Below the pieces are notes generated by a model that did not search any database, was not told the DNA's origin, and saw only the letters and a list, made by a program, of their open reading frames with translations. Shown in pieces: positions 1 through 64,000 of a stretch of 64,000 nt of DNA. The translations under genes were made by a program, and so were the position numbers. Position 1 is the first letter of the stretch, and every line of letters starts with the position of its first letter. The stretch comes from a virus (lineage: Duplodnaviria; Caudoviricetes). The stretch is taken from IMG/VR virus record IMGVR_UViG_3300025387_000009. The stretch is one strand, 5' to 3'.

Positions 1-90
1 GGAGCAAATAATTATAACCCAGTAAGTACTACAGTGTATATCTTAACAGGGGTATTCACAACAAATTACTCGTATTCAATAACTTTATAA
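1..90 (+). CDS. 3' end of an upstream gene (partial, probably structural)
   Basis: Frame 1 is open from base 1 (GANNYNPVSTTVYILTGVFTTNYSYSITL) to TAA at 88-90, one base before the next ATG. Confidence 0.6.
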   Translation, partial: GANNYNPVSTTVYILTGVFTTNYSYSITL

Positions 91-91
91 A

Positions 92-1912
92 ATGGCTATA
101 GTAAATACACCACTTTTCTTTCAAAGAACCGTATCCGGTCCACTGGACTACGATTTGGTTTTTTCTAGTACAACAACCAGAACCAGCTTTTTAACGTCTG
201 GACATGGTAGTAGTACAAAATATGCAGGTATGATTGTTGCCGATACGCAAGATGGCAACGTTTATGTGTTAGATCCAACCGCAACAACTTGGATTCCTAT
301 AAATATAAATTATAATAATTTTTATAGTGTTTTTATTAGTCAGTCTGCGAATAATTTATCTGTTTATACTCAAGTTAACAGTTTAAGTTCTGGGTGGGGT
401 AATGGTGGATCTAGTATTTCTGCATCGGTTAGTGGTAATTGGCAGTCAACTTATGTTACTGTATCAAGTTTAAGTTCCACTTGGAATAGTATTTCATTTT
501 TACAAGCTCTTTCGGCTAATGATCAATCGGTTTATTCTTCATTTAATGCTCAAAGTGCTAATAATGCTAGTGTATACACTCAAGTTAACACTTTAAGTTC
601 TGGTTGGGGTGGCTCTAGTATATCTGCATCAGTTAGTGGCAACTGGCAGTCAACATATGCAACTGTATCATCTTTAAGTGCCAATTGGAATACCGCATAT
701 CAAGCAGTTTCATCAATTCCTTATATACTCAATCAGACGCTTTCATCTACAAATACAATTATTGGACTAAATGTATCTAATGCCAAATTTTCTGAAGTTT
801 TAGGCGGCTCATGCAATGCCGCATCAGGTTGCTATTCAACAGTTGTTAATGGATTTAGTAGTTGCGCCACGGGTTATGGAACATTTGTAGGCGGAGGCTC
901 AGCTATTTGCGCTACGGGTTGTTATTCTGTAGCAGTTGGCGGAAGACTTAACACTGCTTCTGGATGTTATAGTTTTATTGGTAGTGGTTTTTGTAATTCA
1001 ACCTCAACTGGTACTAGCAATGTAATAATCGGCGGAAGTAACAATAATATATTGGGTACAGGTAATGCTAATTTCATTGGAGGTGGTAATTTCAATTGTA
1101 CAAACGTTTCTGGTGGTGTGATCACAGGTGGTTGCTGCAATATAATATGCGGCGGTGGAAATAATTTCACTACTATTGCTGGTGGTACTAATAACTGCAT
1201 TTATAATGGACAATATTCAAATATTGGGGGTGGTAATTGCAATCTTATTAATACAGGTAGTTTTTTAAGCCCAAATGCAACTATTGCAGGTGGTAGCGGT
1301 AACATTGTATGTTCACCAGCCTCAAGTATATTAGGTGGCTATAGTAATACAATTTATACTAATAGTGGATGTTCTGCCATATTGGGAGGTTGTAAAAATA
1401 ATTTAAATGGCATTGCAACAACAATCGTTGGTGGATTTAAAAATACAACATCTAGTGCATATTCATTTATTGCAGGTGGTTCTGCAAATGATACCAAAGG
1501 ATTTACTAACACCTTTATATTGGGTACATTGTTAAGTGCAAACCAAGCTAATTTTACATATGTAAATAACATATCTTCACAAGGGTTTATATATGATAGT
1601 ATTGGTAATAGCAGTCAATGGAATAGCTCTTATACAAGCTTTAACGCACAATCTGCTAATAATGCATCCGTTTATACATCGGTAAATTCAAACAGTGCAT
1701 CTTGGAATCCAGTTGGGGTTTATTTACCTTTATCAGGTGGTCAGTTAACAGGTGCTCTCACCACAACATCCACTATATCAGCACAAGGTAATATTACTGG
1801 CAATAGTGTTGCTATTAATACTCAAATACAATTTTTAACAGGTAATAACTTTGTTAAAGTTTATCAATTTTATAATTCTGTTACCAATAGTATAGATACG
1901 ATATTTAACTAA
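92..1912 (+). CDS. Fibre/adhesin protein with SANW coiled-coil repeats and Gly/Cys/Asn beta-roll repeats
   Basis: 606 aa. N-terminal domain (F-x-R...PLD...YAGMIV...VYVL...W), SGNW/SANW helical repeats, about 15-aa GGxxNxxxGxxSxIx repeats, TYVNNISSQG connector. Confidence 0.75.
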   Translation: MAIVNTPLFFQRTVSGPLDYDLVFSSTTTRTSFLTSGHGSSTKYAGMIVADTQDGNVYVLDPTATTWIPININYNNFYSVFISQSANNLSVYTQVNSLSSGWGNGGSSISASVSGNWQSTYVTVSSLSSTWNSISFLQALSANDQSVYSSFNAQSANNASVYTQVNTLSSGWGGSSISASVSGNWQSTYATVSSLSANWNTAYQAVSSIPYILNQTLSSTNTIIGLNVSNAKFSEVLGGSCNAASGCYSTVVNGFSSCATGYGTFVGGGSAICATGCYSVAVGGRLNTASGCYSFIGSGFCNSTSTGTSNVIIGGSNNNILGTGNANFIGGGNFNCTNVSGGVITGGCCNIICGGGNNFTTIAGGTNNCIYNGQYSNIGGGNCNLINTGSFLSPNATIAGGSGNIVCSPASSILGGYSNTIYTNSGCSAILGGCKNNLNGIATTIVGGFKNTTSSAYSFIAGGSANDTKGFTNTFILGTLLSANQANFTYVNNISSQGFIYDSIGNSSQWNSSYTSFNAQSANNASVYTSVNSNSASWNPVGVYLPLSGGQLTGALTTTSTISAQGNITGNSVAINTQIQFLTGNNFVKVYQFYNSVTNSIDTIFN

Positions 1913-1913
1913 T

Positions 1914-2951
1914 ATGGCAACTCTTGTAACAAGATTATCATCTAACGGTGTATATTTTACAAATACATATTTTGACGAAATTACATATACTTCTAATAAA
2001 ATATCTTTAAGTGCTACCTATAGTGCTGGTTTTGATGAAGTCACTCTTCAAGGTTCTAATGTTGTTAAACGAGAGACAAAAAACGGTAATTTTCTTGTAT
2101 CTGGTTATTTTGATGAAATAACACTATCAACCCCGACATCTATTTATAATATTGACATGCTATTAATAGCTGGAGGCGGTTCTGGTGGTTCTGGTACTTC
2201 ACCAGGTGGTGGTGGCGCAGGAGGCGTATTAAATGTTTTATCTTTTAGTGTAACACCAACTAATTCTTATACTATAAGTGTTGGCGGAGGAGGAACAGCC
2301 GTAACAGGAGGCATAAACGGAATAAACGGTGTTAATACAACATTCTCCCTAGGAGGAACAACCTTTTTTACAGCATCTGGAGGTGGTGGTGGAGGTAATG
2401 GAACTAATGGAAATGGTCTTAATGGCGGTTCGGGCGGAGGTGCTGGGAGCGGAGCTTCTGGTGGTTTAAGTGTAATAAATCAAGGTAATAATGGAGGATC
2501 ATCAACATCAGGTAGTGCTGGTGCTGGTGGTGGCGGTGCTGGAGGAGTTGCGCCAAATTCAACAACTACAACACCAACTTCAGGCGGTATTGGAACGAGT
2601 TTATTTTCCTCTTGGGCAGTTGCAACTAATACTGGACAATTATCAGGAGGATTATATTACTATGGTGGAGGTGGTGGCGGTAAGGGTAGTGGTTCATCTG
2701 CTATCGGTGGATTAGGCGGCGGTGGGAACGGAGGTATTGCTAGTGCTTTACCAACCGCAGGTTTATCAAATACAGGCGGTGGCGGTGGAGCAGGACCGAA
2801 TTTGCAAGGTAGCGGAGCAGGTGGTTCAGGACTCGCTATAATACGTTATTTAGGTACAACACAAAAAGGTACTGGCGGAACTGTTACAAATGATGGAACT
2901 TACACTTATCATACGTTTAAATTAACGGGATCAAATACCTTTATTGCATAG
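1914..2951 (+). CDS. Glycine-rich virion protein (polyglycine-type domain) with N-terminal FDE(I/V)T repeats
   Basis: 345 aa. Three FDEIT/FDEVT motifs, then LLIAGGGSGG...GGGGAGG...SGGSGLAIIRY...YTYHTF, typical of phage glycine-rich domains. Confidence 0.7.
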   Translation: MATLVTRLSSNGVYFTNTYFDEITYTSNKISLSATYSAGFDEVTLQGSNVVKRETKNGNFLVSGYFDEITLSTPTSIYNIDMLLIAGGGSGGSGTSPGGGGAGGVLNVLSFSVTPTNSYTISVGGGGTAVTGGINGINGVNTTFSLGGTTFFTASGGGGGGNGTNGNGLNGGSGGGAGSGASGGLSVINQGNNGGSSTSGSAGAGGGGAGGVAPNSTTTTPTSGGIGTSLFSSWAVATNTGQLSGGLYYYGGGGGGKGSGSSAIGGLGGGGNGGIASALPTAGLSNTGGGGGAGPNLQGSGAGGSGLAIIRYLGTTQKGTGGTVTNDGTYTYHTFKLTGSNTFIA

Positions 2952-2985
2952 CATAATGCAATTTACAAGTAAATATTAGAAGATC

Positions 2986-5460
2986 ATGGCAAAATTACTA
3001 GGAGGAACAACAATAGCTGGTACGCTGACGGCATCTGGAATCATTTCGGATGCAACTGGTAATTCGTCACAGTGGAATTCGGTTTATACAACAGTTAGTA
3101 CAACATCTGCATCTTGGGGCGGTTCTAGTATTTCTCCATCGGTTAGTGGTAATTGGCAGTCAACTTATGTCACCGTATCAAGTTTAAGCTCCACATGGAG
3201 TAGTATTTCATTTTTACAAGCTCTTTCGGCTAATAATCAATCAGTTTATAGTAATGTTAATTCAAATTCAGCAAACTGGAATTCAATTTCTTTCTTACAA
3301 GTAGCTAGTGCTAACAATGCATCAGTTTATAGTAACGTAAATTCTAATAGTGCAAATTGGAATTCTATTTCATTCTTGCAGTCTGCTAGTGCTAATAATG
3401 CATCAGTTTATAGTAATGTAAATTCAAATTCCGCCATCTGGAACAGTATATCTTTCTTACAAGCTCTTTCTGCTAATGATCAATCTGTTTACTCTTCATT
3501 TAATACACAGTCTGCAAACAATGCGTCAGTATTCAGCAACGTAAATTCTAGTTCAGCCAACTGGAACAGCATTTCATTCTTGCAATCCTTATCAGCTAAT
3601 GATAAATCGGTTTACAGTTCAGTAAACTCAAATTCAGCTAACTGGAATACAGTTTACAACAATGCAATTTATTCGGTTAGTGGTACACCAAATCAAATTT
3701 CAGCATCCGTTAATACGGTTGCGGGTAATAATGCAATAACATTAAGTTTACCATCATCGGTTAACATAACAACATTAAATGTTCTTAGTACGCTTAATAT
3801 TTCTGGAACTGCAAACTTTATTAATACAACAAATTTAAATGTTAGTAGTAATATTATTTATTTTGGAGAAGGTAACACTGGTAATGCATTAGATCTTGGT
3901 ATAGTAACTCACTTTATTGGTAATCTTAACAATGGTAGTTCAAAATATCAACATACTGGTTTAGTTAGACAAGCAGGGCAAAATTCACCAGCAGTTTGGA
4001 CGTTGTTCTCTGGTCTTACGAGTGAACCAGGCACGACAAATAGCGGTATCAATTGGGCAGATCCATATCTTCAAGTTGATACATTAAGCGCAAACGTATA
4101 TTCATCTGGTGGTAATAGTAACCAGTGGAATTCAAATTACACATCATTTAATGCTCAAAGCGCAAATAATGCTAGCGTTTATTCATCTTTTAATTCCCAA
4201 TCTGCTAATAATGCATCGGTTTATAGTTCAGTAAATTCTAATTCAGCAAATTGGAATTCAATATCGTTCTTACAAGCTCTTTCAACTAATGACCAATCTG
4301 TTTACAGTTCAGTAAACTCAAATTCGGCTAATTGGAGTTCAATATCTTTCTTACAAGCCTTATCAGCTAATGATAAATCTGTTTATTCTTCTTTTAATTC
4401 TCAAAGTGGAAACAATGCATCTGTTTATAGTTCTGTAAATTCGAATTCTGCCAATTGGAACTCTATATCTTTCTTACAAGCTGCATCGGCTAACAATTCT
4501 AGTGTTTATAGTTATGTAAATTCAAATTCCGCAACAAATAATCCTTCTTATAACACTTCAACATTTAGCAAACTATCTAGTCAAGCTTATTATGTTAATC
4601 CATCTAACTGTAATATAAATCCAACTTACGGATCAAATTCTGCATCTGGTTATTATAATACAATTCTTGGTGGAAACACTAATTGCATTAATTATAACAG
4701 TCCTTACAATTTAATCGGCGGAGGTTGTAACAATAGCATTTGCGGTCGCTACAATACAATTTTAAATGGATGTAATAACTTTTTAAATGGATTAAATTCA
4801 TTTATTTTGGGATCTAACATATCAGTTAGTGCAAATAATTTTACATTTGTTAATAATATTTCTTCTCAAGGATTAGTAGCTTCACCATCTGCTCAATTTG
4901 GTTCAACTTCTAATATTGCAAAGTTAAATTCTGCTCCATTAACTATTATATCTTCTGCTAGCGGATCTGTATTTAATCAAATACAAAATATTACGCCAAG
5001 TGTTAGTTCCAGTACGGATATTTCATTATATAATGATGATAATATTAATTATTTGGACTTAGGTATAGCTAGTACAAAATATAATGGTAATCTTTATAGC
5101 CCAACATTCAATGTAGTTAATGCTGGAGACTCGTATGTTTACTCAACGAGTGCAAATCTTGTATTAGGCGCAGCATCAACAACAAGTAGTTTAACGTTCT
5201 TTACTGGTGGTACATTAAGTGGCAATGAAAGAATGCGTATTAATCCCAATGGTAATGTTGGAATTGGTACGAGAACACCAAATACAAATTTAACAGTTGT
5301 TGGAAATATTAGTTCTACAAATACAATATATGCAAGTTCATTAAATATAACTTCTGCACCCACAACATTTGTAAATCCGGTAACAGCATCTGGAACATTT
5401 TTAATCGTGAATGTAAACGGAACAAATCAAGCAATTCAACTTTGGAACTATACATCTTAA
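2986..5460 (+). CDS. Fibre protein with two arrays of 27-aa NSNSANWNSISFLQ repeats
   Basis: 824 aa. About 8 repeat units, a short GGxxN array, TFVNNISSQG neck, and a GNVGIGTRTP module near the C-terminus. Confidence 0.75.
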   Translation: MAKLLGGTTIAGTLTASGIISDATGNSSQWNSVYTTVSTTSASWGGSSISPSVSGNWQSTYVTVSSLSSTWSSISFLQALSANNQSVYSNVNSNSANWNSISFLQVASANNASVYSNVNSNSANWNSISFLQSASANNASVYSNVNSNSAIWNSISFLQALSANDQSVYSSFNTQSANNASVFSNVNSSSANWNSISFLQSLSANDKSVYSSVNSNSANWNTVYNNAIYSVSGTPNQISASVNTVAGNNAITLSLPSSVNITTLNVLSTLNISGTANFINTTNLNVSSNIIYFGEGNTGNALDLGIVTHFIGNLNNGSSKYQHTGLVRQAGQNSPAVWTLFSGLTSEPGTTNSGINWADPYLQVDTLSANVYSSGGNSNQWNSNYTSFNAQSANNASVYSSFNSQSANNASVYSSVNSNSANWNSISFLQALSTNDQSVYSSVNSNSANWSSISFLQALSANDKSVYSSFNSQSGNNASVYSSVNSNSANWNSISFLQAASANNSSVYSYVNSNSATNNPSYNTSTFSKLSSQAYYVNPSNCNINPTYGSNSASGYYNTILGGNTNCINYNSPYNLIGGGCNNSICGRYNTILNGCNNFLNGLNSFILGSNISVSANNFTFVNNISSQGLVASPSAQFGSTSNIAKLNSAPLTIISSASGSVFNQIQNITPSVSSSTDISLYNDDNINYLDLGIASTKYNGNLYSPTFNVVNAGDSYVYSTSANLVLGAASTTSSLTFFTGGTLSGNERMRINPNGNVGIGTRTPNTNLTVVGNISSTNTIYASSLNITSAPTTFVNPVTASGTFLIVNVNGTNQAIQLWNYTS
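3402..3491 (+). repeat. 90-bp exact direct repeat, copy 1 (copy 2 at 43841-43930)
   Basis: Base-by-base comparison: atcagtttatagtaatgtaaattcaaattccgccatctgg...caatctgttta is identical at both loci. Confidence 0.9.
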
Positions 5461-5530
5461 AAATATAACTATATTACAAAGAAGATATGTGTCTACACAA
5501 TAACGTTTTTAAATACTAAATATATAATAT

Positions 5531-6289
5531 ATGAGTGCAACACAGAATGAATTAATAAACCCTTATTATGGTTTATTTTTTGGGTATCCAAATGGAACTG
5601 CCCAAATTTATGAATTATCTGGTAAGTTTGTTCCATTTTCTCCATTGATATTTCTTGCTCAAACTCAAGAAGAAGTTACAAATAAAGCAAACGAGTTAAA
5701 TTTGGTTACAGAAAGTTATCAAAGTATATATTTTAATCTTCCTAATGGTCATTCTCTTGCAAACATTAGAAGAGCAGGAAGTACAACTCTTACAACCCAA
5801 ATAGCACAAACATTTTTTCCAAGTATTAGTCCTATAGATTTTGGTGCTGGTATTATGCAATATAGTACACAACTTCCAATTTCAAGCGTTCCAACTGGTA
5901 TTCCTCATGCCGTTGTTAGACATCCAATTGAAAGATTCAAGAGTGCATTTGCAAAAAAACTTAAAGGTGTTCCACAACTCACCGCAGTAGGAGATTTTAT
6001 TGATTGGTTGGTTGAACAGGATAGAGGAACTTTAAATTGGCACTACAGACCACAAAGTATTATTATTGGCAATTTTCCAAATATTAAATATTATGATTTT
6101 GCCACTCAACTTGATCAATTAGCTTCTGATATTGGTTTACAATCACCATTACCAGTTATTAATAATACAAATTCATTATTAAAACCCGAATTAACACCGG
6201 AACAAATCACCGCATTGGAGAATTATTATTACGATGATATGACATTATATGCGAGTGTATCTACGGTGATCCCTTCAGTATCTAGTTAA
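5531..6289 (+). CDS. Sulfotransferase (Sulfotransfer_2/carbohydrate sulfotransferase-like) with about 65-aa N-terminal extension
   Basis: 5'-PSB-like NIRRAGSTTL, 3'-PB-like AVVRHPIERFKSAF, HYRPQS, and C-terminal LENYYYDD. Confidence 0.8.
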   Translation: MSATQNELINPYYGLFFGYPNGTAQIYELSGKFVPFSPLIFLAQTQEEVTNKANELNLVTESYQSIYFNLPNGHSLANIRRAGSTTLTTQIAQTFFPSISPIDFGAGIMQYSTQLPISSVPTGIPHAVVRHPIERFKSAFAKKLKGVPQLTAVGDFIDWLVEQDRGTLNWHYRPQSIIIGNFPNIKYYDFATQLDQLASDIGLQSPLPVINNTNSLLKPELTPEQITALENYYYDDMTLYASVSTVIPSVSS

Positions 6290-6291
6290 TT

Positions 6292-9200
6292 ATGTCGCTA
6301 CAGGTAGAAACAAATCCATTTCAGTATAACAGTACATTAAGTGTATTAAGTACGCTTAATGCTTCTTGCATTCAAGGTACAGGAAATCAAACTATATTTT
6401 ATGACGGTCTTTCGGCTAATTGTATCGGTAACGGACCGCAAACGCTTTCCATAAACTATTCCAATGGAACTTACATAAGTTGCGGACTGACCGTTGGTGG
6501 CACACTAACTGTCCCTAATGGGATCAATGCAACAACTGCACAGTGCGATAGTGGTGGTTGTTGCATTAACTGGTTTATAACTGGAGCTTATGGGTGTTAT
6601 GTAGCATGTGCAAACAATGCTAACGCTGCACATAATGGAGTTGTACAACCTGGCTTCGGTAGTTCTCCTTTCATTGGCGCAGGTAGTTGTAATACAGCAT
6701 CAGCAAATTATGCAATCGTAGTTGGCGGTCGTTCAAATACGGCTTCCGCTACATATTCATTCGTCGGTAGCGGTCAAAATAATAATTCAACTAATAGTAA
6801 ATCCACCATATCAGGTGGTTATGGTAATAATGCTACGGGAGATAGTTCGTTTATAGGCGGCGGTTGCGGTAACCAAGCAACAGAATTAAATTCTACTGTA
6901 TCAGGTGGATATAATAATCAAGCAAATGGAATTAGATCATTTGTTGGTGCGGGTTATAGCAATCTTTCTAATGGTCAAGATTCCACCGTTTCTGGTGGTT
7001 ATACCAACAAGGCATATGCTGCCTGTTCAACAATAGGTGGTGGGTGCAACAATCTTGTTAATACATATGGCGGTCTCAGTACAATATCAGGTGGATATGG
7101 TAACAGTGTAGGCAACGGCGGTTGCGATACTATCGCAGGTGGATCACATAATACAGCATGTCCAAATGGGGGCGGATCTTTTATTGGCGGTGGTCTAACC
7201 AATTCGATACTTCCTAATGGAGATCAAAGTGTTATCGTTGGTGGCGATGGCAACTTAATACAAGATTACAATGGATTTATTGGTGGCGGCGGTAGCAACG
7301 TTTTATGTGGCACTGTTACTTATGTATTTAATTGTTATTCAACGATTGGTGGTGGTTTCGGTAATGTTATATGCTCTGCATATTCCTTTATTGGTGGTGG
7401 TTTGAGTAACATTGCAGGTTGGGGAGGTATGAGACCAACCGGAGCAGACTATAATAGTTATGCAGTTGTTGGCGGAGGTCAAAGTAATATTGCTTGCGGA
7501 TATTATTCTGCAATAGTTGGTGGAAAATCAAACACCGCATCTGGTTATTATTCTTTTATTGCTGGTGGATCTGCCAATAATACAAACAGACTTAGTAATA
7601 CATTTATCCTAGGTTCAAACATAACAGCTAATATAGCAAACTATACATATGTAAATAATATTTCTTCGCTGGGTATAGTAGCTGATGCATCAGGAAACAG
7701 CAATAATTGGAACAGTGTATATAATACTTGGGGTAGTACTACAAATAATAGTTCCAACTGGAACAGTGTATATAATACTTGGGGTAGTACTACAAATAAT
7801 AGTTCCAACTGGAACAGTATTTCATTTTTACAAGCATTATCTGCTAATGATAAATCGGTTTATAGTTATGTAAATTCAAATTCCTCAAATTGGAATAGTA
7901 TATCCTTTTTACAATCAGCTAGTGCAAATAACGCATCTGTATACAGTAAGGTAAATTCCACTTCAGCTAACTGGAGTTCTGTCTACACTTTGGTTAATTC
8001 AACTACGGCAACCACATTTAAAGTTAGTGCATTGAGTGCACAAAGTACAATAATTGGTAGTGGATTTTGGGCAAATAGTACATATGCTGGAGTAAGTGGA
8101 GACGGTGTTATTATTGATTATATACAAGGTTCGCCAGGCATTGGTCGCATCAGCGTAGGTAATGCAACAGGCGCAGATAGTTTAGCTTTTTATAGTAACG
8201 GACCTGGATTTTCAAATCCAACCACAACAATGTATTTGTCATCCAATGGTTATGTTGGTATTAATACTTCTACACCAAATCAAGTATTAACAGTTTCTGG
8301 TACGATATCAGCATCTAATGCGGTTTATGCTAATGGTGTATTACTAGGAAGCGGCGGGAGTAGTTCCGTTACAGCGGTAAGTGGTACAGCAAATCAAATA
8401 GCAGCTAGCTATTCTTCTGGTACTGTTACGTTAAGCCTACCATCACCTGTATGTACACCAAGTAGTATATGTTTGGCATCAGGATTTCTTGTTTCAAGAG
8501 GAAATTATATTGGTGGTAATAATACAGCTTTAGGTGTTAATGCATTGAGAGTTAATACTTCATGTGGTATAAATAATATTGCTTTAGGCGATACAACTTT
8601 ATATTCAAATACAAGTGGTTCTTGTAATACAGCATCTGGTTATAATGCGCTCTATTATAATGTTTGCGGTAGCAATAACAATGCTATTGGTTGGAGATCT
8701 CTTTTTAATAATACATGCGGAAATGCTAATGTAGCTATAGGCCCTGCAGCCTCGTATTGTAACACTACCGGATGCAATAACGTATCAATTGGTTCATATT
8801 CAGGTTATGCTAATAGACTAGGTATACACAATATTGCAATTGGAAATAATGCGCTTTATAGCTCTAATGCTACAGGGTCGACAGTTAGTAACTATAATGT
8901 CGCTATTGGTAAATCAGTAATGACTCGAAACAGCACGGGTAGTTTTAATGTTAATATTGGTACAGCATCTAACTATAATAATACTGTAGGCAGCTGCAAT
9001 ACAAGTATTGGTACAAATACTCTTTATAATAATGTATCAGGTTGCAATAATTCAGCATTTGGTTTTAGAGCTTTGTGCTCAAATATAGGTGGTTGCAGCA
9101 ATCTCACTTTTGGAGATTTTGCATTAGCTGCCAATACATTTGGAAATTTTAATATTGCGTTGGGATCAAATGCGGGTTGTAATCTCACTACAGGAAATAA

Positions 9201-9831
9201 TAACACAATAATAGGTGCTAATATGACGGGCACTGCTGGTTTAGCAAATACATTTATCGCTGGTGCGGGTGGTACTGAACGTTTTAGAGTGGATCAAAAT
9301 GGTAATTTTGGTATTAATACCACAATACCTAATAATACATTAACAGTTAATGGTAGCATTAGCGCAACAGGAAGTCTTATTGCAAATGGTGCTTATACTG
9401 CCACCGCATATCTTTCGGCTAACGTAACAGCACCACAAAATAATGATCTTTGGTTGCCATTATCACCAAAAAATGATCCTAATAATTGGATTTCAAATAT
9501 TGGTACGTATCCAGCACTATCTGGTAAGATAACCCCAACCGTGCCAGGCTACTATTTTATAAATTATCAAATAGCATGGAATGGGACTACAGGTACTGGA
9601 CAAAATAATGCTCAAATTCGCATAAATGGTACTAATACAAAATCTCTTGTACAAATGCCATTATTTACTGGTTCTGGTGGTGCTCAAACTCAAACGGCAA
9701 CTTCTATAATTTATCTTAATGGTGTTTCAGATTATATTGACGTTTCTGGCTATAGCAGTGCAACAAGTCAAACTATAGTCGGTACAACTGACGGTAATTG
9801 GACAAAAGTTGAGATATATAGAATCAACTAA
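6292..9831 (+). CDS. Long fibre/adhesin with 15-aa GGxxN and 17-aa NTAxGxxAL beta-roll arrays
   Basis: 1179 aa. YadA-head-like repeats, TYVNNISSLG neck, SANW repeats, two G(Y/N)(V/F)GINT modules, C-terminal beta-sandwich-like domain. Confidence 0.75.
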   Translation: MSLQVETNPFQYNSTLSVLSTLNASCIQGTGNQTIFYDGLSANCIGNGPQTLSINYSNGTYISCGLTVGGTLTVPNGINATTAQCDSGGCCINWFITGAYGCYVACANNANAAHNGVVQPGFGSSPFIGAGSCNTASANYAIVVGGRSNTASATYSFVGSGQNNNSTNSKSTISGGYGNNATGDSSFIGGGCGNQATELNSTVSGGYNNQANGIRSFVGAGYSNLSNGQDSTVSGGYTNKAYAACSTIGGGCNNLVNTYGGLSTISGGYGNSVGNGGCDTIAGGSHNTACPNGGGSFIGGGLTNSILPNGDQSVIVGGDGNLIQDYNGFIGGGGSNVLCGTVTYVFNCYSTIGGGFGNVICSAYSFIGGGLSNIAGWGGMRPTGADYNSYAVVGGGQSNIACGYYSAIVGGKSNTASGYYSFIAGGSANNTNRLSNTFILGSNITANIANYTYVNNISSLGIVADASGNSNNWNSVYNTWGSTTNNSSNWNSVYNTWGSTTNNSSNWNSISFLQALSANDKSVYSYVNSNSSNWNSISFLQSASANNASVYSKVNSTSANWSSVYTLVNSTTATTFKVSALSAQSTIIGSGFWANSTYAGVSGDGVIIDYIQGSPGIGRISVGNATGADSLAFYSNGPGFSNPTTTMYLSSNGYVGINTSTPNQVLTVSGTISASNAVYANGVLLGSGGSSSVTAVSGTANQIAASYSSGTVTLSLPSPVCTPSSICLASGFLVSRGNYIGGNNTALGVNALRVNTSCGINNIALGDTTLYSNTSGSCNTASGYNALYYNVCGSNNNAIGWRSLFNNTCGNANVAIGPAASYCNTTGCNNVSIGSYSGYANRLGIHNIAIGNNALYSSNATGSTVSNYNVAIGKSVMTRNSTGSFNVNIGTASNYNNTVGSCNTSIGTNTLYNNVSGCNNSAFGFRALCSNIGGCSNLTFGDFALAANTFGNFNIALGSNAGCNLTTGNNNTIIGANMTGTAGLANTFIAGAGGTERFRVDQNGNFGINTTIPNNTLTVNGSISATGSLIANGAYTATAYLSANVTAPQNNDLWLPLSPKNDPNNWISNIGTYPALSGKITPTVPGYYFINYQIAWNGTTGTGQNNAQIRINGTNTKSLVQMPLFTGSGGAQTQTATSIIYLNGVSDYIDVSGYSSATSQTIVGTTDGNWTKVEIYRIN
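7708..7818 (+). repeat. Perfect 51-bp tandem duplication (17 aa, WNSVYNTWGSTTNNSSN, two copies plus a partial third)
   Basis: tggaacagtgtatataatacttggggtagtactacaaataatagttccaac at 7708 and 7759; partial third copy from 7810. Confidence 0.9.
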
Positions 9832-9836
9832 AATAG

Positions 9837-11993
9837 ATGTCAAATATTTTAACAACGCAAGCTACTAAAACTTTTCCAACAGGTGCAATAGCCTATTGGA
9901 GTTTAGGTAATGATGGTTCAGGTAATTTAAATTTAACAGATTTAACAGGCAACGGAAATACCTTAACAAACAATGGAGGTGTTACGTTAGGCACTGGACT
10001 TTTAAGCGGTTGCGCCGTTTTTAACCCAAACAATAACACTTATTTATACATATCTCCTAATAACGCTTTTAATTTTTCTGGAGATTTTTCCATCCAAGCG
10101 TGGATTAATTCGGCAGGTCAAACTAGATCATATCCTGCAATATTTTCTTCTCAGTATGGTTGGGTAACAAATAGTGTTAAGTTAGATTTTTTTTATGCAA
10201 ATAATCAAGCAATTGGTTATGAACACAATGGCACGATTGTTAACGGAATTGTTAATTCCAGCAACGCAACAGTTGGCGTATGGTATCATGCAGTTATTGT
10301 AAAACAAAACAATTTAGCAACTCTTTATATCAATAATGTAGCAGTTGCTTCACAAAACGATAATATTTTAGCTGCATTCAATAATAATAATAGTGGTACT
10401 GTTATAGGAGGAGGTGATTGGGATGGATATAATAGTTATTTTAATGGTAGTTTGTGCGAAATAGGTGTTTGGAATAGAGCATTATCCCCAAATGAAATCT
10501 CAATTCTTTACAACCGTGGCAATGCTTTTTCTTATAATAGCACTATCAGCCTACAAACTAACCCACAATTTATAACTAGTAACCCACGATTTTTAACAAA
10601 TCAATTATCTGCGGTTTCAACACAGCCATCATTATTAATGGTTATGAATAATAATTTTAATGATAGTTCAACTTATAATAATAGTATTACAATTAATACA
10701 GGAACCCCGATAATAAAATCGTTTAATGATTTATCTAATAAAACATATAGCGCAGGATATTTTAATGGTTCAAGCTCATTGGTATTAAATGATGCCAGTG
10801 AATTTAATTTAGCTAGTGTACCATCAACAATTGAAGCATGGTTTTATGCAAAATCACTATATACAAATGGGAATGCAGCGAGTACGATTATATCTAAAGA
10901 TACATATGGTTCAAATTTTTCTTGGTGTATAGCAATTTATAGTGATGCAATATTTGTGGGAACCGATAATATTAATGGTAATTGGAATTTTACAAGTACA
11001 GGTCTTAATATTACAACAAACACTTGGCATCATGTTGCATTTTGTTCTGATGGTTCTAATCAGTATATGTATCTTGATGGCAATTTGGTCGGTAGTGTTA
11101 ATTTTCCATTAACAGATGCTTCTTCAAATATATCTATTGGTTGCATGAGTTATAACAATCTTGGTAATTATTTTAATGGTTATATCCAAGATATAAGAGT
11201 TACACAAGGAACGATGATATATCATTCTAATTTCACACCATTGCCACCAATTAGTAACTTGCCGCCAATAACTAATAATGCTCAAATTATAACAACAACT
11301 GTTTCCCCTCAACTTCCCACTGGCAATATTACTCTTTTGCTAGATGCAACAAATACATCTAGCTATTCTGGTAGCGGTGGAGTATGGTATGATGTGAGCG
11401 GAAATGGTAATAATTTTAATATTAATTCTGCTGCGTTTAATTCCGGTAGCAAATATATGGACTTCAAAGGAAGTTATGGAATGGCAAAAAATTCTTCTGA
11501 CATAAATCTGTCTGGAGATGTTACGTATATTTGTGCAACCAGAATTTTAAATTCGGCAGGAGATTGGAGAACACTAACTCGTGCATATGGATCGCCTGGT
11601 AATCATCAGGTAATTGTACAATCTGGTGGATGGGATATAGGAACATACATAGGTAACGGTTCTGGTTTTAGAGATACTGGATATTCTCAACAATCTCTCC
11701 CTGGCTATGCATCTAATTCCTTTGATATAATGTGTTGGAGATGGACAGATGGTGATAATCCTACATATAATTTAAATGTTAATGGTGTAAATGTAGGATC
11801 TATAACAGATTCTGTTGCTAGGTATGTAATAGGATTTGGTTCTATTGGCGGATATCACAATGGAAACACAGACCCTAATAGCGGATCTCAATATTGGGGA
11901 GATATAAAATATTTTATAGTTTACAACAGAAGACTAACGGATGTAGAGGTACGATTTGCTTATTCTTATTTAAAATCTTATTTAGGAATCTAA
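9837..11993 (+). CDS. Triple LamG/concanavalin A-like lectin-domain virion protein
   Basis: 718 aa. Three jelly-roll signatures: AYWSLG...WYHAVIV...FNGSLCEIGVWNRALS; TIEAWFY...WHHVAFC...FNGYIQDIRVT; LLLDATN...VWYDVSGN...FIVYNRRLT. Confidence 0.8.
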   Translation: MSNILTTQATKTFPTGAIAYWSLGNDGSGNLNLTDLTGNGNTLTNNGGVTLGTGLLSGCAVFNPNNNTYLYISPNNAFNFSGDFSIQAWINSAGQTRSYPAIFSSQYGWVTNSVKLDFFYANNQAIGYEHNGTIVNGIVNSSNATVGVWYHAVIVKQNNLATLYINNVAVASQNDNILAAFNNNNSGTVIGGGDWDGYNSYFNGSLCEIGVWNRALSPNEISILYNRGNAFSYNSTISLQTNPQFITSNPRFLTNQLSAVSTQPSLLMVMNNNFNDSSTYNNSITINTGTPIIKSFNDLSNKTYSAGYFNGSSSLVLNDASEFNLASVPSTIEAWFYAKSLYTNGNAASTIISKDTYGSNFSWCIAIYSDAIFVGTDNINGNWNFTSTGLNITTNTWHHVAFCSDGSNQYMYLDGNLVGSVNFPLTDASSNISIGCMSYNNLGNYFNGYIQDIRVTQGTMIYHSNFTPLPPISNLPPITNNAQIITTTVSPQLPTGNITLLLDATNTSSYSGSGGVWYDVSGNGNNFNINSAAFNSGSKYMDFKGSYGMAKNSSDINLSGDVTYICATRILNSAGDWRTLTRAYGSPGNHQVIVQSGGWDIGTYIGNGSGFRDTGYSQQSLPGYASNSFDIMCWRWTDGDNPTYNLNVNGVNVGSITDSVARYVIGFGSIGGYHNGNTDPNSGSQYWGDIKYFIVYNRRLTDVEVRFAYSYLKSYLGI

Positions 11994-11998
11994 ATTAA

Positions 11999-12823
11999 TT
12001 ATTTGGTATATCCAAATCCTTGCTGATACCAAGCGAGATTATTATCGATCCAATCACAAACTTGTTTACCTAAAATATTGTTATAATCAGGTGTTAAAGG
12101 TTGAACTTTTCTTCTAATAGTATGAAGATCATTTGAAAACCCATAAACCGAATCGTCTTCCTTTACGGTTTGTTCTACGTTGTCAAAATCATGTTTATGT
12201 GAATTTAATCCAAGATATTCGTATGCTTTATCCATTTCCTTTTGGGGATATGAGGTTAAATCTTCTGCTCTTATATAAAGAACCTCTTTGTTAATTCCTT
12301 CTAAAAAGGTTTGTTGCAATCTTTCAAGAGCTAATCCAACAGGAGGAGCAGCAAGCCAAGAATCTATTCTCTTTGCCGTGGATGTGCCTTTCATTTCCGA
12401 ATGATTCTGGATAGCCTGATGATATTCTTGACCATTCCTATAAAGTTTTTCCATCGATGCAAAAATACTCTTTAGATTTCTGACCATACAAATCATTTTA
12501 GGCTTATATGGCATAAAAGACTCAAACCATTTATAGTGAATAGTTCCACCACGAGTCTTAATACAGATATTTGGTTTATCGGTGTAAGAATTTGCATAAC
12601 CTTCTAATCCACCCCAACAGAAACCTCTCCATGTTTGCTGAGCCAATGCCTTATCTATTGCCTTAACTTCGGGTGTATTAGTGTAGTTCATTCTAGCACC
12701 ATACAAATATTCTAATACTGGATCAGTTGGAGTTGCGTGGATCTCAGGATGTTGATTTAAAATACACTGAAATAGTGTACTCATGCTGCGAGGCATTGAT
12801 GAATTAAAGAATATGTTTTTCAT
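11999..12823 (-). CDS. Sulfotransferase (P-loop sulfotransferase family)
   Basis: FFNSSMPRSMSTLFQCILNQHP (cf. PRSGST), ICMVRNLKSIFAS, IRAEDLTSYP...AYEYLGL. Confidence 0.8.
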   Translation of the reverse strand: MKNIFFNSSMPRSMSTLFQCILNQHPEIHATPTDPVLEYLYGARMNYTNTPEVKAIDKALAQQTWRGFCWGGLEGYANSYTDKPNICIKTRGGTIHYKWFESFMPYKPKMICMVRNLKSIFASMEKLYRNGQEYHQAIQNHSEMKGTSTAKRIDSWLAAPPVGLALERLQQTFLEGINKEVLYIRAEDLTSYPQKEMDKAYEYLGLNSHKHDFDNVEQTVKEDDSVYGFSNDLHTIRRKVQPLTPDYNNILGKQVCDWIDNNLAWYQQGFGYTK

Positions 12824-13761
12824 TAGTTAAATTTAATAGTTGGCTGATCAACAATATCAAAGGTTAATTCATTTTTGGAGCCTAAAATCGATTCAATGAA
12901 CTGATCTTTGTCAAAAAGATTAGCCAAATTATCATAAGGACATTCATGGAACCTTCCACCCGTCCAATCATCCTCTTCAAGATATGAATCAATACGATGA
13001 CGGAACGATTCTGCTCCGTTTGCTACGATATTGTCATGGATTTCATGTCCAAAAACAACAGGAGAGTTGGAAATCCAACCAACTGTTGCTTTTTTACCAA
13101 ATGCAGCAGCTGCATGCTGAGCAAATGAATCAATTCCAAGAATTTTATCAGAAAGTGCGACATAACAGAACAAATTCCTGAAATTATCACTTACAAAAAT
13201 AGTTCCATCAAGTGGTGGTTGATTTTCTCTTCTAACATGAAGAATTTTACTGAATTTATCACTAACGGAATTAACAAGTTCCTGTGCAAAAGCAGGAGGA
13301 AGGTCTCTTGACCATGAATACGGATGACCTTGCTGTTCAGCACCACCCGAAGACTGAATTAGGAGAACAGGTCCGTCCTTTTGAAGTTGCTTTTGAGCAA
13401 ATAAAAGCTCTCTTTCCGTTAAGAATATCTCTGGTTTCTTATCGATGCATGGAATATTAAAAACATCACACCAAATTTCGGTTAATGACTTTCTACGATA
13501 TAATAAATCACCAGAATGATAAGGTTCGGAGCGTAAAATTACTGAATCCGTACCATTAATGTAATCATCGTAGAAATAAGGAATATTACCAAACTTATAA
13601 ACTCTATAAATACTGGGATTGTGTACGAAAACTTCGGGCCATGCCGTAACAACAATTAACTTACGATCAGGGTAAGCTGCCTTGATTGATTTAACGACAG
13701 AAGTTGCAACAATGTTTTTACCACAACCACCGTCAATGTGAAAGATAACATATTTGTCCAT
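12823..13761 (-). CDS. Glycosyltransferase, GT9/heptosyltransferase-like (GT-B fold)
   Basis: HIDGGCGKNIVATSVVKSIKAAYPDRKLIVVT and LGIDSFAQHAAAAFGKKATVGW; TAATG stop/start overlap with the downstream sulfotransferase. Confidence 0.75.
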   Translation of the reverse strand: MDKYVIFHIDGGCGKNIVATSVVKSIKAAYPDRKLIVVTAWPEVFVHNPSIYRVYKFGNIPYFYDDYINGTDSVILRSEPYHSGDLLYRRKSLTEIWCDVFNIPCIDKKPEIFLTERELLFAQKQLQKDGPVLLIQSSGGAEQQGHPYSWSRDLPPAFAQELVNSVSDKFSKILHVRRENQPPLDGTIFVSDNFRNLFCYVALSDKILGIDSFAQHAAAAFGKKATVGWISNSPVVFGHEIHDNIVANGAESFRHRIDSYLEEDDWTGGRFHECPYDNLANLFDKDQFIESILGSKNELTFDIVDQPTIKFN

Positions 13762-13795
13762 ATGTCAAATTTATCATAATGTAAAATTAAATCAA
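13762..13795 (-). promoter_or_regulatory. Sigma70-like promoter for the GT9/sulfotransferase operon
   Basis: Minus strand TTGATT-N16-TAAATT (with upstream TGn), then 6 nt to ATG. Confidence 0.4.
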
Positions 13796-13833
13796 GTATC
13801 TTGATAAGTATAATATTACACTAAATAATTCAA

Positions 13834-15696
13834 ATGCCTGACGTATTACCTACACCGAATAGACAGCCAGATAACGGTAGAAATTTCATATCAAATATTC
13901 TTTCTAGATTGCCTTATATCCAAGACGCAGTGGATGCTGATATTGGAAATCCAAGATATGAACTTTTCGACCGCTTATCAAAAAGACATGAATATCGTGT
14001 CATGCAGCAGTCCGTTATTACCGGTCCCGCAATGCGCCAGAATACGGATCAGTACGGACCTGGCTCCTTTACCTCTGATCACGCATATCACAAATACATT
14101 TATGCCAGTGTTGACGTTGATAAAATCAGAAGAATTGCAGAGTATCGCAGAATGGGATCTTATGCAGAAATCGCAGACTGTTTAGATGAAATTTGTGATG
14201 AATTTCTAAATAAGGATGATGAGGATAAATTTTTAAGAATTGGATTTTCAACATTTGGTAAATTAGACTCAAATGAGAGAAGTGAAATTGAAAAAGAGTT
14301 TTACAAATTCATTCAAGTTTTTGACTTGGAGCACAAAGGTTGGGGATATTGTAGACAGCTTTTAATCGAAGGTGAAATTTTCTTTGAAAACGTTGTTCAC
14401 GAAAGAAAAAGAGAATTAGGTATTATTGGTGTGTTGAATATACCAGGTGAATTGATCAATCCAGTTTACGATAATGTTCAAAATAACGTAATTGAAAACT
14501 TCATTTTCCAAAAACCAATTAGCTTACAACAACACGCAAGTAGTCCAAATAGCCCATCTGCTCCACCTTCATCACAGAATAATTCCAATTCCTTGCAACA
14601 ACAATTAATCACATTCCAAGGAAATCAGATTACCTATATTAATTCTGGCATGTGGAATGAAGACATGTCAATTAAGGTTCCGTTCCTTGAAAATGCTCGT
14701 CGTTCATATAAGCAGGTTTCATTACTTGAAGATGCGGTAGTCATTTATCGAATGGTTCGTGCACCAGAACGTCTTAAATTTAAAATTGATGTTGGTAATA
14801 TGCCACCCGCTAAAGCAGAGGCATATTTAAAACAACTCATGCAAGCATATTGGTCTAAAAAGACATATGATGCGCAATCTGGAAAGGGTGCTGGTAACAT
14901 TTACGATCCACAATCTATGTTGGATGCTTTTTGGTTTGCAAAGCGTCAAGGTGAAGCAGGAAGTGATGTAGAACTTATGCAAGGTGGAGCAAATCTTGGT
15001 AAGATTGAAGATTTGACCTATTTTGTCAATAAACTTTATAAGAGCCTCAAGGTTCCTTTAACTCGTATGAACCCAGACGAGGGATATAAAGATGGTGCAG
15101 AAATTTTAAGAGAAGAATTACGTTTTGCAAAATTTGTTGTTCGTATTCAAAATCAATTTGCAACAGGTCTTAAAGAAACATTCATTACTCATTTAAAACT
15201 CCGTGGATGGTGGAAAGAATACGGAATGCATGAATCGTATTTCGATATTCACTTTAATCCTCCTTCCAATTATTTTGCAATTAGAAAGAATCAAGAATTT
15301 GAATTAAAGTATAATAATTTCAATAACATGTCTCAGAATGAATCAATTTCTAAGACATTTGCCCAGCGTCACTATCTCGGATTAAACGATGCCAAGATTT
15401 CCGAAAACATGGAATGGCTCAGAAAGGATGCAGCACTCAAATGGGAGTTGGATCAGATTGCTCAGACCGGACCCAACTGGCGTGAACACATTCAAGCGGC
15501 AGAGCAAGCCGCTGGTGCACTTGGAGCAGGTGGCGCAGCCGCACCAGCAGCGGGTGGAGGCGGTGGAGCACCAACGGCAGCTGAAATCCCAGAATTCGGT
15601 GGTGGTGCTACAGCAGAAACGACACAAGCACCGGAAGCAGCTACAACGGAAGTTCCTGAAGCTGGCGCAGAAGCTACGGAAACACCAGCAGCATAA
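13834..15696 (+). CDS. gp20: T4-like portal vertex protein
   Basis: LEDAVVIYRMVRAPERLKFKIDVGNMPPAKAEAYL, SMLDAFWFAKRQG, EILREELRFAKFV. Confidence 0.95.
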   Translation: MPDVLPTPNRQPDNGRNFISNILSRLPYIQDAVDADIGNPRYELFDRLSKRHEYRVMQQSVITGPAMRQNTDQYGPGSFTSDHAYHKYIYASVDVDKIRRIAEYRRMGSYAEIADCLDEICDEFLNKDDEDKFLRIGFSTFGKLDSNERSEIEKEFYKFIQVFDLEHKGWGYCRQLLIEGEIFFENVVHERKRELGIIGVLNIPGELINPVYDNVQNNVIENFIFQKPISLQQHASSPNSPSAPPSSQNNSNSLQQQLITFQGNQITYINSGMWNEDMSIKVPFLENARRSYKQVSLLEDAVVIYRMVRAPERLKFKIDVGNMPPAKAEAYLKQLMQAYWSKKTYDAQSGKGAGNIYDPQSMLDAFWFAKRQGEAGSDVELMQGGANLGKIEDLTYFVNKLYKSLKVPLTRMNPDEGYKDGAEILREELRFAKFVVRIQNQFATGLKETFITHLKLRGWWKEYGMHESYFDIHFNPPSNYFAIRKNQEFELKYNNFNNMSQNESISKTFAQRHYLGLNDAKISENMEWLRKDAALKWELDQIAQTGPNWREHIQAAEQAAGALGAGGAAAPAAGGGGGAPTAAEIPEFGGGATAETTQAPEAATTEVPEAGAEATETPAA

Positions 15697-15699
15697 TGT

Positions 15700-16167
15700 A
15701 TGGATCATTTCATAATAAATGCCAGACCACAACCATTTAATGTAGAGCCTTATGCATTTACACTACATCCATATGCATCTAGTATTCCCCCGATATTATT
15801 AATAGGTAGATCATTTATTAATGTATCAAATGTGTATTTGAGTTCTGTAGACGCAAATATGTTTTCGCTTAGTACAGAATATATAAATCCATTTTATAAT
15901 ATTAAAAATCTTTCAGCTAATAATATAGGATTTAGTGGTGTTGATGTAACGCAATATGCTGATTTTATATCGGGACAATATATAAATTTAAATTTGCCTG
16001 ATATTTTTCATGATTCAGGGTATTTTGATGTTATTGTCCAAAATGAAGCAGGATTCGGTATATTAACTCAAGACAGTATAGTTCCATTTGTGAGTTCATG
16101 GAAGGGTGCTATAAACATACAAAAACCTTGTGTTTCAGGAATTAAAGTAAATGTTAATATAAATTAA
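15700..16167 (+). CDS. Hypothetical protein, possible Ig/IPT-like structural protein
   Basis: 155 aa. LIGRSFINVSNVYLS...GYFDVIVQNEAGFG resembles IPT/TIG strands. Confidence 0.55.
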   Translation: MDHFIINARPQPFNVEPYAFTLHPYASSIPPILLIGRSFINVSNVYLSSVDANMFSLSTEYINPFYNIKNLSANNIGFSGVDVTQYADFISGQYINLNLPDIFHDSGYFDVIVQNEAGFGILTQDSIVPFVSSWKGAINIQKPCVSGIKVNVNIN

Positions 16168-16180
16168 TAAGTAATAATAT

Positions 16181-16417
16181 ATGGATATCATAATTCAAAC
16201 AACCCAAACCATAAAATTAGCAGATCCAATTGTAATAGAATTCGTAAGAGATTTATTTGTAGAGAAAAAAATCGTTGCAAAAATTAAAGGGTTACCTAAA
16301 CAAATTGTTCTTTGGGATGGTGATGAGCAATATGCCGCAGCTGGCAATTGGACAAACGATACCGCAATATCACAAGCATTAGTCGTTCTAGCTCTTTCCT
16401 CGATTCCTTGGATTTAA
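16181..16417 (+). CDS. Small hypothetical protein
   Basis: 78 aa, preceded by TAAGTA; contains IVLWDGDEQYAAAGNWT. Confidence 0.6.
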   Translation: MDIIIQTTQTIKLADPIVIEFVRDLFVEKKIVAKIKGLPKQIVLWDGDEQYAAAGNWTNDTAISQALVVLALSSIPWI

Positions 16418-16444
16418 TAAAATTATTTAGGTAAGTATTCATTA

Positions 16445-17230
16445 ATGAAGAACTATACCTTTAATTGGGAAGTCCAGACTCTTATTGAACAATTTTGTCA
16501 GGCTTTCAATGATGTTATCATTAAACGTTATGATAACACAGAAACTTTGGTTGCTCCAACAAGTGGCGACAAAGTTTTGTTTGTATATTCACCAAAACAA
16601 AGAGTATTCAGTAATTTAAATAGCCCAGCGGCTGGTGGCTTAACGGTTCCTGTTATTGCTATAAATCTTTCTTCTATTTCCAGAGATCAAAGTAGAGTTG
16701 TTAATAAGATTGATGGATTTAAAGTTGAATACGATTCAACTGACGGAAGTGGTGAATATATATTACCAGTTTTACAACCTGTTCCTGTAAACATAGCAGT
16801 TGAGATGACAATTATAACACGTTATCAATCTGATATGGATCAAATTTTAACAAACTTTATTCCTTATTGCGATCCATATATTGTAGTTTCTTGGAAGTTA
16901 CCAAATCTTAAAAATTCATCTATTCCATATGAAATAAGAAGTGAAGTTTTATGGAGTGGTAATGTGAACTTACAATACCCAAACGACCTTACTGGCACTC
17001 AACCATATAGAATTTCTGCTACAACTTCATTTACTATCAAAGGATGGATGTTTAAAGCCTTTAATAATGTTATTAATAAAATTTATACGATTGATTCTAA
17101 ATTTTTAACTATGGGTTCCGATGGAACAGCGGAAGCAGATACGCCAGTTCCACCTGCATCCATATTACAAGATTTTTCTGATTTTTATTCTGATTATATT
17201 TCTCCGAATATTATCAATACAATACCATAA
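16445..17230 (+). CDS. gp15: Tail sheath stabilizer/tail terminator
   Basis: FNDVIIKRYD...VYSPKQRVF...PVPVNIAVEMTIITRYQSDMDQILTNFIPY matches the T4-like gp15 pattern. Confidence 0.85.
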   Translation: MKNYTFNWEVQTLIEQFCQAFNDVIIKRYDNTETLVAPTSGDKVLFVYSPKQRVFSNLNSPAAGGLTVPVIAINLSSISRDQSRVVNKIDGFKVEYDSTDGSGEYILPVLQPVPVNIAVEMTIITRYQSDMDQILTNFIPYCDPYIVVSWKLPNLKNSSIPYEIRSEVLWSGNVNLQYPNDLTGTQPYRISATTSFTIKGWMFKAFNNVINKIYTIDSKFLTMGSDGTAEADTPVPPASILQDFSDFYSDYISPNIINTIP

Positions 17231-17239
17231 GTATTCAAA

Positions 17240-18202
17240 ATGGCTAATTCAGTACTACCAAACAGATTCCACGGATCAATGACCTTTTCACCAAAGGTTA
17301 CCACCTATGATTTATTAGCGCAAAGAATCAGAAGGGGATTAGGCGAACCGCTAATTCAAATCGAATTATCAAGTGAGCAAATCTATGAGAATATTGATAT
17401 TGCATGTGAATGGTTTACAAAGTTTTCTGGTACAACAGAAGAATATCTAATTTTTAGATCAGATTTATATACCCAAGGCGTAGGCTTACATATCGATAGG
17501 TTAATTAACATAACACCTGATATGTATAATTCTACAACCTTTAATCCACCAGCTAGTACAACAGGTTCAGGTTATTATGGTGGTACTGCTTCACAATATT
17601 ACGGAACAACATTTACTCCGCCGCCTAGTGCATTCCCAGGTTCTATGGGTTGGGATTATGACATGAATCAATATAGAAAAGTTATTGATGTTTTTTCATA
17701 CGAAGAGGGAAATAATTCTGGTGTTAATACACTTTTCACAATTGAAAATACAATTGCTCAACAAGCATACTTTGGTCAACTTCTTGGTAATGTAGGATAT
17801 GATTTAGTTACTTGGCAAGCACTTAAATCTTGGATTGATACAAGAGAAAAAGTCCTCGCTCTTAAACCTTATCTTAGATTTTATCCTGAGACTCAAATTT
17901 TAAAAATTATACCTGAACCAAATCCATTCTTATCCGCTTATTTTGGGTTGATTGGTTGCAGAGTACAAAAAGCAATTAAAGATATCGTAAGCCAATTATG
18001 GGTTTATAGATACACGATGGCTCTTTGCAAAATTACTATGGGTCACACCAGAGGTAAATACGCTGGAACAAATTTATTCGGAAACCAAACCGTAAACTAT
18101 CAAGATATTCTCCGTCAAGGCGAAGCAGAAAAAGCAGAATTGGAAAAGGAAATCATGACCGATATGGTTGATAGAGATCCTATTTCGTTCTATCTTGGAT
18201 AA
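17240..18202 (+). CDS. gp13: Neck/head-tail adaptor protein
   Basis: RIRRGLGEPLIQIELSSEQIYENIDIACEWF and WVYRYTMALCK...GKYAG...GEAEKAELEKEI...PISFYLG. Confidence 0.85.
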   Translation: MANSVLPNRFHGSMTFSPKVTTYDLLAQRIRRGLGEPLIQIELSSEQIYENIDIACEWFTKFSGTTEEYLIFRSDLYTQGVGLHIDRLINITPDMYNSTTFNPPASTTGSGYYGGTASQYYGTTFTPPPSAFPGSMGWDYDMNQYRKVIDVFSYEEGNNSGVNTLFTIENTIAQQAYFGQLLGNVGYDLVTWQALKSWIDTREKVLALKPYLRFYPETQILKIIPEPNPFLSAYFGLIGCRVQKAIKDIVSQLWVYRYTMALCKITMGHTRGKYAGTNLFGNQTVNYQDILRQGEAEKAELEKEIMTDMVDRDPISFYLG

Positions 18203-18216
18203 TCTTATTGATTATC

Positions 18217-18259
18217 TTTGTGGCAATAAATGAACTAACAATTCATTTATTATCACAAA
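18217..18259. promoter_or_regulatory. Long AT-rich inverted repeat between gp13 and gp4
   Basis: tttgtg-gc-aataaatgaa [ctaacaa] ttcatttatt-at-cacaaa: 10-bp perfect inner stem plus 6-bp outer stem. Confidence 0.6.
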
Positions 18260-18270
18260 AATAAACAACT

Positions 18271-18717
18271 ATGAAAAAAAACCGCAACTACACACAGGGA
18301 ATTTATCAACCGCTAAATCCCGAAAAATACAAAGGAAGTATTCCTATAATATATAGATCAAAACTAGAACTTATTAGTTTTAGATATCTGGATAAAAATC
18401 CTAATATATTAACATGGGGAAGCGAATCCGTTATAATCCCATATCAATCACCAAAAGACGGCAAAGTACATAGATACTTTGTTGATTTGGTTGCCTCATT
18501 AAAAGATAGCACTGGCAAGATGCAGAAACTTTTAATTGAAGTTAAACCCGAAAAACAAACGAAACCACCTACGATTACATCGAAGAAAAAGCAATCTACT
18601 ATGCTTTATGAAAAAGTTACATGGGCAGTAAATCAAGCAAAATGGGATGCGGCTCGTCAATGGTGTAAAAAAAATGGATATACTTTTTTAATTCTTAATG
18701 AAAAACATCTTAACTAG
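18271..18717 (+). CDS. gp4: Head completion nuclease (TnsA-like PD-(D/E)xK)
   Basis: YRSKLEL...WGSESVIIPY.SP.DGKVHRYFVD...LIEVKP...VNQAKWDAA. Confidence 0.9.
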   Translation: MKKNRNYTQGIYQPLNPEKYKGSIPIIYRSKLELISFRYLDKNPNILTWGSESVIIPYQSPKDGKVHRYFVDLVASLKDSTGKMQKLLIEVKPEKQTKPPTITSKKKQSTMLYEKVTWAVNQAKWDAARQWCKKNGYTFLILNEKHLN

Positions 18718-18725
18718 TATAAATA
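18718..18725 (+). promoter_or_regulatory. T4-type late promoter TATAAATA upstream of gp21
   Basis: Exact TATAAATA; a second TAAGTA at 18732-18737 lies 8 nt before the ATG. Confidence 0.55.
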
Positions 18726-18745
18726 GAAGACTAAGTAATTAATAT

Positions 18746-19414
18746 ATGAGTAACGTTTATAATCTTTTGGTCGAGCAACCTACCTACGAATTAAAGTATT
18801 TGGTTGAAGAACAAAATCGTAATTCGCCTTCAAACATGTACATTAAAGGACCATTCTTAATGGCTAATGAAGCAAATCGCAATAAGCGTGTTTATCCATT
18901 AGAAGAAATGGTTCGTGAAGTTGCTCGTTATGATAAGGAAATGATTAAGGGTAATCGTGCAACGGGTGAACTTAATCACCCAACATCACCAGAAATTAAT
19001 TTAGAAAGAGCTTGCCATATCGTCACCGAATTAAAACAAGATGGCAATATTTTTGAAGGTAAATCAAAGATCCTTTCAACTCCTGTTGGACAAGTTGTTC
19101 GTTCGTTAATTTTAGATGGCGTTAAACTTGGTGTATCTTCTCGTGCTCTTGGTCGTGTCGATCAAGAAAACGGAATTGGCAAAGTTTCAGATTTTCGTTT
19201 AGTAGCAATTGACGTTGTTGCTGATCCATCAGTTCCTACAGCCTTTGTTAATGGTATTTTAGAATCCAAGCAATGGGTATTAAAAGACAATGGAGAGCTT
19301 GAAGCACTTTATGACAATTTCCAAAAAAATATTTCAACTCTTCCATTGAAAAATAAAGATGCTTATTTACGTGAACAATTTGTTTCATTTATTAATGCAT
19401 TAAAAAGCTATTAA
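18746..19414 (+). CDS. gp21: Prohead core protease
   Basis: NRNKRVYP, GELNHP, GVSSRALG, DVVADPS..AFVNGILE. Confidence 0.95.
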   Translation: MSNVYNLLVEQPTYELKYLVEEQNRNSPSNMYIKGPFLMANEANRNKRVYPLEEMVREVARYDKEMIKGNRATGELNHPTSPEINLERACHIVTELKQDGNIFEGKSKILSTPVGQVVRSLILDGVKLGVSSRALGRVDQENGIGKVSDFRLVAIDVVADPSVPTAFVNGILESKQWVLKDNGELEALYDNFQKNISTLPLKNKDAYLREQFVSFINALKSY

Positions 19415-19447
19415 TTGCAACAATCGAGAGTAAGTAATAATACACAT

Positions 19448-19687
19448 ATGGAAATTCGCAAATTAATTTCAAAATTCATCACACAACTTTGTGAAAAGAA
19501 TTACGCACAAGCCAACGCAACGCTTCAACAGGTAGTTGAAAAAAAGACCGTCGAAAAAGTTAAGAAGACTGCTTCTTCACAAAAGGTAAAAGGATGGTCA
19601 GGCGAAAAATCAGCTTTCGGCAAAAAGGGTGCAAAAGGAAAATTTCCTAAAACAAAAAAGTCTGAAAAAAAAGTCAGCAAAATGTAA
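19448..19687 (+). CDS. Small Lys-rich prohead core/internal protein (start moved to ATG 19448)
   Basis: 79 aa between gp21 and gp22, with a strongly basic C-terminal half; TAAGTA 11 nt upstream of the ATG. Confidence 0.6.
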   Translation: MEIRKLISKFITQLCEKNYAQANATLQQVVEKKTVEKVKKTASSQKVKGWSGEKSAFGKKGAKGKFPKTKKSEKKVSKM

Positions 19688-19716
19688 TTATCAAGGGATA
19701 AGTTATTATACATAAT

Positions 19717-20634
19717 ATGAAGAATTTCAAAGCTATTTTAGAAAACTTAGACAAGAGTGTAATTTCCGAAGAGACAGCAACTGCAATTGCTGAAGCATTC
19801 GAAGCAGCAGTTAATGAGAAAGTTGAATCTCGCTTATCACTCCAAGTTGAAAGTGCTCTCTCAAAACAGGATGTTGATCATGCTGAAAAATTAGAAAAAC
19901 TTTTAGAAGCTATTGATACCGATCACACCGACAAACTCAAGAAAGTTTTAACAGCAATTAACGAAGATCATTCCGCTAAGTTAGAAAAGCTTGCAACTCA
20001 TTATCGCAAGGCTTTAAATGAAAAAGCTCTTGCATTCAAAAATTCTATGATTGATGAAGTTAGTAACTTCATTGATATTTCGTTAGATAAAGCACTTCCA
20101 ACAAATCAATTACAAGAAGCTGTGGAGAACACATACGCTCGTACACAGCTTGACAAAATCCGTCAGATTGTCGGAATTGATCAGGAGTCCATTGACTCTG
20201 GTATCAAGTCCACAATTGCTGAAGGTAAAAAGGCAATTGACTCTCTTAATGAGAAGCTCAATGAGTCTTATAAAGAAAATGAAGCTCTCGTTGAGAAGCT
20301 TAAGATGGTTGAGGCAACCATTATCCTTGAACAAAAGACCAAGGGGATGCCATCAAGCAAAAAAGATTTTATCGTTAAATTGTTAAACGACAAGGATTCC
20401 TCTTATATTGAAGAGAATTTTAACTATGTTGTTGAGATGTTCGAACGCAGTGAAGAAAAAACTGCGTCTGAACTTGTTAGTGAAGCTAAGCAATCTGCTA
20501 AAACCAGAGATGCTAAAGTTCCTAGCAGTTCTGTAGTTACTGAATCAGTAGCTATATCTAACGAGGGTTCATCCCAAGTTAACGGATATCTGAGTGAGTT
20601 AAAGAAAACCGAAAGTTACTCCGTAAGGAAGTAA
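19717..20634 (+). CDS. gp22: Prohead core scaffolding protein
   Basis: Acidic coiled-coil protein directly before the MCP; ISEETATAIAEAFEAAV; YIEENFNYV. Confidence 0.85.
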   Translation: MKNFKAILENLDKSVISEETATAIAEAFEAAVNEKVESRLSLQVESALSKQDVDHAEKLEKLLEAIDTDHTDKLKKVLTAINEDHSAKLEKLATHYRKALNEKALAFKNSMIDEVSNFIDISLDKALPTNQLQEAVENTYARTQLDKIRQIVGIDQESIDSGIKSTIAEGKKAIDSLNEKLNESYKENEALVEKLKMVEATIILEQKTKGMPSSKKDFIVKLLNDKDSSYIEENFNYVVEMFERSEEKTASELVSEAKQSAKTRDAKVPSSSVVTESVAISNEGSSQVNGYLSELKKTESYSVRK

Positions 20635-20670
20635 TTTAGGTATCTTTCAATCTCACAGTATTCTATCCAT

Positions 20671-20675
20671 AGGAG
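20671..20675 (+). promoter_or_regulatory. Shine-Dalgarno sequence of the major capsid gene
   Basis: AGGAG 11 nt upstream of ATG 20687; one of very few SD-like sites seen in the window. Confidence 0.6.
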
Positions 20676-20686
20676 TAAACAAACAA

Positions 20687-22237
20687 ATGAGAAATTCCAA
20701 TCCAGCTACAGGCTACATTGATCGTTCTCGTGCTCAGCAGTTAGTTGAAAAGTGGGCCCCAGTTCTCGATTATTCATCCGATAAGGTTGCACCAATCGAA
20801 AACGAGCACCAACGCTTAACTACTGCTATTCTCATGGAGAACCAAGAAAGATGGTGCATCGAAGAAGCATCCTACAATATCTCAGGTGGTAGTTCTACCA
20901 ACGGCGGTGTTTTCGGAACAGCTGCAACATACAATCAGTTCTCTGGAGATACATATGCTCAAGGAGATTCACGCTTACCAAAGGTACTCATCCCAATGGT
21001 TCGCCGTACTTTCCCAGAGCTTATCACGAATGAGATCGTAGGTGTACAGCCAATGAGCGGCCCAGTCGGACTTGCATTTGCTTTACGTTACCGCTATGAG
21101 GCTACTTCATTAGGTGCTAATGGTATTGATGGTTATGCAACTGGTTCGACCACACTCGGACCTGGTAATGCAGGAACAACCAATAACAATAGCGAAGCAT
21201 CTGGAGATTCCACATGGGATCGTTCCAATGTTGAAGGACCTAACGGAGCAAACGCTGATACATCATTCAGTCCTGCACGAAATGCAGAATTGGGTTATCA
21301 GTTCTTAGATACAAGATTCACAGGCACAAGTGCTGCATCATACTTCCAAGGAATTAGTGGTGCAAACTCCGCTGACTTCACCATCGTTGGTCAAGATCAG
21401 GGTGTTGCTGCACTTCTCAGTGACTATGAATTAACTGGCAACATCCCACAGGTTGTTGTTGAGTTCAGCAAGACAGCAGTTGAAGCTGGCACACGCCGCC
21501 TCGCTGCTCGTTGGTCAGTTGAACTTGAACAGGATCTTAAGAACATGAACGGACTCGATATCGACTCTGAATTAACAAATGCAATGTCATATGAAATTCA
21601 GGCTGAAATCGACCGTGAAATGGTCATGCGTATGATCCAAGTATGTCTCAATGCAGGTACACCTAACGGATACACATATTGGTACGCTCAATCCGCTGAC
21701 GCACGTTGGTTAGGAGAGAGAAACCGTGATTTCTACAGTAAGGTAATTGTCGAGGCTAATCGTGTCGCAATCCGTAACCGTAGAGGTTCTGCTAACTTCA
21801 TCATTGCTACACCTCGTGTGTGCGCAATTCTTGAAATGTTACCAGAATTCCAGTGGATGCCAGTTAACGGCAACGTTAACACGCAGCCAACCGGAATCGC
21901 AAAGGTTGGTACTCTCGGAGGACGTTTCACCGTCTACCGTGATACCCGTACTGATGCGCAGTATCTTTCAGGTCAAAGAGCAAATCCGCTTGAGTATGCC
22001 CTCTTAGGCTATAAGGGAACCGAATACTATGACACAGGTATTGTATATTGCCCATACATCCCAGTTATGATCCAGCGCACAGTTGGTCCTAACGACTTTG
22101 CACCACGCGTAGGTCTTATGACCCGCTACGGTGTAGTCGATCATATCTTTGGTGCATCTTTATACTACCACGTTATCATAGTTAAGGGTCTCGGAACAAG
22201 CTTCGTAGGTAATGCAGCTGCTGCAAACTACCTCTAA
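20687..22237 (+). CDS. gp23: Major capsid protein
   Basis: KWAPVLD, TAILMENQE, LIPMVRRTFPELI...GVQPMSGPVGLAFALR, RRLAARWSVELEQDL, YCPYIP, GLMTRYG. Confidence 0.97.
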   Translation: MRNSNPATGYIDRSRAQQLVEKWAPVLDYSSDKVAPIENEHQRLTTAILMENQERWCIEEASYNISGGSSTNGGVFGTAATYNQFSGDTYAQGDSRLPKVLIPMVRRTFPELITNEIVGVQPMSGPVGLAFALRYRYEATSLGANGIDGYATGSTTLGPGNAGTTNNNSEASGDSTWDRSNVEGPNGANADTSFSPARNAELGYQFLDTRFTGTSAASYFQGISGANSADFTIVGQDQGVAALLSDYELTGNIPQVVVEFSKTAVEAGTRRLAARWSVELEQDLKNMNGLDIDSELTNAMSYEIQAEIDREMVMRMIQVCLNAGTPNGYTYWYAQSADARWLGERNRDFYSKVIVEANRVAIRNRRGSANFIIATPRVCAILEMLPEFQWMPVNGNVNTQPTGIAKVGTLGGRFTVYRDTRTDAQYLSGQRANPLEYALLGYKGTEYYDTGIVYCPYIPVMIQRTVGPNDFAPRVGLMTRYGVVDHIFGASLYYHVIIVKGLGTSFVGNAAAANYL

Positions 22238-22264
22238 GTCTTAGTTCAACCTAAAGAAAAGTTC

Positions 22265-22302
22265 GCCCCCATGTCGATTGCTAGGCATGGGGGCATTTCT
22301 TT
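22265..22302 (+). terminator. Intrinsic terminator after gp23 (possibly bidirectional)
   Basis: Stem gcccccatgtc/ggcatgggggc with an 8-nt loop, followed by atttcttt and preceded by aaagaaaa. Confidence 0.8.
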
Positions 22303-22403
22303 GCCCAAATTTAATAGTGTATGAATAAATACACAAAAATATAAATTGTTTAAAATAAACAACTTAAATAAAAAACGAATAGAAAACTTTATCTATTCAC
22401 AAT

Positions 22404-22431
22404 ATGTTCCCGAAATTGGTTTCGGGAACAT
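22404..22431. terminator. Perfect 12-bp hairpin at the 3' end of the minus-strand gene
   Basis: atgttcccgaaa-ttgg-tttcgggaacat; no adjacent U-tract on the minus strand. Confidence 0.5.
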
Positions 22432-22919
22432 TAATCTTCTTTTTTAAATTCAGCATCAACAATTTCTAATTGTTGTTTTTTAGATGTTTTCGGGTTGAAA
22501 ATCTGTGACATAATTTCATCCCTCGTTGCAATTAATACATTAGTTGTATTAGGTAATGGAGGTCTTTCCATATGAGCAGCAATTTCCATCTTTTTAATCT
22601 CAATATTACTCTTACTTTGTTTATTTTGAATATTGATTTTATTTAGTTGATCCAATGCTTTTGTTGCTGAATTAATTAATTGAGACAATGCAGCTATTTC
22701 TTTTGGGTCGCTGCCTGTCAGTACACTATCTTTTAAATTTTGAACCGCACCTAAAGTTGATTCAACTAACTCAGCAGATTTTTTATAAACATAATCGCCA
22801 ACGTTATCATCATTAACTTCTTCGTGCTCTACTGGCTTATAAGGCTTTGCGTGTTCACTAGGAACAGAATCAGCTTTAAGTTGTTCTATAATGGAGTTTA
22901 TTTCGTTATCGCTTGACAT
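22431..22919 (-). CDS. gp16: Probable terminase small subunit (T4 gp16-like)
   Basis: VYKKSAELVE...DPKEIAALSQLINSATKALDQL...NTTNVLIATRDEIMSQI parallels the gp16 helical core and the C-terminal N-x-x-F/L-V/I-x-S/T-x-x-E motif. Confidence 0.6.
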   Translation of the reverse strand: MSSDNEINSIIEQLKADSVPSEHAKPYKPVEHEEVNDDNVGDYVYKKSAELVESTLGAVQNLKDSVLTGSDPKEIAALSQLINSATKALDQLNKINIQNKQSKSNIEIKKMEIAAHMERPPLPNTTNVLIATRDEIMSQIFNPKTSKKQQLEIVDAEFKKED

Positions 22920-22947
22920 GTGTTAATATTTACCTATATATTAACAT
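22913..22947. promoter_or_regulatory. Divergent overlapping promoters: sigma70-like (+) and late TAAATA (-)
   Basis: Plus: TTGACA(22913-18)-N16-TATATA-N7-ATG. Minus: TAAATA (22932-27)-N7-ATG. Confidence 0.55.
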
Positions 22948-23130
22948 ATGACAACAACTATTACAATTCAAAACGTAGGAACTTATACAATTTTAACATC
23001 AGAAGTTCATACAATTTTGTCACTAATCCAAGCAGCCGCACAGAGAGCACAACAAGTAACACAGGGGCAACAGACCCAAATTCAGTCAAATTATATTAAC
23101 AACGATGGCAGAACTTTGATTAACGGTTGA
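22948..23130 (+). CDS. Small hypothetical protein (Gln/Thr-rich)
   Basis: 60-aa ORF with an upstream sigma70-like promoter; its stop overlaps the next -35 box. Confidence 0.55.
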   Translation: MTTTITIQNVGTYTILTSEVHTILSLIQAAAQRAQQVTQGQQTQIQSNYINNDGRTLING

Positions 23131-23161
23131 CATTTAAATAACCATAGCTTATGATAAGGTT
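23127..23161 (+). promoter_or_regulatory. Sigma70-like promoter of the clamp loader gene
   Basis: TTGACA(23127-32)-N16-TATGAT(23149-54)-N7-ATG. Confidence 0.65.
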
Positions 23162-24091
23162 ATGGGATTATATGATCAACTTTGGGTAGAACGCTACAGA
23201 CCTAAAAAACTAGATGACTTGGTTCTCACTGAAGAGAATAGGAAATTCTTTTCGGGCATAAATGAAGATACGCCCCATCTTCTTTTGTACGGTCATGCTG
23301 GCACAGGAAAGACTACTCTAGCAAAGATCATTGTAAATGATATCCTAAAATGTCAATCGCTTTATATCAATGCCAGTGATGAAAACGGTATTGATACAAT
23401 AAGAAACAAAGTTACTTTATTTGCTCAGACTTCTTCACTTGACGGTAAGAAGAAAGTAATCATTTTAGATGAGTTTTGTGGCACTACAAATGATGCCCAA
23501 AGAATTCTTCGTAGTGTTATGGAAGAATATTCTGATACGACCAGATTTATTCTTACTTCAAACTACATCAACAAAATCATCGAACCAATTCAATCAAGAT
23601 GTTTGCTTTTTAATATAGTGCCAGATTTAGCAGAGTGTGCAAAGAGATGTATTAACATCTTGAAGCAGGAAAATGTCGATATAGGTTCACAGAGGGAGTT
23701 TATTACATTTGTAAAAAATAACTTCCCTGATATGAGGAGAATTATTAATGATCTTCAGAGATTTTCAATTACCGGAACCTTGATTATCAATCAAATAAAT
23801 GAAGTAAAAAACATAGCAGAAAATGTTTATAGTTCTTTACTATCGAAACTCGATGCAATTCAAATAAGGAAAATGGTAATAGAAAATGAAAAGACATTTT
23901 CGGCGGATTACCAGAGTCTATTAAAATCATTGTTGGATTTCTTTTATGAAACCACAAAGATTAAAGAAAATATAAAGAAGAGAATTATCCTAGAAATAGG
24001 AGAGCATATGTATAGGGATAATTTCGTAATTGATCACGAAATCAATTTTTTCTGTTGCTTAATCGCAATAGAAAACGCCTTACTTTCTTAA
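23162..24091 (+). CDS. gp44: Sliding clamp loader AAA+ subunit (gp44/RFC small subunit-like)
   Basis: WVERYRP, Walker A GHAGTGKTT, INASDENGID, Walker B IILDE, PIQSRC. Confidence 0.92.
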   Translation: MGLYDQLWVERYRPKKLDDLVLTEENRKFFSGINEDTPHLLLYGHAGTGKTTLAKIIVNDILKCQSLYINASDENGIDTIRNKVTLFAQTSSLDGKKKVIILDEFCGTTNDAQRILRSVMEEYSDTTRFILTSNYINKIIEPIQSRCLLFNIVPDLAECAKRCINILKQENVDIGSQREFITFVKNNFPDMRRIINDLQRFSITGTLIINQINEVKNIAENVYSSLLSKLDAIQIRKMVIENEKTFSADYQSLLKSLLDFFYETTKIKENIKKRIILEIGEHMYRDNFVIDHEINFFCCLIAIENALLS

Positions 24092-24661
24092 TTTAAGCTT
24101 CTTTGGCTTATCGAACTTAGCAGCCTGTGCAGGTGATGCAGGGATTGCTGTGTTATCTTCTGGCAAATCCTTATCAGTTGGTTGATTATTGATAGTAATA
24201 TCAATTTGAACAGGCTGTGGCTTCTGGTAGCCCATTGGCAATTCATATCTATTAGGAACAGCTTGGACAGGTGGTAAGTTGCCACCAAAGTTTAATACTT
24301 CTACAAGGGTAAAATCACCTGGCACGGTGAATTCACCAAATTCCGTTGGCGCATTAACTGTTCTAGGGTCGAGTTTTAAAACAAGGAAAGTTTCCCCTGC
24401 GCCTTCATTATCATTTGAATCTTTTGGATTCTGCAAAGCAGCATGACCAACTACTCTTTTAACGAAAAAGAAATACTTTCTTTCTGCTAAATCGGTTAAC
24501 CAATTAACAAATACTTCATCACCGCTGTAATGCTTTTTGAAATAAGCAGATTTAAAGAATTCAGGTTTAAGTCTTACCTGTGTACCTTCTCTGAATCCGC
24601 CATTTGAATAGTGGGAGAATGCCGTTTCTAAAAGTGTATCAAATTTATTGAACTTTGCCAT
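24080..24661 (-). CDS. Hypothetical protein (start moved to ATG 24661)
   Basis: 193 aa, MAKFNKFDTLLETAF...; perfect TATAAATA 5 nt upstream. Confidence 0.7.
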   Translation of the reverse strand: MAKFNKFDTLLETAFSHYSNGGFREGTQVRLKPEFFKSAYFKKHYSGDEVFVNWLTDLAERKYFFFVKRVVGHAALQNPKDSNDNEGAGETFLVLKLDPRTVNAPTEFGEFTVPGDFTLVEVLNFGGNLPPVQAVPNRYELPMGYQKPQPVQIDITINNQPTDKDLPEDNTAIPASPAQAAKFDKPKKLKLRK

Positions 24662-24666
24662 AAGTA

Positions 24667-24674
24667 TATTTATA
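24667..24674 (-). promoter_or_regulatory. T4-type late promoter TATAAATA
   Basis: Plus strand reads tatttata; 5 nt from the ATG at 24661. Confidence 0.6.
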
Positions 24675-24692
24675 CAACTATTTACCCTTTTC

Positions 24693-25271
24693 ATGGCAAT
24701 AATCGACTTAAATAATTTAATTCAACCCAAACAGGTTAATTCTACTGGAGTAGCAGTGAACAAGCAGGTTCAGGTTACAACACCCATTTATAGTGATTTA
24801 CATTTAGATCTAACGATAGGTCAATCAGTTGGATTGGGTGATAACGGTAGCGTCGAGTCAAGAGATATTGAAGCAGACGTTGATATCCAAGCAATTAGAA
24901 ATTCTTTATATAATATTTTCAACACCTTACCAGGTCAAAAGGTCTTAAATCCAACATTTGGTTGCTCATTATTAAAGTACCTATTTGAACCCGTTTCGAT
25001 TTTAGGTGCAAATGCCATAGGTAATGATATCAATAACGCCATATCTCAATACGAGCCAAGAGTTAATGTTATTAATGTCTATGTTCAACCTAATCCGCAA
25101 TCGACACCAGTTATAAATTTAAATGGAACACAGTTAACATTACAAACTGTTTCAGATTTAAATACATTAGGTCCGGGCTATGCCGTATCTTTGATTTATG
25201 AGATTTTACCAATAAGTGTTCAGGACACGTTAAACGTTTTTGCACAATTAGGAGGACAAATCTTAATATAA
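24693..25271 (+). CDS. gp25: Baseplate wedge protein gp25-like (start moved to ATG 24693)
   Basis: IQAIRNSLYNIFNTLPGQKVLNPTFGCSLLKYLFEP...ISQYEPRV. Confidence 0.9.
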   Translation: MAIIDLNNLIQPKQVNSTGVAVNKQVQVTTPIYSDLHLDLTIGQSVGLGDNGSVESRDIEADVDIQAIRNSLYNIFNTLPGQKVLNPTFGCSLLKYLFEPVSILGANAIGNDINNAISQYEPRVNVINVYVQPNPQSTPVINLNGTQLTLQTVSDLNTLGPGYAVSLIYEILPISVQDTLNVFAQLGGQILI

Positions 25272-25284
25272 GATAAATATTACA

Positions 25285-27084
25285 ATGGCTACCAATCCTG
25301 TTTTCGACCAAAGTTCATATGTTGCCTTTGATGGTACAAGCATCCGTGATTTAATTATCAGTAAATTAAACCAAGGACAAATTTTTACTGATCAAAATTA
25401 TCAGGGGTCAAATTTATCAGCTTTAATAGACGTTATTGGTTATTCTTTTAGTACTCTTTTATACTATCTTAATAAAACATCCTCCGAGAGTATGTTTACA
25501 GAAGCTCAACTTTACGAGAACATGAATCGTATTGTAAAGCTTTTAAATTATAATCCTGTTGGAAGATTAGGAGCAAATGTTCCTTTTACTATGACAGTTT
25601 CACCAGCGGTTGTTGCTGGGAATTACACTATTCCAAGATATAGCTATTTAAACGTTGGTGGTACAATATATTCAGTTAATCAGGATATAAATTTTACAAA
25701 ATTTACACCATATCAAGAAGTTATTTCAAACATAGCAGACACCTATTTGGCATACCAAGGAATATTTCAAGAGTATCCGCTTTATACTGCTTTAGGTATC
25801 GATAATGAAATTTCTTTCGTTACGTTACCACCTAATGTATATATTGATCACTTTAATATTTTTGTATTTGTTAAACCAATTGCAACTGGCGTATGGCAAG
25901 AATGGACAAGAGCAACTGATTTATTTTTATATAATGCTAATGATACAGTTTACGAAGTAAGATTCAATCAAAATAAAAATTACGAAATAAAGTTTGGTGA
26001 TAATGTTAACGGTAAAGCATTGAGCACCGGAGATCAAGTTCAAATTTATTATTTACAAATTGATCAAAACTCTCAGGGTATTGGGCCTAACGGATTGAAT
26101 AATTCACCTTTGGTTCCTTACAATTCTGTAACATTCAATCAAATCATCAAGGACGTATCAGTTAATCAAAATTATTTAACAATTAATCAATTAAGTCAGG
26201 TATCTTTAAACAATCAATATCCATCAACAGTTTATACAATCGAGGAATCTGTTGATTCTATTCGTAATAACGCACCGAATGCATTTAGATCGCAATACAG
26301 ATTAGTTACTACAAAGGATTATATAACATATATAAATCAAAACTATTCCAATTTATTATCCGATATACAATTGGTTGGTAATGATGATTACCTATCTGGT
26401 CATATTGCATATCTTTATGATATAGGATTAAATGCACCTCAATTAGAAAATAGAATTTTAATTAACCAAGTCAACTTTGCAAATGCTTGTAATTTCAATA
26501 ATCTATATCTCTATGTTGTCCCAAGCAGTCCGCTTCAAAACTATTTAAATTCCACTCAAAAGGAAATGATAATAAATGGTATTGCTCCATATAAAACGAT
26601 TACATCGGAAATTGTTCCAATGGACCCTGTTTACATATATATTGATTTTTATTTACCAAGTCCATATGTAAAACCCTCTCCAAATGATCTTGGTAATTCT
26701 AAATTAATCATAACAAAAAATCCAAACACGAGACGAGCAGATACTGCAATTTTAAATGATGTTCAAAATATTTTCAACAAAGCATTTAATAGAAATACCA
26801 ATAAACTAGGTCAAATAATTGACATCTATCAATTATCAACAAGTATATTAAATGTTGATGGTGTTCAAAGAGTGCAAACGTATCGTTCTGATATAGATAC
26901 GTATGTAGAAGGTGTATCTTTACTTTTTTGGGATTATGTGTACCCTGAAAATTATTCAGAGGTTTATACGCAAAATGTAAATTTAAAATATTTCCAATAT
27001 CCTATATTTAACAATGTTTCAAATATAGCATCTAGAATTACCATACAAGAGACAACTGGTTCCATTAAAGCGGCTGATTTTTAA
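25285..27084 (+). CDS. gp6: Baseplate wedge subunit gp6-like
   Basis: FDGTSIRDLI...FTDQNYQGSNLSALIDVIGY...ESMFTEAQLYENMNRIVKLLNYNP; YEIKFGDNVNGK; FRSQYRLVTTKDY. Confidence 0.88.
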   Translation: MATNPVFDQSSYVAFDGTSIRDLIISKLNQGQIFTDQNYQGSNLSALIDVIGYSFSTLLYYLNKTSSESMFTEAQLYENMNRIVKLLNYNPVGRLGANVPFTMTVSPAVVAGNYTIPRYSYLNVGGTIYSVNQDINFTKFTPYQEVISNIADTYLAYQGIFQEYPLYTALGIDNEISFVTLPPNVYIDHFNIFVFVKPIATGVWQEWTRATDLFLYNANDTVYEVRFNQNKNYEIKFGDNVNGKALSTGDQVQIYYLQIDQNSQGIGPNGLNNSPLVPYNSVTFNQIIKDVSVNQNYLTINQLSQVSLNNQYPSTVYTIEESVDSIRNNAPNAFRSQYRLVTTKDYITYINQNYSNLLSDIQLVGNDDYLSGHIAYLYDIGLNAPQLENRILINQVNFANACNFNNLYLYVVPSSPLQNYLNSTQKEMIINGIAPYKTITSEIVPMDPVYIYIDFYLPSPYVKPSPNDLGNSKLIITKNPNTRRADTAILNDVQNIFNKAFNRNTNKLGQIIDIYQLSTSILNVDGVQRVQTYRSDIDTYVEGVSLLFWDYVYPENYSEVYTQNVNLKYFQYPIFNNVSNIASRITIQETTGSIKAADF

Positions 27085-27090
27085 TAGATT

Positions 27091-30000
27091 ATGGCAAGCT
27101 CATATATAATTTTAAATCCTCCTAATTTTGGTTATACTTTAACTACGGATTTTACATTTGTTCCTGATAGTTACACTGCCCAAAATTATAATCAATTTTA
27201 TTGGGATCTTGGTGACGGAACAACTACTACACAGATTTCAGGAAATCATATCTATACTTCGCCAAATAATTACACGGTTGCTTTAACAGCTTATAATATT
27301 ATTAATGGTAATGTTAATTCACTTACTAGCGTATCAACAAACGTAAATGTCAGTTTATTTAATACAAATTATCCTAATGGATTTGCTAATGCTACGAATT
27401 TTCAATTTATAACTGATAATCAATTAGCAACTTTAGGATATAATACTTATTATTGGGATTTTGGTGATTATTCAAGTAGCAGAGAACCAAACCCAACACA
27501 TTTATATAAATTACCAAACAATTACAATGTAACATTAACCGTATACGATAGCGCAGGTAATTTCTACAAAGAAACTCATCCTATAAATGTAGAGTTATTT
27601 TTAAATGAATCAATATATTTTGAAGTCTTACCTCCTCCAACTTTTGCGGGTCATTATAATCGTTATCCCTTTAAGTTAGTAATAACTTCATCTAGCACAG
27701 AACCTCATTATATAGATTTAGGTGCTCAGTTTTCGAAATCTTATCAGTACCAAGAACCCGAAAACAATTGGTCGTTTCTAAGACCGCAGTGGAGATTTTT
27801 AGATTTAAATGGTAATCAAATAGATTCAATTCAAACAATAGATACACCAGTTGCAATCGATGACACCGGAAAATTAAATCCCACTGCTAATGTTGTTGGC
27901 GTTTCGGGTTACGCAGAATTTTATTTTGTTGATGATCTTTATAATACAGATTTATATTTAAATAATAAACCATATAGTACAATAATTGCTACACTTAGAA
28001 CATCTGGAATACGTTCGTTTAATGATTCTTATAATTCAGATAATAACACACCAAGCTTTTCAAATAGTTTAGCAACGGTTTCTGTTCCTCATATTTTTAC
28101 ATTCAGAGAACCCGATTACATTAGCATAACGCAAAATGGAATATCACCAATATCTAAAATTAGATTTATAGGTCAAGATAACCCAATTTTAGTAAATCTT
28201 AAAGTTAATTCTTATTATATATTTGACTATCTCGTAGATGGTAACGGAACTCTTATTGCAAACTCAAATGAGTTTATACACTATATACCAGCCGATGGTA
28301 CAACTTATTATGAATTGTTTAGTTCGGTAAATATCCCATTTCAATTAAGCGCAAAAGATTTAGCAGGTGATATTTTAACTTTTAATTATACGCCGACACC
28401 AACCGAATTTGAATTTAAAGATTCGAATGGCTTCTTAACATCAGGATACTATAAAGGATCTTTTGTTAATAATCAAAGTGCAATAGATTCACAAATTGAT
28501 GCTTCGGGATCTTTTCCGATTTTACCTGCATCAGCAATAACGATAAATCCAATTTTATGGATTTCCAATCCAAATGCTGGAATGCTTACTACATCTCAAT
28601 ATCAAAATATTGTAAATTTATCATCTGTTTATTTGCATACAAATGCATTTAATATGCCAGTAATACAAACATACAATACAGAATTTCAAAATGATGTGAT
28701 GGCGGTTTCTGGTATACATGGAATCAATGCTATTGCTGCTTTGCCATTACCAAGTTATCATGCATGGGCAACGGATACTGAATTAAATAAATTATATAGA
28801 ATTAATTCTGTTGGTAATATATTAATAGAAGTCGATTTAAATAGTATTATTAACAACTTGCAATATAGTTTAACCGCATTAAACTTTTTAATTCCTAATC
28901 AGTTGTCTCCGGTTTCTCTTGCTGTTGATTCGAATGAAAATGTTTGGGTTGCTTGTTTTGATACGCCATATATATTAAAATTTGATAAACTTGGAAATTA
29001 TATTCAAACGGTAACATTTAATTCATCTCAGATAAGCAATCCAGACTTTTTACAAGCATGGATTGATCAATCTAATCAATGGGTTGATCCAAGCACTTTA
29101 CCAACAAATTATACAAAAGTTGATACAGAAGATAGTTATCCCATTCAACCGACTTTTATTGATACAGATTTAAACAATAACGTATGGGTAACATATTCCA
29201 ATCCATTTAGTGGTTGGTTAGTTAAATATGATACCTATGGAGCCATATTAACATCTATTCAATTTCCATATTATAAATCGCCAAATGAAATAGTTTGTGA
29301 TACAAATAATAATCTATGGGTTTCTTTAAATGATGAAATAACACAAGCTGGTATTAATAATGGTTATTTACAATATATAAACGGAACAACAGGTGCAGTG
29401 ATATCATCGTTCGGTCCTTTCAATTCCGTCAATCATCTTACCATCGATACTAATCAAAATGTATGGTTTACTTATAGCTATCACTTTTTAGGATCTATAA
29501 ACCCTAATACAGGAGCTACAATAACTTTCCCTGTAACTAGCACGACATATTCAAATAACACACCACAATGGTTTAACAACAAAATCAATTCTGATGATAC
29601 TGCATTAGAAGGAATCTGTAGTGATTTTTTAAATAGAATTTATGTGATTAATTCATATGAAAATGCTGTATATATTATTGATGCAAATAGTACAAATATA
29701 ATAGATCGTTTTTATATACAACCAAAAGGATTTACACCATATTTAAGTGCAGCCAATACTGCAACAATTTTTGATTATAATAATTGGTCTAAATCAGCGC
29801 AAGCTAATGGAGATTGGTCTGGCTTTAGATGGATAAGCAAATATTTCTATAATAGAAACAATGGTTCATACGTAACCGATTCAAATGGTGTATTGTATAA
29901 AAACATTGTCGGTTCAACTTCTTCCAATTATATTAATTTTTATCCGCCAGATTATTATGATCTTTATAAGATCAATGAAAACTTTGACATGTCTGGTCAA

Positions 30001-30795
30001 CTGAAATCAGTTTCTTTTCAAGATAAACTAAATCAAAGTGAAAATCTTTTTAATTTCTTTTCAACTATATTTGGGTTGTCATCACATGATGATCTCGGTG
30101 TAAAATCATACGAAAAAACCGCAAATTATACTTCAAATATAGTAGATATAGATACGTGTAATGTTAATAATCTTTATGATCTAGCAGAATCTGTTGATCT
30201 TAATACAGATGATTTTCGTTTAAATTATCCAGTTGATATACAACGTTCAATTGATCTTTTAAGTATAAATCAAAGTAGATTATTTGGCAATACTCTAAAT
30301 GATAATTTTAATTTTGCGACTCCAAGCCAGTATAATAATTTTAATAGAGGCGATTTATTAGACACAAAAACTTATATGGTAACAGCAGGAATTCCTGTCG
30401 TATTGAAAGCCAAGTCTTTGAATTCTTATCGTTTAATTCCAACAGGGCAACTTCCCCTAAACGATGATGTTGTTACAAACTTAACAACTATGGGATTAAC
30501 ATCTTATAGTTTAGATAAATTAGCTTATTTTATTGGGTTAACATATTCACCTTATCCTTGGACACAATTATATGAATTTTATGAATTTGTTGCACCAGCT
30601 AACGAGATACTCGTTGAAAATACTGTGGATTGGAATAATCAATTCATGAACATCAACAGAGATGAATATTTATTAGCACTCACAAACCAAATTTCAGGCA
30701 TGTATCCCGACTCCTATCTTAACTGGAATAACGACAATGGTATGATTGAATTTATCTTCACCTATCAACTTTATAAAGGATTTGGTTTAATTTAA
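27091..30795 (+). CDS. Large baseplate-associated protein: two PKD domains, NHL/Vgb-like propeller, helical C-terminus (possible gp7 analogue)
   Basis: FYWDLGDG...HIYTSPNNYTVALT and YYWDFGD...THLYKLPNNYNVTLTV (PKD); repeated xDxN(E/N)N(V/L)W(V/F); follows gp25-gp6. Confidence 0.7.
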   Translation: MASSYIILNPPNFGYTLTTDFTFVPDSYTAQNYNQFYWDLGDGTTTTQISGNHIYTSPNNYTVALTAYNIINGNVNSLTSVSTNVNVSLFNTNYPNGFANATNFQFITDNQLATLGYNTYYWDFGDYSSSREPNPTHLYKLPNNYNVTLTVYDSAGNFYKETHPINVELFLNESIYFEVLPPPTFAGHYNRYPFKLVITSSSTEPHYIDLGAQFSKSYQYQEPENNWSFLRPQWRFLDLNGNQIDSIQTIDTPVAIDDTGKLNPTANVVGVSGYAEFYFVDDLYNTDLYLNNKPYSTIIATLRTSGIRSFNDSYNSDNNTPSFSNSLATVSVPHIFTFREPDYISITQNGISPISKIRFIGQDNPILVNLKVNSYYIFDYLVDGNGTLIANSNEFIHYIPADGTTYYELFSSVNIPFQLSAKDLAGDILTFNYTPTPTEFEFKDSNGFLTSGYYKGSFVNNQSAIDSQIDASGSFPILPASAITINPILWISNPNAGMLTTSQYQNIVNLSSVYLHTNAFNMPVIQTYNTEFQNDVMAVSGIHGINAIAALPLPSYHAWATDTELNKLYRINSVGNILIEVDLNSIINNLQYSLTALNFLIPNQLSPVSLAVDSNENVWVACFDTPYILKFDKLGNYIQTVTFNSSQISNPDFLQAWIDQSNQWVDPSTLPTNYTKVDTEDSYPIQPTFIDTDLNNNVWVTYSNPFSGWLVKYDTYGAILTSIQFPYYKSPNEIVCDTNNNLWVSLNDEITQAGINNGYLQYINGTTGAVISSFGPFNSVNHLTIDTNQNVWFTYSYHFLGSINPNTGATITFPVTSTTYSNNTPQWFNNKINSDDTALEGICSDFLNRIYVINSYENAVYIIDANSTNIIDRFYIQPKGFTPYLSAANTATIFDYNNWSKSAQANGDWSGFRWISKYFYNRNNGSYVTDSNGVLYKNIVGSTSSNYINFYPPDYYDLYKINENFDMSGQLKSVSFQDKLNQSENLFNFFSTIFGLSSHDDLGVKSYEKTANYTSNIVDIDTCNVNNLYDLAESVDLNTDDFRLNYPVDIQRSIDLLSINQSRLFGNTLNDNFNFATPSQYNNFNRGDLLDTKTYMVTAGIPVVLKAKSLNSYRLIPTGQLPLNDDVVTNLTTMGLTSYSLDKLAYFIGLTYSPYPWTQLYEFYEFVAPANEILVENTVDWNNQFMNINRDEYLLALTNQISGMYPDSYLNWNNDNGMIEFIFTYQLYKGFGLI

Positions 30796-30830
30796 AGGAG
30801 AATTTTTGACCTTTAATAATAAATATTAAC

Positions 30831-33800
30831 ATGTATAGCGTATCTTCAGTACATTTTAGTGTATCAGCCAATGGGTCGTGGCCCATGGAAAGTTACGTTA
30901 TAACACCAACTTATTATAACAATAATGTTTTAGCTTTAAGTGCTATGAAGTACTTAAATCTTTTTAGATTTGTTGATAATCCTATAAATGATATAAACAA
31001 TATAATTGATGTATATGGACAGGTCGATTATAACTATGGAAATTCACAATCATTTCGTGATTCAGCTTCTGATACGTATCGTTTAATTTCAAAAACAAAC
31101 AATAGCACCTTTACTTGGGAACCATCATCATTAAGAAATAAAAATTTAGCACCACTTCTTAATAATTTTATTTTATCTATCAATACTCAAGATTTAGGAG
31201 ACAAAACTGTACCTGAGAATAATTCGATTAACTATCTTTCTGATACTGGCTATTTAATGTATCCACAAAGATTGTTTTTAAAACCGATTGCTCTTTCGGC
31301 TAACAATAATGGAACGTATAATTTAATGACATCGACAGTTTTATTATCACCAAATGTCATATTTTTGTCTGGTAATGCGGTTGAGCACGATTCATATTTA
31401 AAACATGTAAATTATAAAACAACTCAACCAAGCTTTAGTACAATAAGAGGAAATTCCATCCCAATTAATTTAGTTTACAGTTTATCGGCTACAAAATACG
31501 TAATAAATACCCTTTTTACGTATACACCTAATTATAATCCGATAACATTTACAACCCAATTAGAAGACAATAATACATATATTTGCCCCGAATCAATTAA
31601 TATAAAATATAATATATCAACTTATAGTGATTATTGGGCAAATTATTATTCAAATAATCCTGCAAAATCAGCATTATATTTAAACGGTATACCACTTGGA
31701 CAACTTTTTGCAGAAGAGCACCAAGATACTTGGTTTGATTTTAGATCATCTTTTATTAATAACTTTAATTTAAATTCTATAAATTATCAAACTTTACAAT
31801 TAACGCAAAGTACATTAAATCCAAACATAGCATTATCAGATGTTAGCAATTGTATTTTGTATGTAACTTTGTCATGTTTACCACCTACTGCACTCGCTTA
31901 TAAAAATTTAACTTATCTTGATCAGTATGGGCAAAGAATACCATATTGTAAACCAGATTATACTTCAGCAAATCAAAACTTTAAAGTAAAATATATTGCC
32001 GAATCACCTTATTATTTTAATAGTTTATTATTACCAAATTCAAGTGTACAGGCAACAACTACTATAACAAGTAATTCTGGTATTATTCCTTTAAATACAC
32101 CGATAAGTGATGGAACTACTCCGTTTGATACGATGGTTTGGACTATTCCATATCCACCGCATTATTATTCATTCAAAACATCTTTTGTTAATAACACTTT
32201 CCAATCACCAAGTGATACATACAGTTTAAGATTTAATCTTTCAACTGGTGTTACTAATAGAGTTATAACGAGTGCGATTAATCCAATTAATCAGACAGAA
32301 TATATCTATCTTTCATCTTATTTAACCAGTGATTTTAATTTATTACAAGCGAATTTACCAACCTATGCACCAAATGATTTTATATCATTGCAATTAGCTG
32401 ATTTCTCTCCAAATCAACCTATTTATTTAACAGAACTATTTTGTTATTACGGACCCAACCTCGATCAATTATATGATTTAGTGAATTCGCCTTATGTTCC
32501 GGTGCAACAAGCATCACAATTTTTATTAGTTTATCCACTATCAGCATACGGTCCGTTTAATGCCACGTTTAGAACATCTTTAAGTAGTTCTCAATTTTAT
32601 CATGTAACACAATCTAGTAATGCAACTCTCGTACATTTTGCATCTGGTTATAACAATGTTTATAAAGGAATGCAAGGTTATCCAATAACCTTGCAAATAT
32701 TAAACGAACAAGCTGATAATATAGTAATTGATTCTTCTTATCTAACTTCTTATCCACAATATCCATCAAGAAATCTTTTAACAATTAGTGACACTAATTC
32801 TGCTTTAGGTGGTCCTTCTCTAATAAGCTGGAATGTTAGCTCTAACAATATAGATCCAAATTCTATTATAACCTTGCAGTCAGTTGATAGTAATGGAAAC
32901 TTTTTATCATCATTTCCTTTAAATCAACCGATACCATTTAACCCTAATTCTTGGACAATTTCCGTTTCGGGATATGGTCCTAATACGGTGACTGTTAGTT
33001 TATCTTCGCAGAAGTATAAAGAAGTAGCAATAGTTAATACAAATCCAAGATTATTTAATTATCTTTATGAAGGCATTATTGATATAGGTGTACAAAATAG
33101 TCAAATTATTGGAAAAACTATTTCCTTTATTTTAACAGCAAAAGCACCCATTAACAATCATGACTACAATTTTCCAACCGGAGTTCCAATGTATTGGACA
33201 TGGAGTTATGATAATAAAACAACTAATATACCAATTACTGCATATTATAACAACGGACCTTTAAACGGTTCGGTTTATAATTATGCAAAAAATGATATTT
33301 CTGATTATATAAACAGTATAACTTTAAATGTTTCTTTAAGTTCATCTTTAAATTCTTATAATAAACATAATATAATTGTTAATGCGCATGCATCGAATCC
33401 AATTGCATCGGGTAGCAAAACGGTAGTTTTAGATGATTATCCCGATCAAAGTATATTTAATACATATTTTAGAACTGCTTATAATTGTCCAAATTCTCCA
33501 TTTATTGCAAATGTATCTTCAAATAAAGTTTTAACCAGACCAAACACTGATTATAATAGTTTTTCATTTTATGTCGGAGATATAGTTCCAACTTTAAATG
33601 CATCTGTATATGCATGGAATATAACAAATAATTTAGGTTTAAATTATACATTAAGTTCCTCAAATTATAAGAGTATATCATCAATAAATCATTTATTATA
33701 TTCTCCAAATATATCAGCAACTTATGTATCACTGTGTGCACTCAGTGCAACAATAGTAGGGTGGTATGTTCCTCATAACTTGGTTGCCACTCAAACCATA

Positions 33801-36800
33801 TACACCATACCAAGTTCTCAATTCTACACACCAGCAAACTTTATAATATATCCACCATATACTTGGCAGCAAGGTAACAGTGGTTATCTTACTGTTATTG
33901 ATAATAGTAATTTTACTATTTCGCAAGCACCAACTGCATATGCTCATAATAGTTCAGGTTCGCAGAAATTTTATGTATCAGCAAATAATATTGGAATAAA
34001 TCAATATGGGTATGTGGCAAATAGACAAAAAAATACACCATTAGTATCTTTACCACCGCTTACAGCAAACAATCAATTAATCAATTTGCCATATGTAAAT
34101 GACTTATCCTCGACAAAAGGAATGACAGTTTATCTAACATCATTTAATGGCTTTTTTCCTAAATCGTCAATAAATTCTTTAAGTTATATTGGTTTAACTT
34201 CGGTTAATTCTATGACCGGAATTTATGCAGGAACTTATCCAATTGCAAGTAATACGATATTTTCTGATAGCAATTTAACATATTCAAGCAATGGGTTGTC
34301 TGCTTTCAACCAATCACCTAAAATAATACCATACGACACAATACAATTACAGTTTTCAACTGTTAATACAGCTGTTGTATTCGATTATAATTCAGTAACA
34401 CAATTAGGATTGCAGTTTACCCCAGTAACATCAATTGATCTCGATAATAATGTATTTGTTGGTGTTTTACAAACTTTAACACCTTTAAATACAGCAAATA
34501 CGCCTATAAGAGCTTATCAAAATGCTAATTCATACGTAACATATTCATTATCATCATTATCAGGTGGTTGGGTCAGTTATGTTAATGTGCCAATGGTAAA
34601 TGGATTATATGATCTTTTTATTTTAAATGTTGGTGATAAATCTAAACCATTAACAGTTGAAGCAAATGAACAAAGTTTATTATATTTAAATGCCACGGCA
34701 AAAGTTTCAGCTTATATTCCGCCAACAACTTATAATTCAGTTGCGGGTTCCAATCTCATAAATGATTCTTGGGATATTATTGTACAAAACACATCAACTG
34801 CATCTGAGACGATAGTTGCTTATACAACAGCGGTAAAACCAGAAATTTATATTTCATCTTACTATGCATTAACAGGTGAAAATATTTTTATCCAATTTAA
34901 AACTCCTTATTTACAAAATACACCAGAAGCTAATATATCAATTGTATCTTATAATATATATTTTGGTGATGGATTATCAGCTTATCATTTGGTTAATGAT
35001 ACTACATATCATTCTTATCAATCAAATGGTACATACAACATATCCTATCAAGTAAATTATAATAATGGAACATCATTAAGCTTCCAATTACCAAATACAC
35101 ATGATATTAAAGTTTATGATGTATGGCCCACCTATGATCAATCGCAAATTAGATTATTATCCGAGCAGGTTTTAACACTTCCTTGGACTTTTGAGCAATG
35201 TAGTATACAACCAAATGAATATGCTGATGCAGACATATTCAATACTACAATGAGTCGTTTATACGATAATTTACAGTATTTAATACATAACACACAAACT
35301 ATTAATACTGATTCTCCTACTTTATTTTATGGATGGTTTGGCACGAGTAAAAATTACATAGGTAGAGGTATTCAATGGCACACTCAAGACTTTTTAGCGG
35401 GTGCAGGTGATTATATAAATCCACAGTATGCAACTTCAGCATCGAATGCATTTTCAAAATCCTTTACAAATATCGTAGATTTTATCCATACTGATAACTA
35501 CACTTTTGTTTTAGATGGTATTAATTTAAGAACGTTTACAAATGGTGCATATAGTACTGAAATATTATTTGATAATATAAATCAAGTTTATCAATTGTTT
35601 AAAAATCCTATTTCAATGGATTATGATCAAATAAATCAGAATTTATATATTTTAGATCAGTACTATAATAAAATTTACAAATTAAATTTAAGTTTTGATT
35701 ATATAAATGAAATTAATATTCAATTGGCAGTTGGCAATTATGGTGGATTATCTGATCCTAATAAATTCAATTCACCTACAGAAATAAAATATTTAAATAA
35801 TAATGTATATGTTTTAGATTACAATAATCATTGTGTAAAACAATATACTAAAGATTTAAATTGGGTTTACACGTATCATGTTGATGATTTCGATCAAAGT
35901 ATAGGTACAATAACAACACCTATATACAATAACAATCCAGAATGTTTTTCAATTCATCCTACAACATTATTCCCATATATCTTAACTAAGAGTAATAAGA
36001 TTTATGTATTTGAAGAAACTGGTGGATTAATTACAGAATTTCAGATTCTTGATCCAATAACAAATCAATCGGAAACAAGAATACCAATCAAATTAGTATT
36101 TGATCCTAATGGAAATTTCATGTATATAGTTTATAGTAATGAGATAATTAAATTTACTTTAACAGGATTATTCATTGGGTATGTGGACAAAATTCCAAAC
36201 GTTACGTTATTAAATAATTTTACATCTGCAAAAAATTCATCAAATGAAACATTATTATTCTCAACAAATAATAGTATTTTAAAAGTTCAGGATTTAGTAA
36301 CTTTATATAAAGTTGGTGAAGGGTTACCTTTCCAATATTGGACTGAAGATCAGATTTTAATTTCAAGAGATGAATTTACCGCTGACAATGTTTATAATAG
36401 AGCATTTACAAGATTGGTTCAAAATATTAAAACGTTTAGAAATACAATGGATTCTAAATTTATTACTGCAATTGAATCAACTCCTTATGGACAGGTTACA
36501 TATCTTGCTAAAACTCCTATTTTAGTTTCAAGCAGACCAGTATTTTCAGCTGATATTGAAAATGAAAATGTTCAGGTTGGAGTAAATGAATTTAATATTC
36601 CACAAGTATTCAATAAAGAAATATCTAAAATATATGATGCACTGACATATTTGGCTGGATATCTATCGGTTACTGATAGCAGAAACTTATCAGGTGTTAA
36701 TACAGGTTGCAGTAATCCATTCTGTTGGTCTTGGCAAGCTATGTCTTGCTACAATTTAACGCTACCTGTTATTCGTATATGTAATGTTAATCCAATAACA

Positions 36801-36932
36801 TATGCAGAGCTTCAAAGCAACTTTCCAAGTTCATATTCCTTCTCTTCAACTCAACAATTAACTAATACGTGGGGTGATGCAACATCTGATTGTTGTTCTA
36901 ATGTTTTTTACCCTCCTATTACAGCAATTTAA
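30831..36932 (+). CDS. Very large structural protein with a PKD-like domain and NHL repeats
   Basis: 2033 aa. YNIYFGDG...HSYQSNGTYNISY; FNSPTEIKYLNNNVYVLDYNNHCVKQY; Cys-rich C-terminus. Confidence 0.65.
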   Translation: MYSVSSVHFSVSANGSWPMESYVITPTYYNNNVLALSAMKYLNLFRFVDNPINDINNIIDVYGQVDYNYGNSQSFRDSASDTYRLISKTNNSTFTWEPSSLRNKNLAPLLNNFILSINTQDLGDKTVPENNSINYLSDTGYLMYPQRLFLKPIALSANNNGTYNLMTSTVLLSPNVIFLSGNAVEHDSYLKHVNYKTTQPSFSTIRGNSIPINLVYSLSATKYVINTLFTYTPNYNPITFTTQLEDNNTYICPESINIKYNISTYSDYWANYYSNNPAKSALYLNGIPLGQLFAEEHQDTWFDFRSSFINNFNLNSINYQTLQLTQSTLNPNIALSDVSNCILYVTLSCLPPTALAYKNLTYLDQYGQRIPYCKPDYTSANQNFKVKYIAESPYYFNSLLLPNSSVQATTTITSNSGIIPLNTPISDGTTPFDTMVWTIPYPPHYYSFKTSFVNNTFQSPSDTYSLRFNLSTGVTNRVITSAINPINQTEYIYLSSYLTSDFNLLQANLPTYAPNDFISLQLADFSPNQPIYLTELFCYYGPNLDQLYDLVNSPYVPVQQASQFLLVYPLSAYGPFNATFRTSLSSSQFYHVTQSSNATLVHFASGYNNVYKGMQGYPITLQILNEQADNIVIDSSYLTSYPQYPSRNLLTISDTNSALGGPSLISWNVSSNNIDPNSIITLQSVDSNGNFLSSFPLNQPIPFNPNSWTISVSGYGPNTVTVSLSSQKYKEVAIVNTNPRLFNYLYEGIIDIGVQNSQIIGKTISFILTAKAPINNHDYNFPTGVPMYWTWSYDNKTTNIPITAYYNNGPLNGSVYNYAKNDISDYINSITLNVSLSSSLNSYNKHNIIVNAHASNPIASGSKTVVLDDYPDQSIFNTYFRTAYNCPNSPFIANVSSNKVLTRPNTDYNSFSFYVGDIVPTLNASVYAWNITNNLGLNYTLSSSNYKSISSINHLLYSPNISATYVSLCALSATIVGWYVPHNLVATQTIYTIPSSQFYTPANFIIYPPYTWQQGNSGYLTVIDNSNFTISQAPTAYAHNSSGSQKFYVSANNIGINQYGYVANRQKNTPLVSLPPLTANNQLINLPYVNDLSSTKGMTVYLTSFNGFFPKSSINSLSYIGLTSVNSMTGIYAGTYPIASNTIFSDSNLTYSSNGLSAFNQSPKIIPYDTIQLQFSTVNTAVVFDYNSVTQLGLQFTPVTSIDLDNNVFVGVLQTLTPLNTANTPIRAYQNANSYVTYSLSSLSGGWVSYVNVPMVNGLYDLFILNVGDKSKPLTVEANEQSLLYLNATAKVSAYIPPTTYNSVAGSNLINDSWDIIVQNTSTASETIVAYTTAVKPEIYISSYYALTGENIFIQFKTPYLQNTPEANISIVSYNIYFGDGLSAYHLVNDTTYHSYQSNGTYNISYQVNYNNGTSLSFQLPNTHDIKVYDVWPTYDQSQIRLLSEQVLTLPWTFEQCSIQPNEYADADIFNTTMSRLYDNLQYLIHNTQTINTDSPTLFYGWFGTSKNYIGRGIQWHTQDFLAGAGDYINPQYATSASNAFSKSFTNIVDFIHTDNYTFVLDGINLRTFTNGAYSTEILFDNINQVYQLFKNPISMDYDQINQNLYILDQYYNKIYKLNLSFDYINEINIQLAVGNYGGLSDPNKFNSPTEIKYLNNNVYVLDYNNHCVKQYTKDLNWVYTYHVDDFDQSIGTITTPIYNNNPECFSIHPTTLFPYILTKSNKIYVFEETGGLITEFQILDPITNQSETRIPIKLVFDPNGNFMYIVYSNEIIKFTLTGLFIGYVDKIPNVTLLNNFTSAKNSSNETLLFSTNNSILKVQDLVTLYKVGEGLPFQYWTEDQILISRDEFTADNVYNRAFTRLVQNIKTFRNTMDSKFITAIESTPYGQVTYLAKTPILVSSRPVFSADIENENVQVGVNEFNIPQVFNKEISKIYDALTYLAGYLSVTDSRNLSGVNTGCSNPFCWSWQAMSCYNLTLPVIRICNVNPITYAELQSNFPSSYSFSSTQQLTNTWGDATSDCCSNVFYPPITAI

Positions 36933-36951
36933 GGATAATTATTAATAAGCA

Positions 36952-39900
36952 ATGAGACCCAATTCCAAATATCATAGACAAAATCACCATACATATGCTC
37001 ACGCAACTAATCCTGATTCATCTCATGATCCTATAGCTAGTTTCACAGCACCATTTTATGGTGATTTTGTATTGCAAGGTGGTTTAAGTGCAATTGTTCC
37101 ATCGACAAGTGCTTATGCAGCTGCATTTATTGGAGGAAATGTTGGTATTGGTACTGCTAACCCAAATCAGCAATTAACTGTTATAGGTAATGTTAGCGCA
37201 ACTGGTAATCAATATACAAACGGTAACTTAACTGTTAATAATATAATAGCAAATAATATTACTGCTTCTGGTAATCTCAGTTTAAGTGGAAATTCTACAA
37301 TACAAGGAAGCCAAACCATTAGTGGTCTGGTTTCTGGAGGTGGTGGTTTACAAATTCAAGCACCTTTAAATGGCGCAGCTGCTATTTTTAAAGGCGGTAA
37401 TGTTGGTATCAATAACACCTCTCCTAATTACCCTTTACAAGTTAAAGGTGATGCTTGGATAGACGGAAATTTATGGTTAACAAAAAATTTAAATCTTTCT
37501 GGAACAATTGTTGATCACACCACATTACAATTATCAAGTAACGGTTTAGATTTAATAAACTACGGAACCAGAACTACGCTTTTTACTCGCCAAGATGGAT
37601 TTCAACCAGTAATAGTTTCTCAGGTTACTAATCCAATCACGAATCAACCATTAACTGCTTTCTATGTTGACGGTTTAGCAACAGGAGGATACGTTGGTAT
37701 CGGTGGAACAACCACTCCAAATTGGCATCTTGCTGTTCAGGGGTCGATAAGTGCTAGTGGTAATGTATTCGTTCCGATTTTATCTTGTAATTCTATAGAT
37801 TTAACATCTGAAATGCATCCCGATGGAAGAAATCCATCTATATTCATAGGTGAATATAATCTTTCAAATACTTCTCCTCAATCAGGAGTTAAAATGATTT
37901 ATGATAAACAGAGTGATACTTTTTATATTCAAAATATTCAAGGTAACATTCAGCCATTAACGGCACTTTCTGTTAATCAAAATGGTTGGGTTGGTGTTAA
38001 TACTGCATTCCCCACAACAAACTTCACAGTTAACGGAGCAATAAGTGCAAGTTGTACTTTAATTGTAGGTTATAATAACTCAATCGGTTCTGGAAAATAT
38101 GCTGCTGTTGTAGGCGGATGCAACAATTCATCAACCGCAAATTATTCAAGTGTGTTAGGTGGCGCATGTAATACATCTTCTGGTTGCTATAGTGTTGTTG
38201 TCAACGGTTATTGCAATCAAGCAACCGGAAAATATACAATTGTTGGCGGTGGTTATTGTAACTGTGCAACTGGTGATTGCTCAAACGTTTCTGCTGGATA
38301 TTGCAACAAAGCAACGGTAGGATTTTCATCTGTTGTTGCTGGGTTTTCTTCTTGTGCAATTTGTACACATGCTAATATTTTAGGTGGTTATCTTAATACA
38401 GCTTCTGGTTATCATGCCAATATTTTAGGTGGTAATAATAATACATCAAGCGGAACCTGTTCAAATATATTGGGTGGATTCTGCAACGTTGCAAGTGGAA
38501 ATCATTCAAGTGTTGTTATTGGTCAATGCAACACGGCTAGCGGATGCCAAACAACAGTTGTTGCTGGTAATTGCAATACAGCATCTGGAAATTATTCATT
38601 TATTGCAGGTGGATCAGCAAACAACACTAATAACCAGACAAATACCTATGTTTTAGGTACTGCGATAACAGCAACAAGATCACATTTTACATATGTAAAT
38701 AATTTAAGTTCACAAGGTTATGTGTATGGAAATTATATTGGTAACGGTTCAAACTTAACTGGCGTTTTAGCATCAGGCAGTTTCTTTACAACGGGTACAA
38801 GTCTTTCATCGTTACAATATGTTTACGGCTCAAATTGTGCGTGTGCAAACTTCTCATCTATTTTTGGTGGGAAAAATAATACAATTTCATCAGGCGGCAC
38901 AAATTCATCAATAACGGGTGGTGTTCGCAATACTGCTTCTGCAAATTATACACATATAAGTGGTGGTTGTTGCAATACGGCTAGTAATAGTTTTTCAAAT
39001 GTAAATGGTGGTGGTTCAAATTGTGCGGGTGCATATGGATCTAATATATCTGGCGGATGTTTAAATTCCATAAGTTCAAGTGGTTCATTTTCTAATATTT
39101 CAGGTGGCGAACAAAACTGCATAACAGGTTATGACTCTAATATAACAGGAGGATGTTTAAATTGCGTTTCTGGAAATAGATCGGTTATAACAGGAGGTCA
39201 GCAAAATACTGCATCCGGTAATTATAGTTTTATTGCTGGCGGAGTTTCTAACAATACAAATAATTTACCAAATACGTTTATTTTGGGTTCTAATATTACT
39301 GCACTATCCAGTAACTTTACCTATGTTAATAACTTGAGTTCAACTGGTGATTTATACACACAAAATATTATCATTGGTAAGAGTTTAAATGTATTGGGTG
39401 ATTTAACAAGTTTAAGTAGAGCAGTTATTAATGGTCAAGTTAGAAATATAGTTGTAGGAAGTACAGGTGTAGGATATACAGTTGCGCCAACTGTAACTAT
39501 TGACCCACCAACTGACACTAATACGAATGGTAAAGTTAATATACAAGCAACAGCAGTTGCAAATATAGATGCCTTCGGTCACGTTATTGGTATTACCATA
39601 ACAAATGCAGGTCAAGGTTATCTTCAGCATCCTAATGTAACAATTACTGGTGGAAACGGTGCAGGTGCTACAGCTTATGCATTTTCTGATTATTCTGCTT
39701 TACCAAATTCAAAAGGAAGAGGTGGACAAGCATCTACAGTAATGTTCTGGGATGGAAGATTGTTTTCATCAGGTCGTTCATATTATGGATCAATTCCAAC
39801 AGGATATTATGCCGATTTATCAATTGTAAATCCAGTTACAATTACTCCCACTGATGCCGCAACACCAGTTGCTAGACCAGTAGAATTCTGGCAAGCTGGA

Positions 39901-41145
39901 TTATCATTATACATATTGGATGCAAATGGTGTTCTTTGGGCGAGTGGTATAAACAACTATGGAAACTTAGGCAACGGCGGAACCGAAAATGAGACCATAA
40001 TGAATAAGATTTATTTTGGTGGTTCGGATGGAAGCACCAATCAACAAAGAGCAGTTGTTAAATTCTCAGTAAATAAATCAGTAGATCAAGCTTCTTATAT
40101 AACATGTTTAGCAGTTACAGCAGATGGAAAACTATGGACATGGGGCAATAACAGCTATGGTTCATTAGGCATTGGAACTGCTGATGGTTCGGCACATTCA
40201 ACGCCAACAAACATAACTCTCAGTAATACTAGCGGAATAAAGCAGATTTTAAATACTGCTGATTCAAGTAATACAAATAGTTCTTTCGTATTATTCAATG
40301 ATGGAACTGTTCAATCCTGTGGTTGGAATAACTACGGAGAACTCGGAAGAGGTGCTGGTACTAATTTCTATACATTTGGATCTGTTTTAAGTGGAGTTGG
40401 AACACCAATTGGCAACGTTAAAAAAGTTTATGGTAGCACAGGTGGTGTATCAGGAACGGGTGCAACATATTTCCTTTGCAACGATGGTACATTATGGTCA
40501 ACTGGATATAACGGTATAGGTGCACTGGGATTAGGAACTAGTGGTCATGCTGATACAACAAATAGAAATTATGCAACCAAAATTACGTCTCTCAGTAATA
40601 TAGTTAATTTCTGGACATTTAATAGAATAGGCGATTATGCTTTCTGCCTTGCATATGATTCATATGGTAACTTATGGAGTTGGGGCAGAAACGATTGGGG
40701 TCAATTAGGTATCGGCTCAACTGACGGCAGTGCTCATAGCATACCAACAACGGTTCATTCTCCGGTATATCAAACCTCAAGAACTGGTTTTGCAAGTGTA
40801 CCAAACTGGTCATGGTCGGCAGGTTTAATAAAAGATATTGCAATAGCTGATGGTGCATGGGCTATGGCAACAACTGACGGAAGAGTATTCACTTGCGGGT
40901 ACAGCGGTTGGGGTGGTTTAGGTGGCGATTCTGAAGAAAATTACTTATCAACGCCTACTCAAATTAAATTACCAAAGCAAAATGCTCAATCAGTATCACT
41001 TGTAGGTTATGCAAATCAACTTTTCCTACAAATTATAACTCAAGAAGGAAGAGTCTACATGTGTGGTATGAATAACTATGGTCAACTTGGTACTGGGGAT
41101 TCACAAGACGTTTATTATATACCAACCGAAACATATAGATACTAA
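36952..41145 (+). CDS. Fibre protein with GNVGIGT modules, two Gly/Cys beta-roll arrays and a C-terminal RCC1-like propeller
   Basis: 1397 aa. Repeats such as DGKLWTWGNNSYGSLGIG, DGTVQSCGWNNYGELG, GNLWSWGRNDWGQLGIG, GRVYMCGMNNYGQLG. Confidence 0.8.
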   Translation: MRPNSKYHRQNHHTYAHATNPDSSHDPIASFTAPFYGDFVLQGGLSAIVPSTSAYAAAFIGGNVGIGTANPNQQLTVIGNVSATGNQYTNGNLTVNNIIANNITASGNLSLSGNSTIQGSQTISGLVSGGGGLQIQAPLNGAAAIFKGGNVGINNTSPNYPLQVKGDAWIDGNLWLTKNLNLSGTIVDHTTLQLSSNGLDLINYGTRTTLFTRQDGFQPVIVSQVTNPITNQPLTAFYVDGLATGGYVGIGGTTTPNWHLAVQGSISASGNVFVPILSCNSIDLTSEMHPDGRNPSIFIGEYNLSNTSPQSGVKMIYDKQSDTFYIQNIQGNIQPLTALSVNQNGWVGVNTAFPTTNFTVNGAISASCTLIVGYNNSIGSGKYAAVVGGCNNSSTANYSSVLGGACNTSSGCYSVVVNGYCNQATGKYTIVGGGYCNCATGDCSNVSAGYCNKATVGFSSVVAGFSSCAICTHANILGGYLNTASGYHANILGGNNNTSSGTCSNILGGFCNVASGNHSSVVIGQCNTASGCQTTVVAGNCNTASGNYSFIAGGSANNTNNQTNTYVLGTAITATRSHFTYVNNLSSQGYVYGNYIGNGSNLTGVLASGSFFTTGTSLSSLQYVYGSNCACANFSSIFGGKNNTISSGGTNSSITGGVRNTASANYTHISGGCCNTASNSFSNVNGGGSNCAGAYGSNISGGCLNSISSSGSFSNISGGEQNCITGYDSNITGGCLNCVSGNRSVITGGQQNTASGNYSFIAGGVSNNTNNLPNTFILGSNITALSSNFTYVNNLSSTGDLYTQNIIIGKSLNVLGDLTSLSRAVINGQVRNIVVGSTGVGYTVAPTVTIDPPTDTNTNGKVNIQATAVANIDAFGHVIGITITNAGQGYLQHPNVTITGGNGAGATAYAFSDYSALPNSKGRGGQASTVMFWDGRLFSSGRSYYGSIPTGYYADLSIVNPVTITPTDAATPVARPVEFWQAGLSLYILDANGVLWASGINNYGNLGNGGTENETIMNKIYFGGSDGSTNQQRAVVKFSVNKSVDQASYITCLAVTADGKLWTWGNNSYGSLGIGTADGSAHSTPTNITLSNTSGIKQILNTADSSNTNSSFVLFNDGTVQSCGWNNYGELGRGAGTNFYTFGSVLSGVGTPIGNVKKVYGSTGGVSGTGATYFLCNDGTLWSTGYNGIGALGLGTSGHADTTNRNYATKITSLSNIVNFWTFNRIGDYAFCLAYDSYGNLWSWGRNDWGQLGIGSTDGSAHSIPTTVHSPVYQTSRTGFASVPNWSWSAGLIKDIAIADGAWAMATTDGRVFTCGYSGWGGLGGDSEENYLSTPTQIKLPKQNAQSVSLVGYANQLFLQIITQEGRVYMCGMNNYGQLGTGDSQDVYYIPTETYRY

Positions 41146-41159
41146 GGTAAATATACTAT

Positions 41160-44100
41160 ATGGCTGATAATGTTACTTCAGATAGAGTAAAACTAATTGT
41201 TGATTTAAATCAAGCAAACTCTCCTTTAGCAGGAAATGAAATTTTTGCCTTGGTTCAAGGTGGCATTACTAAAAAAGCAGCCATTTCAGATATTGGTTAT
41301 TATACTGAAACGCTTGATTATGCCAGTTGGGTGCAGAGCAATTCTTCAAGTTTTCTAACAATAGAGTCATTATCTGCTAATTGGAATTCCGTATTTAATT
41401 CGGTTTTTGCGACTTCTGGGAACTGGAATTCTGTATTCAATTCTGTTACCGCAACATCTGGTAATTGGAATTCTGTTTTTGCTACCGTTTGTGCTTTAAG
41501 TGGCAACTGGAACTCTGTTTATAGTGCATTTAATAACCAATCTGCATATAACACATCAGTTTATAATACTACAAATACTTTAAGTTCAAATTGGAGTTCT
41601 GTTTATAGTACATTTAATAATCAATCTGGATATGATGTTTCAGTTTATAATACTACTAAATCTTTAAGTGGTAATTGGAGTTCTGTTTACAGTACATTTA
41701 ATAATCAATCAGCTAATAATTCTAGTGTTTTTAATTATGTAAATTCAAATAGTGCAAATTGGAACAATATTAATTTCTTTGAAACTCAATCAGCTAATAA
41801 TTTATCTGTTTTTAGTTCAGTAAATTCCAATAGTGCAAACTGGAATAACATAAATTTCTTTGAGTCCCAATCAGCCAACAATGCTAGTGTTTTCAGTTCT
41901 GTAAATTCTAATTCAGCTAATTGGAATAACATAAATTTCTTTGAAACCCAATCAGCTAATAATTTATCTGTTTTTAGTTCAGTAAATTCCAATAGTGCAA
42001 ACTGGAATAATATAAATTTCTTTGAATCTCAGTCAGCTAACAATGCTAGTGTTTTCAGTTCGGTAAACTCAAATAGTGCTAATTGGAATTCAATATCCTT
42101 TTTACAAACTGCTAGTGCAAATAATGCTTCTGTTTACTCTTCGGTAAATTCAAATAGTGCCAACTGGAACAGTATATCTTTCTTGCAGTCTGCTAGTGCA
42201 AATAACGCATCAGTTTATAGCAATGTAAATTCTAATAGTTCTAACTGGAATAACATAAATTTCTTTGAATCTCAGTCAGCTAATAATTTATCTGTTTTTA
42301 GTTATGTAAATTCTAATTCTGCTAATTGGAATAATATTAATTTGTTTGAATCTCAGTCCGCTAACAATGCTAGTGTTTTCAGTTCTGTAAATTCAAATAG
42401 TGCTAATTGGAATAGTATATCTTTCTTACAATCATTATCAGCTAACGATCAATCGGTTTACAGTAGCGTGAGTTCTAATTCTGCTAACTGGAATAGCATA
42501 TCTTTCTTACAGGCTTTATCTGCTAATGATAAATCAGTTTACAGTTATGTAAACTCTAATAGTGCTAATTGGAATAGTATATCTTTCTTACAATCGGCTA
42601 GTGCAAATAATGCATCCGTATACAGTTCAGTAAATTCAAATTCAGCTAACTGGAATAGCATATCTTTCTTGCAGTCAGCTAGTGCTAATAATGCTAGCGT
42701 TTTTAGTTCAGTAAATTCAAATAGTGCTAATTGGTCTTCTATATCTTTCTTGCAAGGGTTATCTGCAAATAATCAATCGGTTTACAGTAATGTAAATTCA
42801 AATTCTGCCAATTGGAACAATATTAATTTCTTTGAACCTCAATCAGCAAACAACTTATCAGTTTATAGCCAAGTATCCTTACTTAGTAGTGGTTGGAGTG
42901 GTGGTGGTTCTGTTGCTACTACAGTTCAAACACAATCTGCTAACAATGCATCAGTTTACTCTTCAGTAAATTCAAACAGTGCTAATTGGAATACTATATC
43001 AGTTTTTCAAAATCAATCAGCAAATAATGCATCAGTTTTCTCTACTGTAAAGGCTCAATCATCAACAATTACTTGGGTAAACAATAATAGTGCATATTTA
43101 GTTGTAAATAATTTTCCTGCTGGTCAAACGCAATATTTATACGGTAATATAACAGTTTATGGTTCTATTTCGGCACAGGGTGGTATATCGAACCAAACAA
43201 ATAACGTTGGAACAACCAGTGCATTTAACGTTGTTAATAATAATGCTAATGTATATGCGGTAAATGTTCAACAAGCATCTGGCAGCAGTTTAGGTATAGC
43301 AACATTCTTTGACGGTTATCCTGCTCTATATGTGGGTAAAACAACAAACGCAGATGGTAGTGTTTATAATGGCGGTGTTGTTGGTATTAAAACATCAACA
43401 CCAAATAAAACATTAACTGTTTTAGGTGACATTTCAGCAAGCAACCAGATATGGGCAACAGCATTTAATGGCAATCTTAATGGCAATGCAGCAACAGTAA
43501 CAAATGGTGTCTATACAAATGGTTCTTATTCTTATCCATCTTGGATCACTAATATAGCAGATTCTATTATCACAGGTAACAATAGAAATAGTTGGGATAG
43601 TGCTTATTCGCAGGTTAATAATTTAAGTTCTAATTGGAATACAGGAAGTGGATTCCAAAGCCAATCAGCTAATAATGCATCCGTTTACACTAACGTAAAC
43701 TCCAATAGTGCTAACTGGAGTTCAATATCTTTCTTACAAGGTTTATCTGCTAATGATCAATCAGTTTATAGTAGTGTTAACTCAAATTCTGCTAATTGGA
43801 ACAGTATATCTTTCTTACAGGGGTTATCTGCTAATGATAAATCAGTTTATAGTAATGTAAATTCAAATTCCGCCATCTGGAACAGTATATCTTTCTTACA
43901 AGCTCTTTCTGCTAATGATCAATCTGTTTATAGTTCAGTAAATTCAAATTCGGCAAACTGGTCTTCCATATCCTTCTTACAATCAGCTAGTGCTAATAAT
44001 GCTTCTGTATTCAGCAATGTAAATTCAAATTCTGCTAACTGGAGTTCGGTTTACACACAAGTTAATAGTTTAAGTTCTGGTTGGAATAGCGCAGCTTCAA

Positions 44101-44717
44101 GTATATTATCAGGAGTTAGTGGAAATTGGCAATCAGCATATGTTACATTGTGTTCTTTAAGCGCAAACTGGTCTTCTATTTCTTTCTTACAATCTGCTAG
44201 TGCTAACAATGCATCAGTTTATAGTAATGTAAATTCTAATTCAGCTAACTGGAATAGCATATCTTTCTTGCAGTCAGCTAGTGCTAATAATGCTAGTGTA
44301 TTCAGTAATGTAAACTCTAATTCAGCTAACTGGAACAGTATATCCTTTTTACAATCAGCTAGTGCTAATAATGCTAGTGTATTCAGTAATGTAAACTCTA
44401 ATTCAGCTAACTGGAATTCTATTTCATTCTTGCAGTCTGCTAGTGCAAATAATGCATCAGTTTACAGCAAGGTTAATTCTGTTAGCGCAACATGGGGAAC
44501 AACAAACAAAGCAGTTTCAACAATAGGCGATGGTATTAATACAACATATGCATTTAAACATAATCTTAATACCCAAGATGTTATAACACAAGTTTATAAT
44601 ACTAGCACATTCACAGTTGGTATACCAACAATTGTTAACACAAGCACTTCAACCGTAACATTAACATTCAATTCACCGCCATCTCTTAATTCTTATAGAG
44701 TTGTGGTTATTGGATAA
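41160..44717 (+). CDS. Long coiled-coil fibre, mostly 27-aa SANW repeats
   Basis: 1185 aa, about 23 repeat units. N-terminal FALVQGGITKKAAI motif; C-terminal GDG...HNLNTQDVITQVY...LTFNSPP...YRVVVIG domain. Confidence 0.8.
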   Translation: MADNVTSDRVKLIVDLNQANSPLAGNEIFALVQGGITKKAAISDIGYYTETLDYASWVQSNSSSFLTIESLSANWNSVFNSVFATSGNWNSVFNSVTATSGNWNSVFATVCALSGNWNSVYSAFNNQSAYNTSVYNTTNTLSSNWSSVYSTFNNQSGYDVSVYNTTKSLSGNWSSVYSTFNNQSANNSSVFNYVNSNSANWNNINFFETQSANNLSVFSSVNSNSANWNNINFFESQSANNASVFSSVNSNSANWNNINFFETQSANNLSVFSSVNSNSANWNNINFFESQSANNASVFSSVNSNSANWNSISFLQTASANNASVYSSVNSNSANWNSISFLQSASANNASVYSNVNSNSSNWNNINFFESQSANNLSVFSYVNSNSANWNNINLFESQSANNASVFSSVNSNSANWNSISFLQSLSANDQSVYSSVSSNSANWNSISFLQALSANDKSVYSYVNSNSANWNSISFLQSASANNASVYSSVNSNSANWNSISFLQSASANNASVFSSVNSNSANWSSISFLQGLSANNQSVYSNVNSNSANWNNINFFEPQSANNLSVYSQVSLLSSGWSGGGSVATTVQTQSANNASVYSSVNSNSANWNTISVFQNQSANNASVFSTVKAQSSTITWVNNNSAYLVVNNFPAGQTQYLYGNITVYGSISAQGGISNQTNNVGTTSAFNVVNNNANVYAVNVQQASGSSLGIATFFDGYPALYVGKTTNADGSVYNGGVVGIKTSTPNKTLTVLGDISASNQIWATAFNGNLNGNAATVTNGVYTNGSYSYPSWITNIADSIITGNNRNSWDSAYSQVNNLSSNWNTGSGFQSQSANNASVYTNVNSNSANWSSISFLQGLSANDQSVYSSVNSNSANWNSISFLQGLSANDKSVYSNVNSNSAIWNSISFLQALSANDQSVYSSVNSNSANWSSISFLQSASANNASVFSNVNSNSANWSSVYTQVNSLSSGWNSAASSILSGVSGNWQSAYVTLCSLSANWSSISFLQSASANNASVYSNVNSNSANWNSISFLQSASANNASVFSNVNSNSANWNSISFLQSASANNASVFSNVNSNSANWNSISFLQSASANNASVYSKVNSVSATWGTTNKAVSTIGDGINTTYAFKHNLNTQDVITQVYNTSTFTVGIPTIVNTSTSTVTLTFNSPPSLNSYRVVVIG
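41740..42870 (+). repeat. Array of 14 consecutive 81-bp (27-aa) degenerate repeats
   Basis: Trp codons recur every 81 bp; two subtypes, NNINFFE(T/S/P)Q and (N/S)SISFLQxx. Confidence 0.9.
43690..44480 (+). repeat. Second array of 27-aa repeats (4+4 units); includes the 90-bp segment identical to 3402-3491
   Basis: Same periodicity; 43841-43930 is identical to 3402-3491. Confidence 0.85.
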
Positions 44718-44729
44718 ATATTATAGAAT

Positions 44730-47700
44730 ATGTCTGTAAACTACCTTGATAATTTATTAGTAAACGGAGCACTTAGTGCATCTGGCTCGTTAAGTGCTTC
44801 TAATTTTTTTGGAAACGGTTCTAATTTAACAAACCTTACTATTTCAATTCCATCTAGTGCAAATTGGAATACTTCATATAGTTGGCTTACATCAAATTCT
44901 GCTAATGCAACATTCACAAATTCGGTTAGCGCACCATCTATTAGTGCAAATAATTTATTTGTTAATAGTATAAATTCACAAGGGGCAGTAAATATGCCTT
45001 CTACCACTATTATACAAAATACTTCATCAACTGGTAATGCACTTCCGTTCGTTATCGCCGCATCAAGCAATTTATCTGTATATAACCAAATACAAAACTT
45101 ATATGGTGGATTGAGCGCAAGTACGGATTTTGTTCTTACTAATAATACAAGTCCCAATTCTTATAATAACGCAGCGAATTTAGGATCATATCTCGATATT
45201 GGTATTAATAGCAGCGCATATAATGGTAATGCATATAGTCCAGCATTCAATGTTGTCGGTCCTAATGATTCCTACATGTATTCAATTGGAGGAAACCTAG
45301 CAATCGGTACATCTACTAACAACAATCTGGTTTTCTTTACAGGTGGTACATTAAGTGCAAATGCAGCAATGGTTATTACCTCCACTGGTGCAGTTAGTGC
45401 TTCTAATTTTATCGGTAATGGAGCAAACTTAACTGGTATAGTTGCATCTAACGGAGTGTGTTTACAATCAAATAATTGTTTTATAGGAGGTGGATTTAAC
45501 AATTCATTATGCGGGACTGATTCGGTCGTTGTCGGCGGTGCTAATAATAAAGCATGCGCATGGCTTGCATCGGTTTTAGGTGGCAGTAACAATACGGCAT
45601 CTGGATATGCTTCAGTGGCAGTTGGCGGTCAGAATAATTGTTCATCAAATGGATTTACTTTTGTCGGTGGTGGATTTTCTAATAGTGCCACTGGTAACCG
45701 TTCAGCAATTTTAGCAGGTCAATGCAATACAGCATCTGGAAATTATTCTAACATAGGAGGCGGTTGCTGCAATACCGTTATTTTTAATAATTCTAACATA
45801 AACGGCGGCGTAGGTAATACAATGTCATGTTATGTTAATGGTGGTGGTGGCGTTGCATTAGCATCAACTAATACAATTAATGGTGGTTGCACAAACTTTA
45901 TCGGTTTAAGCACCTGTGGAAACGGTGCATCATATTTATATAATAATGTAATTGATGGTGGATCGTCCAACTGTATTACTGCTATTTCTAATGGTTCGCA
46001 ACATATTGCAACAACCTGCAATTCCTTTATTGGTGGTGGTACAGGTAATTGTTTGGCAGGGATTAATTCAAGTGTTCTTGGTGGTTCAACTAACACCTTA
46101 AGTGCAAATTGTGCATTTATTGCAGGGGGAACAAACAATGTTTCATGTGGATTTGATAATACCTTTATATTGGGATCTAATTTAACTGCATCACGTTCAA
46201 ATACAACATATGTTAATAATTTAAGTTCACAAGGTTATATTTACGGTAATGGTTCTAATTTAACTGGTATTTATGGTGTATGTCAAAGTGGAACCAATTT
46301 TATTGGTGGTGGAAGTGGTAATACAGCAACTGGAACTAATGTAACAGTAGCTGGTGGTTGCGGTAATAGTGCCAGCGGAAATTATACAACTGTAATAGGC
46401 GGCAAAGGTAATGTTGCTTGTGGTGGTAATTATGCTATAGCAGGTGGTTGCGGTTCTTGTGCATGCGGTAGTATCAGTATCGCTCTTGGGCTTATAAATA
46501 CCGCAACTGCACAGGGATCTGTTACAATCGGCGGTCAACAAAACTGTAATTGTGGTTGTTATTCTGCCATTTTAGGTGGTATTGGTAATAACACCAATAA
46601 TCAATCATGTGTATTTATTTTTGGACAATCAATTGTTGCTCCACAACCAAACTTTACATACGTAAACAATTTAAGTACAAATGGATCTATTTGCGGTACA
46701 TATTATGGCAACGGTTCAGGATTAAACAACGTTACTTCAATAAATGGCGTATGCCAAAGCGGAACTAACTTTATAGGCGGCGGTTCAGGTAATACAGCAT
46801 CTGGTGCATATTCTATTACCATAGGTGGCAAAACTAATGCAAATCAAGGCGTTCAATCTTTAATCGCTAGTGGTTCGGCTAATAATATTTGTACCTCAAA
46901 CGGTCCAGTCTATCTTTCTGATATTATCGGTGGTCAGTGCAATACCATAAGTGGATATTCTTTAGTTTATCAATCCACTATTTTAAATGGATGTTGCAAT
47001 ATTATATATCCTTGGATTACAGGTGGCGGTGGTGGTAAGATTTATAATTCTACTATTTTAAATGGTTCTCGCAATTCATTTGCAACTTGTAATTACCCGT
47101 CAGTTTTATGTAGTTCGTTTATCGGTGTAGGTGATTGCAACTGTATTATAGGTTATGGTTCTAGTTGCTATAATTTTATCGGTTCAGGTATTCGTAATTC
47201 GATAGGAACAAATTCTGGATATTGCACAACCCAAAGTTCATTCATTATAAGTGGATCTGGAAATTGTATCTATAATTCAGGATTTAATGGTATATTAGGT
47301 GGTTGCGGAAACATTTTAAATGCATGCAATAGCTTCATTATCGGTTCTAATATAAATGGAAGCCAACAAGGTTATACCTATGTAAATAATTTAAGTTCAC
47401 AGGGTGCTGTAGCAGGTGCGTCAGTAAGTGCTGTTAATTTCTTTGGTACTGGTAATCAGGTAATCTTATCTGATGGTTATACACTTAATAATGTAAACGG
47501 AAACGGCGCAAGCACATTATCAATGAATTTTGCTAATGGTGTTTATGTTGGATTAAGTGGTTCAAATCCTATATATGCATTGGGTGTTCCTCAATATGTA
47601 ACATTACAATCAACTGCCTCTTCAATTAACTCAGGTATGCCATATTTCTATAATGGCTTCCCACAGGCTGATTATTTAACATCTGCTGCGCAGTATGAAA

Positions 47701-48047
47701 TCGAATATGTTTTATACTATCAGAAAAATACAGCAGGAACTGTTACTTATCAATTATCTTCTGCTAACACGATTGCGTTTATTTCTTCTAATTATATACA
47801 AACAGCAGTAGGAGGCATAACACCAAATGGTGCGACATCTAATGCTGCTGCTCTTTCTGCTTTCAGTAACGGCGTAAGCTTACCAGCAACCGGATCACTT
47901 ACAGCTGGCGCAAGCGCAAATGCAATAATTAAAGCTTATTTCCAGACATCAGTATCTGCTACCAATCTAGTTCTTAATATAATTGATAGTGCTGGAAATA
48001 TTACTCCGTTACAGGGAAGCTATAGAAAAGTTACTAGAATTTCATAA
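44730..48047 (+). CDS. Fibre/adhesin with three Cys-rich GGxxN beta-roll arrays
   Basis: 1105 aa. Three arrays, each ending in TYVNNLS(S/T)(Q/N)G; the N-terminal module is homologous to the C-terminal part of 2986..5460. Confidence 0.75.
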   Translation: MSVNYLDNLLVNGALSASGSLSASNFFGNGSNLTNLTISIPSSANWNTSYSWLTSNSANATFTNSVSAPSISANNLFVNSINSQGAVNMPSTTIIQNTSSTGNALPFVIAASSNLSVYNQIQNLYGGLSASTDFVLTNNTSPNSYNNAANLGSYLDIGINSSAYNGNAYSPAFNVVGPNDSYMYSIGGNLAIGTSTNNNLVFFTGGTLSANAAMVITSTGAVSASNFIGNGANLTGIVASNGVCLQSNNCFIGGGFNNSLCGTDSVVVGGANNKACAWLASVLGGSNNTASGYASVAVGGQNNCSSNGFTFVGGGFSNSATGNRSAILAGQCNTASGNYSNIGGGCCNTVIFNNSNINGGVGNTMSCYVNGGGGVALASTNTINGGCTNFIGLSTCGNGASYLYNNVIDGGSSNCITAISNGSQHIATTCNSFIGGGTGNCLAGINSSVLGGSTNTLSANCAFIAGGTNNVSCGFDNTFILGSNLTASRSNTTYVNNLSSQGYIYGNGSNLTGIYGVCQSGTNFIGGGSGNTATGTNVTVAGGCGNSASGNYTTVIGGKGNVACGGNYAIAGGCGSCACGSISIALGLINTATAQGSVTIGGQQNCNCGCYSAILGGIGNNTNNQSCVFIFGQSIVAPQPNFTYVNNLSTNGSICGTYYGNGSGLNNVTSINGVCQSGTNFIGGGSGNTASGAYSITIGGKTNANQGVQSLIASGSANNICTSNGPVYLSDIIGGQCNTISGYSLVYQSTILNGCCNIIYPWITGGGGGKIYNSTILNGSRNSFATCNYPSVLCSSFIGVGDCNCIIGYGSSCYNFIGSGIRNSIGTNSGYCTTQSSFIISGSGNCIYNSGFNGILGGCGNILNACNSFIIGSNINGSQQGYTYVNNLSSQGAVAGASVSAVNFFGTGNQVILSDGYTLNNVNGNGASTLSMNFANGVYVGLSGSNPIYALGVPQYVTLQSTASSINSGMPYFYNGFPQADYLTSAAQYEIEYVLYYQKNTAGTVTYQLSSANTIAFISSNYIQTAVGGITPNGATSNAAALSAFSNGVSLPATGSLTAGASANAIIKAYFQTSVSATNLVLNIIDSAGNITPLQGSYRKVTRIS

Positions 48048-48055
48048 GTAGCTTT

Positions 48056-50887
48056 ATGTCAATTAATACTAATAATGCTTGGCAAGTAATACAAGGCTAT
48101 GGAGCAAAAAACGTAGCAGTTACCGCTAGAGGAAGAACTTTTCTTTATACAAATAATTCAGTTGCATCATATTATTATGATAATATTAATAATATAACAA
48201 GTTTTAATATCCCTGTTTTAGCTTCTGGATATAGTGGATTTAGTTCAGTAGTGTATGCAAATGGAAAATTTGTTGGTCTTTTATATGGAAACTTAAATAG
48301 TACAGCTGGGTATTCTTATGATGGTATAAACTGGACTGCATCAACGTTACCAAGTGGATCAACTTGGACTTCCATAACATACGGAAATGGTAAATTCGTA
48401 GCAGTAGCAGGAAATAACACAACAGCGTATTCAACTGATGGTATAAATTGGAAAGCGGGTGGTAATCTTCCAACTGTAAATTATTGGGGTGTAACATATG
48501 GTAATGGCGTATTTTTAGCTTATGATAATAGTTCTTACAATTCCACAAATACAACAGCATATTCAGTTGACGGTATAACATGGATATCTAGTACCACACC
48601 TTCACCTCAAAGTTTTGGTTTAGCTTCTGGTAATAGTTGGACAAATATAGTTTTTGGAAATGGTAAATTTGCAGCCACAAACGGGGGCGTATTAATTTAT
48701 TCTACTGATGGTATAAGTTGGAAGAATTATAATACGGTTAATGGTCTTGGTGCTATGTCATATAGTAATGGGATCTTTTTCATTTATAACAGCGGAGGAG
48801 GTGTAATTTTTTATTATTCATATGATCTTATAAATTGGAAAGAAAATGACTTACCTTCTCCTCAATTAGGAGCATGGCAAAATGTAACAGCTACAAACGG
48901 AATTATTGCGGTGAATTGCACCTCACAAATTGCATATTTTGTGGATACGACATCTTCGGGAATAATTACAAATAATTTTGTTAGTTCTAATGGGTGGCAA
49001 AGTTCAATATTATCTAATACTGCATACTGGCAATCTTTAACTTATGGTAATGGTAAATTTGTTACTGTTGCATCTTCATTATCAAGTGGAGGAGGAGGTA
49101 ATAATAATTTATTATCATATTCAACAGATGGTATAAATTGGTCAAATTCTAGTTTGCCATCTAATCAAACTTGGGATTATGTTTGTTATGGTAATGGTGT
49201 ATTTGTTGCTGTTGCTCAACCAACGGCTCTCGCATATTCTTACGATGGAATTAATTGGAAATCGTCAACTGCCGCAACAACGAGATGTTATATTACATAT
49301 GGAAATGGTAAATTTGTTGGAGTCGGTTATGGTGGCACAGCACAAGGAATGTATTCATCAGATGGTATAAATTGGATAGCAACGACACCAGTTTATGGTC
49401 AGAATTCGGCTATAGCTTACGGTAATGGAAATTTTGTTTCAGTATGTGGCGGCGGTGGCGGTACTTCCAATGCACAATATTCAAAGGATGGCATAAACTG
49501 GTCAGCGTCTACTTTACCCTTTTCCGGTGCATGGTGTTCTGTTGTATATGGTAATAATATATTTGTAGCAGTTGCTGGTTCCGTATATACATCTAATCCT
49601 ACTACTGGTACAACTAATAATGGAGCCTATTCAAAAAACGGTGGTGCTACATGGACTTCATTTAATTTACCGTCAAGCCAATATTGGTCTTCGGTAACAT
49701 ATGGAAACGGTAAATTTGTTGCAGTTGCTACGGCAAATTCTGGTACTACAGTTGCAGCATATTCATATGATGGTATAAATTGGTATCCTTATACGTTGTC
49801 ATCAGCTTCACCTTGGATTTCTATTGCTTATGGAAATAATAAATTTGTGGCAATAGGCGGTGGCGGAATAACAGGTAGTTCAATAGGAAATTATTCAAAT
49901 GCAGTATCTTATCTTTTAGATACAAACTCATCAGAAATAGTTACGAGTAACTTTGTCCCAGCTGCTTCTGGTATTTGGCAAAATGGCAATGGAACGCCTT
50001 CCAATCCTAATGGAATATATTCAGTTGTGTATGGAAATGGTAAATTTGTTGGTGTTTCATTTGGAAATCTTTACGGTGCATATTCTTATGATGGAATAAA
50101 TTGGACACAAAACACATTACCGTCTACTGTTGCATGGGACTCTATCACATACGGAAACGGTAAATTTGTTGCTATTTCTGGTAGTAGTAGTACAGCAGCT
50201 GCGTATTCTAATGATGGTATTAATTGGACACCTTCAACATTACCATCTAGCCAGTATTGGATAAGCGTAACTTATGGCAATGGTAAATTTGTTGTTATTT
50301 CTGGCAATAATGCTTTTAACTCAAATGTAGCAGCATATTCAACCGATGGTATTAATTGGAAAGCTTCAACATTACCATCTCCACAGTATTGGACAAGTGT
50401 AGCTTATGGAAAAGGAAGGTTTGTTGCCATATCTAACAGTTCTATTGGATCAACCGTAGCAGCATATTCAACCGATGGTATTAATTGGACTCAAACAACA
50501 CTACCATCTCCCCAAACTTGGACAAGTGTAACTTATGGAAATGGTAAATTTGTTGCTATTAATAATAATTCGGTTGCTAATCCAAATACATCAGCATATT
50601 CATATGATGGTATAAATTGGATATCAGCTAATTTTCCATCTGGGTATCAATGGATTTCTGTAGCTTATGGAAATGGGAAATTCGTTGCTGTTTCTTCTGG
50701 ATCTTCAAACTCAAATGCAGCTGCATATTCATATGATGGTATTAATTGGGTTTCAAATACATTACCTTCTTCGCAATTTTGGAATACTGTAGCTTATGGA
50801 AACGGAAAGTTCGTTACTTGCTCATATACTACAACTAATGTAGCATATCTTTCTGATACAAATAGCTCCGAATTAATAACTAGCTAA
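48056..50887 (+). CDS. Asp-box (BNR-like) multi-propeller protein with YGNGKFVAV repeats
   Basis: About 20 repeats of W-x-S-(V/I)-x-YGNGKFVAV...AYSxDGINW in three blocks. Confidence 0.8.
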   Translation: MSINTNNAWQVIQGYGAKNVAVTARGRTFLYTNNSVASYYYDNINNITSFNIPVLASGYSGFSSVVYANGKFVGLLYGNLNSTAGYSYDGINWTASTLPSGSTWTSITYGNGKFVAVAGNNTTAYSTDGINWKAGGNLPTVNYWGVTYGNGVFLAYDNSSYNSTNTTAYSVDGITWISSTTPSPQSFGLASGNSWTNIVFGNGKFAATNGGVLIYSTDGISWKNYNTVNGLGAMSYSNGIFFIYNSGGGVIFYYSYDLINWKENDLPSPQLGAWQNVTATNGIIAVNCTSQIAYFVDTTSSGIITNNFVSSNGWQSSILSNTAYWQSLTYGNGKFVTVASSLSSGGGGNNNLLSYSTDGINWSNSSLPSNQTWDYVCYGNGVFVAVAQPTALAYSYDGINWKSSTAATTRCYITYGNGKFVGVGYGGTAQGMYSSDGINWIATTPVYGQNSAIAYGNGNFVSVCGGGGGTSNAQYSKDGINWSASTLPFSGAWCSVVYGNNIFVAVAGSVYTSNPTTGTTNNGAYSKNGGATWTSFNLPSSQYWSSVTYGNGKFVAVATANSGTTVAAYSYDGINWYPYTLSSASPWISIAYGNNKFVAIGGGGITGSSIGNYSNAVSYLLDTNSSEIVTSNFVPAASGIWQNGNGTPSNPNGIYSVVYGNGKFVGVSFGNLYGAYSYDGINWTQNTLPSTVAWDSITYGNGKFVAISGSSSTAAAYSNDGINWTPSTLPSSQYWISVTYGNGKFVVISGNNAFNSNVAAYSTDGINWKASTLPSPQYWTSVAYGKGRFVAISNSSIGSTVAAYSTDGINWTQTTLPSPQTWTSVTYGNGKFVAINNNSVANPNTSAYSYDGINWISANFPSGYQWISVAYGNGKFVAVSSGSSNSNAAAYSYDGINWVSNTLPSSQFWNTVAYGNGKFVTCSYTTTNVAYLSDTNSSELITS

Positions 50888-50902
50888 TAAGTATTATAAT
50901 AC

Positions 50903-51721
50903 ATGAACTCGCAGGAAGTATTATTATCTTTAAATGGTAATTTAACCAGTAATTATGCCGTTCCATATTTGGAAGCAGATGAAACTTATGCTGCGATTGA
51001 GTATGGCAATTATAGTACGGTAGGCACAACGAGTGCAGATTGGATAGCTATTGCCAGTACATTTGTAAGTGCTTTTACGATTAATTCTTACGGTCCTGTC
51101 ACCTTAACTTTCAATCCTTCTGCTATACAATTGCAAAACAAAATAAGCCGAATTGTATATAGTTTCAGCGATGGTTCACCAAATATAACTAATAGTTTTT
51201 ATTATGCACCAACTTCAACAGATACGGCAAATTATCCATATCCAAATGAACCAGGTGATCCGAGAAACTTTACTGTTACAAAAACTTTTTATAGTTCTCA
51301 ATACTTTATACAAAATTTTAGCGTAATTGCTCAAATATACCAATTTGGTATCATTGACCCTTCAGAGATTTATTATTCGATAAATATCATTTCTCCTAAA
51401 ATAAACGGTAAAAATCCAGATGGATCTGTGACATTTGAAGATGTTAATTTAATATCCACTAGAATGATTGGTGTTAATAATGATATTCTTTATGTATTTG
51501 AAACAAAAAATCCAAAATATATATTACCAGTTTTAATTAATTGGTCACAAAATAGCACTGGTCAAATACTTAATACTAATGTTATACCAATACCAGAGTT
51601 GGCTTATAAATTATTACAACCATATGAAGTGAACGAATTGGGAAATAATTTAAATATAAATTTGATACCTAATGTAAATTCTCAAAATGCTATAGCAGAT
51701 GGCGGCGGAGGTGGAAACTAA
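50903..51721 (+). CDS. Hypothetical structural protein
   Basis: 272 aa, preceded by TAAGTA; stop abuts the next start (TAATG). Confidence 0.65.
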   Translation: MNSQEVLLSLNGNLTSNYAVPYLEADETYAAIEYGNYSTVGTTSADWIAIASTFVSAFTINSYGPVTLTFNPSAIQLQNKISRIVYSFSDGSPNITNSFYYAPTSTDTANYPYPNEPGDPRNFTVTKTFYSSQYFIQNFSVIAQIYQFGIIDPSEIYYSINIISPKINGKNPDGSVTFEDVNLISTRMIGVNNDILYVFETKNPKYILPVLINWSQNSTGQILNTNVIPIPELAYKLLQPYEVNELGNNLNINLIPNVNSQNAIADGGGGGN

Positions 51722-54700
51722 TGAGTATATACAATAACAAATTTAAAGACGGTCAACTATGGTTAAGAACCTTAAATGGGACTATAGAACCAACCTATAA
51801 TATTCTTTCAGCTGTATTTGTAAAATACAAAGGAGTGAATGAAACCTTTTTCAATGAAATATCAACAAATGATATTTTAAGATTTGATGTTTTTTATGAT
51901 AACATTTTTTTAGAAACAAAAACGGGATATGTTTTTGAGAAAATAGAATTTGATCAGCAGACCAATACGATTATACCTTTCCAATATAATAGTAATTTTA
52001 ATTTAAATACATATATACCAATTGATTATTGGTTTGATGAAACGAACTTAAAAGTTTATATCGCTCAAATTGCAGCAACTGCTCAAACTATTAATGCATT
52101 TAATTTTTATGTTGTTGTAAATCAATATGATTGCATAAAGGGAGAAATAAATCAATTATTTAAAAGTAATTTTAATATAGTTTTAAATGGTGCTAATAAT
52201 TGGACTACGCCATTACTTAATGATAGTTATTTTGCTAATATAAATAACCCAAAAATATGCTATAATACAGATACAAAACGTTATAATATATCTTTTGTTT
52301 TTAGAAATTTTGATAATGAATTTGCTTTAATCAGTATGGATTTTAGCAATAATGAGCAATTTACATTGGAATCATTAAACGGGTTAATTCCATTTACTAA
52401 TGGCATAGGCGAATATACAATTACAAATTTAATAAACAATACTATAACAAATTCGATATCTGCTAATTTATATACAAATTTATCAAGTGCTAATTGTAAT
52501 TCAGTCAGCTTTGAAGTTATTGGTAATCAAACTGTTACTGATAGCGTTCCTGTTGTATTTAGTAACGGAATAGTTGCTAATATAGATGAATCACTTAATA
52601 ATTGTTTACAATTTACAATAAACAATAAAACCGCATTGTTTTTAACAGATTTAACAAATACAAATAACTTTTTAACAAATAGTATTGCTCCTCAAAATTC
52701 AGGCGTTTTAACTGAAATTGATAGTCCAGTATTAGATCAATATGTATTAAAAACGCCTATAGCAGATAACAAATATAATATTTTGTCACTAACAGGAGTT
52801 GACGAATTTGTAAATACACTTTCTTCGGCTTATTTAAAAATGTTTGTTACAAGCGTGACAGCAATTAATGCAGATAACGTTTTTAGATTTGTAATTCAAC
52901 CTGATAATTCAATGATTGTTCAATATACTAATACAAAGTATCTCATGACTAGTTTATTTACAGGAGATAATGGTTTGATCTTTACTCCTCAAATTGTACC
53001 AACCTTAAGTAGCGCAACAACATATGTTGATGCTCAGAGATTCGACTATGCGTTAGGACCGAACACGATATCTCTTTTCCAAATTGATGACGCTAATCTT
53101 TTACCCAGATTCCAAAATGCTGTTACTAAAAATAGTAGTGGCTTTTATGTTTTAAGCTCCTTATCATATTTAACATCTGCTACGTTATTTCCTCATGAGG
53201 CATCATTAAACTTTACTTCTTATCAAGAAGTTCCGCCTCTTAATAGTGATATTAAGAATAGCTTTTTAGTATCTTATGAAGTTTCTCCGACTTATAATCA
53301 AAGTACTTTAACAGTAAATCCATCAACGGCTAATTCACTTTATACTCAAAATTATCTTGGTATATTTCCATATCAATATCCAATTAAAACATCAAAGGGT
53401 GTAGTTTATCCGTTAGCTATTCACGGTTTAAAAAATTATCAAACACCAGAATATAATTATAGTTTTGGGTTTGATTACGTTCAAGGTCAAAATGGAGTAA
53501 GAAGAAAATATGAAAATGTTTATACTGGAACTAATCAAGATAAAGGATTAGATAATGTGTATTTGGGTTATACTGCAAATACATTGGAAATGAATTTTCC
53601 AAGTGATCAGGACACCCAATTTGTTTTCAGTCCAACATCGGAAAGAGTTCCGTTAAGTTCAGCTGGATTAATAGAAGATGGCGCAATCGCAGGAGAAATT
53701 CCGTTTACATCAGATAGAATATTTGTAAAGATTCAAGACTACTCTCAAATAATTCCCGATTCTCCTCAACCACCATCCATTACAAAATACAATAACACTT
53801 GGTTATGCTCATGGTTATCTGGAACTATGACAGGTGATAAAATGTGGATGGATAGATATTATAACGCTGCTTATTACACGACCGATCAAGCACTTTCAGC
53901 AAAGGTAATAGAATATAATGATAGGTTAAATTTAACAGAAAATTATACATTTGATTTACCTTCTGAGATGTATTTAGAACCAGGTGCATTTTATAGATAT
54001 TTCCATACGGGTATTAACAACAGAAAAAACTTTGTTCAACATCTTTCTGCTAATTCTATTTTAACAATTAGTCAATGGTTATCATCTCCGCTTGTTGATG
54101 AATCTCCACTACAGGGTGAAGGTATATTGTATTTTAATAACCCAACCAATTTAGTTGGTGATTATATTAACTTAGATGGATCAAACCATGCACTATTTCC
54201 AGCAACGACACAATTACTATCTCAGGATCAGTTAACTGTTTCATTATGGATAAATCCGCCTGATTGGACAAATATTGCAGGTAATCAAATATTCGGAAAC
54301 TATTACGAAAGCGGATTTGGGTTAATTAACCAATCGTCTTTAACTACGCCGATTATTACATTAGTCGATAGTAACGATCCAATAGCAGGATCTAAAGTTT
54401 ATAACTTAAATTATTTATTTACAAAACTGCCAAGCGTTAGTGCAACCGATTCCTATTTGGTAAAGGGTTCGAATAAAATAGTACAAAGACTTTTAGATTA
54501 TAGTTATTGGGTATTTGATACAGTTGGCATAGGTGGTACAAAATTTGATATTAATAATAAAATTATTATTAGAACAACTAATGATCCAGTTTTAACTCAA
54601 AATTTAAATGGAAAATTAAATAGCATAACTCAAATTGAATTAGACGGAAATAATAATTTTTACATTTACGATAATACTACACAAAATTATGTAGTAATGT

Positions 54701-55941
54701 CACCAGATGGCAAATTCGTATCAAGTGGTATTTTCCCATCAAATAATGTTAATACTATCCAGATAGATTTGAATAATAATTTAATTCAATGTTACGGAAC
54801 ACAATCCGTAATAGATAACAATAATAACGTTTGGGAAGTAGTAGGTGGAAATCTTTATAAAAATCAAGTTGTATTTGCAAACATAGGTGTGGTTCAACAA
54901 ATGTCTGTTGATGCAGACAATTATTTATGGGTATTAAGCTCTCAAGATAGTGTATCAAAAATTGATACAGTTAATAATAAAATTTTATTTACAAATAGAA
55001 TTGGTTCAAAGTCTGGGTTGTCACCAGATCCATGTTTCTTCAATTATGCTAAACCAAGATTTATTAATTTTATAAGAGTTCCAAAAGATCAATATTCCAA
55101 TAAATGTGAAGTTACGACCGCCTCTACAGATGATAGAGTATTATTGGTAGATTTAAATGATGAAGTAATTTATACACTTGATCAAAACGGTGCAATCTTA
55201 ACAAAATTGAATTTCTTAGGGTTAACAAATAATCCGAATATGCAAATGGCAACATTAGGCGATTTTACGGGTTATCAATATCTTAGAAAATTTGCTACGG
55301 TTACCAAAAGTTTTGGTTGGCAATTTAAAGTAGCAACACCTAATGGACAAAATCCAGAAAATTATAATCTTTTAACTTTACCATATAATTTAAACAATAT
55401 TGCAAATGGTTGGCATCATTTTGCATTCGTATTTGATTCTTATAGTGGTACAGCCAAAGCATATCTTGATTCCATACTAGTTGCAGAGCAAGATTTTACA
55501 CCTGAAATCTATCAGTTATATTACACTTACAGAACATCATTACTTTTAGGTGCTGAAACTATTCAAAATACTACGCTTAATGATATTATTCAAATTGATA
55601 ATGGTTATAAGTTTGTAGGCAAGGTTGCAGATTTAAGAATGTATAATAAGTCTTTGACACAAGGAGAAATTGAACAAATATATCTATCATCTCAATATGG
55701 TGCAAAAGATAGAACTTTATTATGGAATATGTCAGTAGGAGACAGAAATTACATAGAACAGATTAAATACTGGTATAAGAATCAGCTTCCTGGTAGTAAG
55801 AGTAAATATTTTAACATTAATATTCATAATTTAAATATTGATAATGGCGAAGTAAAAGCAGCAATTGAAGCTGGTATAGAAGCAAATATTGCTAAAATAG
55901 CTCCTGCTAATACTTCACTATATAAAATAAACTGGAAATAA
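51721..55941 (+). CDS. Large structural protein with a LamG-like domain and propeller-like repeats
   Basis: LTVSLWINP and GWHHFAFVFD...FVGKVADLRMYNKSLT; repeated xDxNNN(F/V/L) strands. Confidence 0.7.
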   Translation: MSIYNNKFKDGQLWLRTLNGTIEPTYNILSAVFVKYKGVNETFFNEISTNDILRFDVFYDNIFLETKTGYVFEKIEFDQQTNTIIPFQYNSNFNLNTYIPIDYWFDETNLKVYIAQIAATAQTINAFNFYVVVNQYDCIKGEINQLFKSNFNIVLNGANNWTTPLLNDSYFANINNPKICYNTDTKRYNISFVFRNFDNEFALISMDFSNNEQFTLESLNGLIPFTNGIGEYTITNLINNTITNSISANLYTNLSSANCNSVSFEVIGNQTVTDSVPVVFSNGIVANIDESLNNCLQFTINNKTALFLTDLTNTNNFLTNSIAPQNSGVLTEIDSPVLDQYVLKTPIADNKYNILSLTGVDEFVNTLSSAYLKMFVTSVTAINADNVFRFVIQPDNSMIVQYTNTKYLMTSLFTGDNGLIFTPQIVPTLSSATTYVDAQRFDYALGPNTISLFQIDDANLLPRFQNAVTKNSSGFYVLSSLSYLTSATLFPHEASLNFTSYQEVPPLNSDIKNSFLVSYEVSPTYNQSTLTVNPSTANSLYTQNYLGIFPYQYPIKTSKGVVYPLAIHGLKNYQTPEYNYSFGFDYVQGQNGVRRKYENVYTGTNQDKGLDNVYLGYTANTLEMNFPSDQDTQFVFSPTSERVPLSSAGLIEDGAIAGEIPFTSDRIFVKIQDYSQIIPDSPQPPSITKYNNTWLCSWLSGTMTGDKMWMDRYYNAAYYTTDQALSAKVIEYNDRLNLTENYTFDLPSEMYLEPGAFYRYFHTGINNRKNFVQHLSANSILTISQWLSSPLVDESPLQGEGILYFNNPTNLVGDYINLDGSNHALFPATTQLLSQDQLTVSLWINPPDWTNIAGNQIFGNYYESGFGLINQSSLTTPIITLVDSNDPIAGSKVYNLNYLFTKLPSVSATDSYLVKGSNKIVQRLLDYSYWVFDTVGIGGTKFDINNKIIIRTTNDPVLTQNLNGKLNSITQIELDGNNNFYIYDNTTQNYVVMSPDGKFVSSGIFPSNNVNTIQIDLNNNLIQCYGTQSVIDNNNNVWEVVGGNLYKNQVVFANIGVVQQMSVDADNYLWVLSSQDSVSKIDTVNNKILFTNRIGSKSGLSPDPCFFNYAKPRFINFIRVPKDQYSNKCEVTTASTDDRVLLVDLNDEVIYTLDQNGAILTKLNFLGLTNNPNMQMATLGDFTGYQYLRKFATVTKSFGWQFKVATPNGQNPENYNLLTLPYNLNNIANGWHHFAFVFDSYSGTAKAYLDSILVAEQDFTPEIYQLYYTYRTSLLLGAETIQNTTLNDIIQIDNGYKFVGKVADLRMYNKSLTQGEIEQIYLSSQYGAKDRTLLWNMSVGDRNYIEQIKYWYKNQLPGSKSKYFNINIHNLNIDNGEVKAAIEAGIEANIAKIAPANTSLYKINWK

Positions 55942-55942
55942 C

Positions 55943-56776
55943 ATGGCAGACGTAAATACAATTTTTAACAAAACAACACCAACTTGTTCAAATGCTTTTT
56001 TGATTGACCAAACCTTTTGTCTTTCAAATTCATTACAATACATAAACAGCAATTTTAATACTCTCAGTTCTGCAATAGAATCTATAGAAGATTCTGGAGA
56101 TTATTTTAACAGTGTTTATACGGTTTTTGCAAATAGTAGTTCAGCATGGTTAGGAGCATTTAATAATGTTAAAACTTATGCATCAAGATGGAATAATGAT
56201 TATAATTTAGTAAATTCTTTAAGTTCTGGTTGGGCTAATGAATTTGCAATTTATTATAATAAAATGTATGAAATCCAAGATTGGATTCAAACGTCTGCTA
56301 CATATATTAGTCATGATGTTATAAACTGGATCAATTTAAATTTTCCTGTTAATAATTTTGCACCACAACAAGTTATTTCGGTTTACGTAAATGTATATGA
56401 AAATTTTGAATTTGATTTAACAGACTTTCAAGCTTATTATTACCATGATTGTCATTTAACAGGGGCTGGTGCTTCTGGTACTGCCACAGGATGCACTACT
56501 GATTGCCCCGTGCCAGGTGGTTCAAACAATTGCAACCATCACGGCGGCGCAGCAGGGTATGGTAATTGTGATAATTATCTTTTACACTGCGGAACATCTA
56601 CTGCACCACAAACAAAAACCTATCAATGCACACCCGATTCGGGCGCAGGAACTATAATAATACCAGCAAATAAAACGCCATATTCACAAATAGAAACCGA
56701 TACGTTTACTGCTAGGGCAATAAAACTAAGATATTATATACCAACCGGAACCCAAACATGGGCATTAACATCATAA
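55943..56776 (+). CDS. Paralog 1 of a three-gene short-fibre-like family (Cys/His-rich insert)
   Basis: IDQTFCLSNSLQYINSNF, W-spaced helical segment, WINLNFP. Confidence 0.7.
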   Translation: MADVNTIFNKTTPTCSNAFLIDQTFCLSNSLQYINSNFNTLSSAIESIEDSGDYFNSVYTVFANSSSAWLGAFNNVKTYASRWNNDYNLVNSLSSGWANEFAIYYNKMYEIQDWIQTSATYISHDVINWINLNFPVNNFAPQQVISVYVNVYENFEFDLTDFQAYYYHDCHLTGAGASGTATGCTTDCPVPGGSNNCNHHGGAAGYGNCDNYLLHCGTSTAPQTKTYQCTPDSGAGTIIIPANKTPYSQIETDTFTARAIKLRYYIPTGTQTWALTS

Positions 56777-56777
56777 T

Positions 56778-57512
56778 ATGAGCTATACATTTATAAAAAT
56801 TTTATCAACTGATAGTATAGGGGATTCTTTATCCGCTGTAAATTCAAATTATTTAAATTTAGATGAATATGTAACAAATACTATTCAATTCAGTGCTAAT
56901 AATTTATGGTTACCTCTTAAAGATTATTATAAAACTATGTCGGGTCAGTTTAGCACTATTGTTAATCAAGCAAGTTCAAATAAAGGTAAATGGGATTCTT
57001 GTGTGTCTCTTGTATCACAAAACAGCGCAAAGTGGATAGAACCCCTAGTTGTTTTTTATGCAAATCCAGTTGCGTCTATACAAAATCCTGCGGATATTAC
57101 AAATTGGTTAAATACTAATTTTCCACCAAATGAAAATTTATATGTAGAAAATCAAAAAGCATATGTTAATGTAATAATACAGGACACAACTGTTAATTCT
57201 ATGCCACCAATTTTATTTGCAAATTCAACAACATGCGTAACGAGTGATTTAAATATAGCATTTAATTGCTCAACAAGTTTTACCGGAACTGCTGCGTGTT
57301 CAAACGGTAATAAAGCATGTGGCGGTTCTTCACCTTGTACAGAAAACGTAGCTGAACCGTGTTATTATGCTCAGACGGGGGGACATTATTACAGCCCAAG
57401 CATAGAAGCAACTTTATATACAAGTTATACTGATATATCAGAAGATACTAATATACATTGTTTACTTTATAATATGGAAGGATGCGTTTGGAACTACGTA
57501 AAACAAATATAA
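56778..57512 (+). CDS. Paralog 2 of the three-gene family (Cys-rich insert)
   Basis: ILSTDSIGDSLSAVNSNY, W-spaced helical segment, WLNTNFP. Confidence 0.7.
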   Translation: MSYTFIKILSTDSIGDSLSAVNSNYLNLDEYVTNTIQFSANNLWLPLKDYYKTMSGQFSTIVNQASSNKGKWDSCVSLVSQNSAKWIEPLVVFYANPVASIQNPADITNWLNTNFPPNENLYVENQKAYVNVIIQDTTVNSMPPILFANSTTCVTSDLNIAFNCSTSFTGTAACSNGNKACGGSSPCTENVAEPCYYAQTGGHYYSPSIEATLYTSYTDISEDTNIHCLLYNMEGCVWNYVKQI

Positions 57513-57515
57513 TAT

Positions 57516-58400
57516 ATGAGAAGCTTAACATTTGAAATCGAACCAACTGATTGCGTAGGAGATTCCGTAGGAAAACACAACTATAACATCCTCGCTATTG
57601 ATACATTAATTTGTAATATCTCGTCTGAGAGTTTCTTAGGACAAGATAGTATTCTGACATGGTTTAATGAACTGTCTTCAATGATACCAAACTTAAATTG
57701 GTTAGCTTCTAATTTTTCATCTCAGGCAATAAGCAGTTATCAATTAAATCATAACGTCATTCAAACTTTAAGTTCTTATTGGGATACATCAGAATTTACC
57801 GTAATGTATGAATACAACATTTATACACCCGATTCTTACAATAATGGAGTTATATCGGATGGCATTGTACCAACAAATAACTATATATCCACCGCATTTT
57901 ATACTTTAAGCACACAAATGCTTTCATATCTCAACAATAAATTTCCAGTAAAATCCTACAATTTAGGTACAAGAGCAAATGTAGTAATGCCAATTTTTAC
58001 GACACCAATCAATACAAGTGGAAATATTCATGGAACGGTTTTTGTGCCATTAACTGGTAATGATTATGCTTATCCAAATGGGGTTGTTAATAATGCAACA
58101 AGTACATCTCAAATAAATACATATGCAATTGCCGCACTTGGTAGCAAAGCTATTGGTTCATATACTTCTTATAATGATGATTACCAATTCCATAACGTTT
58201 ATTCCAATGCGGTCGGTCAACTTGGTAATATAATACCTGCTTCTACTAAATCATTAGAAAATTATAATAGAACTATAAAGGTAGAATATGGTCAAAATAA
58301 TGTATATATGCAAAGTTTATATACAGTTAAATTTATAGCAGCGATAGATCCAAATTTAAAAATTCCTGCTTGGATTTCATATGATGCAATCTTAACATAA
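57516..58400 (+). CDS. Paralog 3 of the three-gene family
   Basis: IEPTDCVGDSVGKHNYNI, LSSYWDTSEFTVMY, YLNNKFP. Confidence 0.7.
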   Translation: MRSLTFEIEPTDCVGDSVGKHNYNILAIDTLICNISSESFLGQDSILTWFNELSSMIPNLNWLASNFSSQAISSYQLNHNVIQTLSSYWDTSEFTVMYEYNIYTPDSYNNGVISDGIVPTNNYISTAFYTLSTQMLSYLNNKFPVKSYNLGTRANVVMPIFTTPINTSGNIHGTVFVPLTGNDYAYPNGVVNNATSTSQINTYAIAALGSKAIGSYTSYNDDYQFHNVYSNAVGQLGNIIPASTKSLENYNRTIKVEYGQNNVYMQSLYTVKFIAAIDPNLKIPAWISYDAILT

Positions 58401-58401
58401 A

Positions 58402-58758
58402 ATGTTTGCTTTATTTAACGCCAATAAACAATTCATTGGATATAGTCCAGAATTGCCTAATAATGACAAGATTAATATTCTTAAGAAGAAATTACCAGAA
58501 GAATATTCTGATTTAAAATTATGGCATTGGGAAGGTGATTATGATAATGGAGCAATGGTTTCTAATAAAAAAACCATCGAACTCGATGAAGCCCAAAAAG
58601 CATATCAAGAAATTTTAAAATCATATCCTATTGGTATTCAATTAATTAATGTAATAAAACAATTAAATTTGATATCCAAAAATGCTAACTTGTTTAATTC
58701 CGAATTTAAAGAGATGAGCAGCACTATATTGGAAATTCTTGCAAAACATAATAAATAG
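58402..58758 (+). CDS. Hypothetical protein
   Basis: 118 aa, tightly coupled to the upstream gene. Confidence 0.65.
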   Translation: MFALFNANKQFIGYSPELPNNDKINILKKKLPEEYSDLKLWHWEGDYDNGAMVSNKKTIELDEAQKAYQEILKSYPIGIQLINVIKQLNLISKNANLFNSEFKEMSSTILEILAKHNK

Positions 58759-58764
58759 TAAACA

Positions 58765-59166
58765 ATGAAGCATCCAAAGTTAAAATTTAGATATGCAGAG
58801 GGATTAGGAGATGTAGTAGCTTGTGTACTGCATTCTAAATTAATTGGGTGGTTAACAAAAATTATTACCAAAAGCGACACGCCTTGCAAAACTTGCTCAG
58901 CAAGAGCTTTTGCACTTAATATATTAGTGCCAATTCCAGTTTGGAGATTGTTCTTTAAAGATAAAGATGCCTTTTTAGATGCTTTAAAAGGCGAAGGTGT
59001 CGATATACGCAAAATTGCTCATAAACAAGAACAAATTAAAAAAATTTCTAATAAACCAAATTTACCTAAAGTAGAAATCGATCCAACTGATTATAAACTT
59101 TATTCAAAGGTTGATAATCAACTGGGAGATTATTTAATAAGAACCTTAACCTATGTTAAAAAATAA
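58765..59166 (+). CDS. Hypothetical protein with a GLGD...CxxC...R...LN motif
   Basis: GLGDVVACVLH...PCKTCSARAFALN. Confidence 0.65.
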   Translation: MKHPKLKFRYAEGLGDVVACVLHSKLIGWLTKIITKSDTPCKTCSARAFALNILVPIPVWRLFFKDKDAFLDALKGEGVDIRKIAHKQEQIKKISNKPNLPKVEIDPTDYKLYSKVDNQLGDYLIRTLTYVKK

Positions 59167-59169
59167 TTT

Positions 59170-59631
59170 ATGGAAATAGAAATAATACAAGTAAAGTCAC
59201 AAGAAGACCCAGTAGATCCAACACGCCATTTTGGTATCTTTCTTAAAAAAATTAATACATTAATTCATATGTGTCATTGGTACTCTAATGATTACCAAGT
59301 TCATAAAATTTTAGGTAAATTATATGAAGATTTAGATGAGTTATTTGACACTTTACAAGAGGAGATTATTGGCACATCAAGAGTTCAAAACATAAAATTT
59401 CCAATGTTTGTCACCAATATTGATATTAATAATATAGATCAATTCAAAGGTAATGCTCAAGATATAGTTAATACGTATAATAAAACTAATGAGATAGTTC
59501 AAAATATTCTCACTTCTCTTGAGTTTAACAATTACATAACATCAGTAAAATCTGGTATTAATAATACCAGAGATGATATCTTAACAAAATTTAACAGAGC
59601 AAATTATTTATTGTCTCTTGTTAATATATAG
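59170..59631 (+). CDS. Ferritin/Dps-like four-helix protein (DUF5856-like)
   Basis: HMCHWYSNDYQVHKILGKLYEDLDELFDTLQEEIIG resembles the Dps HW...H...D...E ferroxidase region. Confidence 0.7.
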   Translation: MEIEIIQVKSQEDPVDPTRHFGIFLKKINTLIHMCHWYSNDYQVHKILGKLYEDLDELFDTLQEEIIGTSRVQNIKFPMFVTNIDINNIDQFKGNAQDIVNTYNKTNEIVQNILTSLEFNNYITSVKSGINNTRDDILTKFNRANYLLSLVNI

Positions 59632-62600
59632 AATATTTATTGTTTAAATATTCTTCGATTTGTTGTCTTTCGGAATCTGTTAATGCACGATTGTAGAATA
59701 TAATTTCCGATATACTACAATTAGTTGTTAAAGCATTCTGAATGTAAGAACCAATATAAAAACCACCCGTTGACGCTAAAGGCGCATCAAAGTAATTTGC
59801 ACTATCTGACGGAACAAGTGTCCCTTTGTTATCAGCAAACAGAGTTCCGTTTATGTATACTTCAGCATAAGGCTGGCTAAACACGGTTTCAAATAGATAT
59901 AAATTACTTGTCGGAGGATAGAAAGTATTATTATAATATCCATAATAATCTGTTAATTCTATATAAGGTATGTTTATTGCAGAAGTTGGACTATATCCAC
60001 CTTGGGTATTACCAAAAACAAAGTTAAAATCGTTATATTTTTGACTGAATACCAATGCACCATCACTCACATATTTAAGATCTGCCGAGCTTAAATATGT
60101 TCCAAAAGCTGCAATAACTTGATAGTTATCAAACGAATATAAATTATTAGCATTAGCATACGCACCAACTACAAACATTGTTACTTCGCTATTATTAAGA
60201 TTATACAAGTTATGCATGTTACTAGATACACCAAAGTTTACTGTTGGCATTCCATTAAAGGAGCTTAAAACTGGTGATCCTATATCTGTTACCAAATAGT
60301 TATTTTTACCGCTGCGATCAATCCATTTTGCAACAGTATCGCCTAAATTTGTTGCAAAGGTGTCAGGAAGGAATGGATTGGTTGTATTAACAGTATTGAC
60401 TACACCATAATCAGCGGAGAACCACATGTATAAACCATCCAAATCAACTGGAGAAAATTGTTTATAGATACCATAATCATTACCGAAAACATCGGTTCTC
60501 CAATTATTAAGATTACCCATGTTAGTTAATAATTTTTCTTTTCTTTGTGTGTATTCTGAAGGAGGTAATTCTTTAATAAAATTTAATGGATAGTTTGTTG
60601 TATCATTCCATATTTCAATTCCATTTTTATTTGGTGTCCAAAATTCAACTACGTCATTTTGTCGTGCTAAACCATAATAATTTTTTTGGTATATTTCGTA
60701 ACTGGTTTGATAAGGAGTTAATTTTTGATTCTCTAAAACATCAGTCATTACACCAGCCTTAGATGCAGAGCTATAAGGTTCATATATCCAACCATTGGAT
60801 ATATCAGTTATCATTGTTGGTGTTATTTGATCCTTTTTAGTGAGACCACGCTGACGAGGTCCGTACTTTCCTAAATCCAAGAACATTCTTTCGGCACTTA
60901 TTGAATCGATATATGTTAAAGAACTATTATCCAACTCAATTGTATAACCTCTTCCACGGAAGAAAGACGTTCCTAATTTTTCAGGTAAAAGATATTCACC
61001 AACTTGTTTATCTGTTACTGCATTTGATGGTAATGAAACTGTTGCAACTGTTGGATAATGAACGTTATCTAAATGTGCATATGGTTCTGCTGGTTGAATC
61101 GTAATAGCTGTGTTATAGGTAACAAAACTAGTTAAACATCTATCTATATAATAAAGATCTTCATTATATTGAAATGAATTTAATGCGTAATAATTGTAAT
61201 ATGCAGGTTTAAATTGAGAATAACTCTCAAGTGTCATTTCACTTGCAATATTGGTATCATAAATAATACCGTCAAATTTATTAGTTCTTAAGAAATCAGC
61301 TAAATTAGAATAACTTTCACTAAAATTTAATTGATTCCATTGATAGGATGAAATCAATACATTAAAGGTTAAAGGTTGATTCCATATAATTTGATCTGGT
61401 GAATTTCTAACGTATTGAATATTGTCACCAGCATTTAATACCATTGATGATATTTCGGGTTGATGGAAAGGAACATAATCATTAAAGAATCTGACCTGCC
61501 CACCTAATGCCATTGTACCTTTATAAAAATTATTAAGAGCATCTGGTGAAGTATAAACATTTGCCCAGAAAGGTCTACCGCCATACGAGTCGCCTTTATT
61601 ATTTGTATCAAATGTATTGGTTGTGTAATCCCATCCATCAAGTTTAACATTCATCATGAATGAAATTGAAGGTTGTGCAAAGTTAGCATATGGATTTGTT
61701 GGACATGTATAACTTGTTGAACCTCTGTGGTTATACATTATAAAATCACCAGCACTGATAACCATATCGGATAGTTCATAAGTAGATTTCCAATTACCAG
61801 TTGAATCTTTAATTGCTTTATACCACATCGGTTTGACAGATATAGAATAGCCTAGTTTTTGAGAAATATATTCAGCGAAATTATCTGTATTGCCGTCACC
61901 GGATTTCAAATAACTTTCCAAATCAAAATAGTAATCATTTGAAGTAGAAATTTGTTTAATTAAATCATTTGAACTTGATAAGTCTCCAATATTAATTCCA
62001 TAAATCTCTATTCCTTGTTGTATTAAATTATTAGCAAAATTACTTGCGCTGGATAAATTATTCGTAAGAACCGAATACTCGTTTGAGTTTGAATCTAAAT
62101 AAACGTTTTCTAACCCATCACTAAAAATTAATATTTTTGATTTAGAATTATTTGGGTTTGTTACATATTGCGGATTATTAAGATATGTAGGTTGACCATA
62201 TGTTTCCTCATATAAATAAAAATTTAAATTATTACATATCGATGCAATTGTATTGGTTGAACTAGTTGAGAACGTATTTGTATTTCCTTGTTGTGTTGTT
62301 AACAATGTTTGTGCAATCGATAATGCACCCGCAATATTTGTTTGATATTGTGAAGGGTCATGAGAAACATAAACACCTTGGCTTACAAATAATTCTAAAT
62401 TTGAATAGTTATTTGTAAGATAACTTAAACGTGATTGATTTGTTCCAAAGGTTACAACACTTACTTGTATTGTTGGTGGTGTAAAATTAGGATTTATAGC
62501 AACATTATTATTATTGTTTAGTATTTTATCAATAACAGAAATCACAATCGATTTCATGTTTTCAATATTATTACTTTCAGATCTACTAACGTCTAATAAT

Positions 62601-64000
62601 ATTACTACATCGTAATTTTCAGGACTTTGATATAATCCTTTAATATTCTGATATTGATAATTTGATACAAAATACGGCGGGGTTGCGTTACTAGTATAGT
62701 CTGCTCTTAAAGATGTTCTGTAATAAGTGTAACGTCTGCCAGTTTTTAATATAAATGGATCTCCACTACCAGTTTTCCATGTACCTTCGCCGAATCCAAC
62801 CTGACTATCTCCATTTTGTAATTGGAAGAATGCAAACTGTGGACTGTTATTTGCATCAAAACCTCTGGTATCAGTCCAGCTATTTAAACTGAAATTTATG
62901 CCTAATCCCTGTGGGTCAGCAAAAAGATAATCAGCTATTCCATTATAATCAAGAACACTATTACCATAGTTACCAATAGGTGAATAGTTTACGGAATGGC
63001 AAATACATTTACTCCAAGTATCATTAATATTAATTGGATTTGGATTCTGGTAATCTTGGTCAGAATATAAATCATTAGGCATTGATTTGCCATAAGGACA
63101 CGTTGGAAGATGCTCAACATATTTAAATACATTGTCAGCTGGTGTATCAGCATCACACCATATAAATGAAATTCTGTCTCCGCCATTTGCTATAAAAGAA
63201 CAAGATGGTTGTACGCTACCTACAACGGGTAAAGAACAGTTTGTAGCTGGCGAATCATAAACATTAATTGAATTTGCTATTATATCTAAACCAGAAACTA
63301 CACCGGAACCGAGCCAAGCCGCTTCCATTGGATCGCCAGTTTTACTATTAAGCTTATAAATTACATCAGCATTGTTAACATTAGTTCCAGCAACAGCACC
63401 AACCATTGCATACATTGGATTTATATCACCTAATGTTATAGGTAAACAATAATTGCTTGTTATTGTTATAGGATTGTTGTCATTTGCGGCATCAAACGTG
63501 TGGATGGGCCAATGTATCGTAGTAGACCCAGCTTGAATTGGGATATCAGTTCTTTCAAATCTATAAAGATATGCCTGTTCTATTCCTCCGTATTTAAACT
63601 CACTGTAATTATTAATATTATTTGAAATTTTGAATTTCTTTACGATATTATCTGCATCAGGTGAAAACTGAGCAGATGAAGCATTAGTAGTATCAATTAT
63701 ATTTGTTTGATTTAAATAAATTGGATTACAACTTGTTAAAGGTGTAGCGGCTGAATAATAAGCATTTAATGCATCGACTTTTATTTGTGGCGCAACATTT
63801 GCTAATTGACTATTGCTGTATGTATCATTTATATAAAAATCATTAAATGTTAGTGATTTTGAATTTAGTAAAAGACCTGGAAACGGAAAGATAAATTCTC
63901 TTGTTGCGCCACCATCAATAGTAGCAACCATATCGGCTTTTACCGTTTGATTATGAGGACCCTGCAACCAAGCACCCTCAAGCACACCGTTTTTATCTGT
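59621..64000 (-). CDS. Large structural protein (5' truncated by window end) with a vWA domain and a C-terminal LamG-like domain
   Basis: Frame stays open to base 64000 (TDKNGVLEG...). MIDAS-like VILLDVSRSES...QTNIAGAL...LIFSDG; C-terminal LYMWFSAD...WIDRSGKNN...SEIIFYNRALT. Confidence 0.8.
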   Translation of the reverse strand, partial: TDKNGVLEGAWLQGPHNQTVKADMVATIDGGATREFIFPFPGLLLNSKSLTFNDFYINDTYSNSQLANVAPQIKVDALNAYYSAATPLTSCNPIYLNQTNIIDTTNASSAQFSPDADNIVKKFKISNNINNYSEFKYGGIEQAYLYRFERTDIPIQAGSTTIHWPIHTFDAANDNNPITITSNYCLPITLGDINPMYAMVGAVAGTNVNNADVIYKLNSKTGDPMEAAWLGSGVVSGLDIIANSINVYDSPATNCSLPVVGSVQPSCSFIANGGDRISFIWCDADTPADNVFKYVEHLPTCPYGKSMPNDLYSDQDYQNPNPININDTWSKCICHSVNYSPIGNYGNSVLDYNGIADYLFADPQGLGINFSLNSWTDTRGFDANNSPQFAFFQLQNGDSQVGFGEGTWKTGSGDPFILKTGRRYTYYRTSLRADYTSNATPPYFVSNYQYQNIKGLYQSPENYDVVILLDVSRSESNNIENMKSIVISVIDKILNNNNNVAINPNFTPPTIQVSVVTFGTNQSRLSYLTNNYSNLELFVSQGVYVSHDPSQYQTNIAGALSIAQTLLTTQQGNTNTFSTSSTNTIASICNNLNFYLYEETYGQPTYLNNPQYVTNPNNSKSKILIFSDGLENVYLDSNSNEYSVLTNNLSSASNFANNLIQQGIEIYGINIGDLSSSNDLIKQISTSNDYYFDLESYLKSGDGNTDNFAEYISQKLGYSISVKPMWYKAIKDSTGNWKSTYELSDMVISAGDFIMYNHRGSTSYTCPTNPYANFAQPSISFMMNVKLDGWDYTTNTFDTNNKGDSYGGRPFWANVYTSPDALNNFYKGTMALGGQVRFFNDYVPFHQPEISSMVLNAGDNIQYVRNSPDQIIWNQPLTFNVLISSYQWNQLNFSESYSNLADFLRTNKFDGIIYDTNIASEMTLESYSQFKPAYYNYYALNSFQYNEDLYYIDRCLTSFVTYNTAITIQPAEPYAHLDNVHYPTVATVSLPSNAVTDKQVGEYLLPEKLGTSFFRGRGYTIELDNSSLTYIDSISAERMFLDLGKYGPRQRGLTKKDQITPTMITDISNGWIYEPYSSASKAGVMTDVLENQKLTPYQTSYEIYQKNYYGLARQNDVVEFWTPNKNGIEIWNDTTNYPLNFIKELPPSEYTQRKEKLLTNMGNLNNWRTDVFGNDYGIYKQFSPVDLDGLYMWFSADYGVVNTVNTTNPFLPDTFATNLGDTVAKWIDRSGKNNYLVTDIGSPVLSSFNGMPTVNFGVSSNMHNLYNLNNSEVTMFVVGAYANANNLYSFDNYQVIAAFGTYLSSADLKYVSDGALVFSQKYNDFNFVFGNTQGGYSPTSAINIPYIELTDYYGYYNNTFYPPTSNLYLFETVFSQPYAEVYINGTLFADNKGTLVPSDSANYFDAPLASTGGFYIGSYIQNALTTNCSISEIIFYNRALTDSERQQIEEYLNNKYSIY

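What the first reader, a model, noticed from the sequence alone, without database searches (positions are those of the whole stretch)
3402..43930. Exact 90-bp DNA identity between two fibre genes 40.4 kb apart: recent inter-gene exchange of repeat modules
Seen: 3402-3491 (gene 2986..5460) and 43841-43930 (gene 41160..44717) are identical base for base. Both carry the rare SAIW variant, which occurs only at these two places among the repeat units. Most neighbouring copies of the repeat differ at many synonymous sites. Inference: segments were recently moved between fibre genes by recombination or gene conversion. The shared repeat may act as a recombinase-independent cassette system that swaps N-terminal anchors and C-terminal tips or changes fibre length. 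No recombinase or reverse transcriptase is in the window.
Basis: partly seen in the sequence, partly recalled or inferred. Interest (0 to 1): 0.78.

Follow-up and report, generated by a model that had tools for sequence, protein, structure and literature searches.

The report
Gene-conversion patch between two phage fibre genes
Two tail-fibre genes of an uncultured freshwater T4-like phage really do share a perfect 90-base stretch, most likely a small patch copied from one gene into the other by ordinary homologous recombination between their shared repeats; this is a clean example of a known way in which phage fibres evolve, not a new swapping system.

Summary
Bases 3402-3491 (gene 2986..5460, "B") and 43841-43930 (gene 41160..44717, "D") are identical. 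This is the longest exact repeat in the window; the next longest are 62, 62, 60 and 59 bp, all within one gene. The in-register flanks are only 70% identical. A runs test gives about 1e-8 and a codon-usage null gives 2e-11. The SAIW variant occurs only at these two sites. Both copies recur letter for letter in separate MEGAHIT k141 contigs, so mis-assembly is very unlikely.

The window is the structural module of a very divergent T4-like myovirus. An 81-bp (27-aa) Ser/Asn repeat is shared by four fibre-like genes. The first repeat array of B is a patchwork whose nearest relatives lie in genes A and D.

Best reading: a short, non-reciprocal gene-conversion patch, probably from D into B. The two copies are direct repeats with portal, capsid and baseplate genes between them, so a simple crossover would be lethal. 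The "recombinase-independent cassette system" is not supported, because T4-like phages carry UvsX and the closest relative encodes a RecA-family protein. Other assemblies differ from the window by exactly one repeat unit in D and one in C. B's relatives keep its tip but have an unrelated shaft.

This is a new member of a known kind (tail-fibre mosaicism). An earlier first-reader note of this scan, on an overlapping window of this genome, had already noted the shared fibre-repeat kit.

The parts
3402..3491 (+). Copy of the 90-bp tract in fibre gene B, the probable recipient. It encodes (A)SVYSNVNSNSAIWNSISFLQALSANDQSVY.
   Evidence: It recurs in ENA contig k141_140985, which is 100% identical to window 1-7767.
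43841..43930 (+). Copy of the 90-bp tract in fibre gene D, the probable donor.
   Evidence: It recurs in ENA contigs k141_158619 and k141_18826. Apart from the B copy, its nearest relative is the adjacent upstream unit of D (73/87), against 63 and 67 of 87 for B's two preceding units in the same array.
2986..5460 (+). Gene B, an 824-aa fibre-like protein. It has a short N-terminus, repeat array 1, a central domain, repeat array 2, a short Cys/Gly/Asn beta-helix-like stretch and a conserved C-terminal 270 aa.
41160..44717 (+). Gene D, a 1185-aa fibre-like protein with about 22 of the 27-aa units in two blocks around a central domain. Its C-terminus matches phrog_8309.
92..1912 (+). Gene A, a 606-aa fibre-like protein that carries the same repeat modules.
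6292..9831 (+). Gene C, a 1179-aa protein that carries the same repeat modules. It matches PHROGs annotated as tail spike and virion structural protein.
3118..3249 (+). Block in gene B that is 92% identical (122/132) to gene A 404-535, with sharp edges and unrelated flanks. This is an older, second inter-gene exchange.
3220..3400 (+). Part of B's array 1 whose nearest relatives (85-95% in 45-bp windows) lie in D's last arrays, mostly at 44172-44424, rather than in B.
   Evidence: Exact 29-35 bp matches pair 3304, 3358 and 3397 with 44196, 44412 and 44208.
44274..44354 (+). One 81-bp repeat unit of D that is absent from both ENA k141 contigs, where D is 1158 aa instead of 1185 aa. It lies between 62-bp exact direct repeats at 44274 and 44355.
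7708..7818 (+). Perfect 51-bp tandem repeat (2.2 copies) in gene C. ENA contig k141_140985 has one unit fewer, giving 1162 aa instead of 1179 aa.
4723..5455 (+). 3' part of gene B that is 82-85% identical in DNA to the syntenic gene of a related lake phage. Homology starts abruptly inside the gene, which marks a mosaic breakpoint.
13834..27084 (+). Essential genes between the two copies: portal, gp15-like, prohead protease, scaffold, major capsid gp23, clamp loader gp44, gp25 and gp6-like baseplate wedge.

Best explanation
The 90-bp identity is the footprint of a short, non-reciprocal homologous-recombination event (ectopic gene conversion or a double-crossover patch). It occurred between paralogous 81-bp shaft repeats of two tail-fibre genes of an uncultured freshwater T4-like myovirus. 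One repeat unit plus 9 bp, carrying a private Asn-to-Ile change, was copied from one gene into the in-register position of the other, probably from D into B. The surrounding, much older repeat copies were left at about 70% identity. The likely agent (inferred, not shown) is the phage's own recombination-dependent replication machinery: UvsX/UvsY, gp46/47 and gp49. Strand invasion at a mis-paired repeat followed by a short stretch of copying would give exactly such a patch. The event is one of several. B's first array is a patchwork of segments whose closest relatives are in gene A and in two different arrays of D, so the 27-aa repeat family evolves partly in concert across at least four genes. 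The same repeats probably also allow unit gain and loss by unequal pairing. The patch itself is probably neutral for function, because it exchanges one structurally equivalent shaft unit for another.
For: Shown. (1) The identity is exact over 90 bp, is the longest in the window, and cannot be extended.
(2) Flanks are 70% identical and the tract 100%; 0 of 100,000 permutations reach it, the analytic estimate is about 1e-8, and the codon-usage null gives 2e-11.
(3) The derived SAIW (AAC to ATC) is found only in these two units out of 33.
(4) Both copies occur with their own flanks in MEGAHIT k141 contigs from two ENA analyses. A 141-mer spans the tract plus 51 bp of flank, so real reads carry each copy in its own context.
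(5) B's array 1 is a patchwork: 3115-3219 is nearest gene A (about 93%), 3220-3400 is nearest D's last arrays (mostly 44172-44424), and 3402-3491 equals D 43841.
(6) Direction: apart from the B copy, the tract's closest relative is the unit just upstream of it in D (73/87). The 23-mer TGGAACAGTATATCTTTCTTACA occurs in both of these D units, whereas B's two preceding units in the same array score 63 and 67 of 87.
(7) Essential head and baseplate genes lie between the direct repeats.
(8) The closest IMG/VR relative has a RecA-family ORF scoring 87.8 bits against a 27-bit cut-off.
From the literature: uvsX, uvsY and gp46/47 are core genes of T4-like phages (PMC2993671). Fibre genes exchange fragments between loci at conserved motifs (PMC1079782, and PMC3157838 citing Tetart 1996 and 1998).
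Against: No allele of B without the tract (a pre-conversion state) was found. The nearest B orthologues have a different shaft and no D orthologue exceeds 50% identity, so the event cannot be polarised or dated by comparison. The D-to-B direction rests on a modest margin (73 against 63-70 of 87). The ENA assemblies may derive from the same or sister samples, so they are independent as assemblies but not necessarily as populations. Recombination genes in this very genome are known to me only from earlier unchecked notes.
Confidence: 0.8

Rival explanations
1. The shared repeats form a dedicated cassette or diversification system. Frequent, possibly programmed exchange among fibre genes would swap N-terminal anchors and C-terminal tips or tune fibre length within a population, as antigenic variation by gene conversion does.
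For: Four genes in the window share the module, and an earlier unchecked note reports a fifth just upstream. There are several inter-gene tracts of different ages. Separate assemblies differ by single repeat units in D and C while showing almost no point differences over about 30 kb. B orthologues have the same tip on a different shaft.
Against: Apart from the one-unit difference in D's last array, no sequence variation was seen in or around the repeat arrays between assemblies, and the tract and the rest of the arrays are letter-identical. No B/D chimera was seen. The repeats are direct and bracket essential genes, so a crossover between them is lethal. No site-specific recombinase, reverse transcriptase or silent donor cassettes were found. 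The closest relative carrying the repeat has inter-gene exact matches of at most 38 bp. General homologous recombination suffices to explain the data.
Confidence: 0.08
2. The tract is an assembly or polishing artefact. Reads from one repeat copy were used to build or correct the other, or the repeat was mis-threaded.
For: Repeats are the classic place for such errors. The tract is shorter than a typical read. Assemblies disagree on the unit number in D and C. Logan contigs break inside D's repeats.
Against: Both copies, each with its own unique flanks, occur in MEGAHIT contigs named k141 from two ENA analyses. They are 100% identical to the window over 7.7 kb and over about 13.4 kb up to the one-unit indel in D. 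At k greater than 90 the graph has no ambiguity at the tract. B's downstream part and neighbours are syntenic with relatives.
Confidence: 0.04
3. The 90 bases are kept identical by selection on the nucleic acid itself, for example an embedded promoter, RNA structure or binding site needed in both genes, and not by recent copying.
For: Exact conservation at all synonymous sites is what such selection would give.
Against: The RNA fold is no better than shuffled sequence, with z = -0.15. The other 31 units of the same repeat vary freely at the same positions. The tract has no exact match in IMG/VR. The tract is one repeat period plus 9 bp, in register.
Confidence: 0.02

Closest known systems
Mosaic tail-fibre evolution by homologous recombination at conserved motifs in T-even phages. 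Examples are the gp37 His-boxes and the gp38 glycine-rich motifs (Tetart et al. 1996 and 1998, as cited in PMC3157838 and PMC1079782). Sandmeier 1994 and Haggard-Ljungquist 1992 are recalled from my own knowledge.
   Same: Conserved, repeated sequence inside fibre genes serves as the site of homologous exchange. The result is a chimeric fibre gene. The machinery is the phage's general recombination system. Here too a mosaic breakpoint lies inside gene B.
   Different: The known cases are mostly exchanges between co-infecting phages at the same locus, and they swap specificity segments. Here the exchange is between two different genes of one genome, 40 kb apart, and it moved a shaft unit rather than an adhesin segment. 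The repeat has no Pfam family and no homology to gp37 or gp38 motifs.
Ectopic (interlocus) gene conversion and concerted evolution of repeat-bearing paralogues, as detected by Sawyer's runs test (GENECONV)
   Same: The signature is the same: an identity tract far longer than the flank divergence allows, sharp borders, and a shared derived substitution.
   Different: This is a general evolutionary process, not a named phage system. I found no report of it between fibre genes of one T4-like genome in the papers searched, although four keyword searches cannot show that none exists.
Repeat-mediated duplication and loss of tail-fibre domains. Examples are the Xanthomonas phages OP1, Xp10 and Xop411 (PMC2248197) and T4 host-range extension by duplication in the adhesin (Tetart 1996, cited there).
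   Same: Short direct repeats inside fibre genes go with gain or loss of whole units. Here an 81-bp unit sits between 62-bp exact repeats in D, and gene C has a 51-bp perfect tandem.
   Different: Those cases have a demonstrated effect on host range. Here the unit differences are between assemblies and may be artefacts, and no phenotype is known.
Invertible fibre cassettes (Mu G segment with Gin, P1 C segment with Cin, p15B Min) and diversity-generating retroelements
   Same: These are the known dedicated systems that change phage fibre tips. They are what a 'cassette system' would resemble.
   Different: They need inverted crossover sites plus a serine invertase, or a reverse transcriptase plus a template/variable repeat pair with adenine-specific differences. 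Here the repeats are direct and identical, lie in shaft units, and no such enzyme is in the window.

Membership tests
Ectopic gene conversion between paralogous repeats | An identity tract significantly longer than expected from the divergence of the aligned flanks | tested here: met
   A 90-bp run in a 294-column alignment with 61 mismatches. None of 100,000 permutations reached it (largest 57), and the analytic estimate is about 1e-8.
Ectopic gene conversion between paralogous repeats | Identity at synonymous sites that differ among the other copies, plus a shared derived change | tested here: met
   Codon identity given the same amino acid is 0.53 among the 33 units. The codon-usage null gives P = 2e-11. 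SAIW (ATC) occurs only in these two units.
Ectopic gene conversion between paralogous repeats | Both copies exist in real molecules and are not an assembly artefact | tested here: met
   Each copy with its own flanks is present in MEGAHIT k141 contigs of ENA analyses ERZ27271998 and ERZ27271999. Reads themselves could not be inspected.
Ectopic gene conversion between paralogous repeats | A pre-conversion allele or an unchanged donor seen in relatives, giving polarity and date | tested here: inconclusive
   No close B or D orthologue carries the same array. Polarity rests only on nearest-neighbour units, 73/87 in D against 63-70/87 in B.
Ectopic gene conversion between paralogous repeats | A homologous-recombination machinery is available | tested here: inconclusive
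   A RecA-family ORF is present in the closest IMG/VR relative, and uvsX and gp46/47 are core T4-like genes (PMC2993671). This genome's own copies are reported only by earlier unchecked notes, and no whole genome is held.
Invertible fibre-gene cassette (Gin/Cin/Min type) | Inverted crossover sites flanking alternative fibre C-termini | tested here: not met
   The two copies are on the same strand in direct orientation, 40,439 bp apart, inside shaft repeats.
Invertible fibre-gene cassette (Gin/Cin/Min type) | An adjacent site-specific invertase | tested here: not met
   No resolvase or invertase family was found among the 4 fibre genes and 29 other ORFs of 150 aa or more. ORFs below 150 aa were not scanned.
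Diversity-generating retroelement | A reverse transcriptase next to a template/variable repeat pair that differs at adenines | tested here: not met
   No RT family was found in the window. The pair has 0 differences. Both copies are coding shaft units, not a C-terminal lectin-fold variable region.
T-even gp37/gp38 adhesin modules | Sequence homology to gp37 or gp38 (glycine-rich motifs, His-boxes) | tested here: not met
   There is no meaningful Pfam hit for genes A-D (the one match above a cut-off, a DEAH11 RNA-binding domain on D, has no matched stretch and looks compositional) and no PHROG hit for the repeat region. There is no PDB sequence match.

The most novel reading that the evidence does not exclude
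The 27-aa Ser/Asn module is a shared recombination scaffold for a whole set of fibre genes (at least four here, reportedly five). Recurrent conversion driven by the phage's own recombinase, together with unequal pairing among these genes, would continually re-assort shaft segments and change fibre length within natural populations. That would give a lytic phage a built-in, enzyme-non-specific analogue of antigenic variation by gene conversion. The 90-bp tract would be a snapshot of that process.
Probability: 0.1. Interest if true: 0.6.

Novelty: new member of a known kind. Interest (0 to 1): 0.3.

Why it matters
Tail fibres set phage host range, and their mosaic make-up is usually reconstructed from distant comparisons. 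Here one exchange is caught fresh, with base-level borders, between two different fibre genes of a single genome from an uncultured lineage of freshwater T4-like phages. This shows that an undescribed 27-aa shaft repeat is evolving partly in concert across several genes. It also marks exact repeats that are hot spots for unit gain and loss, which matters for assembling such genomes and reading their strain variation. It does not reveal a new mechanism.

Tried and rejected
1. Whole-genome k-mer map and read mapping could not be done.
2. Near-identical relatives in the INPHARED phage records: none for either gene. The major capsid protein is only 33% identical to cyanomyophage gp23.
3. An exact-match scan of IMG/VR with the tract found nothing.
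4. I searched for a B or D orthologue lacking the tract. B's closest relatives (76-83% identical in the tip) have a completely different shaft. D's central domain has no relative above 50% identity. The protein-pattern scans of IMG/VR and of metagenomes returned only distant repeat-bearing genes.
5. I asked whether long inter-gene identities are common in related loci. Within-array exact repeats of 50-150 bp are common, but matches more than 2.5 kb apart between fibre genes reach only 59 bp. The one 98-bp distant match (L026) is a duplicated gene that by eye looks like a TnpB-type transposase (not confirmed by a family search) and is unrelated to fibres. In the closest repeat-bearing relative the best inter-gene match is 38 bp.
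6. A functional RNA or DNA element in the tract is unlikely, since the fold z-score is -0.15.
7. Fold of the repeat: a single-sequence AlphaFold2 model of D 1000-1185 is beta-rich but of low confidence overall (pLDDT 61). It has no PDB match with E of 0.001 or better. The ESM Atlas gave only weak viral 'hypothetical' clusters. No claim about the fold is made.
8. Invertible cassette and DGR readings are rejected (see the membership test).

Full report
**Observation.**
- Reading both places and an exact k-mer map of the window show that 3402-3491 and 43841-43930 are identical over exactly 90 bp. The bases on either side differ.
- It is the longest exact repeat in the 64 kb. The next are 62 and 62 bp (within gene 41160..44717), 60 bp (a perfect 51-bp tandem in gene 6292..9831) and 59 bp (again within 41160..44717). 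All others are 38 bp or less.
- Both copies are on the + strand, in frame and at the same codon phase. They encode SVYSNVNSNSAIWNSISFLQALSANDQSV(Y).
- SAIW occurs nowhere else in any frame. Its Ile codon ATC is one change from AAC, which 14 of the 33 units use at that position.

**What the window is.**
- PHROG and Pfam scans identify a T4-type portal, gp15-like protein, prohead protease, scaffold, gp23 major capsid protein, gp44 clamp loader, gp25 and a gp6-like wedge protein. They lie among very large Ser/Asn/Gly-rich proteins.
- The capsid protein is only about 33% identical to cyanomyophage gp23. The related contigs recovered come from environmental metagenomes, which by their JGI sample identifiers I take to be lakes (from memory, not checked). 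Base composition is 33% G+C.
- This is therefore the structural module of a deeply divergent, uncultured T4-like myovirus, freshwater by that inference and by earlier notes of this scan.
- Four genes carry the same Ser/Asn repeat, whose commonest unit is 27 aa or 81 bp (SANNASVYSNVNSNSANWNSISFLQ). They are A 92..1912, B 2986..5460, C 6292..9831 and D 41160..44717.
- The repeat has no Pfam family, no informative PHROG and no relative of solved structure. That these are fibre or spike proteins is inferred from their place in the virion module, their composition and the tail-spike and virion-protein PHROG matches of gene C.

**Is the match more than chance?**
- Among 33 in-register units the mean identity is 67%. 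Codons for identical amino acids are the same only 53% of the time. Apart from each other, the tract's best match is 73 of 87 bases.
- In the ungapped alignment 3226-3519 against 43665-43958 there are 61 mismatches in 294 columns. The 204 columns outside the tract are 70% identical.
- None of 100,000 random placements of the mismatches gave a clean run of 90 (largest 57). The analytic estimate is about 1e-8.
- With the codon usage of the four genes, two independent codings of this peptide would be identical with probability 2e-11. Even after allowing for 528 unit pairs, this is far beyond chance.

**Is it an assembly artefact?**
- Reads could not be examined, but look-ups by exact protein found other assemblies of essentially the same phage.
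- ENA contig k141_140985 (analysis ERZ27271999) equals window 1-7767 base for base, including the copy in B.
- ENA contigs k141_158619 (ERZ27271998, 132 kb) and k141_18826 (ERZ27271999) equal window 30952-44273 base for base, including the copy in D. They differ from the window in D only by lacking the unit at 44274-44354.
- The 'k141' names are MEGAHIT's default for a final k of 141. A 141-mer covers the tract plus 51 bases of unique flank, so each copy must exist in reads in its own context.
- Logan contigs of SRR5260925 are 100% identical to the window and break at the 62-bp exact repeats of D, as short-k assemblies do at real repeats.
- I therefore put an artefact at about 4%. The caveat is that the ENA assemblies may come from the same or sister samples.

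**Anatomy of the exchange.**
- The borders are abrupt. Upstream the two genes stay in register at 70-80% identity. Downstream B continues with a 14-aa insert unit, and register is lost.
- The tract is one repeat period plus 9 bp.
- A painting of B's first array with 45-bp windows shows a patchwork. Segment 3115-3219 is closest to gene A (about 93%; the block 3118-3249 against 404-535 is 122/132 with unrelated flanks). Segment 3220-3400 is closest to D's last arrays, mostly 44172-44424. Segment 3402-3491 is identical to D 43841-43930.
- In contrast, B's second array (4204-4488) groups with itself.
- So there were several transfers of different ages, and the 90-bp tract is the youngest.
- Direction: apart from the B copy, the tract's closest relative is the unit immediately upstream of it in D (73/87). 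The two D units share the 23-mer TGGAACAGTATATCTTTCTTACA. B's two preceding units in the same array score 63 and 67, and its best unit anywhere, in array 2, scores 70.
- I take D as the donor with roughly two-to-one odds.

**Mechanism.**
- The copies are direct repeats 40,439 bp apart. Between them lie the portal, prohead protease, scaffold, capsid, gp25 and gp6-like genes.
- A single reciprocal crossover would delete these genes, or duplicate 40 kb in the partner molecule. Only a non-reciprocal patch is viable.
- This follows from established knowledge of homologous recombination and headful packaging in T4-type phages. It is an inference, not a test.
- The absence of a recombinase or reverse transcriptase from the window is true for the 33 ORFs of 150 aa or more that I scanned, but it is not informative.
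- uvsX, uvsY and gp46/47 belong to the core gene set of T4-like phages (PMC2993671).
- The closest IMG/VR relative that carries the repeat (IMGVR_UViG_3300032236_001503) has a RecA-family ORF of 383 aa at 87.8 bits.
- Earlier notes of this scan place uvsX and gp46/47 elsewhere in this genome (I did not check them).
- From memory, T4 recombination needs roughly 50 bp of homology (Singer et al. 1982). If so, the new 90-bp identity would itself now be long enough to serve as a substrate.

**The wider claims.**
- *Length change.* The ENA contigs lack exactly one 81-bp unit of D (44274-44354, bracketed by 62-bp exact repeats; D is 1158 aa against 1185 aa). They also lack one 51-bp unit of the perfect tandem in C (1162 aa against 1179 aa). 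Otherwise they differ from the window by a 3-bp indel and at most one base in about 30 kb. Unit differences are thus nearly the only differences seen. Without reads I cannot tell real polymorphism from collapse by an assembler.
- *Swapping of ends.* The closest relatives of B (76-83% identical over the matched part of the C-terminal region, whose last ~270 aa are highly conserved, and syntenic next to the same sulfotransferase gene) have an unrelated Cys/Gly/Asn-rich shaft in place of B's first 550 aa. DNA homology starts abruptly at 4723 inside the gene. So shafts and tips are re-assorted over evolutionary time, as in other phages. No B/D chimera was seen, however, and outside that one-unit difference the repeat arrays are letter-identical between assemblies, so nothing points to a dedicated or frequent system.

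**Comparison with what is known.**
- Swapping of fragments between fibre loci, and exchange at conserved motifs, are long-known properties of phage fibre genes (PMC1079782; PMC3157838 citing Tetart 1996 and 1998; PMC2993671). Repeat-associated duplication and loss of fibre domains is also known (PMC2248197).
- The present case works like these. It differs in being an interlocus conversion within one genome, in a shaft repeat that is not in Pfam, in an uncultured lineage.
- It fails the defining features of invertible fibre cassettes, since the repeats are direct and there is no invertase. It also fails those of diversity-generating retroelements, since there is no reverse transcriptase and there are no adenine-specific differences.
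- Four literature searches found no description of this repeat or of conversion between fibre genes of one T4-like genome, but four keyword searches cannot show that none exists.

**Verdict.**
The core inference of a recent inter-gene exchange is supported. The cassette-system idea is not supported.
- This is a tidy new example of a known kind of event, of moderate-to-low interest (0.3).
- An earlier first-reader note on an overlapping window (e1-5363570) had already described the four fibre genes as sharing a recombining kit of modules. My analysis agrees with it for the part inside this window.

Noticed in passing
window 44274-44354 and 7708-7818: Other assemblies of the same phage differ from the window by exactly one repeat unit in gene D (81 bp, between 62-bp exact repeats) and one in gene C (51-bp perfect tandem). 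They show almost no point differences over about 30 kb. This is either fast unit gain and loss or assembler collapse.
   Followed up: partly
window 50180 (gene 48056..50887): ENA contig k141_18826 carries a 3-bp insertion (GTA) here, giving 944 aa against 943 aa. It is the only other difference found in 44355-54044.
   Followed up: no
window 4723-5455; L099 11579-12626: The C-terminal 270 aa of gene B are 76-83% identical to proteins of related lake phages whose shaft is an unrelated Cys-rich Gly/Asn repeat. DNA homology begins abruptly inside the gene. Genes A and C and gene 9837..11993 have no DNA counterpart in that syntenic relative.
   Followed up: partly
window 1700-1760, 4860-4900, 7640-7700 (approximate): Genes A, B and C share a junction motif, N(T/S)FILG...AN(F/Y)T(F/Y)VNNISS(Q/L)G. 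It ends the Gly/Asn-rich stretch and, in A and C, precedes the GNS..WNS repeats. It may be a conserved structural joint and a possible recombination linker.
   Followed up: no
L040-L098 and L004-L033: The SANW-type Ser/Asn fibre repeat is widespread in metagenomic phage contigs, which I take to be mostly from lakes (59 metagenome and 30 IMG/VR loci matched gene B). It has no Pfam family, and exact intragenic repeats of 50-150 bp are common in these genes.
   Followed up: partly
L026 654-751 and 3893-3990: A 98-bp exact repeat in an unrelated IMG/VR contig lies in two near-identical copies of a gene that by eye resembles a TnpB-type transposase (no family search was run). It has nothing to do with fibres.
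   Followed up: yes
window 5531-6289, 11999-12823, 12823-13761: Sulfotransferase-family genes sit among the fibre genes and are conserved next to gene B's orthologue in relatives.
   Followed up: no
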